Position numbers and translations under genes: made by a program. DNA of 48,146 nt. It comes from an uncultured Anaerolineales bacterium. GTDB taxonomy: Bacteria; Chloroflexota; Anaerolineae; 4572-78; NAK82. The DNA is taken from contig CAZHBM010000001.1 in the NCBI GenBank assembly GCA_964529945.1, forward strand, positions 1 through 48,146. The letters run 5' to 3'. The notes below the pieces were generated by a model. The model ran no database searches and was not told where the DNA came from. It worked only from the letters and a program-made list of their open reading frames with translations. Of the stretch, positions 1 to 48,146 are shown piece by piece. The first letter of the stretch is position 1. Each line of letters starts with the position of its first letter.

Positions 1-169
1 ACATCATGACCAGGCCCGACACAGCATAAATTGCCTGTCGCTGCCACAGGTCGGCCAGGTCCTGGGTCCCACGAGTCGCACTGTCGATCATAGCCACGCC
101 AAAAACGATAAGTAAGACGACTACCCCCGCCAGGACAAAGTCGAAATTTCGCCATACCCTTCTAAACAC
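1..169 (-). CDS. rodA: SEDS-family peptidoglycan polymerase RodA/FtsW, N-terminal fragment (runs off the window edge)
   Basis: The reverse complement translates from GTG (167-169) as MFRRVWRNFDFVLAGVVVLLIVFGVAMIDSATRGTQDLADLWQRQAIYAVSGLVMM. This is the typical RodA/FtsW N-terminus: TM1, a short SA(T/S) loop, then TM2. A GGAGG overlaps the minE stop codon. The gene is absent from the ORF track because it is truncated. Confidence 0.55.
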   Translation of the reverse strand, partial: MFRRVWRNFDFVLAGVVVLLIVFGVAMIDSATRGTQDLADLWQRQAIYAVSGLVMM

Positions 170-177
170 ACACCCTC

Positions 178-441
178 CTAATGCCGGCGACGCCCACCAA
201 GAACGGGAATATCGGCGGTCAGCCGGCTCTGGCGCTTATTCTGCATCAGGCTGACCTCGACGCCGGTCTCATCAATCTCAACGTATCTGGATATGACCAC
301 GATCAGTTCATCTTTCAGTTGTTGTATAAGTTGTGGCGACAGGTTGACACGATCGTGCATCAACACCAGCTCCAACCGGCTCTTGGCTATGTCTCTACTT
401 TTTGCCTTGGACTGACCGAATAATTGGGCAAAGAGGCTCAT
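178..441 (-). CDS. minE: Cell division topological specificity factor MinE
   Basis: 87 aa. It has an N-terminal amphipathic MSLFAQLFG membrane-targeting helix followed by the KSRLELVLMHDR segment typical of MinE. GGAG lies 6 nt upstream of the ATG. It lies immediately downstream of minD. Confidence 0.9.
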   Translation of the reverse strand: MSLFAQLFGQSKAKSRDIAKSRLELVLMHDRVNLSPQLIQQLKDELIVVISRYVEIDETGVEVSLMQNKRQSRLTADIPVLGGRRRH

Positions 442-481
442 AGACTACTCCTGAGTTCTTCGCAAAAAGGTGGTTCCTCTC

Positions 482-1285
482 CTAATTGCGCCGCACCAGA
501 CGGGCTATGTTCTGTAGCCACGACCCGGAAGTTTTGCCATCCAGAGTTATAAATGGTATGTCCTGTCCCATAAGACGGCCGGCAATGTTACGGAAAGCTT
601 GTCCGGCCAGAGAATTGTTTTCCATCACCACCGGAATGCCCCTGTTGGTGGAAATGATGATGTTCTCATCCTCAGGTACAATGCCCAACAGGTCAATGGC
701 CAACACATCCAAGACGTCCTCGGTGTCCAGCATATCGCCGCGTTGCACCATCGTCGGGCGCAGGCGATTGAGGATCAGGCGCGCCGGGCCTTTCTCCGAG
801 GCCTCAACCAGGCCAACCACGCGATCCGCATCGCGCACCGAAGACACCTCGGGCGTGGTAATAATACACACCTCGTCGGCCGGCGCCACTGCATTCCGGA
901 ATCCGGTCTCGATGCCGGCCGGCGAATCGATCAAAATGAAATCAAACTCCGGCCGCAGTTGGTCGCATATGTCAACCATATCTTGAGCACTCACCGACGT
1001 TTTGTCCCGGCTTTGGGCGGCCGGAATCATGTACAGCGTCTCGATGTGTTTGTCTTTTATCATGGCCTGGCGCAACCGGCACGCCCCTTCGACAACGTTG
1101 ACCAGGTCGTACACGATCCGGTTTTCGAGCCCCATCACCACATCGAGGTTGCGCAGGCCGATATCGCCGTCGATGGCAACCACACGCTTCCCCTGCAGAG
1201 CCAAAGCGACGCTAAGATTGGCCGTGGCGGTGGTTTTGCCAACGCCCCCCTTGCCTGAAGTAATCGTGATGACTCTGGCACCCAT
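482..1285 (-). CDS. minD: Septum site-determining ATPase MinD
   Basis: 267 aa with the deviant Walker A TSGKGGVGKTT. The full-length pattern matches ParA/MinD-family MinD. It is flanked by minC and minE. Confidence 0.95.
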   Translation of the reverse strand: MGARVITITSGKGGVGKTTATANLSVALALQGKRVVAIDGDIGLRNLDVVMGLENRIVYDLVNVVEGACRLRQAMIKDKHIETLYMIPAAQSRDKTSVSAQDMVDICDQLRPEFDFILIDSPAGIETGFRNAVAPADEVCIITTPEVSSVRDADRVVGLVEASEKGPARLILNRLRPTMVQRGDMLDTEDVLDVLAIDLLGIVPEDENIIISTNRGIPVVMENNSLAGQAFRNIAGRLMGQDIPFITLDGKTSGSWLQNIARLVRRN

Positions 1286-1309
1286 TGTCTTCTCTCTCTT
1301 CCCGTTCGC

Positions 1310-2110
1310 CTAGAACCAGGTCGATAAGGTGTTGGCGGCACGGCGAATCAAATCTGACCGCCAGTCTCCATACAGCGTGTCGGTCTCGCGCCACGGCTCG
1401 GCCACGATCTGCCCGTTATGCACGAAAGCCATCTCGGGGACAATCGGCAACTCGGCCGGCTGGTCGCCGTCATTGCCCGGCGAACGGGCCATAAAACGGC
1501 CGATACGCAACAGCATAGGCGACAACACCAGGGCACATACCAGGGCGTGCTCATTGCCATCCGCCCCGGCGTGTACGTTTCCCCGCAGGCGCCCCCAGAC
1601 GACAACGTCCCCGGTGGCCACGATCTCGGCCCCCGGATTGACGTCGCCCAGCAGCACGACGTTGCCTTCATACCGGACGCGTTGGCCCGAGCGCAGGATG
1701 CGCTTGACCAGGATCGCCTTCTCATGGTCGGACACCGTCACTTCGTCCTGTCGCGTGCCCGCGCCATCGACCCGCGCCGCGACCGGCGGCGGCAGCGCCG
1801 TTTCCAGGCCCAGCTCCGTAGCGACCTGTTGGGATTCCGGGTTATCGCTCAAGATGGCCCACAGGCTCACCTGGTAGCTGCGCAGTAATTCCCCCACGCT
1901 CTCTATTTGCTCGCGCGTTAATTGTCGCGGCCCAATCTGCAGCGCCACCCGCCCGCCACGGAAGAAGGAAGGGGTCTGCTCCAACCGATTCACCAGGGCC
2001 GCCAACAGCGTCGTCCACTCGCCAGCGCCCAGGTGCACGATCAAGCCGTCGCTGGTTCCCTTAATATTCACATACGTCTGGCTCATTGTATCAACAAGCG
2101 AGTAGACCAT
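1310..2110 (-). CDS. minC: Septum site-determining protein MinC
   Basis: 266 aa. The C-terminal beta-helix signature is GNVVLLGDVNPGAEIVATGDVVVWGRLRGNVHAG. GGAGG lies 5 nt upstream of the ATG at 2110. Confidence 0.9.
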   Translation of the reverse strand: MVYSLVDTMSQTYVNIKGTSDGLIVHLGAGEWTTLLAALVNRLEQTPSFFRGGRVALQIGPRQLTREQIESVGELLRSYQVSLWAILSDNPESQQVATELGLETALPPPVAARVDGAGTRQDEVTVSDHEKAILVKRILRSGQRVRYEGNVVLLGDVNPGAEIVATGDVVVWGRLRGNVHAGADGNEHALVCALVLSPMLLRIGRFMARSPGNDGDQPAELPIVPEMAFVHNGQIVAEPWRETDTLYGDWRSDLIRRAANTLSTWF

Positions 2111-2159
2111 AAGCTCCTCCTCAAACTAGAGGCGCGGTTCACGTCGCACTGACGTCCAT

Positions 2160-4556
2160 TCAGTCCGCATCAAATTCAACCAGGTAGCGATAGCCGGTCT
2201 CCACGTCCAATTCTATCACGTTCGACGGATAGTCCGCCATCTGAATCTGCCATCGCGAGCTTCTCTGTGGATCAACCTCGCCGTAATCAAACTGCCCGTT
2301 CTCCCCGGTTACCACCTGGATTGGCGTCATCGGCTCGCCGGTCGAGGCCTCGTCCAACGGCACAATCTCAAGCCGCATATCCGGCAGAGGTAACCCATCC
2401 CTGCTCAACACGAAACCCTCGATGGCCGCGCCGCCCTGGCCCCAGCCGTCGGTGCCGACCAGTCGCCCGGTGAAGTTGGCCCCCAGTGGCGCTTCGCTGG
2501 TGGCCGGAGGAACGATATCCTCATTTGCCGGCCCTTCATCGTCGGCCTCTATACCAAAATAGGCCCGCAAAATCTTCTGAACGACCGGTACCGATGTTGC
2601 CGACCCCTCGCCACCGCCGTAAATGAACACAACCACCGCAATTTCAGGTGCCTGGGCCGGCGCGTAAGCTGCGAACCAGGCGTGACTGGTACGCACGCGG
2701 CCGTCCTTATCCAGACAGGCCGGGTAACTGTCGCAGAACTCGGCCGTACCCGTCTTGCCGGCCACTTTCACGCCCGGCACCGACAAATCCTCAGCCGTGC
2801 CGCCCGGGGCGGTAACGCCTTCCAATCCTTGCCGGACCAGGGCCAGATTCTCTGGATAGACGCTATCCAACAGGTTTCTGATCACCTGCGGCTCGTGCTT
2901 CTCCACCAGGGTGCCTTCGGCGTCCAACACCTCGTCGACCAGGTAGGGTTGGTAGAGAGTCCCCCCATTAGCGACGGCGGCCATCGCATTCACGACCTGC
3001 AAAGGTGTTGACAGCACGAACCCCTGGCCGATCCCCATATTGTAGGTGTCGCCCGTAACCCACGTCTCGGCGTAGTTAAAACGCTTCCACTTGGGCGTCG
3101 GCACCAACCCGGCCGACTCGCCGGGCAGATCGATCCCTGTCGGGCTGCCCAGGCCGAAAAGCTCGGCATACCGCGCCAGCCGGTCCTCTCCCAACCCAAC
3201 AAAGCCGGTTGGTTCGTAGCCGCCGGCAATCTCGTAGAAGAAGATGTCACACGACACGGTCAAAGCACGCACCACGCTGACCTTGCCGTGACCGTCGCGA
3301 TACCAGCAATAGAAGGGCTGCGCTAATTCCGGATCGTCCGGAAAATATTTGTTCGGCAGCCACAACGTCCCCTCGGCCAGAATCGTCGTATCCGGCTGCA
3401 CCACGCCTTCCTGCAAGGCCCCCGTCGCCGGGATGATCTTGAACGTCGACCCCGGCGGATAAAGCCCGGCTATGGCGTGATCGACCAACGGATGGCGCGG
3501 GTCGCGGCTGAGATTCACGTAGTCGCGAACCGAAATACCATCGGCGAACAACTGGTTGTCATACCCGGGCAGCGACACCATCGCCAGCACCTGGCCGTTG
3601 CGCGGATCGATGGCAATAGCAACCCCGGACTGTTTCGGAAATTCCTTGATGCCTTCCGCCAGGGCATCGGTCACTGCCTGCTGCAGCTTTGCGTCCAGGG
3701 TCAATTTCAGGTTATGCCCCGGCTGGGCCGGAATGGGTTCCCCAATCGTCCGCAGCTTGCGCCCGGTGACGTCTACCTCGACTGTTTCCTTTCCCTTGAT
3801 GCTGCGCAAGAGCGATTCGTACTGGTATTCCAGTCCGGTCAGGCCGACCTTGTCGTCGGCCCCATACCCCTCAGTTTTGTATTCATCAGCCTGGCCCACG
3901 GGGATAGACCCCATGTAGCCTACCATGTGCGCCGTCAACTCGCCGGTGGGATAATCTCGCACCGGGGCGGTCTCAACGAAGACGCCCGGCAGGTTCACTC
4001 TCGCCTCTTCAATCACCTCGGCCACCTCGGCCGTGACATCTTCCTTGATGGTGATCGACTGGTATGGCGCGATCAGGCTGGCCGTGTTGGCCAGATCGCT
4101 GATGCCTTGTGGGATGGCTGCACCGGCGCCGCCCAGCCCGTCACCCAGCGGTCTCTCCCAAGGAGCCCCCAGCCATCCCCCGACGTAGGGTCCGGGTTGC
4201 CGTAATACCATGGCGTCACCCGGGCTGCGTTCGGTGGTAATCGGCATGTCCAGCCATTGTGACAGTTGGGCAAACACCCGCGCCCGCTCTGTCCTGTCGT
4301 CTGGCAAATACGCGGGAATGATGACGACGTTGTAGGTGGGACGATTCCTGACGAGCTGCGTGCCGTTACGATCATAAATGACACCCCGCGGGGCGTCCAA
4401 CGTAACGACGCGGAAACGATTCTGATCGGCCATCAACGCAAATTCCTGACCTCGCGTGACCTGCAAACGCCAAGTCTGAAAAGCCAGGAATACAAAAGCC
4501 AGTATGATCAAGCCCCGAAAAACGATCAACCTAAGCTTAACTTCGTATTCAGTCAT
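2160..4556 (-). CDS. mrdA: Penicillin-binding protein 2 (elongasome class B transpeptidase) with an extra C-terminal domain of about 130 aa
   Basis: 798 aa with an N-terminal TM anchor and a PBP dimerisation region. The transpeptidase motifs are SxxK (PGSTFKII), SxD (VSCD) and KTG (AGKTGTAE). It lies directly upstream of minCDE-rodA. Confidence 0.9.
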   Translation of the reverse strand: MTEYEVKLRLIVFRGLIILAFVFLAFQTWRLQVTRGQEFALMADQNRFRVVTLDAPRGVIYDRNGTQLVRNRPTYNVVIIPAYLPDDRTERARVFAQLSQWLDMPITTERSPGDAMVLRQPGPYVGGWLGAPWERPLGDGLGGAGAAIPQGISDLANTASLIAPYQSITIKEDVTAEVAEVIEEARVNLPGVFVETAPVRDYPTGELTAHMVGYMGSIPVGQADEYKTEGYGADDKVGLTGLEYQYESLLRSIKGKETVEVDVTGRKLRTIGEPIPAQPGHNLKLTLDAKLQQAVTDALAEGIKEFPKQSGVAIAIDPRNGQVLAMVSLPGYDNQLFADGISVRDYVNLSRDPRHPLVDHAIAGLYPPGSTFKIIPATGALQEGVVQPDTTILAEGTLWLPNKYFPDDPELAQPFYCWYRDGHGKVSVVRALTVSCDIFFYEIAGGYEPTGFVGLGEDRLARYAELFGLGSPTGIDLPGESAGLVPTPKWKRFNYAETWVTGDTYNMGIGQGFVLSTPLQVVNAMAAVANGGTLYQPYLVDEVLDAEGTLVEKHEPQVIRNLLDSVYPENLALVRQGLEGVTAPGGTAEDLSVPGVKVAGKTGTAEFCDSYPACLDKDGRVRTSHAWFAAYAPAQAPEIAVVVFIYGGGEGSATSVPVVQKILRAYFGIEADDEGPANEDIVPPATSEAPLGANFTGRLVGTDGWGQGGAAIEGFVLSRDGLPLPDMRLEIVPLDEASTGEPMTPIQVVTGENGQFDYGEVDPQRSSRWQIQMADYPSNVIELDVETGYRYLVEFDAD

Positions 4557-4564
4557 TTAACTTC

Positions 4565-4593
4565 ATTATACATCAGATTAATAGCCAACGCAA
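4565..4593 (-). promoter_or_regulatory. Sigma70-type promoter TTGCGT-N17-TATAAT for mrdA. The -10 ends 8 nt before the ATG, so the mRNA would be leaderless or nearly so.
   Basis: The minus strand reads TTGCGTtggctattaatctgatgTATAATgaagttaaATG. The -35 is at 4593-4588, the -10 at 4570-4565 and the ATG at 4556. The region is AT-rich and there is no SD. Confidence 0.5.
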
Positions 4594-4670
4594 CAAGATT
4601 TTACCACTATATCTAGTATACCAGACCGATCGTGACCCAATATCTTGTATATCAACGCCAAAAATCGACC

Positions 4671-5507
4671 TTAAGACCGCTCTGCCATGTAGGCCTGGTG
4701 GTAGGCCTCGAAACGCTGCCTCAGATCGGCCGTGACCGGCCCCACCATTCCCGAGCCGACCGTTTGATCTTCCACCCGGACGACCGGCATGATGTGCATG
4801 CTGGTGCTGGTGACGAACATCTCGCTGAAGTTGGACAGCTCGCTCAACGGCAACGGTGCCTCCTGCACCTGGTAACCGGCTTCCAGCGCCAGGCGGACCA
4901 CGATGTCACGCGTGATGCCTGACAGTACCAAATCGGACGGTGACGTCAACAGAGTACCGTCAACCACGGTGAAGATGTTGCTGCGCGATCCCTCGGTCAT
5001 GATGCCCCGATCGCACAGAATGGCCTCGCGGGCGCCATGGCGGGCGGCTTCGCGCTGCCCCAAATAGTTCACCAACGTATTCAGCGACTTGCACTTGGGC
5101 AGCGAACGCGCGCCGGCGTACAATACGGCCACCGCCCCCCGCTCGTACTCCTCGGCCGGGAAACGCGGCAACTCCTGTGGCACCACGGCCACCAACACGT
5201 CCTCCTCCGGCAGGCTTGACCCCAGGACGATAATGCGCAAGCGAACGTCTTGTGGGCCGACGTCCCGCAGCAAGTCGTCACACCAGCGCTCGATGTCGCC
5301 CGGACTGTACGGAAGGCTGAGTTCGATCAGAGCGGCCGACTCGAACATGCGCACCAGGTGATCGTACAGGTGAAAAGGCGTTCCCTCGATGACTTCGATG
5401 CTCTCGTACACACCAAAGCTGCTAAACAACGCTGGACTCAGCAGCGGTACTCTGGCGTCCTCCAACGGCCGAATTTGGCCGTTGAGCATCACGTGATACA
5501 ATCCCAT
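4671..5507 (-). CDS. Class IV (fold type IV PLP) aminotransferase, either branched-chain or D-amino-acid type
   Basis: The motifs TEGSRSNIF and LSGITR are typical of class IV aminotransferases. I moved the start from the track ATG (5519) to the ATG at 5507 (MGLYHV...), because GGAGG sits 5 nt upstream of it and inside the longer ORF. Confidence 0.8.
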   Translation of the reverse strand: MGLYHVMLNGQIRPLEDARVPLLSPALFSSFGVYESIEVIEGTPFHLYDHLVRMFESAALIELSLPYSPGDIERWCDDLLRDVGPQDVRLRIIVLGSSLPEEDVLVAVVPQELPRFPAEEYERGAVAVLYAGARSLPKCKSLNTLVNYLGQREAARHGAREAILCDRGIMTEGSRSNIFTVVDGTLLTSPSDLVLSGITRDIVVRLALEAGYQVQEAPLPLSELSNFSEMFVTSTSMHIMPVVRVEDQTVGSGMVGPVTADLRQRFEAYHQAYMAERS

Positions 5508-5622
5508 TAATACCTCCAAAAGCCAGGCACGAAAAAAAGTCCTGCATTCCCTCGGCGGGTTTGCCGGGCTGCGCCTGGATCACGTCGCTCAATTTTACTC
5601 TCAAACCAAGGTAAAGCAAAAG

Positions 5623-6156
5623 ATGACTGAAATCTCAAAGCAGCCCAACGCGCAGATGTGTTTCGTGTGCGGCCTGGAAAACCCGGTCGGGTTGAAGATG
5701 CACTTCTACCAGGACGCAGACGGGCGCACATTGGCCCAATTCACGCCGGAGAAAAAATACGAGGGCTACCCGGGCGTCGTCCACGGCGGCATCGTCACCG
5801 CCATGCTCGACGAGGTGCTCGGCCGGGCCGCCATCGCCGCCGGGGAATGGACGGTAACGGTCCGGCTCAACGTGCGCTTCAGAAGACCGGTGCCCATCGG
5901 TCACCGGTTGACCGTCGTCGGCGAAGTCACCGGCCACAAGCGCAACCTGCTCGAGGCCTGCGGCCAAATACTGCTCGAGGACGGCCAGGTGGCGGCCGAG
6001 GCTACAGGCACGTTTATGAAAATGCCCTCCGAAAACCTCGACCAGATGGTAGACGAGGCCGGCTACTGGAAAGTGGTACCCGATCCGGCACCGCCCACTT
6101 TTGGGGCTCCGGTCTGCCGGTCCGAAGGACACCACCACCCCAATTCGTCGGGCTGA
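5623..6156 (+). CDS. PaaI-family hotdog-fold thioesterase
   Basis: 177 aa with an N-terminal CFVCGLENPVGL motif and the GVVHGGIVTAMLDEVLG hotdog helix motif. Confidence 0.8.
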   Translation: MTEISKQPNAQMCFVCGLENPVGLKMHFYQDADGRTLAQFTPEKKYEGYPGVVHGGIVTAMLDEVLGRAAIAAGEWTVTVRLNVRFRRPVPIGHRLTVVGEVTGHKRNLLEACGQILLEDGQVAAEATGTFMKMPSENLDQMVDEAGYWKVVPDPAPPTFGAPVCRSEGHHHPNSSG

Positions 6157-6177
6157 ATGGCAGCCGCCGGCCTGGTT

Positions 6178-7293
6178 TCATTCACCCTTGTTCCGGATTT
6201 GCTCCAGCGCCCAGGCAGCGTGTTCCCGGACCAGGGGCTCGCTGTCTTGGGCCGCCCGGCGCAATGCCGGCAGCGCCGCTTGACTCCCCCAATTGCCCAA
6301 CGCCACGGCCACGTTGCGCAACAGTCCGCGTCGCTTGCTGCGCCATAATGGCGTGTTCCGGAAACGCTGCCGGAATTGGCTTTCGGACAACGTTATCAAA
6401 TCCAACAGGCGCGGAGCCACCCGTTCGGGGTCGACGTCCGGCGCTTTAATGGCCGCCGAACGGGCGTAACGCCGGGGCCACGGGCAAACCGACTGGCAGG
6501 CGTCGCAGCCAAAGATCCAATTGCCCATCTGCGGGCGGATTGTCTCCGGAATGGAGCCCTTCAATTCGATGGTCAGGTACGAAATGCAGCGCCGGCTGTC
6601 CAGCACGTAAGCGGCCGTCAACGCACCTGTCGGGCAGGCAGCCAGGCAACGCCGGCACTGCCCGCAACCGGCCGGGGCCGGTTGCGTCTGTCCTCTATCG
6701 GCTGCTGCCGCCGGCCGTCGCCAGGTGATTTCGGCGCCCTCCTGCACCGCCGGTTGGTCGTAGTCGAGCTGCGTCGCCACCAATATCTCACCCAAGAAGA
6801 GGAAGGATCCGTAGAGCGGGCTGATCAGGTTGGTGTTGCGCCCGATAAACCCCAGGCCGGCCAGGGCAGCCGCGTCGCGCTCCAGCACCGGCCCGGTATC
6901 GACGTAGACCCGCAGGGCCACATCCTGTCTCAGCTCGCCGGCGATGAACTCGGCCAAATCGCCCAGCCGGGGTGTCATCGTCTCGTGGTAGTCGCTGCCC
7001 CAGGCGTAGCGCGCGATCCGGCCGCGCGATGGGTCGTTCCACAAGACCTCGGGACAATCGCCCTGGTAGTAAGAAAGCCCGACAACGACCACGCTCTGCG
7101 CCCCGGGCAACACCAACTGCGGGTTCTGGCGGCGCTCAACGTCGCGTACCATGTAGCCCATCTGGGCGGCATAGCCGGCTTCGACCCAGGAGGCATAGGC
7201 GTCGGCGTGTGTCGCCCGCTGCACCGGCGCGATCCCGACAAGGTCGAACCCCAGCGCGTGGGCTTTCTCCTTCACCCGGTCTGTCAGGCTCAT
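6178..7293 (-). CDS. queG: tRNA epoxyqueuosine(34) reductase
   Basis: 371 aa with two 4Fe-4S motifs (CGQCRRCLAACP and CDACQSVCP). The conserved CISYLTIE segment is present, along with a C-terminal HEAT-like LVREHAAWAL. Confidence 0.85.
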   Translation of the reverse strand: MSLTDRVKEKAHALGFDLVGIAPVQRATHADAYASWVEAGYAAQMGYMVRDVERRQNPQLVLPGAQSVVVVGLSYYQGDCPEVLWNDPSRGRIARYAWGSDYHETMTPRLGDLAEFIAGELRQDVALRVYVDTGPVLERDAAALAGLGFIGRNTNLISPLYGSFLFLGEILVATQLDYDQPAVQEGAEITWRRPAAAADRGQTQPAPAGCGQCRRCLAACPTGALTAAYVLDSRRCISYLTIELKGSIPETIRPQMGNWIFGCDACQSVCPWPRRYARSAAIKAPDVDPERVAPRLLDLITLSESQFRQRFRNTPLWRSKRRGLLRNVAVALGNWGSQAALPALRRAAQDSEPLVREHAAWALEQIRNKGE

Positions 7294-7312
7294 GAGTGAC
7301 TCCCCTGCGACG

Positions 7313-8164
7313 TCAACGTCTGAATCTCTCTATCACCTCCTGCAAGGAGAAATCCCCTCCCGCCTTCTCGCGAACGGTCCGCATGCGATCGTCGTACGCA
7401 GCAGACTCATCCTGGTAAAACAAACCCAGGTATAGTTTGTTCTCCTCCCAGGCCAGCTTCGTGGCCGCGATCCGGTCCGTCGTGTCGTGGTCCTCCGGGA
7501 TCGGCACCGCCTGCTGCTTGCAGATGGCGTAGGTATCGTTGAATGTGACGCACGGGCTGAGGACATGCACAAATGAAAATCCGCGATGCTGGATGGCTTG
7601 CTTGATCAGCCCGGCCAGGTTCTGCACCTTGGACGAAAGACCCTGGGCCACAAAAGAGGCACCGTAGGCCAATACCATGGCAATTGGGTTGGCCGGCGTA
7701 TCGACGGACCCGTACGGCGACGCCCGCCGCTCGATTCCACAAGGGCTGGTCGGAGAGGGTTGGCCTTTGGTCATACCGTAGATGGCGTTATCCATCACAA
7801 TGTAGGTGATGTCCACGTTACGCCGGGCGGCATGGGGCAGATGACCGGCCCCAATGCTGAACGCGTCGCCGTCTCCACCCACAGCCAACACCGTCAGCTG
7901 TGGGTTGGCCATTTTGACGCCCGTGGCCAATGGCAGCGCGCGACCGTGCACGCCGTGGAAGCCGTACGATTTCAAATAAGCCGGGAATCGTCCCGAACAG
8001 CCAATCCCCGACGTGATGGCCACGTAGGTCGGGTCCAATTCCAGCTCCACAAACGCCTTGATGGTAGCCGTCAGGACCCCGTAATCGCCACAGCCCGGAC
8101 ACCACACCGGCTTGACGTCGCTCTTCCACTCTTTGGCCGTAATCGGCTCGGATAATGTAATCAT
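7313..8164 (-). CDS. korB: 2-oxoacid:ferredoxin oxidoreductase, beta (TPP-binding) subunit
   Basis: It carries WCPGCGDYG and the TPP motif GGDGDAFSIGAGH. I moved the start to the ATG at 8164 (MITLSEP...), which follows GGGAAAGGGAG. The track start at 8188 includes that SD. Confidence 0.85.
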   Translation of the reverse strand: MITLSEPITAKEWKSDVKPVWCPGCGDYGVLTATIKAFVELELDPTYVAITSGIGCSGRFPAYLKSYGFHGVHGRALPLATGVKMANPQLTVLAVGGDGDAFSIGAGHLPHAARRNVDITYIVMDNAIYGMTKGQPSPTSPCGIERRASPYGSVDTPANPIAMVLAYGASFVAQGLSSKVQNLAGLIKQAIQHRGFSFVHVLSPCVTFNDTYAICKQQAVPIPEDHDTTDRIAATKLAWEENKLYLGLFYQDESAAYDDRMRTVREKAGGDFSLQEVIERFRR

Positions 8165-8203
8165 CCTATCTCCCTTTCCCATCCACATCTCACGCAGGGC
8201 AGA

Positions 8204-10024
8204 TCAGTATTTCAGTGCCACCTGGCCCACACGCTGGGACGGCACCATCCTGGCCCGGCGCGTGAGCAGGTCTGTCACCTGGACGATCTCGTTGTAGATC
8301 TCCGACGGACTGAAAGGCAGCCCCTGGTACTTGTTCAAAGAGATGATGTCTATCTTGTCGCGTACCAATTCGTGGGTATAGCGGTGTTCGACCACTCGGG
8401 CGAACTGCCCCAGCCAGTTGAGCTCAGGAATGATGATTGCCCGCCGGCCGCGAATGAAACGGCGGATGCGATTGTCCGGCATTGGAAAGAGCACCTTGGG
8501 GAACAAAGCCTCAACCTTGTAGCCATCAGCCTGGGCGCGTACCATAGCCTCCTTGACCGGGCCGAGGGTGCTTCCCCAGGCCATAATGCCGATGGCCGCA
8601 TCACGGTCGCCCCAGCGCTCGACCGCGTTTTCCAGCCGGAAAACCGCCTCGCGGGCAGCATCCACCTTGCGCCAGCGTTTGTCCATCATCGCCTCGTGCA
8701 CCTTGGGAGCGTGATCCGGCTTTCCCGTCTCATTGTGTTCCAGGCCGTCGGCCGTGTACTCGCCTCCCGCCATGCCCGGCACGGACATGGGAGAGACGCC
8801 ATTCTCCGTGATCCGGTAGCGCTTGAACTGGCCCTTTTTGCTCAGGTCGGCGATCAACCGCTCCGAGGTGAGAAGCTCGTGACTTCGGAAAGGATCGCGC
8901 CACGTTTCGACGCGCGGCGCCAGGGCCTGGTCGATGAGCACAATCGCCGGCATCTGGTAGGTCTCAGCCAGCCGGAATGCGTTGATCATCTGAAAAAAAC
9001 AGTCCTCAACCGAGCTGGGCGCCAACACGAAACGCGGCGGCTCGTCGTTGCCGGCGTAAAATGCCAGATACAGGTCGCCTTGAGAGGTCTTGGTCGGCAT
9101 GCCGGTCGATGGGCCGGCCCGCTGGACGTCCACCACGACGATCGGGATTTCGGCCATACTGGCCAGCCCAAGCGATTCGATCATCAACGCCAGACCGGGG
9201 CCTGAGGTGGAAGTCATCGCCGGCGCCCCGGCAAACGAGGCACCGATAATCATATTGATGGCCGCGATTTCGTCTTCGGCCTGGACCAGCGCCCCCCCCA
9301 CCCGGGGCAGTTCCTTTGCCAGGAACTCCATGATTTCTGTGGCCGGGGTGATCGGGTAGCCGGCAAAGAAGCGGCAACCGGCCGCCAGTGCGCCCATTGC
9401 CAGAGCCTGGTTGCCTGTCATCACCAGCTTGTCCTGCGGCGCATTCACGGGTGGCTCCAGATAGGCACACGGCCGGTGGACGAATTTCTGGCGCGCATAT
9501 TTGAAGCCCAACTCCAGCGCTTCCAGGTTTCGCGCCAACAGGTCGGGATAACGCCCCAGGCGCCGTTCCACGATCTCGCGCGCCCTCTCCAGAGTCAGGC
9601 CCAATAGCTGGACCAGGGCGCCGATCACGATCAGGTTGGCGCCCCTGATGAAGTCCATTTCGCTGGCCAATCGCGTGACCGGGACCGGGAACAGCGAGTG
9701 AAGGCCGTAACTGTGCACCGGCTGTACCCGCTCATCGTCGTAAATGAGCACGCCTTCCGAATCTAACGCCTCGATGTGGGCGTCGTAGCTCTCCTGGTTC
9801 AACGCCACCAACACGTTGATCCTGTCGCCTTGTGACAGAACCGGGCGATCCGCAATCCGGGCCTGGAAAATCACGTTTCCTCCCCGGATTTCGGACGGAT
9901 AGGTGCGGAAGGTGTATACCTCCAGGCCGGAATAGGCTGCAATGCGCACGAAAATCTCGCCGATTGTCACAATACCTTCACCGGATTCGCCCCCGATGCG
10001 TATCACGATGTCGTTCACAGCCAT
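8204..10024 (-). CDS. korA: 2-oxoacid:ferredoxin oxidoreductase, alpha (fused gamma/alpha) subunit
   Basis: It has an N-terminal GGESGEG gamma-like segment and a GYPITPATEI core. I moved the start to the ATG at 10024 (MAVNDIV...), 9 nt after AGGAG. The track start at 10051 contains that SD. Confidence 0.85.
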   Translation of the reverse strand: MAVNDIVIRIGGESGEGIVTIGEIFVRIAAYSGLEVYTFRTYPSEIRGGNVIFQARIADRPVLSQGDRINVLVALNQESYDAHIEALDSEGVLIYDDERVQPVHSYGLHSLFPVPVTRLASEMDFIRGANLIVIGALVQLLGLTLERAREIVERRLGRYPDLLARNLEALELGFKYARQKFVHRPCAYLEPPVNAPQDKLVMTGNQALAMGALAAGCRFFAGYPITPATEIMEFLAKELPRVGGALVQAEDEIAAINMIIGASFAGAPAMTSTSGPGLALMIESLGLASMAEIPIVVVDVQRAGPSTGMPTKTSQGDLYLAFYAGNDEPPRFVLAPSSVEDCFFQMINAFRLAETYQMPAIVLIDQALAPRVETWRDPFRSHELLTSERLIADLSKKGQFKRYRITENGVSPMSVPGMAGGEYTADGLEHNETGKPDHAPKVHEAMMDKRWRKVDAAREAVFRLENAVERWGDRDAAIGIMAWGSTLGPVKEAMVRAQADGYKVEALFPKVLFPMPDNRIRRFIRGRRAIIIPELNWLGQFARVVEHRYTHELVRDKIDIISLNKYQGLPFSPSEIYNEIVQVTDLLTRRARMVPSQRVGQVALKY

Positions 10025-10037
10025 AGTTTTCGTCTCC

Positions 10038-11768
10038 TTATGGATTTCCAACGCCCATTTCGCCCGATTCAGGCGCCTGCTGGCTGATCTGTGTGTTAAT
10101 ACGTGTTTTGGATGCCTTCAACCGGGCCAGGTGTTTCATCACAGTGTCTTGCCCGCGACCGAAGAAGTCGTGCAGGCGCACGTAGTCGGCGTACAATTGA
10201 TCGTAAACCATCGCCTGGGCAGGGTTGGGTTGGTAGACCCTGTCACTCAACCGCGCCATCACCGCAGCCGCGCTTTTTATGTCCGGATGTCCGCCACGTT
10301 CGGGCCCGGCAGCCACCGCCGCATGCATGGCCGACCCGAGCGCGGATACCTGGGACGAGGCCCCGATCTGGATCGGGTACTGGGTGACGTCGGCGAAGAT
10401 CTGCATCAGCAGTTGGTTCCGCTGCGGCAGGCCGCCCACCGCAATGATCTCGTCGATGGCCAGGCCGTTGTCCTTGAACGCGTCGACGATCAAGCGCGTG
10501 CCGAAAGCCAACGATTCCATCAATGCCCGGTAGATGGCCGGGGCCTGCGTGTCCAGCGTCAACCCCACCACCACGCCTTGCAGGTCGGCGTCTACCAGCA
10601 CGGAGCGGTTGCCGTTCAGCCAATCCAGAGCCAGCAGGCCGCTTTCACCCGGCGCCAACTGTTCCGCCTCGACCTCCAGCAAGTGGAACAGGTCGCTGCC
10701 TTCGGCCGCCGCCCGGTTGTGGTAGGCCGGCGGTACGGCGTGGGCCACGAACCAGCTCAGCGTGTCACCACCGCTGCACTGGCCGGCTTCGACGCCGTAG
10801 GTACCTGGCACCATCCCGTCCTCCAGGCAGCCGCACATGCCGTCGAAGCTCACCGGACAGTCACTGAGGGCGAGGTGGCAAATCGAAGTTCCCATCACCA
10901 TTACCAGGCGACCGGGTGTCGTAACCGTACTGGCCGGCACCGCCGCGTGGGCGTCGGCGTTGGCTACCGCCACAGCGATACCCGCCGGCAAGCCCACAGC
11001 AGCCGCCGCCTTATCGGTCAAAGCGCCGGCCCTGGCACCGAGAGGCAACACCCGCGGCACCATCTTCTCCTGCACTACGTTTCTCAACCGGGGATGGAGA
11101 GCCCCCAGAAATTCCGGCGAGGGAAAGCCGGTCTCAGGCGCCCACTGGGCCTTATACCCTGCCAGCCCCTGGGTGGTCGTACGCTCCCCCGAAAGCTGCC
11201 AGACCATCCAATCAGCGGCCTCGACAAAAACGTCGGTCGCCTCGTATACTTCAGGCGCCTCTTCCAGGATCTCCAACACTTTGCTGAAGAACCACTCGCT
11301 CGAGATGCGGCCGCCATAATCGACCAACCAGGGTTGGCCGCTGTCGGCAGCCAGTTGCGTGATGCGCTCCGCTTGAGGTTGGGCCGAATGGTGCTTCCAC
11401 AATTTGACCCACGCGTGAGGATTTTTTTCCCAGCGGGAGAGTAAACAAAGAGGGGTGCCGTCGGAAGAAACCGGCATGAGTGTACAGGTCGTGAAGTCCA
11501 GGCCCAGGCCGATCACATCAGCTGCATCGACGCCGCTCAACGCCAATGCGTCCGCAGTCGCCCGGGACCAACATAACAAATAGTCGTTTGGATGTTGCAG
11601 CGCCCAACCTGGCGGCAGAGGCTTACCACTTGCGGGCAAAATCCGGTCAATCACTCCGTGTGGGTAACGGCACACGGCCATGCCCAATTCCTGCCCATTG
11701 GACACGTCTACAACAACGGCTCTAACCGATTCTGTACCGAAATCCAGACCGATCGCGTATTTAGCCAA
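10038..11768 (-). CDS. araB: Ribulokinase (FGGY carbohydrate kinase)
   Basis: 576 aa with N-terminal IGLDFGTESVR, ISSEWFFSK, and LDWLNGNRSVLVD...GLTL. The end-to-end pattern resembles AraB. Confidence 0.8.
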   Translation of the reverse strand: MAKYAIGLDFGTESVRAVVVDVSNGQELGMAVCRYPHGVIDRILPASGKPLPPGWALQHPNDYLLCWSRATADALALSGVDAADVIGLGLDFTTCTLMPVSSDGTPLCLLSRWEKNPHAWVKLWKHHSAQPQAERITQLAADSGQPWLVDYGGRISSEWFFSKVLEILEEAPEVYEATDVFVEAADWMVWQLSGERTTTQGLAGYKAQWAPETGFPSPEFLGALHPRLRNVVQEKMVPRVLPLGARAGALTDKAAAAVGLPAGIAVAVANADAHAAVPASTVTTPGRLVMVMGTSICHLALSDCPVSFDGMCGCLEDGMVPGTYGVEAGQCSGGDTLSWFVAHAVPPAYHNRAAAEGSDLFHLLEVEAEQLAPGESGLLALDWLNGNRSVLVDADLQGVVVGLTLDTQAPAIYRALMESLAFGTRLIVDAFKDNGLAIDEIIAVGGLPQRNQLLMQIFADVTQYPIQIGASSQVSALGSAMHAAVAAGPERGGHPDIKSAAAVMARLSDRVYQPNPAQAMVYDQLYADYVRLHDFFGRGQDTVMKHLARLKASKTRINTQISQQAPESGEMGVGNP

Positions 11769-11820
11769 GAGATTGCCTCAGCCTATTTCTCGTCGCACGT
11801 TGCCTATCAGGGGCAGCCGA

Positions 11821-12931
11821 TCACGCCTCCTGACCCGCCGTCTGGCGCAAATAGGCCTCGATGAAGCCGTCCAGGCGACCATCGAGTACGGCCTCAGCAT
11901 TGCCCACTTCGTAGCCTGTGCGATGATCTTTGACCATCTTATATGGATGTAACACATAGGATCGGATCTGGTTACCCCAGCCGGCATCGACGTGCTCCCC
12001 CTTGAGCTTCGCCTGCTCTTCCTCTCGTTTTTGGCGCTCCAATTCATAGAGACGGCCGCGCAGGATGCGCAGCGCCATTTCACGGTTCTGGGCCTGTGAC
12101 CGCTCGTTTTGACAGGTTACCACAACACCGGTCGGCTCGTGGGTCAGGCGAATGGCGGTCGAGTTCTTTTGCACGTGTTGCCCGCCGGCGCCGGATGACT
12201 TGTAGACGTCAACCCGGATATCCTCGGGATTAAGATCGATGTCGATGTCCGTTTCGATGTCGGGCACGACCTCCACCAGGGCAAAGGACGTATGCCGGCG
12301 ATGGGCCGAGTCGAACGGCGACAGGCGGACCAGGCGGTGCACGCCTCGCTCGGTGCGCAGATAGCCGTACGCCCAAGACCCTTCGACCAAGATGGTCACG
12401 CTCTTCAACCCGGCTTCCTCACCCGGCATCGAATCGACCACCTGCGCCTTGTAGCCGCTGGCTTCGGCCCAGCGCAAGTACATGCGCAGCAGCATCTCGG
12501 TCCAGTCCTGGCTCTCTGTGCCGCCGGCTCCGGCGTGAATAGACAGCAACGCATCGTTGCGGTCGTATTTTCCCGACATCTGCAATCGAAACTCGAGCTT
12601 CTCCAGTTCGTTTTGGATGGCAGATACCTCGGCGGTCAGCTCGTCGCCAATGTTTTGATCCTCGTCGTCCTCTGCACCGGCCAGCGTGGCCAACTCGAGG
12701 GCATAGGAAATACGCTGGCTCAGCCCGTGCCAGGTGGCCAGCTCCTCGCGCAGGCCGGCCAACCGGCGCATTTGTGCCTGCGCCTGTTTCTGATCGTCCC
12801 AGAAATCCGGTACGGCCGATGCTTTTTCCAGCTCGGCGATGGTTCGTTCTTTTTTAGCCAGGTCAAAGATGCACCTGTATCTCATCGACCCGCTTGCGCA
12901 GGTCAGTCAGTCTGGTTACCAGTTCTTCCAT
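11821..12931 (-). CDS. prfB: Peptide chain release factor 2, made by a programmed +1 frameshift
   Basis: ORF0 runs from the ATG at 12931 as MEELVTRLTDLRKRVDEIQVHL and ends at an in-frame TGA (12865-12863). The site is CTT TGA C. Shifting +1 continues as DLAKKERTIAELEK... in the 354-aa track ORF, which contains the SPF and GGQ motifs. The joined product is 369 aa. Confidence 0.93.
12860..12880 (-). promoter_or_regulatory. prfB autoregulatory +1 frameshift site (SD-like AGGTG, 3 nt spacer, then CTT TGA C)
   Basis: The minus strand reads CAGGTGCATCTTTGACCTG. The slippery CTT is at 12868-12866 and the UGA at 12865-12863, followed by C. An internal SD-like AGGTG sits 3 nt upstream of CTT. Confidence 0.9.
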
Positions 12932-12956
12932 AAATATATCCTCGCATTATCGGGAT

Positions 12957-13886
12957 CTAGGCCGCCAACAGGCCGTCCACAAACGTTTCGGCGTCGAACT
13001 CGGCCAGGTCATCCATATCTTCTCCGGTACCGATAAAACGCACCGGCACGCCCAGCTCACGTGCAATGGCAAACACCACGCCGCCCTTGGCCGTCCCATC
13101 CAGTTTGGCCAGAACGACGCCGGTGATGCCTGCGCTTTCCTTGAAATGACGCGCCTGGCTGATGGCGTTCTGCCCGGTGGTCGCATCCAGAACCAGCAGC
13201 GTCTCGTGCGGCGCTTCGTGTACCTGCCGCGCTGCGATCGCCCGAATCTTCTCCAACTCTTTCATCAAGTTGAATTTGGTATGCAGGCGACCGGCCGTGT
13301 CGATGATGACCAAATCGGCCCCGCGGGCCTGGGCGCTTTTGATGGCATCGAAAACCACCGCTCCCGGATCCGCCCCGGGCTGGTGGGCGATCGTCGTCAC
13401 GCCCGCTCGTTCGCCCCACAGCTTCAACTGGTCGATGGCCGCCGCCCGGAAGGTATCCGCTGCCGCCAGTACAACTTTTTGTCCCTGCTTCTGATAATAG
13501 TTGGCCAATTTGGCAATGGTCGTCGTCTTGCCCGACCCATTGACGCCAACGACCAGCATGACGTCCAGCAACCGTTTCTTCCCCAACGCCGATTGCTGCC
13601 CGGCCTTGAGAAGACTCACCATCTCATCCCGGATGATCTGCTTGGCGTCGGTCGCTTTGGTAATGCCGGCGGCATTGACCCGGTTCTTGACCGCCGTGAC
13701 CAAAGCCAGGCTGGTCTCCACGCCCACGTCGGATTGGATCAACAGGTCTTCCAGGTCTTGCCACATTTCGTCGTCGACTTCGCCGACGCCAAACATATTC
13801 GAAATCTGGCCGAAGAACGAACTGCGCGTTCGTTCCAATCCCTGCCAGAGTTTGCCGCCTTTAAGTGCCACCTGGTTTACTCCCAT
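12957..13886 (-). CDS. ftsY: Signal recognition particle receptor FtsY (NG domain only)
   Basis: 309 aa with the SRP-GTPase motifs [15 protein letters not shown] and TKLDG-like [10 protein letters not shown]. There is no M domain, so this is not Ffh. Confidence 0.92.
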
Positions 13887-13911
13887 CTAAGCCACTGAAA
13901 TACAAACGTTT

Positions 13912-13940
13912 ATTATAGACGAACCCGTTTGCCATGCCAA
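13912..13940 (-). promoter_or_regulatory. Sigma70-type promoter TTGGCA-N17-TATAAT upstream of ftsY
   Basis: The minus strand reads TTGGCAtggcaaacgggttcgtcTATAAT. The -35 is at 13940-13935 and the -10 at 13917-13912. The ATG lies about 26 nt downstream of the -10. Confidence 0.6.
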
Positions 13941-13956
13941 AAAGCCGGCGCTTGCT

Positions 13957-15789
13957 TCACTGCACGACACGAAAATGATACAATCGCCCGCCGTCCACGT
14001 CGCGCGTATCCAGTAATTCTGCATGATTCTGCAAGAAATCCATAGCGGTCAACTCGGAAACAGAGTCGCTGCCGGGATCGCTGTCATACAGCCACCAGAC
14101 ACTGTGTTCAGAGGCTATCGCTTCCAGCAAGGTCCGCGTTTCATCCTCCACCCTGGCCGGCGGGGGTGCGTAGTCGTCCAGCATGTAAAAGGTCAACTGT
14201 TGCCGCAGGTAAGGATACAGCCAGTCGTAAGTGCGGTCATCGAAGCTGTCCAGCACCAGGACATCGCCGGTCTGTGATTCCGTTCTCAAGATGTCTATCG
14301 TCGCCCGGTAAGGAGACATCCGGTAACGGGCATCGAAATACCCGTTGACGAAAAAGATGCTTGCCGGTACGGCGCCGATGGTGACGATGGCGATCAATCC
14401 CACCAGCGCCCAGCGACGCAGCCGCACCACTGTAGAATTTACCCAATCCGGCCGGCCGACCAGAACAAACTCGACCGCCAGCATCACAAACACCACCGTC
14501 CGCAGGCCCACCGTCAGGACCAGCAGCCAATGCTCGTCCGGCACCATGGTAAAGAACACGTTGCCTTCGACCAAATTGGCCACGCTGACCAAAACGGCGT
14601 AGGCCGCGCCTCTGAGGGTCGGCAACAACATAGCCACAAAAACCAGTATCCAGCCCAGCCATTGCGGGCTGTAGCCCTTGGAGTAGAGCATGAAGATGGC
14701 AACCGTCACCCCTGCGAAGGCCGTCACCGCCCGCGGATTCGTCCACTCCCAGCGCCGGGTGTACAAGAAGCCGTACAACAAGGCGAATACCACGCTGATC
14801 CACATCCACGGAAGACTCGGCCCCGGCGTCCGGGTGGGTATCCACGCCAGATTGCGCATATCCAGCGGGGCAACGCCGTAGCCAAAGTCGCCTACCAGTA
14901 GGGCCCAAACCGTCTCCCACGGCCCGCGAACGCCGTTCATCAACAGTGAGCCCCACAGAATGCGTGAGTTCATCAGGTAAAAAGGCAGCCCGATAGCGAT
15001 TACCGTCGCCGCAAAAACACCCAGATAGGCCACCACGTGGCGCACGTCCAACACCAGGTTAAGCGCCGCCACCCGAATCTGCCACCGGCCGCCGTGCGGC
15101 GCTTCGTCGTCGCCGGCAAGCAGACTGCGCGACAGGCGCACGCCGATGGGCAAGATCACAATCGGAACCAGCTTGAACATGAAGCCGACGCCTGTCGTCA
15201 AAGCGCTCCACAAAGGCCGGCGCTCGATGAGCAGATACAGGCTGGCCAGGAAGAAGAAAATGGGGATGGCATCAAACCAGCCGGTCATCACATACACCGG
15301 CACGAACAGCACTGTGTAGAACCAGGCCGACCGCAACGCCCAGCGCCGGCCTGACGCCCGGTGGGCAATCAAAAAGACCATTGCCAGGTTGCCGGTTTCG
15401 AACAACAAAAAGCAGCCGCCTATCATCAACGAATACCACAGGTCGGGCGCCTCCCAGGGGGGTAACAGGCTGCTCAACCAGCCGACGGCAACCACAAGCC
15501 AGGCAAAAAGAGGCGGGTAGGGGAACCACAAATTCACGTACGGCTGGTACCCCTGCCGGGTTAAGAGGGCGTAATCCCGGTAATAGTAGAAGTCGGAGTA
15601 GTCGAGCACCAATCCGCCCGGCCGGTAAGCCAGCAAGGTCAGTACTCTAAAGGCCACAAAGAGTACCACGATCAGCAGAAATTCCCGGGAATATCTCCAG
15701 GGAAAAACAGCTTCCTCACCTGGGGTGAAAGATGTCGATTGGCCCGACTCAGTACAGGGAGTCAGTTGGTCCCGTGGCATTAAGCGCAA
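13957..15789 (-). CDS. Polytopic GT-C-like membrane glycosyltransferase (putative) with a soluble C-terminal domain
   Basis: 610 aa with more than 10 predicted TM helices and an early acidic loop, LDYSDFYYYRDY. The C-terminal domain of about 130 aa resembles that of the 45803-48088 product (..LLEAIASEHSVWWL.. versus ..LQTAIDRYARIWWL..). The family assignment is by architecture only. Confidence 0.55.
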   Translation of the reverse strand: MRLMPRDQLTPCTESGQSTSFTPGEEAVFPWRYSREFLLIVVLFVAFRVLTLLAYRPGGLVLDYSDFYYYRDYALLTRQGYQPYVNLWFPYPPLFAWLVVAVGWLSSLLPPWEAPDLWYSLMIGGCFLLFETGNLAMVFLIAHRASGRRWALRSAWFYTVLFVPVYVMTGWFDAIPIFFFLASLYLLIERRPLWSALTTGVGFMFKLVPIVILPIGVRLSRSLLAGDDEAPHGGRWQIRVAALNLVLDVRHVVAYLGVFAATVIAIGLPFYLMNSRILWGSLLMNGVRGPWETVWALLVGDFGYGVAPLDMRNLAWIPTRTPGPSLPWMWISVVFALLYGFLYTRRWEWTNPRAVTAFAGVTVAIFMLYSKGYSPQWLGWILVFVAMLLPTLRGAAYAVLVSVANLVEGNVFFTMVPDEHWLLVLTVGLRTVVFVMLAVEFVLVGRPDWVNSTVVRLRRWALVGLIAIVTIGAVPASIFFVNGYFDARYRMSPYRATIDILRTESQTGDVLVLDSFDDRTYDWLYPYLRQQLTFYMLDDYAPPPARVEDETRTLLEAIASEHSVWWLYDSDPGSDSVSELTAMDFLQNHAELLDTRDVDGGRLYHFRVVQ

Positions 15790-15844
15790 GTCCCTAAATC
15801 CCTAAAGAACCGGTTACAGACGACCATCAGAAACATACCGCCGG

Positions 15845-16813
15845 TCACAGTTCCGGTTGAATACCCAGAATCTCTTGCTGGTACCAGGCCCACATTTGAG
15901 CCAAACCGGTCTCGACCGGTGTCTGTGGGTCGTAATCCAGCAACTTGCGCGCCTTGCTGATGTCGGCGAAGGTTATCTTCGGCTCACTCGGCGGCGCCGG
16001 CGGCGTGGACAGAATCGCCTCTTTGCCGACCAAGCCTTCTATAATGTGCACGAAATCGGCCATAAGGACCGGTTCGCCGCGCCCCAGGTTAAAGATCTGG
16101 TAGCCCATCGGCCGGTCAACGGCGGCGACCACGCCGGCGGCAATGTCATTGACGTAGGTCCAGTCGCGTTTCATGTCCCCGGCGTCAAAGAGCTGGATCT
16201 CTTTCTCCTTGACGATACGATCCATCACCATAAACGGCATCATGTCCGGCCGTCCGCGCGGACCGTAGACGCTGAAGAAGCGCAGGGCGGTAAAATTGAG
16301 CCTGTGCAATTGGTAATAGGTGAATCCCATCACCTCGCCGGCCTTTTTGGTGGCCGGGTAAGGCGCCAGTGGAAAGTTGCACGCGTCCGTCTCCACAAAG
16401 GGAATACGGTCTGCGTGCCCGTAGGCCGAGGAGGTCGAGGCGAAGACGAAGCTGGGCGTGCCGCTCTCCCGGACAGCTTCCAGCAGATTGACCGTGCCGT
16501 TAAAATTCACCTCCGTGTACAGTAAGGCCCGCCCAATCGAGTAACGGACTCCCCCCATCGCCGCTAAATGAACGACCGAATCCGGCCTGAAGTCCGCGAC
16601 CAACTCCCGCAAAGCACCGATGTCGCGAATGTCCAGTTCGTAGAAGGACAGGTTCGGGTGGGCGCTGTAAGCACCCAGGTTGGCCCGTTTGCGCGCCGGG
16701 TCGTAGTAGTCGTTAAAATTATCCAGGCCGACCACCTCATCACCACGCCCGAGAAGCGTTTCGGCCACGTGGCTGCCGATGAAGCCGGCTGCACCGGTCA
16801 CCAGTACTCGCAC
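15845..16813 (-). CDS. NAD-dependent nucleotide-sugar epimerase (UDP-glucuronate 4-epimerase-like SDR)
   Basis: It carries the Rossmann motif VTGAAGFIGSH, the NFNDYYD segment and the YxxxK motif (YPATKKAGE). I prefer the GTG at 16813 (MRVLVTGAAG...), 6 nt after GAGGTG. The track start is 16822. Confidence 0.85.
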   Translation of the reverse strand: MRVLVTGAAGFIGSHVAETLLGRGDEVVGLDNFNDYYDPARKRANLGAYSAHPNLSFYELDIRDIGALRELVADFRPDSVVHLAAMGGVRYSIGRALLYTEVNFNGTVNLLEAVRESGTPSFVFASTSSAYGHADRIPFVETDACNFPLAPYPATKKAGEVMGFTYYQLHRLNFTALRFFSVYGPRGRPDMMPFMVMDRIVKEKEIQLFDAGDMKRDWTYVNDIAAGVVAAVDRPMGYQIFNLGRGEPVLMADFVHIIEGLVGKEAILSTPPAPPSEPKITFADISKARKLLDYDPQTPVETGLAQMWAWYQQEILGIQPEL

Positions 16814-16848
16814 GATTGACACCTCTGTGTAACTGACTTACTGCCAGG

Positions 16849-16877
16849 ATGATACACGATGCCGGGCCGTTGGGCAA
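16849..16877 (-). promoter_or_regulatory. Sigma70-type promoter TTGCCC-N17-TATCAT upstream of the epimerase gene
   Basis: The minus strand reads TTGCCCaacggcccggcatcgtgTATCAT. The -35 is at 16877-16872 and the -10 at 16854-16849. Confidence 0.45.
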
Positions 16878-16903
16878 AGCACGGCTGCGCTGCCGGGCGG
16901 CGG

Positions 16904-17914
16904 TCAGCCCATGTCTGTCGTCAGGATGCCTCGTGCCCCGGCCTGGCGCAGCGCCGCCGACACCGGCTCAATCGTCTGCGTCTCCACCAGGGCCACCATA
17001 CTGCCTCCCCAGCCGGCGCCCGACATCTTGGCCCCCAGCGCGCCGGCGTCGACCGCTGTCTGTACCAACCGGTCCAACATCGGGGACGAAACGCCCATCT
17101 CGACCAGTCGCCGGTGGTTCTGATTCATCAGTCGCCCAATGACCGCCAGGTCGCCACTCTCCAGGCACCGACGCGCCGCGTTCACCAGCTCGCCCACTGC
17201 GGCAAACAGCGCCCCATAGCGCTCCGGCTGCGACCGGTAACGCTCCCGGACGTAGCCGACCACCTCTTTCGTCGGCCGGGCCGGGCCGGCGTCGCCAATG
17301 ACCAGGCTCAAACGCCGGCCCAGACAGAGCAACACCGGCGGCTGCCCGCGGACGAAAAAAACCGGCTGCTCGAAGGCGATGACCGTATTGTCAATGCCGC
17401 TCGGCGTGCCGTGGTGCAGCTTCTCAACCTCGTAGACGATGTCGGACACCTGCTGGGAGTCGGGGTCGAAGCCGGCAAAGGCAGCCAGCGCCCTGACCAC
17501 CGCCGTGGCCACCGCCGCTCCGCTGCCCAATCCGCGCCCAATCGGGATCGAAGACGTGACCGTAATGCTAAAATCGAGGGGAGACGTTTGGCCAAAGGCA
17601 GCCAGCGACAGTTCAATTGAACGTCGCAATGGATCGTCGGGCTCGGCGTCCTCCAAAAAATAGCTGTAGCCCACCCGGTCTGTATTTGGTCCCGGCAGGT
17701 CCGCCGCCACGATTTGGATACCGCTGCCCGGCGGCCGGGCCTGGATGGCAGCCTGCGCCCGGACCTGCATCAGTGGGACGGCGATTGCCGGCTGCCCGTA
17801 CACCACCGCGTGCTCGCCGAACAAGATAGCCTTGCCGGGCGCGTCACCGCTGGCGTGCCTGGCCGCTGCCCCATTGTCGGACCCTGGCGGGTAAGAATCT
17901 ACAGCTTTCGTCAT
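16904..17914 (-). CDS. mvk: Mevalonate kinase (GHMP kinase)
   Basis: The motifs are GKAILFGEHAVVYG, the GHMP motif II PIGRGLGSGAAVATA and motif III SGAGWGGS. I moved the start to the ATG at 17914 (MTKAVDS...), 6 nt after GGAG. The track GTG at 17965 lies inside a perfect hairpin. Confidence 0.85.
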   Translation of the reverse strand: MTKAVDSYPPGSDNGAAARHASGDAPGKAILFGEHAVVYGQPAIAVPLMQVRAQAAIQARPPGSGIQIVAADLPGPNTDRVGYSYFLEDAEPDDPLRRSIELSLAAFGQTSPLDFSITVTSSIPIGRGLGSGAAVATAVVRALAAFAGFDPDSQQVSDIVYEVEKLHHGTPSGIDNTVIAFEQPVFFVRGQPPVLLCLGRRLSLVIGDAGPARPTKEVVGYVRERYRSQPERYGALFAAVGELVNAARRCLESGDLAVIGRLMNQNHRRLVEMGVSSPMLDRLVQTAVDAGALGAKMSGAGWGGSMVALVETQTIEPVSAALRQAGARGILTTDMG

Positions 17915-17947
17915 CGTCGACTCCGCACCAGCCTCTCCACTTGCACG

Positions 17948-17983
17948 CGGGGCGCTGGTGATCACCAGCGCCCCGTTTTTTTT
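17948..17983 (+). terminator. Perfect 14-bp GC-rich hairpin plus T8. It is canonical only for plus-strand transcription, yet it lies between two minus-strand genes.
   Basis: The plus strand reads CGGGGCGCTGGTGATCACCAGCGCCCCG (17948-17975) followed by TTTTTTTT (17976-17983). On the minus strand it is preceded by A8 and has no U-tract. Confidence 0.6.
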
Positions 17984-18016
17984 CTACATTCTGCCGGTCG
18001 TACCGTGCAACGTTCT

Positions 18017-19774
18017 TTAGAACAGGCCGACTACGTTTCCTTCGTCGTCCAGGTCCACGTTCATATAAACCGGCTTGGACGGCAGACCCGGCATCGTCCG
18101 CATCTCGCCGCACAGCGGATAGATAAACCCGGCCCCGACGCTTGCCCTGACCTCGCGAACGGGCAAGATGAAGCCCTTGGGCACACCCTTCAACGAGGGA
18201 TCGTGGCTCAAGCTCAGGTGAGTCTTAGCCATACACATGGGCAGATTGCCGAACCCGGCCTTCTCGTAAGAAGCGATCTGTTGCTCGGCCAGCGGGGTGT
18301 AGTCCACGCCGTCGGCACCGTAAACCTTGGCGGCAATCGTCTCGATCTTTTTCTTGATAGGAATGTCCAGCGGGTAGAGGAAATCGAAGTCGCTGGGCTG
18401 TTCGGCCGCCGAGATGACGGCTTCGGCCAACTCTACCGATCCCTCGCCGCCTTTGGCCCAATGGTTGGAAGGCACGGCAGCGTAGGCGCCGGCTTCCTGG
18501 GCCAATTTCTGAACCAGAGCGATCTCGGCCGGCGTATCGTACTTGAACTGGTTGATGGCGACCACCACCGGAATGCCAAACAGCCGTGCAATCTCAATAT
18601 TGCGGGCCAGGTTGGCGCAACCCTTCTCCAGCAACTCCAGGTTTTCTTCGGTGTAGGCCTTGTCCAGGTCGCGTCCGGCCACCACTTTCGGGCCGCCGCC
18701 GTGCATCTTCAGAGCGCGCACGGTGGCAACCAGCACCACCGCATTCGGCACCAACCCCGAATAGCGGCACTTGATGTCGAAGAATTTTTCCATGCCGATG
18801 TCGGCACCGAAGCCGGACTCGGTCACCACGTAATCGGCCAGCTTGAGCGCGATCTGGTCGGCGATGATGCTGCTGTTGCCGTGGGCGATGTTGGCGAACG
18901 GGCCGGCATGCACCAGCGCCGGCGTCCCCTCGAGGGTCTGCATCAGGTTGGGCATCAGGGCGTCTTTCATCAAAACGGTCATCGCCCCGGCCACACCCAA
19001 TTGCTCGGCGGTCACCGGCTCACCCTTCCAATTCTGGCCGATCACGATTCGCGCGAACCGCTCGCGCATATCCTTGAGGCTGGTCGTTAAGGCCAGGATG
19101 GCCATTACTTCGCTGGCTACCGAGATGTCGAATCCGGTCTGGCGGGGGTAACCGTCCACCTTGCCCCCCAACCCAATGATGACGTTGCGCACCGCCCGGT
19201 CGTTCACGTCAACCACCCGGTTCCAGGTGATGGAGTAGGGGTTGATGTCCAGCGGATCCAGCCCGGTAACGCTCTTGAACCGCTCGCCGTAGTTGCGCTC
19301 GTGCATAATGCGCGCGTCGATGGCGGCCGCCGCCAGATTATTGGCTGCCGAAACGGCGTGAATGTCGCCGGTCAAATGCAGGTTGAAATCTTCCATCGGC
19401 ACGATCTGGCTGTAGCCGCCGCCGGCCGCGCCACCCTTGATGCCGAAAGTCGGGCCCTGGGAGGGCTGGCGGATACAGGTGAACACTTTTTTGTTCAAGT
19501 GGGCGCCGAGCGCCTGGCTCAACCCGACCGTCGTGGTGGTCTTTCCTTCCCCCAACGGCGTGGGGGTGATAGCCGTCACGTCAATGTACTTTCCTTGGGG
19601 CCGGTCTTTGAACTTCTGCAGAACGTCCAGGTGAATTTTGGCTTTGTATTTGCCATAATAATCCAGATCGTCCTCACTAAGCCCAACCGATTCTGCAACT
19701 TCCCGAATGGGCCTCAGAATGGCTGCCTGAGCAATCTCAATGTCGCTTGGTACGGGGTGTTTGATGGTGATCAT
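18017..19774 (-). CDS. fhs: Formate--tetrahydrofolate ligase
   Basis: 585 aa with N-terminal [10 protein letters not shown] and the P-loop [11 protein letters not shown]. The full-length pattern matches FTHFS. Confidence 0.95.
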
Positions 19775-19934
19775 ACTTCAGGTCTCCTGTCTGGTATTGA
19801 TGCTGTATACTGAAGAAAATCAACCGTGAGGCTGACGTTCTGCACAAGGGGAATTGGATATCTTGATGGGGCCACGTTGCCTGTCGAGGTGCCTTTTGTC
19901 ACGCCAGAAATCATAGCACGGGGTCACAGACTTG

Positions 19935-20543
19935 TCAAACCATTTGCCGCAGGCAATACTGGTAAACTGCTTCTTTGTCGCTCCGTGCCTGCTTTTCCAT
20001 TTCGCCGATCTGGCCGCGAACCTCGGCTGAGAAGCCCTCGTCTGCGAGCCCGGCCAGGTTGGTTTTGACGTTCAGCAACGCCGCCTGCAGCCCGGCCTCG
20101 GCCAACAGCGCCGAGCTGCCCAAATCGCTCAACACGTTGCCGTTGACCTTGGCCTTGATTCCGTTGGCCATAGCGACGACCAGACTGCAGGCGCTGGCTA
20201 CTTCCAGCGGAACTGTCGTGGCCCTTCTTAGCGCCGTGTGAATAGCTCGCCTGCGAGTAGCCGCCTGGGTTTCGTCCGCCTTCGGCAGGCGGTAGGCAGC
20301 CATAACTTCCTTAAATGCCTCTTGGTCCTCCACCGACAAAGCCGTCAGTCTCTGGCGGACAGCTTCGGCGCGTTTCAGCACGTCGCCTATCTCGGCTTCG
20401 AAGTCGGCGAAACGTTTTCGGCCCAGAGTCAACCGGCAGGCCATGCACACCAACGCCGCCCCCATAGCCCCCGACAACGCCGACGCACTGCCGCCGCCCG
20501 GCGTGGGCGAGTCCGAAGCGAGTGCTTCCAGATAGTCTTGCAT
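19935..20543 (-). CDS. fchA: Methenyl-THF cyclohydrolase / formimino-THF cyclodeaminase family protein
   Basis: It carries the TPGGGSASALSGAMGAALVCM signature of the cyclodeaminase/cyclohydrolase (FTCD_C) family. I moved the start to the ATG at 20543 (MQDYLEAL...), 5 nt after GGGAGG. The track ATGs upstream fall inside the predicted promoter and repeat. Confidence 0.8.
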   Translation of the reverse strand: MQDYLEALASDSPTPGGGSASALSGAMGAALVCMACRLTLGRKRFADFEAEIGDVLKRAEAVRQRLTALSVEDQEAFKEVMAAYRLPKADETQAATRRRAIHTALRRATTVPLEVASACSLVVAMANGIKAKVNGNVLSDLGSSALLAEAGLQAALLNVKTNLAGLADEGFSAEVRGQIGEMEKQARSDKEAVYQYCLRQMV

Positions 20544-20584
20544 GACAGCCTCCCGGAACCATTTGTGAAGTTCTGCACTGGTGT

Positions 20585-20613
20585 ATCGTAACATGTCCGT
20601 CCCTAACGGGCAA
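20585..20613 (-). promoter_or_regulatory. Sigma70-type promoter TTGCCC-N17-TACGAT for fchA-fhs, immediately downstream of repeat copy A
   Basis: The minus strand reads TTGCCCgttagggacggacatgtTACGAT. The -35 is at 20613-20608 and the -10 at 20590-20585. Confidence 0.5.
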
Positions 20614-20624
20614 GCGGAGAGGCG

Positions 20625-20711
20625 GGTATGTCCCATATTCTTGGTGGATGGCCAGGTGAGTCGGCGGCCGCTTTTACCTATTCACTATTTCTTGTGGGTG
20701 GAAGACCTTCC
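20625..20711 (-). repeat. Intergenic repeat family, copy A (core, oriented toward fchA)
   Basis: The minus strand reads GGAAGgtCTTCCACCCACAAGAAATAgtgaataggtaaaagCGGCCGCCGACTCacctgGCCAtCcaCCAAGAAtATGGGACatACC. It aligns block for block with copies B, C and D. Confidence 0.85.
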
Positions 20712-20783
20712 GCTCTAGCCAACGCACGTTGGAATCGAGGCGAGGTTCGGGTTTTGGCACCCACGAAGCATTTGGGACAGACC
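20700..20783 (+). repeat. Intergenic repeat family, copy A2 (diverged, oriented toward hsp20, sharing the central GGAAGacCTTCC with copy A)
   Basis: The plus strand reads GGAAGacCTTCC..., then 59 nt, then GGCAcCcaCgAAGcatTTGGGACagACC. This matches the 3' block GCCAcCtgCCAAGAggATGGGACcACgCC of copy D. The length from CTTCC to GGGAC is 59 nt, against 63 nt in copy C. The middle part is poorly conserved. Confidence 0.55.
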
Positions 20784-20803
20784 CGGCGGCAGTCGAAAAT
20801 GAA

Positions 20804-20833
20804 TTGCACATCGTTTGCCGCCTATGGTATAAT
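20804..20833 (+). promoter_or_regulatory. Sigma70-type promoter TTGCAC-N18-TGgTATAAT (extended -10) for hsp20-lon
   Basis: The plus strand reads TTGCACatcgtttgccgcctatggTATAAT. The -35 is at 20804-20809 and the -10 at 20828-20833, preceded by TGg. Confidence 0.6.
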
Positions 20834-20987
20834 CTTAAGAAGTTTACGTGAATGATAGTAGTCTGCCGTTCATATTTTAATTAGATGTCGCTGATGGTTA
20901 ACCGTTTAGTGCCGCAATCACCTGGCTTGCCATGTTTTGCTGGCACAATATCGAGATGGTGTTCGTTTTTTGCACAGGAGTGGACTA

Positions 20988-21389
20988 ATGGTCAATCCGC
21001 AACAAGGGCGAGAGAGTATGTTGCTTCGTAGTTCTGGCCCCGGGCACAGTTCACGCACGGTCATTTATGGTCGCCATTGGACGATGGCCACCTACCGGGG
21101 GCGTGCCTGGAGACCGCCAACAGACGTCTTTGAGACAGCAGATGCTTACGTGGTTAAGGTCGAAATAGCCGGAATGAGTGAGGACGATTTTCGCATCACT
21201 TTCGCAGGCCGGAGTCTGTCGATTACCGGCACGCGCCACGATTCGGCTGCCAAGGTTGGGTATCATCAGATGGAGATTTCCTACGGTGAGTTCCAGACGG
21301 AAGTGGAACTGCAAGTTGCCGTCGCGGCAGAAAATATCGAAGCCGTATACCAGAACGGATTTCTGGTTGTCACATTGCCCAAACATTAG
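20988..21389 (+). CDS. hsp20: Small heat-shock protein (Hsp20 / alpha-crystallin family)
   Basis: The alpha-crystallin domain reads [32 protein letters not shown]...[13 protein letters not shown]...[15 protein letters not shown] moved the start to the ATG at 20988 (MVNPQQ...), 7 nt after AGGAG. The track start is 20937. Confidence 0.88.
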
Positions 21390-21408
21390 GTCGGAAGGAG
21401 ATGCCCAG

Positions 21409-23910
21409 ATGCCGTCTATTGATGTAGCGGACGCTGATTTAGGCACCAAGAGTGCCGAGAACCAAGAAGTGCCCAATGTAACCGAGGTACCGGAAGAACT
21501 GCCAATTTTGCCGCTGCGCGGCGTGGTCGTCTATCCGTTGATGGTCGTGCCCTTGACCGTCGGTCAGGCACGCTCCGTCAAGTTGGTTGATGACGTCGCC
21601 GTTGGAGATCGTTACGTCGGCCTGGCAGCGTCCAAGGACCCAGAAATAGATGAACCCGAACCGGATCAAATATATACCGTGGGGACGATGGCGGTGATCC
21701 ATCGCCTCATCAAGGCACCCGATGGAACGGTGCGCATCATCGTCCAGGGTGTCGAGCGTATCAGAATTGACGAGTGGACTCAGGAACAACCTTATCTTAA
21801 AGCAAAAGTCTCACGAGCCGAAGATCAGTTGCCCGAGGAAGGCGACCTGGAAGCCGAAGCCTTGATGCGCAACGTCACCGATCTGTTCAGCCGCCTGGTG
21901 GCACTCGTCCCGCATCTACCCGACGAATTAATGATGGCCGTCACAGGCACCAGCGACCCGCGCCAACTGACCTACCTGGTCAGCACCAGCGTTCGAATGG
22001 ACCTGGAGGACGCTCAGAAGATCCTCGAGTTCGACAACGTTACCGACAAGCTGCGCCATTTGAGCACCATTCTCTCGCACGAGCTGGAAGTTCTCGAGCT
22101 GGGCAAAAAGATTCGCACCGAAGCCCAGGGCGAAATGGAGAAGATGCAGCGCGAATACTTCCTGCGAGAGCAGTTGAAGGCCATTCAGCGGGAATTGGGC
22201 GAAGGCGACGAGCAGCAGGTCGAGATCGATGAACTGCGCAACAAGATCCAGGAAGCCCACATGAGCGAGGAAGCTGAAAAGGAAGCCTTGCGGGAAAGGT
22301 CTCGGTTGGAGAAACTTCCCCCGGCTGCTTCCGAATACGGGGTTATCCGCACCTACCTCGATTGGCTGACCGCCCTGCCGTGGGACGTTACCACCGAAGA
22401 TCTGCTGGACATCGGCCACGCACGCCGGGTGTTGGACGAGGACCATTACGATCTGGAAAGGATCAAGGAGCGTATCCTCGAGTTCTTGTCAGTGCGCAAG
22501 CTGCGGCTGGAAAGGGCCGATGATAACGCCGCCGAAGAATCAGGCGAAGAGGCCCATCATGATTTCATTCGCCGTGAACGCGAGGGCGTGATCCTGTGTC
22601 TGGTGGGACCGCCGGGAGTCGGCAAGACCTCGTTGGGACAATCCATCGCACGGGCTATGGGACGCCGGTTCATCCGCATGAGCCTGGGCGGACTTCGAGA
22701 CGAGGCCGAGATACGCGGCCACCGGCGCACCTACATCGGCGCCATGCCGGGCCGCATCATCCAGTCTATGCGGCGCGTGGGCTCGAAGAACCCGATCATC
22801 ATGCTCGACGAGGTCGACAAGGTCGGCGCTGATTGGCGCGGCGATCCCTCTTCCGCGCTGCTCGAGGTCCTGGACCCCGAGCAGAACCGGGAGTTCCGCG
22901 ACAACTATCTGGACGTGGCATTTGACCTGAGTCAGGTGATGTTCATTACCACAGCCAACATGTTAGACACCATTCCCGGGCCGCTGCGCGACCGCATGGA
23001 AATCCTGGACCTGTCCGGCTATACCGACGACGAAAAGTTGAAAATCGCCGAGGGTTATTTAGTGCCGCGCCAGATTCGCGAGAACAGCCTCAAGCCGGAA
23101 GAAATCTCGTTTACCAGCGTTGCCATCCGCGCTATCATCCGCAAGTATACCCGCGAAGCCGGCGTGCGTGAGCTCGAGCGGCAGATTGGAACGGTATGCC
23201 GCAAGGTTGCCACCAAGATCGCAGAAGGCACGGCCACCTCGGTCAAGGTGGACGAAGACCAGGTACCTGACTACCTGGGCAAGCAGCGCTACTTCTACGA
23301 GGCCGCTCAACGGACCGAGTTGCCCGGCGTGGCCACCGGGCTGGCGGTCACGGCGGTTGGCGGAGACATTCTGTTTATAGAAGCCACCAAGATGCCGGGA
23401 CAAAAAGGACTGACCATCACCGGCCAGCTTGGAGACGTGATGAAAGAATCGGTCCAGGCGGCGCTCAGCTACGTACGCTCCCAGGCCGGGAAGCTTGGTG
23501 TCGACGAGGATTTCTTCAACAATAATGACATCCACGTTCACGTGCCGGCCGGCGCCGTCCCCAAGGACGGTCCCTCGGCCGGCATCACAATCGCCACTGC
23601 CCTGGCTTCCCTATTGACCGGACGTCCCGTGCGCGATGACGTCGGCATGACCGGCGAGATCACCCTGCGCGGACAGGTGTTGCCCATCGGCGGCGTCAAG
23701 GAGAAGTTGTTGGCCGCGCATCGCGCCGGGCTGCACACCGTCATCATCCCCAAACGCAACGAGAAGGACCTCGACGATTTGCCGAAAGAAGTGCGTGAAG
23801 AGCTGGACATCCAACCGGTGGAACGCGTGGACGAGGTGTGGGCCTTGGCTCTGCAGAGCGCCAAACCCAAGAAGTCGGAGACTGCCTCCAAATCTAAGAA
23901 AAAGGACTAG
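21409..23910 (+). CDS. lon: ATP-dependent Lon protease (LonA)
   Basis: 833 aa from the ATG at 21409, 8 nt after GGAAGGAG. It has the LON N-domain ([19 protein letters not shown]), Walker [10 protein letters not shown] and Walker [10 protein letters not shown]. The S16 catalytic residues are [10 protein letters not shown] and [10 protein letters not shown]. The track ORF start at 21178 overlaps hsp20 and is spurious. Confidence 0.95.
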
Positions 23911-23973
23911 AGAAAATGATTAAGAATATTACCCCAGCAGAGAGAGATTCTCTCAGAGAGGAGAATACACCAC

Positions 23974-25698
23974 TTGTCACATAGACGTCATTCAAGTAAG
24001 GAAACCAGGCGCTGGTACCGGGTCGACCTGCACTTGCACACACCGGGATCATCCGATTATGCCGACCCGGATGCGACCTATCTGGATATTCTACAACGTG
24101 CCGAAGCCCGCGGTCTGGATATGATCGCCTTTACCGATCATAATACAGTCGCGGGCTACGCGTCGATGCAGAAAGAAATAGAAGAGCTGAGTTTCCTCGA
24201 ACAGCGCAACCGCCTGAACAGCAAAGAGCGGGAACGTCTGCAGGAATACCGCCGGCTGCTTCAGAAGATGCTCGTTTTGCCCGGTTTCGAATTGACGGCT
24301 ACTCTGGGATTTCACATTTTGGGCCTGTTCAGCGCCGACAAGACCGTCCGGCAGATTGAACACGTGTTGCTGGACCTGAACGTGCCGCCGTCGCTATTGG
24401 ATCGAGGTTCCACCGAAGTCGGAGCCTCGGTGGATGTCTTGACCGCCTACCGCACGATCAACGCTCATGGAGGCCTGGTCATCGCCGCCCACGCCAATAC
24501 CAGTCACGGCGTGGCATTGCACGGTTTCGACTTTGGCGGCCAGACCAAAATCGCATTTACCCAGGATCCCAACCTCCACGCGCTGGAGGTTACCGACCTG
24601 GAGAGCAAAAGTCGGCGTCGCACGGCGGTTTTCTTTGACGGCTCCAAACCAGAGTATGCTCGACGTATGCATTGTATTCAGGGATCGGACTCGCACCGTC
24701 TTATGCGTGATCCCAACGACAAGACACAACTTGGAATCGGCGATCGGATCACCGAGCTGCTGTTGCCCGAGCAGTCCTTCGACGCCCTGCTGGAGCTTTT
24801 CCGCAGCCAGGACTTTTCGCGCACCCGCCCCTATCGCGCCACAGAAGAGCCGTTCGATCACGTCCAGGTGGCCCGGGAACAGGGCCCCAACATTGTCCAG
24901 TCGTTTCACGAGAGGATGACTCGCCAGGGCGGCCGGCTGCACGCTATTTTGTGCGACGTTTGCGCTTTCGCCAACACCAATGGCGGTACGATTTACGTTG
25001 GCGCGTCGGCAAATTCCCGCACCCTGCCAACCGGCATTGACAATCCCAGTGAGGCAACCAATACCTTGTTGACGGAGATCGAACGTCAGGTCACGCCGCC
25101 GTTGTCGGTCTCGATTGACGTGCTCGATACTCACCATCGCAAGGTGCTGCGTGTCGAAGTCCCGGCCGGAGAAGATCCGCCCTACGCATTGGACGAGAAC
25201 AAGATTTACGTCCGCGACGAGTCCGAGACGAATATGGCCGTCCGCGACGAGATCGTTACGTTGGTTGCCAAACAAATCAAGAATGTGGAACCGCCGCCGG
25301 TCCTGGAAACAGAAGTGATCAAGGAAGATGATTCGACACCGGCTGTGGATCAAATCGAGCCTCCTAAGACCGGCGTTGAGATTGTACTGACGGAAGAACG
25401 TAAGGGGGATCGCTATTACAGTATGCTCGACTTGCGCAACGGCAACGTGGTTCATAATGTGACCCAAAAGTCGGCCCGCAGGTTGTGGCAATACGCCATC
25501 AACGAGTCGCTCAAGCATCCCATAAAGACAACCGAGGTCAAGTGGCAGGGAGACATTGGCCTGCTGAAACGTTATCGGCGCAGTGGCAAACGCCGCTATG
25601 ACCTGGTCCGGCGAGAGCCCGGCGGGAAAATGCACGTCTATTATGGCGTCACGGACGACGGTATCCACGGTCCCTGGCGCCAGGTGGTCGGTGAATAG
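23974..25698 (+). CDS. PHP-domain phosphoesterase fused to an AlbA_2/Schlafen-like nucleic-acid-binding domain and a C-terminal tandem small domain
   Basis: 574 aa from a TTG start, 10 nt after GAGAGGAG. The PHP metal motifs are [27 protein letters not shown] and IQGSDSH. The central segment [22 protein letters not shown]...[15 protein letters not shown] resembles AlbA_2. The C-terminus holds two similar segments, [19 protein letters not shown] and [21 protein letters not shown]. Confidence 0.7.
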
Positions 25699-26220
25699 AT
25701 GCGTGTCGGTGTTTTGACCGTCAGCGACCGCGCATCCAGTGGTGAATACGAGGATCTGGCCGGTCCGGCGGTGGCCGAGTTGGCAAAAGGTCAACTCCAG
25801 GCAGAAGTGGCCGAATACGCTGTCGTGCCAGATGACCTGGACGCCATCGCCGGCACCTTGAGAGCCTGGGCCGATGCCCGTGCCCTCGACTTGATCCTGA
25901 CCGTCGGCGGCACCGGATTGGCGCCCCGAGACGTCACGCCGGAAGCCACGCGAGCCGTCATCGATAGAGAAATCCCCGGCTTTCCTGTGGTTATGATGCT
26001 GGCCGGGCTTAGAATAACGCCCCACGCCGCGCTTAGCCGCGCCGTCTCGGGCAGCCGTGGCCGCACGCTGATTGTGAACCTGCCCGGTAGTCCCAAAGCC
26101 GCGCGCGAGAATCTCTCCGCCATCTCGTCCGCTCTGCCTCACGGCATCGCGCTCTTGAGAGACCAACCCGGAGCGAATCAACAGCATCACCTCGCCGTTC
26201 CGGTGTCTGGTGACGAGTGA
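25699..26220 (+). CDS. mogA: Molybdopterin adenylyltransferase / MoaB-MogA family protein
   Basis: 173 aa with VLTVSDRAS...LILTVGGTGLAPRDVTPEAT. The ATG abuts the TAG of the upstream gene (TAGATG). Confidence 0.85.
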   Translation: MRVGVLTVSDRASSGEYEDLAGPAVAELAKGQLQAEVAEYAVVPDDLDAIAGTLRAWADARALDLILTVGGTGLAPRDVTPEATRAVIDREIPGFPVVMMLAGLRITPHAALSRAVSGSRGRTLIVNLPGSPKAARENLSAISSALPHGIALLRDQPGANQQHHLAVPVSGDE

Positions 26221-26270
26221 TGACGAGTTCCGTCGTTGACCATTATCATTTGATCGTTGAGACATAGTTT

Positions 26271-26960
26271 ATGACAACCAGAGTATTGCCTATTTTTCCA
26301 CATAAAATCGTCCTGTTTCCTAACCAGGCACTGCCGCTACGCGTTGCCGAAGAGGCGCACAAAACGATGTTCGAGGATTGTCTGGTGAGCGATCGTTTGT
26401 TCGGCGTCGTGCTTGGTTTGCCCGAGGACGACAACAGCCAGACGCTCTTGCCTCATCCGGTGGGCACCGTTGCCCGCATCGACGACTGGTCCTTTGCCGA
26501 AGACGGCCAGTTCAAGATCAAAACGCTCGGCGTCCAGCGCTTTCGTCTGCTTGAGTTCATCGACAGTGACAAACCGTACCTTTCAGCGGTTGTCGAATTC
26601 TGGGACGACGACCACGAGCAAAGCGACGACGTCTCGGACGTCATCACCGATCTGTCGTCAGTATACGCCGACTACCTGTCTTTGATTGTCCTGCTTGCCA
26701 ACTTCGCGCTTCCGGCGCGCCGCTTCCACTTGCCGCAAGAACCTACGCGCCTGTCTTACCACGTCGCCTCGAACATTGAAGTCGAACTGATGGAAAAACA
26801 GCGCCTTCTGGAAGAACCTTCGGCCATCGAAAGGCTTCGGCGGGAGCTGTCCCTGGTGCGGCGGGAGAGGGATTTCTTGCAGCGCCTGATCAGCCTGCAG
26901 GGCATCTTCTTTGACACTGATTCCGCCTGGGGCCAGACTATTGCCGAACGGCCGACTTAG
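26271..26960 (+). CDS. Stand-alone LON N-terminal (substrate-binding) domain protein
   Basis: 229 aa with LPIFPHKIVLFPNQALPLRVAEEAHKTMFEDCL...LFGVVL and a coiled C-terminal helix. There is no AAA+ or protease module. Confidence 0.75.
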   Translation: MTTRVLPIFPHKIVLFPNQALPLRVAEEAHKTMFEDCLVSDRLFGVVLGLPEDDNSQTLLPHPVGTVARIDDWSFAEDGQFKIKTLGVQRFRLLEFIDSDKPYLSAVVEFWDDDHEQSDDVSDVITDLSSVYADYLSLIVLLANFALPARRFHLPQEPTRLSYHVASNIEVELMEKQRLLEEPSAIERLRRELSLVRRERDFLQRLISLQGIFFDTDSAWGQTIAERPT

Positions 26961-26974
26961 GGCGAAAGAGTAGT

Positions 26975-29194
26975 ATGACTCTTACCAAGAGAGATACGCG
27001 AAACAACCAAGGCTTGGGCAGTGACAACCGGCAGAGTCCGTGGCATGCGGACCTCCGCCTGGCCTTGCTGGGCATCCTGTTCGTCGCCCTGAGCAGCCTG
27101 ATTCTGGTCGTCCAGGTGCTACCGGTCAACGAACTGGAGCAACTGCAGGTAGGCGACGTGGCGCCCACCAACGTGCTGGCCCCCAAGCGTGTCACCTACG
27201 TCAGCGACGTGGAGACAGAGGCCAGCCGTGATCGGGCCGAAGCCGCTGTGCCCCAGACCTACGACCTTCCCGACGCACGCATCGCCCGGCAGCAGATCGC
27301 CCGGGCGCGCCAAATCCTCGACTATTTCGATTCGGTGCGGGCCGACAATTACGCCACGCTGGAGGAAAAGAAGGAGTTGATCGGTGCTGTCAACGACCTG
27401 GTACTGACCGACGAGATCATCAGCCGGCTGTTGACCATAAGCGATGAGACCTGGGGAGTCGTCAAAACGGAGACCATCTCGGTACTCGATCAGGCCAGGC
27501 GGGCCGAAATCCGCGCCAAGCAGCTCGCCTCAACCCGGCGCCGTCTGCCGACCTTGCTCGGCCTTGAGGTCAGCGACGAAGCCGCCACCGTCGTGGTGGC
27601 CATTGTCGAGGATTTGATCAAGCCCAACACCTTTGTCAACGAACAACGGACCAACGAAGAACGACAGCTGGCCCGTGACAGTGTACAACCGGTCACCGTC
27701 ACCATCGAGCGTAACGAAAGCGTTCTGCGCGCCGGTGACGTCGTGCGGCCGGAGGACATTGAGGCGTTGCAGGCCCTCGGGTTGCGCCAGCCGGTATCAA
27801 ACTCTCTGGATATCTTGATCACATCGGCCTATATGGTCGTTGTCGGCCTGTTGTTGGGCCTGTATATGCTGCGCTTCAAGCCGCACTTGTTGCGCCAGGG
27901 GCGCTATACCTGGCTGGTATTCTGGCTGCTGATCATATATATCTGCCTGATCAGGTTTATGGTGCCGGGGCATACCCTGCTGCCCTACCTCGTGCCGACC
28001 GCCGCCCTGTCCATCACCCTTGCCGCCCTGGTTGACGCCAATTTTGGCATTATGGTGACCGTATTGTTGGGTCTGACAGCCGGCTACGTCGGCGGCGGCT
28101 CAATGGAGCTGACCGTCTATGCCATCGTCGGTGGCATGGTCGGTATCTTCGGGCTGGGTCGCGTTGAGCGCGTCAGCCGCCTTCTTTGGACCGGCGGCTA
28201 CGTCGCTCTGGCCAACATTGCCGTGGTGATGATGTTCAACGTCGGCGATGCAAACCTGGACCCAATGGGGCTGCTACAATTGGGGGCGGCCGCCATCGGC
28301 AACGGCGCTCTGTCCGCCAGCCTGACCCTGATCATATTCTTCCTGGTCGGGTACCTGTTGGGCATTGCTACCTCTCTGCAGCTAACGGATTTGGCCCGTC
28401 CCACCCAACCGCTCCTGCGCCAGCTCTTGCTGCGGGCGCCGGGCACCTACCATCATAGCCTGATGGTCAGCAACCTGGCCGAACAGGCTGCCGAGCGCAT
28501 CGGTGCCAATAACCTGCTTACCCGCGTCGGCGCTTACTACCACGACGTGGGCAAGATGTTGCGACCCTACTTCTTCGTCGAGAATCAAGTGCCCGGCCAC
28601 AACGTCCAGGACCGGCTCGATCCCTATACCAGCATGCAGATCATTGTCAGTCACGTCGCCGACGGCATGAAACTGGCTAAGAAGTACCATCTGCCGCACG
28701 ACGTCGCGGCCTTCATCACCGAGCATCAGGGCACCGGCGTGGTCAAATATTTCTATCGTGAGGCCATCGATCAGGCGGGCGGCGATGCCTCGCTGGTCAA
28801 CAAGGACGATTTTCGTTATCCCGGCCCCAAGCCGCAGAGCAAAGAAACCGCCATTGTGATGCTGGCCGACAGTTGCGAAGCCGCCGTGCGTGCCTCGTCG
28901 CCCGATTCGGCGGAAGAGATTGAAAAAGTGGTGCGCGGCATCATCGTCGACAAGATCACCTCCGGAGAATTGGACGAATGCGACCTGAACATGCGCGACC
29001 TGGCCGAAATTCGCGATGCGTTCGTCCAAATGCTGAAAGGGGTCTTTCATCCTCGCATCCGCTATCCCAAGGAGGTTGAAGACCAACTGGAGACCGCCCA
29101 GCCCCAGGCCGAGCCGGTAGCGCAGTTACCGGGCGCTGAAACCGGCCAACATTCGGAGAGTGTCGACGCACGAGAACAAGAAACAGGAGATTGA
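26975..29194 (+). CDS. pgpH: 7TM-HD membrane phosphohydrolase (PgpH/YqfF family, cyclic-di-AMP phosphodiesterase type)
   Basis: 739 aa with an N-terminal TM and extracytoplasmic domain, then 7 TM helices. The HD domain reads HHSLMVSNLAEQAAERIGAN...AYYHDVGK...HV..G. Confidence 0.85.
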   Translation: MTLTKRDTRNNQGLGSDNRQSPWHADLRLALLGILFVALSSLILVVQVLPVNELEQLQVGDVAPTNVLAPKRVTYVSDVETEASRDRAEAAVPQTYDLPDARIARQQIARARQILDYFDSVRADNYATLEEKKELIGAVNDLVLTDEIISRLLTISDETWGVVKTETISVLDQARRAEIRAKQLASTRRRLPTLLGLEVSDEAATVVVAIVEDLIKPNTFVNEQRTNEERQLARDSVQPVTVTIERNESVLRAGDVVRPEDIEALQALGLRQPVSNSLDILITSAYMVVVGLLLGLYMLRFKPHLLRQGRYTWLVFWLLIIYICLIRFMVPGHTLLPYLVPTAALSITLAALVDANFGIMVTVLLGLTAGYVGGGSMELTVYAIVGGMVGIFGLGRVERVSRLLWTGGYVALANIAVVMMFNVGDANLDPMGLLQLGAAAIGNGALSASLTLIIFFLVGYLLGIATSLQLTDLARPTQPLLRQLLLRAPGTYHHSLMVSNLAEQAAERIGANNLLTRVGAYYHDVGKMLRPYFFVENQVPGHNVQDRLDPYTSMQIIVSHVADGMKLAKKYHLPHDVAAFITEHQGTGVVKYFYREAIDQAGGDASLVNKDDFRYPGPKPQSKETAIVMLADSCEAAVRASSPDSAEEIEKVVRGIIVDKITSGELDECDLNMRDLAEIRDAFVQMLKGVFHPRIRYPKEVEDQLETAQPQAEPVAQLPGAETGQHSESVDAREQETGD

Positions 29195-29368
29195 CCGGTA
29201 ACAAAAACCAACGTAATATCCGAAAAGGTAGCTTTTTCTCTGGCGCTCCGTAGCGCCTAACCCGATTAGCATCAGTGTCGCATTTTTGGTGACTATCACG
29301 TTGGTGTCCCAGGCATCGACGTGCCCTAGCGATGGGGATTCACCCAGCCAAAACAAAAGGAGCATCTT

Positions 29369-30001
29369 ATGAATGATCAGACCATGATGTCATCCGGCTG
29401 GTCGCCGGCCAGGCTAATCGTTCGCCAGGGCGCCCAATTGAATGAGGTCTTTGAGTTGCCCCAGGCCACCGTCACCATTGGTCGAGAGTCTGGGCTGGAC
29501 GTCTCCATCCGTGACCCCGAAATGTCCCGCCGCCACGCGCAGGTCAAATGGCAGGCCGGAGGCTACGTGCTGGAGGATTTGGGCAGCACCAACGGCACAA
29601 CGGTGAATGGCGTCCGGGTGACCGGCGCACACAGCCTGGCATCCGGCGACGAGATCGGCGTCGGCCACACGGTGCTCGAGTTTGTGTGGCAGCCGAGCGC
29701 ACAACAAGCCGCCCCACCGCGATATTCCGAGCCGGACACGTACCAGGTTCCGGCCATGCCGGCCCCACCGCCACCGCAAGTGCCACCGGCGGCCGCGCCA
29801 CCGGCACCGGCCGAGAAGGGCAAAAGCAACTGCCTGCTGATTGGCTGTGGCTGCCTGGTCCTACTCGGGCTGCTGGCGCTGGTTCTGGTCGCCCTGGCCA
29901 TGTTTGTCATTCCCGAGCAGTTGCAGCCCATTCTGGACGAAAACGGTATCCCCATCCAATTGGTAAAACTGGCGACCCACTCGTTGATCTACCTGGTCTA
30001 A
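29369..30001 (+). CDS. FHA-domain protein with a Pro-rich linker and a C-terminal TM anchor
   Basis: 210 aa. The FHA signature is TIGRESGLDVSIRDPEMSRRHAQV...LEDLGSTNGTTVNG. A PAMPAPPPPQVPPAAAPPAP linker follows, then the hydrophobic CLLIGCGCLVLLGLLALVLVALAMFVI. AAGGAG lies 6 nt upstream of the ATG. Confidence 0.85.
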   Translation: MNDQTMMSSGWSPARLIVRQGAQLNEVFELPQATVTIGRESGLDVSIRDPEMSRRHAQVKWQAGGYVLEDLGSTNGTTVNGVRVTGAHSLASGDEIGVGHTVLEFVWQPSAQQAAPPRYSEPDTYQVPAMPAPPPPQVPPAAAPPAPAEKGKSNCLLIGCGCLVLLGLLALVLVALAMFVIPEQLQPILDENGIPIQLVKLATHSLIYLV

Positions 30002-30012
30002 TTAACAAAAGA

Positions 30013-30045
30013 AGAGGACCGGCGCCTGAAACGTGCCGGTCCTCT
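30013..30045. terminator. Bidirectional terminator hairpin between the convergent FHA gene and comEA
   Basis: An 11-bp stem pairs AGAGGACCGGC (30013-30023) with GCCGGTCCTCT (30035-30045) across an 11-nt loop. The upstream flank is A-rich (aacaaaagaag) and the downstream flank T-rich (gtgttcgtttg). Confidence 0.6.
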
Positions 30046-30089
30046 GTGTTCGTTTGCCCAATTGCCGGGTCACGCGGCCGGCCGCCGGT

Positions 30090-30716
30090 TCACCGGGAAA
30101 CGCGAATGGACTCGCGAATTTTCTGCAAAGTGCCCTCGCCTATTCCCTGCACATGGGTGATTTCCTCGATGGAGCCGAAGGGTCCGTGCACAGTCCGGTA
30201 ATCGACAATGCGCTGCGCCAACTCCGGCCCAATGGCGGATAACGTCTCCAATTCATCCGCCGTGGCCGTGTTAATGTCGATCGTCGGCGAGACATTAACG
30301 CTGGCCGCACCTCGCACCTCACCGCCGCTGATCGGCACCGGAACCGCCTCACTCTGCCCTTGATAAGGAACTGTGATCTGCTGTTGGTCTTGCAGTACCT
30401 GGGCCAGGTTGACACGTTGCAGGTCTCCATCGGCCGTGGCGCCCCCGGCCGCCTCCAATGCATCCTTCACGATGCTCTCCGGCGGCAACTGGTACACGTC
30501 CGGCTTGTTGACCGCTCCGGTCACGTAAACGCGGATCGGCTCGGGCGTCAGGCTGGCAGGCAGCGGCGTGGCCGCTGCGGGCGTAGGAGATGGGGAGACA
30601 ACCTCAACCGGTACCGCAGATGGTTGCCGCAACCAGAAAACAACCGCCCCCAACACGGACAGGTTGATACACGTTACCAGGATATGACCTCTGTTTCGCT
30701 CGATCCAGTCTATCAT
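30090..30716 (-). CDS. comEA: ComEA-family DNA-binding protein (TM anchor plus tandem helix-hairpin-helix)
   Basis: The C-terminus reads DINTATADELETLSAIGPELAQRIVDYRTVHGPFGSIEEITHVQGIGEGTLQKIRE. I took the start as the ATG at 30716 (MIDWIERN...), 7 nt after the dgkA stop. The track start at 30782 overlaps dgkA. Confidence 0.8.
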   Translation of the reverse strand: MIDWIERNRGHILVTCINLSVLGAVVFWLRQPSAVPVEVVSPSPTPAAATPLPASLTPEPIRVYVTGAVNKPDVYQLPPESIVKDALEAAGGATADGDLQRVNLAQVLQDQQQITVPYQGQSEAVPVPISGGEVRGAASVNVSPTIDINTATADELETLSAIGPELAQRIVDYRTVHGPFGSIEEITHVQGIGEGTLQKIRESIRVSR

Positions 30717-30723
30717 TTTGAGC

Positions 30724-31128
30724 TTATGGGAGCCGACTAAGTCTCTCGTAGATCGGAACAACCAGCAACAGGAAGCCCACAATGGCCGCCACCAACGCGG
30801 CCAGCAACACGGCCCCGGCCGCGACGTCTTTGGAGACTTTTGCCAACGGGTGATAATCGCTCGTCACCAGGTCGACAATCGTCTCAGCTACCGTATTGAA
30901 CCACTCTGCCGTTAAGACCAGTCCAATGGTTACCACCAGCAGGGCCCATTCCAACCGGCTGAGACCCAGCCACAGGCCGGCGACCAGCACCACCGCAATC
31001 ATCGCCACATGGATTCTGGCGTTTCTCTGCGTCCGAATCACGTACCAAACGCCGGCAAAGGCGTGTTCGAAGCTGGTGATCAGATCTTCAAACTTCTTCA
31101 TCGCTGTCGCCGGGGTCAATTCCTTCAA
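30724..31128 (-). CDS. dgkA: Diacylglycerol / undecaprenol kinase (DgkA family)
   Basis: It is about 125-134 aa with three TM helices and the conserved segments RNARIH and TAEWFNTVAETIVD. The start is ambiguous between the TTG at 31128 and the ATG at 31101. Both overlap the ybeY 3' end. Confidence 0.85.
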   Translation of the reverse strand: MKELTPATAMKKFEDLITSFEHAFAGVWYVIRTQRNARIHVAMIAVVLVAGLWLGLSRLEWALLVVTIGLVLTAEWFNTVAETIVDLVTSDYHPLAKVSKDVAAGAVLLAALVAAIVGFLLLVVPIYERLSRLP

Positions 31129-31654
31129 GTCCGAGACTCTCGAGAATCTCCGCCTGTCGTCGCCACATCTCGGTCTTGTCCTCGGCCGTGGCGTGATCGT
31201 AGCCCAACAGGTGCAGCACGCCGTGCGTCACCAACAGCGCCAACTCCGCCTCGAGCGGGTGACCGGCCGAATGAGCCTGTCTCTTGGCCTGGGGAAACGA
31301 GATCAGGACGTCTCCCAGGTAGACCAACTGGCTGTCGGGTATGGAAACAAAATCGCTTTCCTGGTCACCAAAGGACAGCACGTCGGTCGTCGCGTCAACG
31401 CCCCGGTAGGTCCGGTTCAATTCGTGGATGACCGCGTCTCCGGCGATGACCAGCGAGAATTCGAGATCACTTTGCCCGTCGCTGCGGTCAACGCCGGCCA
31501 GTGCTTTCTGCAGCGCAAGGCCGCCAACCCGCTGCAACCAATCTTCCGAAACCAGGTCCACGTAGGCTGTCTCCACCTGGACGTGAACCTGGATGCCCGG
31601 CCGGTCTTCGTCTCTGCCGGCACCGGCTGCATCCTCCGGAGGAGAATCAGTCAT
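31088..31654 (-). CDS. ybeY: rRNA maturation endoribonuclease YbeY
   Basis: 188 aa with the zinc motif HGVLHLLGYDH. The ATG overlaps the stop of the upstream FHA/Ig/SH3b gene by 8 nt. Confidence 0.9.
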   Translation of the reverse strand: MTDSPPEDAAGAGRDEDRPGIQVHVQVETAYVDLVSEDWLQRVGGLALQKALAGVDRSDGQSDLEFSLVIAGDAVIHELNRTYRGVDATTDVLSFGDQESDFVSIPDSQLVYLGDVLISFPQAKRQAHSAGHPLEAELALLVTHGVLHLLGYDHATAEDKTEMWRRQAEILESLGLEGIDPGDSDEEV

Positions 31655-33650
31655 AATAGCGTACCGTCAGCCGCGCGCCGCTCCAATTGACGTAGTCGTC
31701 GGCGTTGTTATTGTTGGTCTCGATTTGGAACCGCATTCGCACCGGATAGACCGATTCCTGCGCATCGACGTAAGGCCCGATGCGATTGGTGACGTCGACC
31801 GGCGAAACCAGGCCGGCCGAACCGTCGAAGGTCGCCAACGTCGCCGTAGCCGGCATGGAGTAACTGCCGGAGTTCAACTGGACGGCGGACACCAGATTAA
31901 CCTCTTCAACGTACAGGATGCCCAGGCTGCCGAACGGATTGCCTGTCAGCACGTAATTGCTCAGATCGAGCTTGGCGTCCACGATTCGTTTCCCCTTGAG
32001 CTGGTTCAGGTCGAAACCGAGGAAGGCCCTCAAAGCGCGATTGGTCTGGTCGTCGCCTACCAGAGGTACCATTCGCACCTGCCCGTCCTGGCGCACGGAG
32101 CCGCCGACCACGCCGATGGTGACCGTCTTCTCCGCCCGCATGTTGATGATGACCGTCTTCTCGACCAGGCCGGACGACGTCTCGGCTTTCAGCGCATACA
32201 AGGTCGTGCCAACCGGGCAGGTGTTGCGCGAACCATACGGGCCGGTGACTCCCAAATTGTTGAACTCTCCGCCTGTCAGAAAGGCTGAGGAGACGTTCTC
32301 TATGTGCCACTGCAGCGTAACGCATTGCCCGGGATCGACATTCGTCGTATCCGACCAGAAATCGACCACCGGTCCGGTTGAGACGGTCGGACTCGGCGTG
32401 GGTGTCGGCGTTGCGGCGGTGACCGGCGTGAGCGTCAGCGTGGGCACCGGCGTGTTTGTCGGCGCAACGGTCGCTGTGACCGTGGCAGTCGGCAGCGGCG
32501 GCGCCTCGACCACCGGCACGTCATCGACGTTGTTGGCGCGGGTGAAGGGCGCGTACACCCAGCCTCTCCCGCCGCTGTTGGGCGGATAGACGATCTGCCA
32601 CCACATCCCTTGCGCGTCCTTGCCCGAAATCTGCATCTCGGTGCCCACCGGCAGCAGGTCCAGAACGCCGTAGACCTGGCCCGGGCCTTCGCGCACGTTG
32701 AGATCGTAAGTCGTCACTGCCACAGGCGAACCGCCGGGCGTCGGCTCCGAACTGGTCGGCTCGGGCGTCGGCGTAGGCGTCGCGGGTGGCAGAGGGCCGT
32801 TTTCAACCACCACCATCACCGTCGTCGGTGCACTGGGCACATCCTTGCTGTTGTAGACCTTGACCTCCAGCGTGTAATTGCCGGCGGTGGTCGGCGTCCA
32901 CTCCAGACTCACGGGGAAGGTAGGCTGCCCCTCAGAGACGGCACTCTCTTGCTGGTCCACCAACAGACCGCCTACCCACAGCTCGGCCCGAGTCACACCC
33001 AGCGTGTCGCTGGCAACCGCATTGACGAACACCGTGTCGCCGACCTGCACGCGACTGCCGGCCACCGGCGACTGTATGAAGACGTATGGTGCCGCCGGAG
33101 CGGCTTCTTCGCGCTGTTGAGACAGGAACCAACCGATGCCAATCACCAGCAGCACGACGACGAACAGGCCGGCAATGCCGCCGATTACCAACCAGGGCGT
33201 GGCCGATTCCGGCTCGATGATCTGCCCGACCCGCGTGTCGGCCGAGGCCGGACGCACCGGCCGGATTCCCAACGTATTCGGTGCCGAAAACCCTTCCACC
33301 GAGAAGACAGTGCTTCCAATAGCGATCGTTTCGGTCGGTTGCAGGCTGTGCGGCCCGGTAATACGCCTTCCGTTCACCAACGTCCCGTTGGTGCTTCCCA
33401 GGTCCTCCACCAGAAGTGTATTGCCCTTGCGCGTCAAACGCGCGTGGTTGCGAGACACCTGTGGATCGTCCAGGACCAGGTCGCTGTCCTGGCTGCGTCC
33501 TATGGTCAGAGAATCGCCGGACATCGTGTACGACCTGCCCAGGCCCTCCCCAACTTGCACGCGCAGTCGCACCGGCTGCCTCCCCAGCCCGGAAACTGTC
33601 GTGTCGCTGTGCGGACCCCGAGGCCCCTGGCCCTGCGTGCGATCTTCCAT
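31647..33650 (-). CDS. FHA-domain membrane protein with extracytoplasmic Ig-like and SH3b domains and a C-terminal beta-rich domain
   Basis: The N-terminal FHA reads TIGRSQDSDLVLDDPQVSRNHARL...VEDLGSTNGTLVNG and the TM is WLVIGGIAGLFVVVLLVIGIGWFL. Ig-like repeats follow. The SH3b domain reads YDLNVREGPGQVYGVLDLLPVGTEMQISGKDAQGMWWQIVYPPNSGGRGWVYAPF. I prefer the ATG at 33650 (MEDRTQG...), 9 nt after GAGGAG. The track TTG is at 33671. Confidence 0.8.
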   Translation of the reverse strand: MEDRTQGQGPRGPHSDTTVSGLGRQPVRLRVQVGEGLGRSYTMSGDSLTIGRSQDSDLVLDDPQVSRNHARLTRKGNTLLVEDLGSTNGTLVNGRRITGPHSLQPTETIAIGSTVFSVEGFSAPNTLGIRPVRPASADTRVGQIIEPESATPWLVIGGIAGLFVVVLLVIGIGWFLSQQREEAAPAAPYVFIQSPVAGSRVQVGDTVFVNAVASDTLGVTRAELWVGGLLVDQQESAVSEGQPTFPVSLEWTPTTAGNYTLEVKVYNSKDVPSAPTTVMVVVENGPLPPATPTPTPEPTSSEPTPGGSPVAVTTYDLNVREGPGQVYGVLDLLPVGTEMQISGKDAQGMWWQIVYPPNSGGRGWVYAPFTRANNVDDVPVVEAPPLPTATVTATVAPTNTPVPTLTLTPVTAATPTPTPSPTVSTGPVVDFWSDTTNVDPGQCVTLQWHIENVSSAFLTGGEFNNLGVTGPYGSRNTCPVGTTLYALKAETSSGLVEKTVIINMRAEKTVTIGVVGGSVRQDGQVRMVPLVGDDQTNRALRAFLGFDLNQLKGKRIVDAKLDLSNYVLTGNPFGSLGILYVEEVNLVSAVQLNSGSYSMPATATLATFDGSAGLVSPVDVTNRIGPYVDAQESVYPVRMRFQIETNNNNADDYVNWSGARLTVRYYD

Positions 33651-33746
33651 ACCTGTTTTCTCCTCAACCAAGGTAGATTACGATTTATCCATCCCTCATA
33701 TCAATATACCAAGATACCACGCCGGGCAAGCGCACTCAGGCCGTTT

Positions 33747-35312
33747 TCAGTCGATCAACCGGGCGTCGCGCCAGACCGCCCAATCCTGCCCGGACGATGG
33801 CCCGGCTTCCACCACCAGTATGATGTGGGTGGCGCCGGCAAATGGGTCCAGACCGACGTCTATGTTGCGCAACGTGCCATCGGTGCCGCTGTCGGCAACG
33901 CTGGCCACGACGGTCGGGACCGTCACGCTGCCGCCCGCGGCCAGCACGGAGAACGTCACGTCGCCGCCGGCTCCCTGGAGGAAGCCGACCGTGGCCCGGA
34001 AACGATCGCCGGTCTGAATCGGCCGGGGCAGCGCATACTCGCCGGCAATGTGCCCGTTCGGCACCCATTGCGGGTGCGTCTCGAGCACCCGGGCCGGGCG
34101 CGACCCATCTTCCAGGAATGCATTGTCGCGCCACTTCACGAAACCGCGCGAATCGGTGTCGGAGCCGTTCCACGGCAACACGTTGGCGCCCCAATTGCTG
34201 GTCCAGGCAGCCGACGGCGCACCCGACACAAAGTCCAATATGGTCGTCGGTCCGCTCGGAGGATTGACCGTGATCGTCAGTTGAGCCGTGGTATCACCTT
34301 GAGCATTGTGGGCCACCAACTTGTAGGTGGTGGTGACCGCCGGCGCCAGAGTCTTGTTCCCCGGGGCCACAACACCCTGCACGTTGCCGTCGTAGTGCAG
34401 ATAGGCCGCCTCTGCGTTGGCCAGGTCCCAATACAATGTGACGCTTTCTCCGGCCGTAATGGTGTAACGATCGGCCGTGAAACTGTAGATGACCGGTTTG
34501 CTGCTCGGCGGCGGAGGCGGCGGTCCTGCCGTTTCGGTCGGCAGCGGAGAGGTCGGTGTGCTGGTAGGAAATGCCGTCGCCGGTAGCGGAGGCGTTTCCA
34601 CGACCGGCACGCCTTCGGTACGCACGGCGGTCGAATACTTGGCGTTGGCCGAAACCCATGCCCGTCCACCGCTTCCGGCCGGATAGACAATCTGCCACCA
34701 ACTGCCGTCCGCGTTCTTGCCGGCGATTTGGGCCGACTCTCCGGCCCGCAAACCGCCGACCGCTTCGTAATCAATCCCCGGACCGCTGCGGACGTTCAGC
34801 CCAACCGACGCCGTCACCATCGCTCCGGAAGATACCTGATCGGTCGCAGCCGGCCCACCGCCGGGCGAGGTCGGCGTGGCACCGCCCGTTGCCCCGGGTG
34901 TGCCCGGGCCGGGAATCTCACCCACCGAAACGGTGACCCGCGCCGGGTCGCTGACTCGACTATCCACATCGTAGGCCCTGACCTCGACGATGTGCGTACC
35001 GACCACGCCCGGAACCCACGGCTGGCTGGCCGTATAGGATGTCACCGGTGGATCGATGGCCTGGCTGTGGACCAACGTTCCATCCACCCACAACTCTACC
35101 CGGTTGATCCCCTTGACGTCATTGGTCGCCGAAACGGACTGGACGACGACTTCCTGCCCCGGAGAAAACACCACGCCCGGTTGTGGGTAGGTGATCACCA
35201 CCGTGGGCTTGGGCTGGCCAACCCCGCCAATGCTGCAGGCCAATACGCCTACGATCAAGAGTCCGGCAACCGTCAAGGTTATCAATCGTCTGGATACGCC
35301 GTCGTTCATCAT
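33747..35312 (-). CDS. Membrane-anchored Ig-like/SH3b surface protein, a paralog of the ectodomain of the downstream FHA protein
   Basis: It has a TM (LITLTVAGLLIVGVLACS), an Ig-like domain and an SH3b domain (VGLNVRSGPGIDYEAVGGLRAGESAQIAGKNADGSWWQIVYPAGSGGRAWVSANAKY). A second Ig-like domain is shared with the neighbour. I prefer the ATG at 35312 after AGGGGG. The track start is 35354. Confidence 0.75.
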   Translation of the reverse strand: MMNDGVSRRLITLTVAGLLIVGVLACSIGGVGQPKPTVVITYPQPGVVFSPGQEVVVQSVSATNDVKGINRVELWVDGTLVHSQAIDPPVTSYTASQPWVPGVVGTHIVEVRAYDVDSRVSDPARVTVSVGEIPGPGTPGATGGATPTSPGGGPAATDQVSSGAMVTASVGLNVRSGPGIDYEAVGGLRAGESAQIAGKNADGSWWQIVYPAGSGGRAWVSANAKYSTAVRTEGVPVVETPPLPATAFPTSTPTSPLPTETAGPPPPPPSSKPVIYSFTADRYTITAGESVTLYWDLANAEAAYLHYDGNVQGVVAPGNKTLAPAVTTTYKLVAHNAQGDTTAQLTITVNPPSGPTTILDFVSGAPSAAWTSNWGANVLPWNGSDTDSRGFVKWRDNAFLEDGSRPARVLETHPQWVPNGHIAGEYALPRPIQTGDRFRATVGFLQGAGGDVTFSVLAAGGSVTVPTVVASVADSGTDGTLRNIDVGLDPFAGATHIILVVEAGPSSGQDWAVWRDARLID

Positions 35313-35486
35313 TATCCCCCTTACAGCGTCGGAGAGCTGCAGTCTTACGGTCACTAATCACACACTCAACAGAGTTTGTAATCAGCCAACACCATCCCCA
35401 GTTCCCGCCAGGGATTCAAACGAAACCATCCACCAAACTATCCAACCAGGCAATTCAGGCCATCTTATGTAATATTCTTAAACCCT

Positions 35487-35495
35487 ATTATAGCA
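35487..35495 (-). promoter_or_regulatory. Extended -10 element TGcTATAAT upstream of the Ig/SH3b-FHA-ybeY operon
   Basis: The minus strand reads ccaTGcTATAATagggt, with the -10 at 35492-35487. There is no convincing -35. If used, it implies a 5' leader of about 170 nt. Confidence 0.35.
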
Positions 35496-35508
35496 TGGTT
35501 TTTGCCCA

Positions 35509-36570
35509 TCAGGTATTGTACTTCGAACGAAGTTGGCCGCAACCGGCCTGAATATCCAGGCCCCTTCGCAAGCGCACCGTCACGTCCACCCCGCGAGTCT
35601 CCAAGGCATTCTGGAAAGCCCGCACGTTTTCGGCCGACGAGGGCCGGTAAGCGTCTTCGGCCGTTGGATTCAACGGAATCAGGTTGACTTTGGCCGGCGG
35701 AAACAGGCTGCCGATCAATGTCGCCAATTCGTGCGCCAGCTCCGGCCAATCGTTGATTCCATCCATCAGCGCGTACTCAAAAGTCATCCGCCTGTTGGTC
35801 CGGTTGACGTACTCCGCGCAGGCGTCCATCAACTCCCGCAGCGGGTAGCGGCGGTTCAAGGGCACCAACTGGTCGCGCAGCCAGTCGTTGGGAGCGTGCA
35901 AAGAAACCGCCAGGCCAACCTGCTCCGGCTCGGTACTCATCTGGCGGATACCCGGCACCCAACCGGCAGTCGAGATGGTCATCGCCCTGGCGCCCAGCCC
36001 AAACCCGGCTTTGTCGTTCAATCGCCGCACAGCGGCCCACGTCGCCGCATAGTTGAGCATTGGTTCGCCCATACCCATAAAGACGACGTTGGTCACCCGA
36101 AGGTTCCTGGCAGCCAACTGGCGCGCGAAAAACAGGACCTGGGCCACAATCTCGCCCGGCGTCAGGTCTCTTACGAACCCGCTCTGTCCCGTGGCGCAAA
36201 ACGGGCAGTTGACCGGACATCCAACCTGGGTACTGACACACACCGTCTGCCGCTTGGTGTAGTGCATCAGTACCGTCTCGACCTGTTGCCCATCCGGCAA
36301 CTGAAACAGGGTCTTCTGGGTCTGTTCATCCGAAGACTCCGTCGTCGTCAGGGGCGTCAACGCGTCCAACGTGCTCGAATCGGCCAAACGCCGGCGCAGA
36401 CTTGCCGGCAGGTTGGTCATCTGCTCCGGGTCGGTCGCGTAGTGCTGGTATATCCACGACCACAGTTGGTCGGCGCGAAATGACGGCTCTCCCCAGTCTG
36501 CCAGGAGCGCCTGCAGCTGCCCACGCTCGAGATCGAATAGATTGATCATTTTCCCCTCGTCCAGGCTCAT
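35509..36570 (-). CDS. rlmN: 23S rRNA/tRNA (adenine-C2)-methyltransferase, radical SAM
   Basis: 353 aa with N-terminal FRADQLWSWIY, the radical-SAM cluster motif CPVNCPFC, and MGMGEP. The ATG overlaps the HAD gene stop (ATGA). Confidence 0.92.
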   Translation of the reverse strand: MSLDEGKMINLFDLERGQLQALLADWGEPSFRADQLWSWIYQHYATDPEQMTNLPASLRRRLADSSTLDALTPLTTTESSDEQTQKTLFQLPDGQQVETVLMHYTKRQTVCVSTQVGCPVNCPFCATGQSGFVRDLTPGEIVAQVLFFARQLAARNLRVTNVVFMGMGEPMLNYAATWAAVRRLNDKAGFGLGARAMTISTAGWVPGIRQMSTEPEQVGLAVSLHAPNDWLRDQLVPLNRRYPLRELMDACAEYVNRTNRRMTFEYALMDGINDWPELAHELATLIGSLFPPAKVNLIPLNPTAEDAYRPSSAENVRAFQNALETRGVDVTVRLRRGLDIQAGCGQLRSKYNT

Positions 36571-37391
36571 GGCAGGCTGCCCCAGGCGCCTGTCAGCGTC
36601 TGAATGTTCTCGAAGACCCAGTCGGGCTGCACGTCACTCTCGGCCAGCATCTGCCGGTCCGCCACGCCGCTCAATACCAGGATGCTTTTCAACCCGGCCC
36701 GCTGGCCGCCCAAAATATCCGTCTCCAGGCGATCGCCCAGCGTTGCCGCCTGGCCGGGATTCAGCCCCATCGACGCAAGCGCCATCTCAAACATCATCGG
36801 CTGCGGCTTGCCGACAATGACCGGCGTCACGTCGGTGCTGGCCGTGAGAAAGGCCAGCGTGGCCCCGTTTCCGGGGACCAACCCGCGTTCGCTGGGCAAC
36901 GTGCGGTCCGGGTTACAGCCCACGAACCTGGCCCCGGCCCGGATTAACAAAGAGGCCTCCATCAGCTGCGCATACGTCAACTCCGGGTCCAGACCGACCA
37001 CGACGTAATCGGCTTCCGCCCCGTTTGCAACTTGCAGGCCGCGCTGGCGCACAACCTGCCGCAGGCCCTCCGACCCGATGACGTAGACGCGCGCCCCCGG
37101 CGCCTCCTGAGCCACGTAGTGGGCCGTCACCACGCCCGACGTCAGGATGTTGTCCGTCTCCACCGCCACGCCGAAGTCGCCCAGTTTGGCCACGTATTGC
37201 GCCGGTGTGAGCGTTGGGTTGTTGGTAGCCAGCTTGAACTGGATCGACCGCCGGCGCAGCATTTGGAAAAAATCGGCCAGGCCGGGCAACGCCTGGCTGC
37301 CCCGCCACAGAACCCCGTCCATGTCGATGACGAGCCCTTTCAGGTCCCTCAAATCTTCGTGTTCGTTATATTTCCGGGAAATACTTGTCAC
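36567..37391 (-). CDS. HAD-superfamily subfamily IIA phosphatase (NagD-like)
   Basis: 274 aa with motif I (VIDMDGVLW), ATNN, and the C-terminal motif (GDRLETDILGG). The GTG start overlaps the upstream stop (GTGA). Confidence 0.8.
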   Translation of the reverse strand: MTSISRKYNEHEDLRDLKGLVIDMDGVLWRGSQALPGLADFFQMLRRRSIQFKLATNNPTLTPAQYVAKLGDFGVAVETDNILTSGVVTAHYVAQEAPGARVYVIGSEGLRQVVRQRGLQVANGAEADYVVVGLDPELTYAQLMEASLLIRAGARFVGCNPDRTLPSERGLVPGNGATLAFLTASTDVTPVIVGKPQPMMFEMALASMGLNPGQAATLGDRLETDILGGQRAGLKSILVLSGVADRQMLAESDVQPDWVFENIQTLTGAWGSLP

Positions 37392-37804
37392 TGATTGTCT
37401 CCACTGGGTTGGAAATGATTGCTGCCCATCACAAAGAGGAAGCTACACAGGAGGCGCAACAGGCATATGCCGGCTAGGCCGACGCCGGCTGCGACCTGGC
37501 GTGTCAAGACGGTGAATGGGGCAGCGTAGAAGGCTGCGAAGAAGACAAACGCGCCGTTGGCCAGCATCAGCACCCATTGGTCGCCCGGTGAGGCAGCGAT
37601 CTTGCGCAGGGCAACCACCATCAGAGGGATTTCGGCCAGCGAAAAAACGAGGACGAATGCCATCAACGATAGTGTCGCCACGCGTCCTTGTATCAGAGGG
37701 GCGCCGGGTGCCTGAATCGCCCAGCCGGCCGCCACGACGGTCAGGAGGCCTCCGACGATGAGTCCCACCATCCCGGAGGCAATCAGCCGGTTACGTTTCG
37801 TCAT
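37388..37804 (-). CDS. Hypothetical integral membrane protein (4 predicted TM helices)
   Basis: The sequence is hydrophobic throughout. I prefer the ATG at 37804 (MTKRNRLIASGMVGLIVGG...). The track start is 37852. It overlaps the upstream gene by 14 nt. Confidence 0.5.
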   Translation of the reverse strand: MTKRNRLIASGMVGLIVGGLLTVVAAGWAIQAPGAPLIQGRVATLSLMAFVLVFSLAEIPLMVVALRKIAASPGDQWVLMLANGAFVFFAAFYAAPFTVLTRQVAAGVGLAGICLLRLLCSFLFVMGSNHFQPSGDNQ

Positions 37805-38054
37805 CTCCGTCTTTGGCCAGGTCACGCTCCACTTCCACGGCTGCGGTGGCAATGGCCCAACTGACCACGCCCCACGTCAAGCCCGAAATGACTGCGCCCA
37901 TTCCCAGTGACCAGGCCGTCACCGGAGTCGTTGGATCACGAAAGACGCCCACCACCGTCAAAACAATGCCGACGACGGCAAAGGCGATACCTATCTTCGT
38001 TGGCCCGTTTAGGCGCCCCCAAAATGTGGGATGATCCGCTTGTGTCTCAGCCAC
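37791..38054 (-). CDS. Hypothetical small membrane protein (2 predicted TM helices)
   Basis: I prefer the GTG at 38054, 7 nt after GGGAGG. It translates as (M)AETQADHPTFWGRLNGPTKIGIAFAVVGIVLTVVGVF... The track ATG at 38150 lies inside repeat copy B and its promoter. Confidence 0.5.
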   Translation of the reverse strand: MAETQADHPTFWGRLNGPTKIGIAFAVVGIVLTVVGVFRDPTTPVTAWSLGMGAVISGLTWGVVSWAIATAAVEVERDLAKDGDDET

Positions 38055-38098
38055 CGTTTCGCCTCCCAAAAAGCCGGGCACCCCGGCAGTTGGCTCAG

Positions 38099-38127
38099 AT
38101 TGTAACAGATTTGGGACGCACGAGCAA
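38099..38127 (-). promoter_or_regulatory. Sigma70-type promoter TTGCTC-N17-TACAAT downstream of repeat copy B
   Basis: The minus strand reads TTGCTCgtgcgtcccaaatctgtTACAAT. The -35 is at 38127-38122 and the -10 at 38104-38099. Confidence 0.55.
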
Positions 38128-38143
38128 GCTTTCGCGAGGGTTA

Positions 38144-38239
38144 GGTGCATCTCATTTTCTTGGCAGATGGCTAGAAGAGTCGGCGGCCGGTTTTATCTCT
38201 CTTTGTGTCTTGTGGGTGGCAGGCCTTCCACCCATAAGA
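38144..38239 (-). repeat. Intergenic repeat family, copy B (core plus palindromic arm)
   Basis: The minus strand reads tcttatgggtGGAAGgcCTgCCACCCACAAGAcAcaaagagagataaaaCCGGCCGCCGACTCttctaGCCAtCtgCCAAGAAaATGaGAtgcACC. Confidence 0.85.
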
Positions 38240-38290
38240 AATAGAGGAATACTACCTGATTCGGCGCCAGACGATGTGTGGCAGAAGGGT

Positions 38291-40915
38291 CTAGCGCTCG
38301 TCTGCCAGAGCGGCTTCAAAGTGAATCGAGGTCAGAGCACCGGTAGAGGCATTGCTTAAACTGACACTGCCGCGCAATTCCTTGCGCACGATGTTTTGCA
38401 CCAAGTACAGGCCCACGCCGGTCTGATCCCCTCCCAGGACGGCCTCAGGATATCCCGGCCCATTATCGCCGAACGCAATTGCGACCATCCCCTTCTCGAC
38501 GGAGACGTCTATTTGCATCTCCCCCAAAGTCTGGGCGTCGAATGCGTGCTTCAGGCTGTTGGTCGCCAGCTCGTTGATGACCAGGGCCAGGCTATGCGCC
38601 TGGTCCGGCGTCACCAACACTTGACACGGCTGTACCTGGACCAGTGGACGGTGGCTACGGGCCATGATCTGAACGGTAGCGTGAATGATACGTTCGATCA
38701 GGTCGCTGAGAGACAGAGGCGCCCATTGGCTGGCGGTCAACATACTGTGTACAGTCGCCATACCTTGAATGCGGCAGGTCATTTTCTGCACGATGGACTC
38801 GTGACCCTCAGCCTCGTCGGCCCCATCACGGAATTGCTCGGCATATAGCAGGCCGATGATACCGGTCAGATTGTTTTTCACGCGGTGGTTGACTTCCCGC
38901 AGCAGCGTGGCCTTGGTCTCCGCATCACGGCTGGCCTGCTCGAGAAGCGCCGCGTTTTCCAATGCCAGGCGTCGATAGTTCTGTTCGCTCTGGCGCAATG
39001 CTTCCTCGGCCATTTTGCGGTCGGTGATATCGCGCCCGACCCCCTGGATCTCCTTCAACGTCCCGTCGTCGTCAAAGATCGGCCTTTCCGTCCACTGCAC
39101 CCAACGCGTGCCCAGGTCGTTCAGGGTCTCAGGGTACTCGCTGGTCACCACGCGATTATCGTCACCATTGCTCGACCGTCGCCATTCGGCGATCCGGCCA
39201 AGGATCCGTTCTTGATCTTCGGGCGAGAAACGCTCCAGCCAGTTCCATTCGACGGTCTGCTCACACCGTAATCCGTAGCGCTGGCAATAGGCACTGTTGG
39301 CAAAGGTGAGGCGCCCATCCGGCAACCAGCGGCACACAAATTCGCTCTGGTCTTCCACAATAGCGCGATAACGGTTTTCGCTGGTGCGCAGGGCTTCGGC
39401 GACGCGCTGGCGCACGAGGACGTTGGTCAGCACTTCGCCAATCAAGCGAAACAACCTCAGATCGCTATCGGTCCATCGGCGCCGGATCTGCATCATATTC
39501 AAGCCCAAGAGACCGACCAGCCCACCACCTTCGAGCAATGGCACGACCAGCAACGACCGCACCTTGCGGCGCATCAAGAGCCGCTTGCCATCACTCGTCT
39601 CGTCCGGCAAATCGTCCACGTCCCAAACTTGAAGCACTTTTCCGGCCCGCAACGAAGGCAAAGCCCAGGCGAGCTCGGCCAGGCCGGGGGCGGCATCTTT
39701 GTCTCCACGGCCCTCGATTCCCGCGTGATACCAAACGAAAGATCGCTCGACGGAAGGGACGCTGTCCGGGCCGCCGGCCTCACCGGCGAACAGAAGAAGA
39801 TAGCTGCAGTCGACTGCGGCGAAACGGGCAATTGCTTGCAGGGTCCGGTCGATCTCGCCGCTGTAGGCTTCGGGAGATAGGGTGACAAAGCGGGTCGAAA
39901 TCTGACTGACCAACTCCTCCGCCAGAAGTCGGTGCTGCAGGGCAACTTCCGCCCGTTTGCGGTCGGCCAACTCGCGCCGGGTCTGCTGGTAAAGCTGGGC
40001 GTTGTGGATGGCAACTGCCGCCCATTCGGCAAAATCCCGTAAGCGCCATGCGTCCGATTCCTTAAAATGATTGGGCTGGCTGCTGTTGGCGTTCAGGAAA
40101 CCGATCACACGATCGTCGATGATGATCGGTGCGCCGATGTAGGATTTTATCCACGTCACCTCAGGCCTTTGTACCCAGGCCGCGTACGATTCAACGTCGG
40201 GGATTGCCACGGGCAGGCCGCTGCGCTGCATGCGCAGGTGGTTCTCGATCTCATCCACCCGATACTTGACTTGAGAAATATACGCCTCGCCCCCAAAGCG
40301 CTCGTAGCCGCGCCAGCGCAGGGCACGCATCGTTTCCCCGTTGATCAGCATGATGTCCGCGGCGTCGTAGGGTAGCACCAGCTCCATCAATTGCAGGATG
40401 AGGTCGAGCACCTCTTCGTAGTTCAAGGTGCTGTTAAGTGCAGCGCCAACTCTCAGCAGCACCTCATTCAGAGCGCGCTGCTCTTTCTCGTACTCCAGCC
40501 GTTTTTCGCGCTCCAGCTCCAGCCGCTTGCGCTCGACTGCACAGGCGACCACGTCGGCCAGCGCCTGGATTTCGTGTACCGGGCCGGCCAGACATTCTTG
40601 AGCGCCACTCTGTATCAACCGGGCCGCTCGAGAGCCTATCTCCGGCCCGCCGACGGCTACAATCGGCATCTCAGGCCAACGCTCACGCACGTGCGAGACC
40701 AAATCGTGCACCGGGTGGCCATTATCGATGACGTCCAACCCAAGCAACAGCACGTCGATGTCGCCCTGGTCGAGACGAACGGCGCCGCTATTCCAGTCAG
40801 GGGCCGTGTATAGCACAAGTTCGGCGTAATTGCTGTCGAGCAGGTCACCGTCGGCCGGCGCGAGGCGGGCGTCTTTGATATCACCGATGAGCAACACCGA
40901 CATCCTGCGAGACAC
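38291..40915 (-). CDS. Multidomain sensor histidine kinase: degenerate receiver-like domain, GAF domains, PAS, then HisKA_2-type kinase
   Basis: The H-box is LLREVNHRVKNNLTGIIGLL (HisKA_2/HWE-like). The HATPase motifs are ELATNSLKHAF, GDNGPGYP and GVGLYLV. A PAS segment reads ENRYRAIVEDQSEFVCRW. I prefer the GTG at 40915, 7 nt after GGAGG, or the ATG at 40903. The track ATG at 41140 falls in low-GC non-coding sequence. Confidence 0.8.
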   Translation of the reverse strand: MSRRMSVLLIGDIKDARLAPADGDLLDSNYAELVLYTAPDWNSGAVRLDQGDIDVLLLGLDVIDNGHPVHDLVSHVRERWPEMPIVAVGGPEIGSRAARLIQSGAQECLAGPVHEIQALADVVACAVERKRLELEREKRLEYEKEQRALNEVLLRVGAALNSTLNYEEVLDLILQLMELVLPYDAADIMLINGETMRALRWRGYERFGGEAYISQVKYRVDEIENHLRMQRSGLPVAIPDVESYAAWVQRPEVTWIKSYIGAPIIIDDRVIGFLNANSSQPNHFKESDAWRLRDFAEWAAVAIHNAQLYQQTRRELADRKRAEVALQHRLLAEELVSQISTRFVTLSPEAYSGEIDRTLQAIARFAAVDCSYLLLFAGEAGGPDSVPSVERSFVWYHAGIEGRGDKDAAPGLAELAWALPSLRAGKVLQVWDVDDLPDETSDGKRLLMRRKVRSLLVVPLLEGGGLVGLLGLNMMQIRRRWTDSDLRLFRLIGEVLTNVLVRQRVAEALRTSENRYRAIVEDQSEFVCRWLPDGRLTFANSAYCQRYGLRCEQTVEWNWLERFSPEDQERILGRIAEWRRSSNGDDNRVVTSEYPETLNDLGTRWVQWTERPIFDDDGTLKEIQGVGRDITDRKMAEEALRQSEQNYRRLALENAALLEQASRDAETKATLLREVNHRVKNNLTGIIGLLYAEQFRDGADEAEGHESIVQKMTCRIQGMATVHSMLTASQWAPLSLSDLIERIIHATVQIMARSHRPLVQVQPCQVLVTPDQAHSLALVINELATNSLKHAFDAQTLGEMQIDVSVEKGMVAIAFGDNGPGYPEAVLGGDQTGVGLYLVQNIVRKELRGSVSLSNASTGALTSIHFEAALADER

Positions 40916-41133
40916 AGCGTCCCCTCCTTGACCGGTTCGACGTGAGCAGCCAGCGTCTGTTGCAGACTCAAAAACTGTGCTATTTGTGTGCAATTTACCG
41001 TACGGCAACGGGAACCAATCTTTCTCCGGCACGAACGGCAATATTTGCCATTCTCGCCCGGTGCAGACAGTAGATTGCCCGGGAAAGTCGCCCCTCAAGG
41101 CCAATGGCAAAGCCGGCCTTTCAACGAGCCCTT

Positions 41134-41200
41134 GTCCCATTGTACAATTTTGGCACAGAAATGGACAATAGGCCTTTGGTCACATAGGCGACGATTGCCG
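41134..41200 (-). repeat. Possible sixth, degenerate copy (E) of the repeat 3' block, oriented toward the kinase gene
   Basis: The minus strand reads tCCATtTCTGtGCCAAaAttgtacaATGGGACaagg. The core of copies A-D here reads GCCATCTGCCAAGAAAATGGGAC. Only the 3' block is recognisable, and it contains indels. Confidence 0.3.
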
Positions 41201-41213
41201 CCTCCAAGTTAGC

Positions 41214-41390
41214 GGATGTGCCGCATATTTTTTGTTGGAGAAATTGGACCGGGCCATGGGTTCGGGAGAGACCGCTCACACAGCGTTGTCTCATGACTCG
41301 TGAATGGAAGGTCGTCCACCCACGCGAAAATGAACGGATATTCCGGCCGCCGACTCTTATAGCCACCTGCCAAGAGGATGGGACCACGCC
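41214..41390 (+). repeat. Intergenic repeat family, copy D (5' extension plus core, oriented toward sppA)
   Basis: The core from 41306 reads GGAAGgtCgTCCACCCACgcGAAAatgaacggatattCCGGCCGCCGACTCttataGCCAcCtgCCAAGAggATGGGACcACgCC. The 5' extension at 41214-41281 matches 44783-44860 of copy C. Confidence 0.85.
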
Positions 41391-41401
41391 CCAAAATTGG
41401 C

Positions 41402-41430
41402 TTGCGCCCGGCGCCAGACTGCGGTAGAAT
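41402..41430 (+). promoter_or_regulatory. Sigma70-type promoter TTGCGC-N17-TAGAAT for sppA, 17 nt downstream of repeat copy D
   Basis: The plus strand reads TTGCGCccggcgccagactgcggTAGAAT. The sppA ATG is 46 nt downstream and is preceded by GGGAG. Confidence 0.55.
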
Positions 41431-41475
41431 CGCTCTAGCACCGTCCAGCTCAGGCGGTGCCAAAGGGAGCTGACT

Positions 41476-42438
41476 ATGCGACCAAAACTCTTGCACGGCT
41501 GGATCGAAGCCGTGTTTCTGGGTGTGTGCCTGGCGATTGGGTTGACCATCGCCTTCGTTTTTGCACCGCAGCCAAGCCGGCCAGTAGTTGGTGTGCTTCA
41601 TTTTGAAGGCTTGATCGAACCGGCCAGCGCGCAACAGATGGCCGCCATATTGGATGCGGCGCGCCGAGACGACAGCCTGGCAGCAGTTGTGATGGAAATT
41701 GACTCGTACGGCGGTCTGTCGACCAGTAGCGAGAGTCTCTACCACGCCATGCTGCAATTGCGCCAGGAGAAACCGCTGGCCGTCGTCATCGACGGCGCGG
41801 CCACCAGTGGGGCCTACTACATGGCCGTGGCCGGCAACAAGCTCTACGCAACCGCCAGCAGCGAGATCGGCAACGTCGGCGCCTGGACAATGCGCCCATC
41901 GGACCCCCAGGTATACGCCGACGTCATCAGCACCGGCCCCTACAAGCTGAGCGGCGGCAGCCGTTTCGATGCCATACGCCAGTTGCAGTTGACCCGTGAT
42001 GCGTTCGTGGCCAGCGTGGTCTACCAAAGGAAGCAGTCGCCCGAAAACCCGCTCAAGATCGACCAAACGTCACTGGCCGAAGGCCGCGTCTACATGGGTA
42101 CCGAGGCCCTGGCCCTGGGGTTGATCGACGAACTGGGCGCCACCGCCGACGCCGTTTTGTGGGTAGCCGGCCAGGCTGGTTTGGCCAACTACCAGGTCGA
42201 AGAGCTGTCCGGCTACCTGGACATGGAGTTCGACGCCATCGGCCTGTCGGCTCTGTCCGGGGTCCTCGACGCCGGGCTTCCCGGCAGCGTATTGTTGTTG
42301 GACAGCCGGGTGCCGGCGGCGCTCCGGGCGGATCAAGAGGCAAGCACCCAGGCGGATAAAGGTGCCCTTCAGCTAAGGGCAGCGCTCTACGCGGGCGGCG
42401 CCGGTCTTTCCGCATCGGGCGAGGAGGTGCAGCCATGA
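41476..42438 (+). CDS. sppA: Signal peptide peptidase SppA, 36K type (peptidase S49)
   Basis: 320 aa with an N-terminal TM. The S49 core reads VVMEIDSYGG...VIDGAATSGAYYMAVAGNKLYA, and a GPYKLSG lysine region is present. Confidence 0.85.
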   Translation: MRPKLLHGWIEAVFLGVCLAIGLTIAFVFAPQPSRPVVGVLHFEGLIEPASAQQMAAILDAARRDDSLAAVVMEIDSYGGLSTSSESLYHAMLQLRQEKPLAVVIDGAATSGAYYMAVAGNKLYATASSEIGNVGAWTMRPSDPQVYADVISTGPYKLSGGSRFDAIRQLQLTRDAFVASVVYQRKQSPENPLKIDQTSLAEGRVYMGTEALALGLIDELGATADAVLWVAGQAGLANYQVEELSGYLDMEFDAIGLSALSGVLDAGLPGSVLLLDSRVPAALRADQEASTQADKGALQLRAALYAGGAGLSASGEEVQP

Positions 42439-44762
42439 ACCGCACCCTCCGCCCCCTGGTCGTCATTCTGATCGGTCTAGGTTTGCTGGTCGCGCCCTAT
42501 CTCGTCAGCCTGGGATTGGCCCATCCGGCAGCCAGCACTTACCAGCCGCCGCAAGCCGACCTGCCGGACCTGGCGGTCACGGCAATCCCAACCACGGCGC
42601 CGGCACCTGTGACGCCCGAGGCGTCGTCGGCTCAGTTCGGCCCCGGCAGCGTCGTGGTCGACCTGGCCCACTTCTCGGACGTCGGGCCGACCCGTTTTCA
42701 GCCCCTGGCCGGCTATCTGGCAGCCTATGGCGTCGATTTAGACTTCTGGATGAACGAAGAGGACGCTGCAAACATCGACTTTTCTACCATGGCGGACCTG
42801 CCCGACCAGTCTCAGAAGCTGGCCGAGTTGTTGCAGGACGCCGCCGGTCTGGTGGTGATCAATCCGGCCTTTTGGTGGACCGCCGACGAAATTGAGGTCG
42901 CCCAGGAGTTTGTGGCCGATGGCGGGCGGCTGGTCATCATCAACGACCCGGATATTGCCGAACCGCCCGAGTTCTTCTACCCCGACATGAACAGCCTGAG
43001 CGAGCCCTTCGGCATCGTGTTCAACAACGATTACCTGTTCAACCTGACCCATAACGATCTCAATTTCACCCACGTCTACCAGGCCGACTTCACCGGCCAG
43101 GCCGCCGGGCTGGCCGGCAGTACCATCGTTTTCTACGGAACGCGCAGCATCAGCGGCCCGGCAGTGCCCCAGGTGCTCACCGGCGACGAAACGTTGAGCA
43201 GCCTGCGGACCGGACTGACCGGATTCACGACGGCGGCTATCGGCGGCTTGTCGCCCGATGGGACCGGCGGCAACGTGCTGGCCCTGGGCGATTTCGACGT
43301 GCTGACCGAGCCTTACGTCAATCGTTATGACAACCAAAAAATGGCCAATTTTGTCGCCCAGTTCCTGGCCGGCAGCCGGCGCGTGGACACGCTGACCGAC
43401 TTTCCGGCCTATCTGGGGCAGGACGTGGCCCTGGTGTTTGGCCCCGACGGCCCGCTGGACGCAACGTTGTTGCAGGCCAGCAGCACCTTGCAGGAGTTGT
43501 TGCTCCGCAGCGGCCGGACGATGTCGCTGGCTGCACCCGACACGACCGTCCTGTCGACGACAACCACCCTCGCCGGTGAGGGAACGGCGGACGTGATCTA
43601 TGCCGCCTCCTACGCGACGGCCGCCCGTGATACACTTCTGCTTCAAAACGCAGGGATACGCCTGGTCACGCCGGCCGAAGAAGACGTGTCACCGGTTGGA
43701 CCGGCCGGCAGCGGCACCGAGTTGTTACCCGGGGACGTCATGACCGCGACCGGTCAAATCGACGAGACCGGCCCGGCTTCGGCCGCATTATCGGCCACCG
43801 AGGAGACGACCGGCACGGCGGTGCTGGAGACCAGTTTCGGCCCCAGCTTCAACCCCCAGGAGATCACGCTCTTCCTGCGCCAGCAACTCGACTCCGGGAC
43901 GAACGTGACCGCCGTCCTGGTCGGCGACGATGATCAGCACGCCACGCTGCGCGCCGGCCTCGACCGGCTGCAAAACGCCGATTTCGGCGACTGCCTGACC
44001 TTCCCCGACCTGGTCATCTGCCCGGCTGCCGAGAAACAGTCGGGCGCCGAGGAGGGAGCAGAACAGCCGGGCGATAGCGGCCTGCCGTCCCTGCCCGAAT
44101 CGACCGAGCCGCTGCCCCTGCCGGACGTTACCAGCGACACCCTGTTGATCGATGATGACCAATACGCTAGCGGCGACGAGTTGAGCGAGGCCGACATCTA
44201 CCTGACCGCCATGCTTGATTACGGCTACTATCCCGACACGTGGTCTACCGCCCTCAACGGCCTGCCGCAACTGGAGGACCTATCCGCTTATCGCTGGGTC
44301 ATCTGGAGCGCCGGCGAGTACGCGGACAACAGTCTGGGCTACGACGAGCTGGACATGCTCATGAGCTACCTGCAAGACGGCGGTATCGTGACTCTCAGCG
44401 GCCGGCGACTTTCACCTGACCTGGAACAAGGCACGGCCACGGAGCTTCGCGACGTGGTCATCACCGACGCGCTGCCGGACCTGGTTACCGACCTGCCGGA
44501 TACGCCGGTCGACCTGGAGGAAGGTCTGCCGGCTGTGGTACCCCTCGGGGAGTCCATCGGTGAGGCGGAAGTGACCGTATTGCGCCGGGGGGCCAACAGC
44601 GAAGATGCCGATTCTCCGGTGATGAAGGTCATCGCCGACAGCGGCTCACCGAGCCGCGGCCAGCCCCAGGTTATCGCCATCGCCATGTCACTCACCTGGC
44701 TGCCGGCCGACTACGCCAACCAGTTGATCGGCAATATGGCTCTGTGGACCAGTGCCGAATAG
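42435..44762 (+). CDS. Hypothetical acidic exported or membrane-anchored protein (775 aa), translationally coupled to sppA
   Basis: The ATG overlaps the sppA stop (ATGA). The N-terminal TM is LRPLVVILIGLGLLVAPYLVSLGL. The two terminal domains look like flavodoxin or GATase1-like folds (VVINPAFWWTADEIEVAQEFVADGGRLVII and YRWVIWSAGEY...YLQDGGIVTLSG). I did not recognise a named family with confidence. Confidence 0.6.
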   Translation: MNRTLRPLVVILIGLGLLVAPYLVSLGLAHPAASTYQPPQADLPDLAVTAIPTTAPAPVTPEASSAQFGPGSVVVDLAHFSDVGPTRFQPLAGYLAAYGVDLDFWMNEEDAANIDFSTMADLPDQSQKLAELLQDAAGLVVINPAFWWTADEIEVAQEFVADGGRLVIINDPDIAEPPEFFYPDMNSLSEPFGIVFNNDYLFNLTHNDLNFTHVYQADFTGQAAGLAGSTIVFYGTRSISGPAVPQVLTGDETLSSLRTGLTGFTTAAIGGLSPDGTGGNVLALGDFDVLTEPYVNRYDNQKMANFVAQFLAGSRRVDTLTDFPAYLGQDVALVFGPDGPLDATLLQASSTLQELLLRSGRTMSLAAPDTTVLSTTTTLAGEGTADVIYAASYATAARDTLLLQNAGIRLVTPAEEDVSPVGPAGSGTELLPGDVMTATGQIDETGPASAALSATEETTGTAVLETSFGPSFNPQEITLFLRQQLDSGTNVTAVLVGDDDQHATLRAGLDRLQNADFGDCLTFPDLVICPAAEKQSGAEEGAEQPGDSGLPSLPESTEPLPLPDVTSDTLLIDDDQYASGDELSEADIYLTAMLDYGYYPDTWSTALNGLPQLEDLSAYRWVIWSAGEYADNSLGYDELDMLMSYLQDGGIVTLSGRRLSPDLEQGTATELRDVVITDALPDLVTDLPDTPVDLEEGLPAVVPLGESIGEAEVTVLRRGANSEDADSPVMKVIADSGSPSRGQPQVIAIAMSLTWLPADYANQLIGNMALWTSAE

Positions 44763-44764
44763 TG

Positions 44765-44797
44765 CCCGGCACGGCCGGGTATGTGCCGACTTTTTTT
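44765..44797 (+). terminator. Intrinsic terminator after the 775-aa gene. Its 3' half and T-run are also the start of repeat copy C.
   Basis: The sequence is gCCCGGCACggccgggtatGTGCCGacTTTTTTT. The stem pairs CGGCAC (44767-44772) with GTGCCG (44783-44788). An alternative CCCGG/CCGGG pairing is possible. The T7 run is at 44791-44797. Confidence 0.6.
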
Positions 44798-44973
44798 GTT
44801 GGAGAAATAGGATCGAACCAAAGTCTGGCTGCAAAGTAAGTTCGTGAGAGATCACTCACATGTAGAATTCTTTATTTCTTGTGGATGGAAGACCTTCCAC
44901 CCACAAGAAATAACAAAGAGGAAAAATCGACCGCCGACCGGCGTGCTCCTCTACCGAGAAAATGGGACGCACC
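44783..44973 (+). repeat. Intergenic repeat family, copy C (5' extension, 20-bp palindrome and core, oriented toward the 91-aa ORF)
   Basis: The palindrome at 44872-44913 is TTATTTCTTGTGGaTGGAAGacCTTCCAcCCACAAGAAATAA. The core reads ...acaaagaggaaaaatCGaCCGCCGACcggcgtGCtcctctaCCgAGAAaATGGGACgcACC. Confidence 0.85.
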
Positions 44974-45038
44974 CGGTGCGGCGTCAGCGAGCGACGAATT
45001 GTGTTGGGTTTTTGGCGTGAAGCCAGCAAGGAGCGGAT

Positions 45039-45314
45039 ATGAAACGATCTTGGATTCACACGCACACGCAAGCCGGCCAACCGGTGTCATCGGGGGAAAC
45101 GCACGTGATGCCTGTTGCCCGCTCGGTTCGCTTGCAGCCCCCGGGATGGCAAGCCGGCTTAATCTGGAATCGCCCTCTGGCAGTCGTGGTGCGCACGGCC
45201 GACGGTCGGGTGAATGCCATTCCCGTCCACGACGTGACACGCCGGCGCCAATTGCTTTGGTTTGTCGTGGGTCTGTTGGGGTCCATAATAATATGGTGGG
45301 TCTTTCGCAAGTAA
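45039..45314 (+). CDS. Hypothetical small membrane-anchored protein that resembles the C-terminal half of the neighbouring GerW/YtfJ-like protein
   Basis: 91 aa, with AAGGAG 5 nt upstream of the ATG. The motif NRPLAVVVRTADGRVNAIPVHDVT plus a C-terminal TM (LLWFVVGLLGSIIIWWVF) parallels SRPVAVIVVSPEGVYVEPVFDRT plus TM in the next ORF. Confidence 0.5.
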   Translation: MKRSWIHTHTQAGQPVSSGETHVMPVARSVRLQPPGWQAGLIWNRPLAVVVRTADGRVNAIPVHDVTRRRQLLWFVVGLLGSIIIWWVFRK

Positions 45315-45350
45315 CTCAGGCTGCATTGTTTACTTAGAGGGAGGTACGCT

Positions 45351-45806
45351 ATGACAGACGGAAAGGATTTCGAGATGGAAGATGAGATGACTCCGGAAAT
45401 GGACATGTTGCAGGCGATGGATATCGTCCCCGAGACGATGGCCAGCTTCTTCGATACCGCCAGCGTGGAGGCGGTTTTCGGAGAGCCGATCGAAAAGGAC
45501 CAGCTTACCCTCATCCCCACGGCCGAAGTGTTGGTCACTATGGGCTTTGGCACCGGTTTCGGCAGTGGCGATGGAGACAAGGACGAAAAAGGTGGCGGCG
45601 GTGGCGGCGGTGGCGGTGGCGGCGGCAAGACCCTGTCGCGGCCGGTGGCAGTCATCGTCGTGTCGCCCGAAGGCGTTTACGTCGAACCGGTCTTTGACCG
45701 AACCAAAGTAGCTATCGCTGCCATCACCGCCATTGGCTTCATGGCGGCCACCTTGTTCGGTATCCTAAGTCCCAAGAAGGCGATGAAACAACTCAAGGGC
45801 GAGTGA
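45351..45806 (+). CDS. GerW/YtfJ-family protein (Spore_YtfJ-like) with a 12-residue poly-Gly loop and a C-terminal TM
   Basis: 151 aa reading VEAVFGEPIEKDQLTLIPTAEVLVTMGFGTGFGSG...GGGGGGGGGGGG..SRPVAVIVVSPEGVYVEPV, the pattern of the YtfJ/GerW family. GGAGG lies upstream of the ATG. Confidence 0.7.
   Translation: MTDGKDFEMEDEMTPEMDMLQAMDIVPETMASFFDTASVEAVFGEPIEKDQLTLIPTAEVLVTMGFGTGFGSGDGDKDEKGGGGGGGGGGGGKTLSRPVAVIVVSPEGVYVEPVFDRTKVAIAAITAIGFMAATLFGILSPKKAMKQLKGE
45591..45626 (+). repeat. In-frame (GGY)12 glycine-codon microsatellite inside the GerW-like gene
   Basis: The sequence is ggtggcggcggtggcggcggtggcggtggcggcggc. It is codon-aligned with the ORF that starts at 45351. Confidence 0.9.
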
Positions 45807-48088
45807 CTAGAAGATTGACCGACGTTCTTCCCAGACGCCACGGCCTGACTCTGGCGCTCTTCCTGTTTTTGTTGGCAGTCTATTTGACTACCTACAGCCC
45901 GCGTTTCCATTCGTCAGACGGCCTGGCAATGTTCTCGGCGGCGGAAAGTCTGGCCCGGCGGGGTGATTGGGGTATCGATCAGATCCAATGGATGGGTCTG
46001 CAGCAGGGCACCTACGGTCTGGATGGGCATCTTTATTCGCGCAAAGGGCCGGGAATGTCGCTGCTGATGCTCCCCCTCACCTGGCTGGGCCTGACGATTC
46101 CCGGCTGGGGGGCGGCCTCGACAACCCTCTTGTTCAACAGCCTGATCACCGCCGCCACAGCCGTTGGCCTGTTTTGGCTCCTGCGCCGGCTCGATTTCGG
46201 CGACAACATCAGCCTGATCGCTGCGCTTTGTTTCGGATTGGCGACCCTGGCCTGGCCTTACGCCAAGACTGCCTTCAGCGACCCCCTGGCCGGTTTATGT
46301 CTACTTGTAACCTTGCTGGTCCTGCTCCGTTTTCGCCACACCGGCGCCGCCCGTTTCGCCTTTCTGGCCGGCGCGGCACTGGCGGTCTCCGTTGCCACGC
46401 GCTACGCCAACGCGCTTCTGATTCTGCCGTTCGCGGCTCTTTTCCTGGTTTACGCCTGGTCCCTTTTCGCCGTCGCGCCCCAACCGGGGGCCGGGACACC
46501 CTGGCGACGCTTGCTGAATTCACGGCGTGGTTTCTGGCCGGCGGTCCTCGCCTTTGGCCTGCCGCTCATTCTGGCCGCCATCCTGCTGGCCTGGTACAAC
46601 TTCAGCCGCTACGGCAACCCGCTCAGTACCGGCTACCTGGCGGAGGAGAGTTTCTCCGGCAACTGGTGGCAGGGTATTGTCGGGATGCTTTTCAGCCCCG
46701 GAAGGGGCCTGTTTCTTTACGCCCCCATCCTGCTCGTGGCCCTGCCGAGTTTTCCGGCCGCCCTGCGGCGCTTTCCGGCCGAGGCCGGCCTGGCCCTGGC
46801 GGTAATTGTTTTCCACCTGCTGCTGTACGGCAAATGGTTCATGTGGCACGGCGGCTACGCCTGGGGGCCGAGATTTATCGTGCCGGCCATCCCCTTCTTC
46901 GTGCTGCTGATGGCGCCCGGCCTGAAATGGCTCCTGGTCGGCCGCCGCCGCTATTTGTTGGTCGGGCTATTTGCCCTGAGCCTGGTGCCGCAACTGCTGG
47001 GCCTGAGCGTGCACTTCGAGCTTTTCCAAAACTCGCTGCTGGACACCGGGCTGCCGTTGTTCGCACCACAGACCTTTTTCTTACCGCAGTATTCGCCGCT
47101 GGCCGGCCAGTGGGCTTACCTGCAGGTGACCAACCTAGATTTTGCCTGGATAAACAACGGCCGGGTTGACTGGCTCATGCTGGCTTGCCTGCTGGCAGCC
47201 GTGGCCGTCTCGGCCGCCGTGCTGGCCTATGCGGCCCACGCCGGCGGGACGCGCAAGGGCCGCGCCGTTGCCTGCGCGCTCGACCTGGCCCTTTTGCTGC
47301 TGGCCGGCGCGGTCTTGCTTTCCCGCACCACCCACGCCTATCCGGCCGACCTGCAGCAGGTCACCCGAACCCTCAACGCCAGCAGCACCCGCCAAGACGC
47401 GATCGTTACCGGCTCGCCGGCCGAGGCCGTTGACTTCGCCGACCTGTACCGCGGCGGCGCTTACGTGCTGGGCCTCAACGCCGGCTCTCTGTCGGCCGAC
47501 TCACGCTCCGAGGCGGCCCTGCAGACCGCCATCGACCGCTACGCCCGAATCTGGTGGCTGACGCCCTGGGTGTCGCACAACCTGACCGACATCGAGACAC
47601 AACTTTCCGCCGGCGGCTACAGGGTCAGCGACCAGTTCTTCCCCCGCCAGGCCGGCAGCGACCAGGGTCGCCGCCTGGTGCTGTTCTACTTCCCCAAGCG
47701 CCCGATGACGGCTAGCGACCTGGCCGCCACTTTCGGCGATCGGGTGCGCCTCGAGTCTCTCGAAATGCAGGCCGGTCCCTATGACGCCGGAGACGTCGTG
47801 GCATTGACCCTGATCTGGCAGGCGGTCGCCCCTGTTCCCTACGACACCCGCACTTTCGTCCAGTTGATCGACGCCGGCGGAAATCGGGTGGCGGGCTCCG
47901 ACCAACAGCCTTCGCTGGAACCGGATGGCCAATTGGTCGAGGATCGTCACGCCTTCCAGATTCCCGCCGGCCTGCCGGCCGGGGACTACCGCCTGATCGC
48001 CGGCCTGTACCAGGCCGCTGACGGAGTCAGACTCTTGCAGGCGGACGGCTCAGATTACGCCACTCTAGCTATCATCCAGATAGATTGA
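45803..48088 (+). CDS. Polytopic GT-C-like membrane glycosyltransferase (ArnT/PMT-like, putative) with a C-terminal soluble region
   Basis: 761 aa. The GTG start overlaps the upstream stop (GTGA). There are more than 10 TM helices, and the first loop, SPRFHSSDGLAMFSAAESL, contains an acidic residue. The C-terminal region resembles that of the 13957-15789 product. The family assignment is by architecture. Confidence 0.6.
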   Translation: MTRRLTDVLPRRHGLTLALFLFLLAVYLTTYSPRFHSSDGLAMFSAAESLARRGDWGIDQIQWMGLQQGTYGLDGHLYSRKGPGMSLLMLPLTWLGLTIPGWGAASTTLLFNSLITAATAVGLFWLLRRLDFGDNISLIAALCFGLATLAWPYAKTAFSDPLAGLCLLVTLLVLLRFRHTGAARFAFLAGAALAVSVATRYANALLILPFAALFLVYAWSLFAVAPQPGAGTPWRRLLNSRRGFWPAVLAFGLPLILAAILLAWYNFSRYGNPLSTGYLAEESFSGNWWQGIVGMLFSPGRGLFLYAPILLVALPSFPAALRRFPAEAGLALAVIVFHLLLYGKWFMWHGGYAWGPRFIVPAIPFFVLLMAPGLKWLLVGRRRYLLVGLFALSLVPQLLGLSVHFELFQNSLLDTGLPLFAPQTFFLPQYSPLAGQWAYLQVTNLDFAWINNGRVDWLMLACLLAAVAVSAAVLAYAAHAGGTRKGRAVACALDLALLLLAGAVLLSRTTHAYPADLQQVTRTLNASSTRQDAIVTGSPAEAVDFADLYRGGAYVLGLNAGSLSADSRSEAALQTAIDRYARIWWLTPWVSHNLTDIETQLSAGGYRVSDQFFPRQAGSDQGRRLVLFYFPKRPMTASDLAATFGDRVRLESLEMQAGPYDAGDVVALTLIWQAVAPVPYDTRTFVQLIDAGGNRVAGSDQQPSLEPDGQLVEDRHAFQIPAGLPAGDYRLIAGLYQAADGVRLLQADGSDYATLAIIQID

Positions 48089-48146
48089 CCCCGGCGCGGC
48101 ACCCTGCCGGACCGCTGTAGGGATACGCGACCCGCCGGGCGCACGC

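Follow-up and report, generated by a model that had tools for sequence, protein, structure and literature searches.

Several promoters in this genome are preceded by the same conserved intergenic sequence, which raises the question of whether that sequence is a regulatory module and whether the promoters are part of it. In an earlier note on the whole stretch of DNA analysed here (48,146 nt, referred to as the window), a family of at least five modules of 85-95 nt had been described, each pointing at its downstream gene from a position just upstream of a promoter. A promoter-carrying MITE-like element, a duplicated promoter or insulator cassette, and a platform for a nucleoid or global regulator had been put forward as explanations.

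The sequences quoted for the modules were all found where the earlier note had placed them. For an nhmmer scan of the window, the full copies A, B, C, and D were combined in one HMM, which recovered positions 20620-20721 (-), 38141-38246 (-), 44870-44977 (+), and 41289-41392 (+) with E values of about 5e-27 to 6e-31. These matches were followed in rank by their palindrome partners and then by copy A2, which is weaker but holds (20684-20785, +, E = 3e-4). Beyond these, no match was obtained in the window below E = 1, and searches of the window for solo left arms of C and D and for further degenerate copies found none. The 17-mer CTTCCACCCACAAGAAA, allowing up to three mismatches, occurs seven times, while 0.09 occurrences are expected. 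Thus, the repeat family is genuine and multi-copy.

The unit of the repeat had to be redefined. Modules of 85-95 nt are half-elements, since A and A2 constitute the two arms of one 163-nt element and C and D share about 90 nt more upstream. Four elements result, all within 25 kb (Table 1), and their half-elements are 64-77% identical in pairwise comparisons. All four contain a central palindrome, TTTCTTGTGGGTGG-N8-CCACCCACAAGAAA (14-8-14), one arm of which forms the 5' end of each module. The changes degrading it in three of the four copies (A, B, and D) are not compensated. The outer ends are inverted repeats of roughly 28 nt (CGGGTATGTCCCATATTCTTGGTGGATG), and their inner part is resembled by the arms of the central palindrome (CCACCCACAAGAAA). 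Clear inverted repeats are evident in only one of the four elements, element 1, with 23 of 28 positions matching (none of 1000 shuffles was as good); B is truncated. The left ends of C and D were only marginally similar in pairwise tests (p 0.007-0.03 among 15 comparisons); an independent HMM of five right ends misses them and gives no support for treating them as inverted repeats. At the left edge of C, a terminator-like hairpin is followed by T7. Beyond ...ACC(C), the copies are no longer similar to one another; from this point to the -35 box there are 9-18 nt.

Table 1 Elements, their parts, and neighbouring promoters in the window
Feature	Position	Strand	nhmmer E	Remarks
Element 1 (A + A2)	20623..20785	.	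3e-28 (A arm)	163 nt, complete, nearly symmetric; between divergent fchA and hsp20 promoters
Element 1, left inverted repeat	20623-20650
Element 1, right inverted repeat	20758-20785
Element 1, palindrome arm	20688-20711			surviving arm
Element 2 (B)	38142..38256	-	6e-31	115 nt, truncated: about 12 nt, full central palindrome (38206-38241), and right arm; between kinase stop codon (38291) and small-membrane-protein gene promoter; similarity to C begins near 38258
Element 3 (D + left arm of ~90 nt)	41213..41391	+	5e-27	179 nt; between divergent kinase and sppA promoters; left arm common to C
Element 3, palindrome	41297-41327			degraded
Element 4 (C + left arm of ~100 nt)	44776..44975	+	3e-30	200 nt; inside conserved sppA / 775-aa / 91-aa / YtfJ gene string
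Element 4, palindrome	44875-44910			best preserved of all copies
fchA promoter, TTGCCC-17-TACGAT	20585..20613	-		9 nt from left end of element 1, outside it; older than element
hsp20 promoter, TTGCAC-18-TATAAT	20804..20833	+		18 nt from right end of element 1; older than element
Small-membrane-protein gene promoter, TTGCTC-17-TACAAT	38099..38127	-		14 nt from end of element 2; older than element
sppA promoter, TTGCGC-17-TAGAAT	41402..41430	+		10 nt from right end of element 3; older than element
Kinase promoter, TTGTCC-18-TACAAT	41139..41168	-		copy E of the earlier note; outside the family

The corresponding sites were inspected in syntenic relatives showing 65-76% protein identity. No copy of the element is present in the 70.7 kb examined, and all four orthologous sites lack it. 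The -35 boxes of fchA and hsp20, 188 nt apart in the window, are separated by 16 nt in L018 and L020. In the kinase/sppA spacer, the distance from GTCACATTGG to the -35 box of sppA is 26 nt in L006 and L012 compared to 213 nt, and the intergenic distance separating the 775-aa gene from the 91-aa gene, the site of C, is 58-61 nt in L005, L006, and L010 compared to 276 nt. At the B site, L006 keeps the promoter of the small-membrane-protein gene and 14 nt upstream of it (AATCTGTTACAATC is identical), and no element remnant is detectable there; one possible remnant, CCACCCCCAAAAACAAA, was not significant (p about 0.1) and drew a blank with nhmmer. The 12-mer ATGAAATGCACC upstream of sppA in L005, which is similar to ATGAGATGCACC of B, was treated as a chance match; no model scores this region. 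Relatives of fchA with about 53% identity could not be used as an empty site, because the upstream region is not syntenic (surE-fchA), and relatives of hsp20 served instead. Around all copies, the genes have the order and orientation seen in the relatives, and the inserts are sharply bounded, with no flanking DNA copied along.

All four promoters next to the elements are kept in relatives without the element, including hexamers and spacing. For fchA, the relatives have TTGCnn-17-TACGAT (TTGCAC-17-TACGAT in L018, TTGCCG-17-TACGAT in L020); for hsp20, TTGCTC or TTGCAC-18-TATAAT, with ATGGTATAATC identical in L018, L019, L020, and L021; for the small-membrane-protein gene, TTGCyC-17-TACAAT; and for sppA, TTGCGC-17-TAGAAT, conserved in L005, L006, L010, L012, and L013. 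Since relatives lacking the element have the same promoters, the promoters predate the elements, and insertion took place 9-18 nt upstream of them. The element itself carries no promoter. A duplicated promoter cassette is thereby refuted, the promoter lying outside the repeated unit and occurring where the repeat is absent; for the same reason, the description "promoter-carrying MITE-like" could be retained only in its second part. Promoters of the sigma-54 (TGGCAC-N5-TTGC) or ECF type (GGAAC-N16-CGT) within the module were also considered and rejected, as judged by eye, because the spacings do not fit.

Other positional claims could also be refined. Promoters do follow the GGGAC block of A, B, D, and A2, at 16, 21, 17, and 25 nt, respectively, as had been noted; for C, located within an operon, no promoter was predicted. 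Copy E (41134-41200), a possible remnant according to the earlier note, was not upheld as a member of the family. It is detected by no repeat model and corresponds to the kinase promoter, and the region around the -35 box (GACAATAGG...GTCACAT) is conserved in the relatives L006, L010, and L012, which lack the repeat, and more loosely in L013. That every copy faces its downstream gene conveys little information: A/A2 is symmetric and D is located between divergent genes, so only the orientation of B and C is informative, with a chance expectation of 1/4.

In other lineages, the spacer upstream of sppA holds insertions unrelated to the element, of 90 nt in L013 and 196 nt in L010. In L005, where the gene context differs, the sppA promoter is preceded by an 83-nt palindrome. 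These observations point to a permissive site rather than to a functional module.

From these analyses, the repeats are probably four copies of a lineage-specific, non-autonomous MITE-like element of 115-200 nt in the genome of an uncultured, Anaerolineae-like member of the Chloroflexota. Their size is that of MITEs (roughly 70-300 bp, under 500), coding capacity is lacking, the copies are dispersed, and for all four elements the orthologous sites are empty; terminal inverted repeats in the range of ~15-30 bp are found in element 1. Size, inverted repeats, intergenic position, and decaying direct repeats fit published definitions of MITEs (PMC10969869, PMC3733652, PMC11602168). The absence of an ORF, already noted, was confirmed. 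No ORF is common to the copies: a frame starting at the ATG of the module continues without a stop into fchA in A, ends after four codons in B, and yields short unrelated peptides in C and D.

The full element is an imperfect long palindrome. Each end may carry a pair of similar sites bound by a transposase whose gene lies elsewhere in the genome, and the central palindrome could mark the point at which both ends of a parent insertion sequence became joined after deletion of its gene. The intergenic DNA into which the copies were inserted is intact and far shorter in the relatives; three of the four insertions lie 9-18 nt upstream of a pre-existing -35 box. The apparent pointing at genes would then follow from the symmetry of the element, and the position just upstream of promoters from the shortness of the permissive spacers between back-to-back promoters (16 and 26 nt). 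Any effect on expression, such as a wider separation of divergent promoters or extra hairpins in the transcripts at B and C, would be incidental.

The lengths of the inserts bear on the mode of insertion. Net inserts of 172 and 187 nt, compared to 163 and 179 nt delimited by the repeats, leave a surplus of 9 nt for element 1 and 8 nt for element 3; the surplus was measured against fixed spacers in two relatives per site and depends on the placement of the ends, so that 5-9 nt would be possible for element 1. A surplus of 8-9 nt is expected from a target duplication of 8-9 bp. The duplications are not directly readable at D and A/A2, where the candidates match at five of eight positions (D) and at four of nine without gaps or about seven of ten with one gap (A/A2). 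The window contains no transposase, full-length parent element, or recombinase gene. Public collections were scanned with a 20-base pattern matching all four copies. Four chance hits were obtained in a collection with one genome per species, three in JGI metagenomes, and none in viral contigs, where a second pattern gave two chance hits; according to nhmmer, none of these is a family member. A BLAST search with element 4 against plasmids and phages found nothing.

A different explanation, considered unlikely, is that the element, however it arose, has been co-opted as a regulatory or insulator cassette, in which a host nucleoid protein or stress regulator binds the palindrome, CGGCCGCCGAC, and CCAAGAAAATGGGAC, and tunes or insulates the adjacent promoters. 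It would account for two observations: four of the five well-supported arms have their outer end 9-18 nt away from a -35 box, and invariant columns cluster in blocks separated by a variable, purine-rich spacer (p=0.025); this mild clustering is the only positive support for the regulator platform of the earlier note. Moreover, proteostasis genes (hsp20-lon, sppA) are among the neighbours, and element 1 has moved back-to-back promoters 172 nt apart. However, the same promoters operate without the module in relatives, the differing distances between GGGAC and the -35 box (16, 17, 21, or 25 nt) leave no fixed helix face, C is inside an operon without a promoter, and the palindrome decays in A, B, and D without compensation. 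No common function links the neighbouring genes (fchA, membrane protein, 91-aa ORF), and four loci are too few for an enrichment test. Three independent insertions, each no more than 18 nt from a -35 box, and the clustered invariant columns could nevertheless reflect function or targeting rather than mere tolerance. A more specific proposal combines both, namely that the family or its transposase targets the DNA 10-20 bp upstream of sigma-70 -35 boxes, for example in highly supercoiled spacers between back-to-back promoters, and that the conserved internal blocks have been co-opted as a platform insulating or tuning divergent promoters of stress genes (hsp20-lon | fchA, sppA | kinase). In this combined form it appears quite improbable.

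An RNA element, i.e., a common 5' leader, a small RNA, or a 3' hairpin stabilising or terminating transcripts, is very unlikely. B, located after the kinase gene, and C, in an operon, are probably transcribed, such roles are known for repeats of the REP and ERIC types (PMC3733652), and C offers both the hairpin with T7 at its left edge and a palindrome hairpin that is very stable on the two strands (z = -6.2 and -5.6). In B the fold is less pronounced (z = -1.6), whereas A and D fold like shuffled sequences (z = -0.06 and +0.35). No structure is common to the copies; the consensus fold reaches -5.8 kcal/mol with essentially no covariation, and only the palindrome folds, in agreement with the earlier observation that the 3' half supports no RNA fold. 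A T-run is absent after the central palindrome on both strands, so it was rejected as an intrinsic terminator. A, A2, B, and D lie upstream of a conserved promoter and are therefore outside the transcript of that gene. Rfam scans gave nothing at the gathering score for the whole window, nor at E values up to 10 for positions 41100-41500 (the D region), bearing out that the repeat matches no described RNA family. Least probable of all is a spread by recombination, through segmental duplication or gene conversion of an intergenic segment or through a site for a site-specific recombinase (a lox/dif-like 14-8-14 core with accessory arms): the palindrome geometry, a third similar motif about 49 nt away, the unreadable target duplications, and the inverted orientation of B and D around the kinase gene would suit it, but no inversion or deletion between copies has become fixed, given the unchanged gene order, the inserts have sharp boundaries and brought no copied flanking DNA, the window has no recombinase gene, and three of four palindromes are degraded.

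A MITE-like element is of an ordinary kind, and its closeness to promoters is only mildly interesting. The case calls for caution, since a long "conserved intergenic motif upstream of promoters" proved here to be made up of half-copies of a mobile element, inserted where older promoters leave only a few permissive base pairs between them, and the ATG of the element causes ORFs to be called too long. A MITE-like family is added to a poorly sampled lineage of the Chloroflexota, with three clean cases of insertion 9-18 nt upstream of -35 boxes, two of which split divergent promoters otherwise 16 and 26 nt apart. Should the element genuinely prefer to insert upstream of promoters across the genome, it could serve as a useful natural probe of this DNA and would allow a test of whether separating divergent promoters matters.

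Comparisons with known elements revealed partial likeness to several of them. According to ISfinder signatures, IS1 has ends reading GGnnnTG and direct repeats of 8-9 bp, and IS6 has GG and 8 bp (PMC10425158 table 8; PMC6807381). Of seven element ends, five fit GGnnnTG, and the inserts exceed the elements by 8-9 nt. A four-base signature at ends whose placement is partly free is too short to decide, and neither a transposase nor a full-length element accompanies it; parentage by IS1 or IS6/IS26 is a possible lead from the sequence rather than a classification. With REP/BIME sequences, mobilised by RAYT, the element shares a GC-containing central palindrome of ~36 nt, the intergenic position, and mosaic combinations of extra motifs, and GTAG-tagged repeats have been reported in Chloroflexi (PMC3733652). 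However, REPs are 20-40 bp long and end directly in GTAG or CGTC, while the conserved unit here is four to five times longer and GTAG, absent from A and D, is separated from the palindrome by about 9-10 nt in B and C. In addition, HUH/RAYT transposition creates no target duplication, whereas one is suggested by the surplus of the inserts. The enterobacterial ERIC/IRU, RU-1, and RU-2 repeats (127-168 bp) are likewise long imperfect palindromes of similar size, intergenic, and old and diverged, and no transposase is known for them. They belong to another phylum and show no sequence similarity, and ERIC usually lies in transcribed regions, in contrast to three of the four copies here, which are upstream of promoters. 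Correia elements duplicate TA at the target, whereas the target surplus here amounts to about 8-9 nt, and the sequences are not similar. Nevertheless, these Neisseria MITEs (Correia/NEMIS, about 100-155 bp) resemble the new family in being small and non-coding, with inverted-repeat ends, many intergenic copies, often directly upstream of genes, and variants that are full-length or differ internally. Inside operons they are transcribed into hairpin-forming RNA (PMC10969869). Correia elements bring along their own promoters and an IHF site, while the promoters found here are older than the insertions next to them.

The module sequences of 85-95 nt quoted in an earlier note on this DNA were all found where it had placed them. 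An nhmmer profile of the four complete copies (A, B, C and D), run over the window, recovered each of them with E-values of 3e-28 to 6e-31 and the diverged copy A2 with 3e-4; further copies were not detected in the window at E<1. The 17-mer CTTCCACCCACAAGAAA occurs seven times in the window when up to three mismatches are allowed, against 0.09 occurrences expected. The repeat is therefore genuine and well beyond chance. The two scans of large collections relied on one strict pattern, which diverged family members elsewhere could escape. The distances of 16-25 nt between the GGGAC block and the -35 box were also correct for A, D, B and A2, while no promoter was predicted at C. The stretch named E (41134-41200), regarded earlier as a possible remnant copy, is the promoter of the kinase gene itself (TTGTCC-18-TACAAT), and the -35 region of this promoter (GACAATAGG...GTCACAT) is conserved in relatives without the repeat. 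A separate 77-nt stretch with 73% identity, shared by the paralogous neighbours 31647-33671(-) and 33747-35354(-), one encoding FHA, Big_7 and SH3_3 domains and the other Big_7 and SH3_3, is coding-sequence paralogy unrelated to the element family.

The modules had been misdrawn as units; they are half-elements of longer palindromic elements. At its 5' end, every module has a single arm of the palindrome TTTCTTGTGGGTGG-AAGACCTT-CCACCCACAAGAAA. C has a nearly perfect palindrome and B a slightly damaged one; that of D is degraded and that of A half lost. A and A2 run outward from a common palindrome centre, and their outer ends, 20623-20650 (CGGGTATGTCCCATATTCTTGGTGGATG) and the reverse complement of 20758-20785, match at 23 of 28 positions, which was equalled in none of 1000 shuffles. 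With this shared centre and the inverted outer ends, A and A2 are thus a single, nearly symmetric element of 163 nt (element 1). B is designated element 2. C and D have an additional 90-100 nt in common to the left of the palindrome, and with this left arm, which retains a palindrome arm, they constitute elements 4 and 3, respectively. The outer end of the left arm showed a marginal likeness to the right-hand end (p 0.007-0.03 in pairwise tests; the ends were aligned with MAFFT) and was missed by a model made from the five right ends alone. For these reasons inverted repeats, proven in one copy, are treated as unproven in C and D. The palindrome arm (CCACCCACAAGAA) has a counterpart of similar sequence in the inner part of the outer repeat, CCAyCyrCCAAGAA, and a direct reading of the sequence thus shows two such motifs in each half-element, separated by about 49 nt. 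GGnnnTG is present at five of seven element ends.

Coordinates of repeat modules, redrawn elements and element-adjacent promoters in the window
Feature	Coordinates	Strand	Remarks
A	20620-20721	-	HMM match
A2	20684-20785	+	HMM match, E 3e-4
B	38141-38246	-	HMM match
C	44870-44977	+	HMM match
D	41289-41392	+	HMM match
Element 2 (B)	38142-38256		truncated ~12 nt past palindrome
Element 3 (D + left arm)	41213-41391		179 nt
Element 4 (C + left arm)	44776-44975		200 nt
Element-adjacent promoter	20585-20613		
Element-adjacent promoter	20804-20833		
Element-adjacent promoter	38099-38127		
Element-adjacent promoter	41402-41430		

Decisive evidence came from a comparison with relatives. Protein searches assigned the window to an uncultured Chloroflexota lineage; the closest relatives showed only 65-76% protein identity, and the named matches were Anaerolineae and Ardenticatenia MAGs. 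Contigs of relatives are syntenic around all four element sites. Between fchA and hsp20, loci L018 and L020 contain divergent promoters back to back, TTGCAC or TTGCCG-17-TACGAT for fchA and TTGCTC-18-TATAAT for hsp20, with the -35 boxes exactly 16 nt apart. In the window the -35 boxes of the same promoters (TTGCCC-17-TACGAT and TTGCAC-18-TATAAT) are separated by 188 nt, the extra 172 nt being the A+A2 element. Between the kinase gene and sppA, 26 nt separate the conserved GTCACATTGG from the sppA -35 box (TTGCGC-17-TAGAAT) in L006 and L012, compared to 213 nt in the window, and the extra 187 nt are D with its left arm. At the 3' end of the kinase gene, the promoter of the small membrane protein gene is conserved in L006, with AATCTGTTACAATC unchanged, as are some 14 nt preceding the -35 box; no remnant of B was detectable there. 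The 775-aa gene and the 91-aa ORF are separated by 276 nt in the window, compared to 58-61 nt in L005, L006 and L010. None of the repeat models detected a copy in 70.7 kb from relatives. Since relatives without elements keep the promoters, the promoters are ancestral and the elements later insertions; the suggestion that the modules carry promoters is refuted.

The four conserved promoters next to elements have a -35 box of the type TTGCnC rather than TTGACA, spacers of 17-18 nt and good -10 boxes, and their orthologues in L005, L006, L010, L012, L018 and L020 show TTGCnn. TTGCnC may be the housekeeping promoter consensus of this lineage. The longest ORFs of fchA, 19935-20636(-), and the membrane protein gene, 37791-38150(-), begin at an ATG within the element (ATGGGAC/ATGAGA block), and the ATG of the longest kinase ORF, 38291-41140(-), overlaps its own -10 box (TACAATGGGAC). 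All three of these start positions are upstream of conserved promoters. The true starts are likely further in, at 20543 for fchA and at a GTG near 38054 for the membrane protein; for the kinase, the start is probably some 80 codons in, around MSVLLIGD. All three genes could be called too long by automatic annotation.

An RNA element received little support. There is no Rfam match, in agreement with the earlier failure to recognise a described family, and no ORF is common to the copies, as had been noted. The observation that no RNA fold is supported in the 3' half was likewise borne out. Folding of A (z = -0.06) and D (z = +0.35) was no better than that of shuffled sequences, B was marginal (z = -1.6), and C alone stood out (z = -6.2), wholly through its palindrome. 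The consensus fold reached -5.8 kcal/mol with covariation essentially nil, most of the changes that B, C and D show in their palindrome arms disrupt base pairs, and neither strand has a T-run after the central palindrome.

Several structures were seen beside the elements. At 44767-44788 (+), flanking DNA and the left edge of element 4 each contribute half of a terminator-like hairpin, CGGCAC...GTGCCG, with ACTTTTTTTG after it. The hairpin lies within the sppA/775 aa/91 aa/YtfJ gene string, which is uninterrupted in relatives with spacers of about 60 nt, and no promoter was predicted 3' of it. In the leader of the small membrane protein gene, between the -10 box and the ribosome-binding site GGGAGG, the GC-rich hairpin GCCGGGGTGCCCGGC at 38073-38087 (-) is followed by TTTTT and may be an attenuator; L006 shares the T-run and the GGGGGAGGG site. 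In hsp20, a small heat-shock gene, the 5' leader is long, at about 150 nt (window 20834-20987 (+); L018 5873-6000; L020 566-698). The only part of it that does not vary is GCACAGGAGT, at the ribosome-binding site, and the consensus fold of the three sequences is weak (-7.2 kcal/mol); an RNA thermometer is conceivable. Relatives have the sppA leader GGCAGAAGGGAAGCGCTTCCATG in common (L005 9975-10003; L006 4803-4829; L010; L012), in which a palindrome, GGAAGCGCTTCC, covers the ribosome-binding site and adjoins the start codon. The window has a different leader sequence, AAAGGGAGCTGACTATG. The leader palindrome is superficially like the element centre, GGAAGACCTTCC.

The claim that every copy faces its downstream gene holds for B and C. 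It is uninformative for element 1, which is symmetric, and for D, which is located between divergent genes, as any orientation would face some gene there. With B and C as the only informative copies, both would face their genes by chance with a probability of 1/4. Element ends are 9, 18, 14 and 10 nt from the -35 boxes. This nearness is largely forced by geometry, because at two sites the 16- or 26-nt spacer is the only DNA outside promoters and leaders. Upstream of the sppA -35 box, unrelated extra DNA is found in L010 (1268-1463, 196 nt) and L013 (1915-2004, 90 nt), compared to 26 nt in L006/L012. In L005, where the upstream neighbour of sppA is a different gene, an unrelated imperfect palindrome of 83 nt (9796-9878; 33-nt arms, 82% complementary) precedes the sppA promoter, and no second copy of it was found among the compared loci. 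These unrelated sequences argue for a permissive landing site, apparently a recurrent one. There may still be a true preference for DNA upstream of promoters, or the elements may have been co-opted as insulators or binding platforms, and the invariant columns of the copies are mildly clustered (p=0.025). However, the blocks vary in their phasing with respect to the -35 box, one copy sits within an operon, and the neighbouring genes are unrelated, all of which argues against a dedicated regulatory module.

Most likely, the copies constitute a MITE-like, non-autonomous element family, as one of the earlier candidate explanations had it. Published accounts of prokaryotic MITEs, which include direct repeats that fade with age (PMC10969869, PMC3733652, PMC11602168), agree with the elements' size and absence of coding capacity, the inverted repeats that were proven in a single copy, the multiple dispersed copies and the clean empty sites. 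They also agree with the surplus of the net insert over the repeat-delimited element, 9 nt (172-163, element 1) and 8 nt (187-179, element 3), which varies with the chosen element ends (5-9 nt for element 1). A target duplication of 8-9 bp would give such a surplus, although the candidate duplicates, with matches at 5/8 positions at D and at 4/9 (ungapped) at A/A2, have decayed beyond reading. Half-elements are 64-77% identical to one another, which indicates an old insertion burst, yet one younger than the split from the sampled relatives. The window encodes no transposase or recombinase, its genes being housekeeping only. The doubled motif in each half could serve as two binding sites for a transposase, and the palindrome in the centre could be the junction of both ends of a parent insertion sequence whose gene was lost; such a parent would consist of a transposase gene bounded by CGGGTATGTCCCATATTCTTGG in inverted orientation. 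As a lead only, the combination of GGnnnTG at five of seven ends and a surplus of 8-9 nt is reminiscent of the IS1 and IS6 signatures in ISfinder (PMC10425158, PMC6807381). The earlier interpretation was thus partly right, MITE-like but not promoter-carrying.
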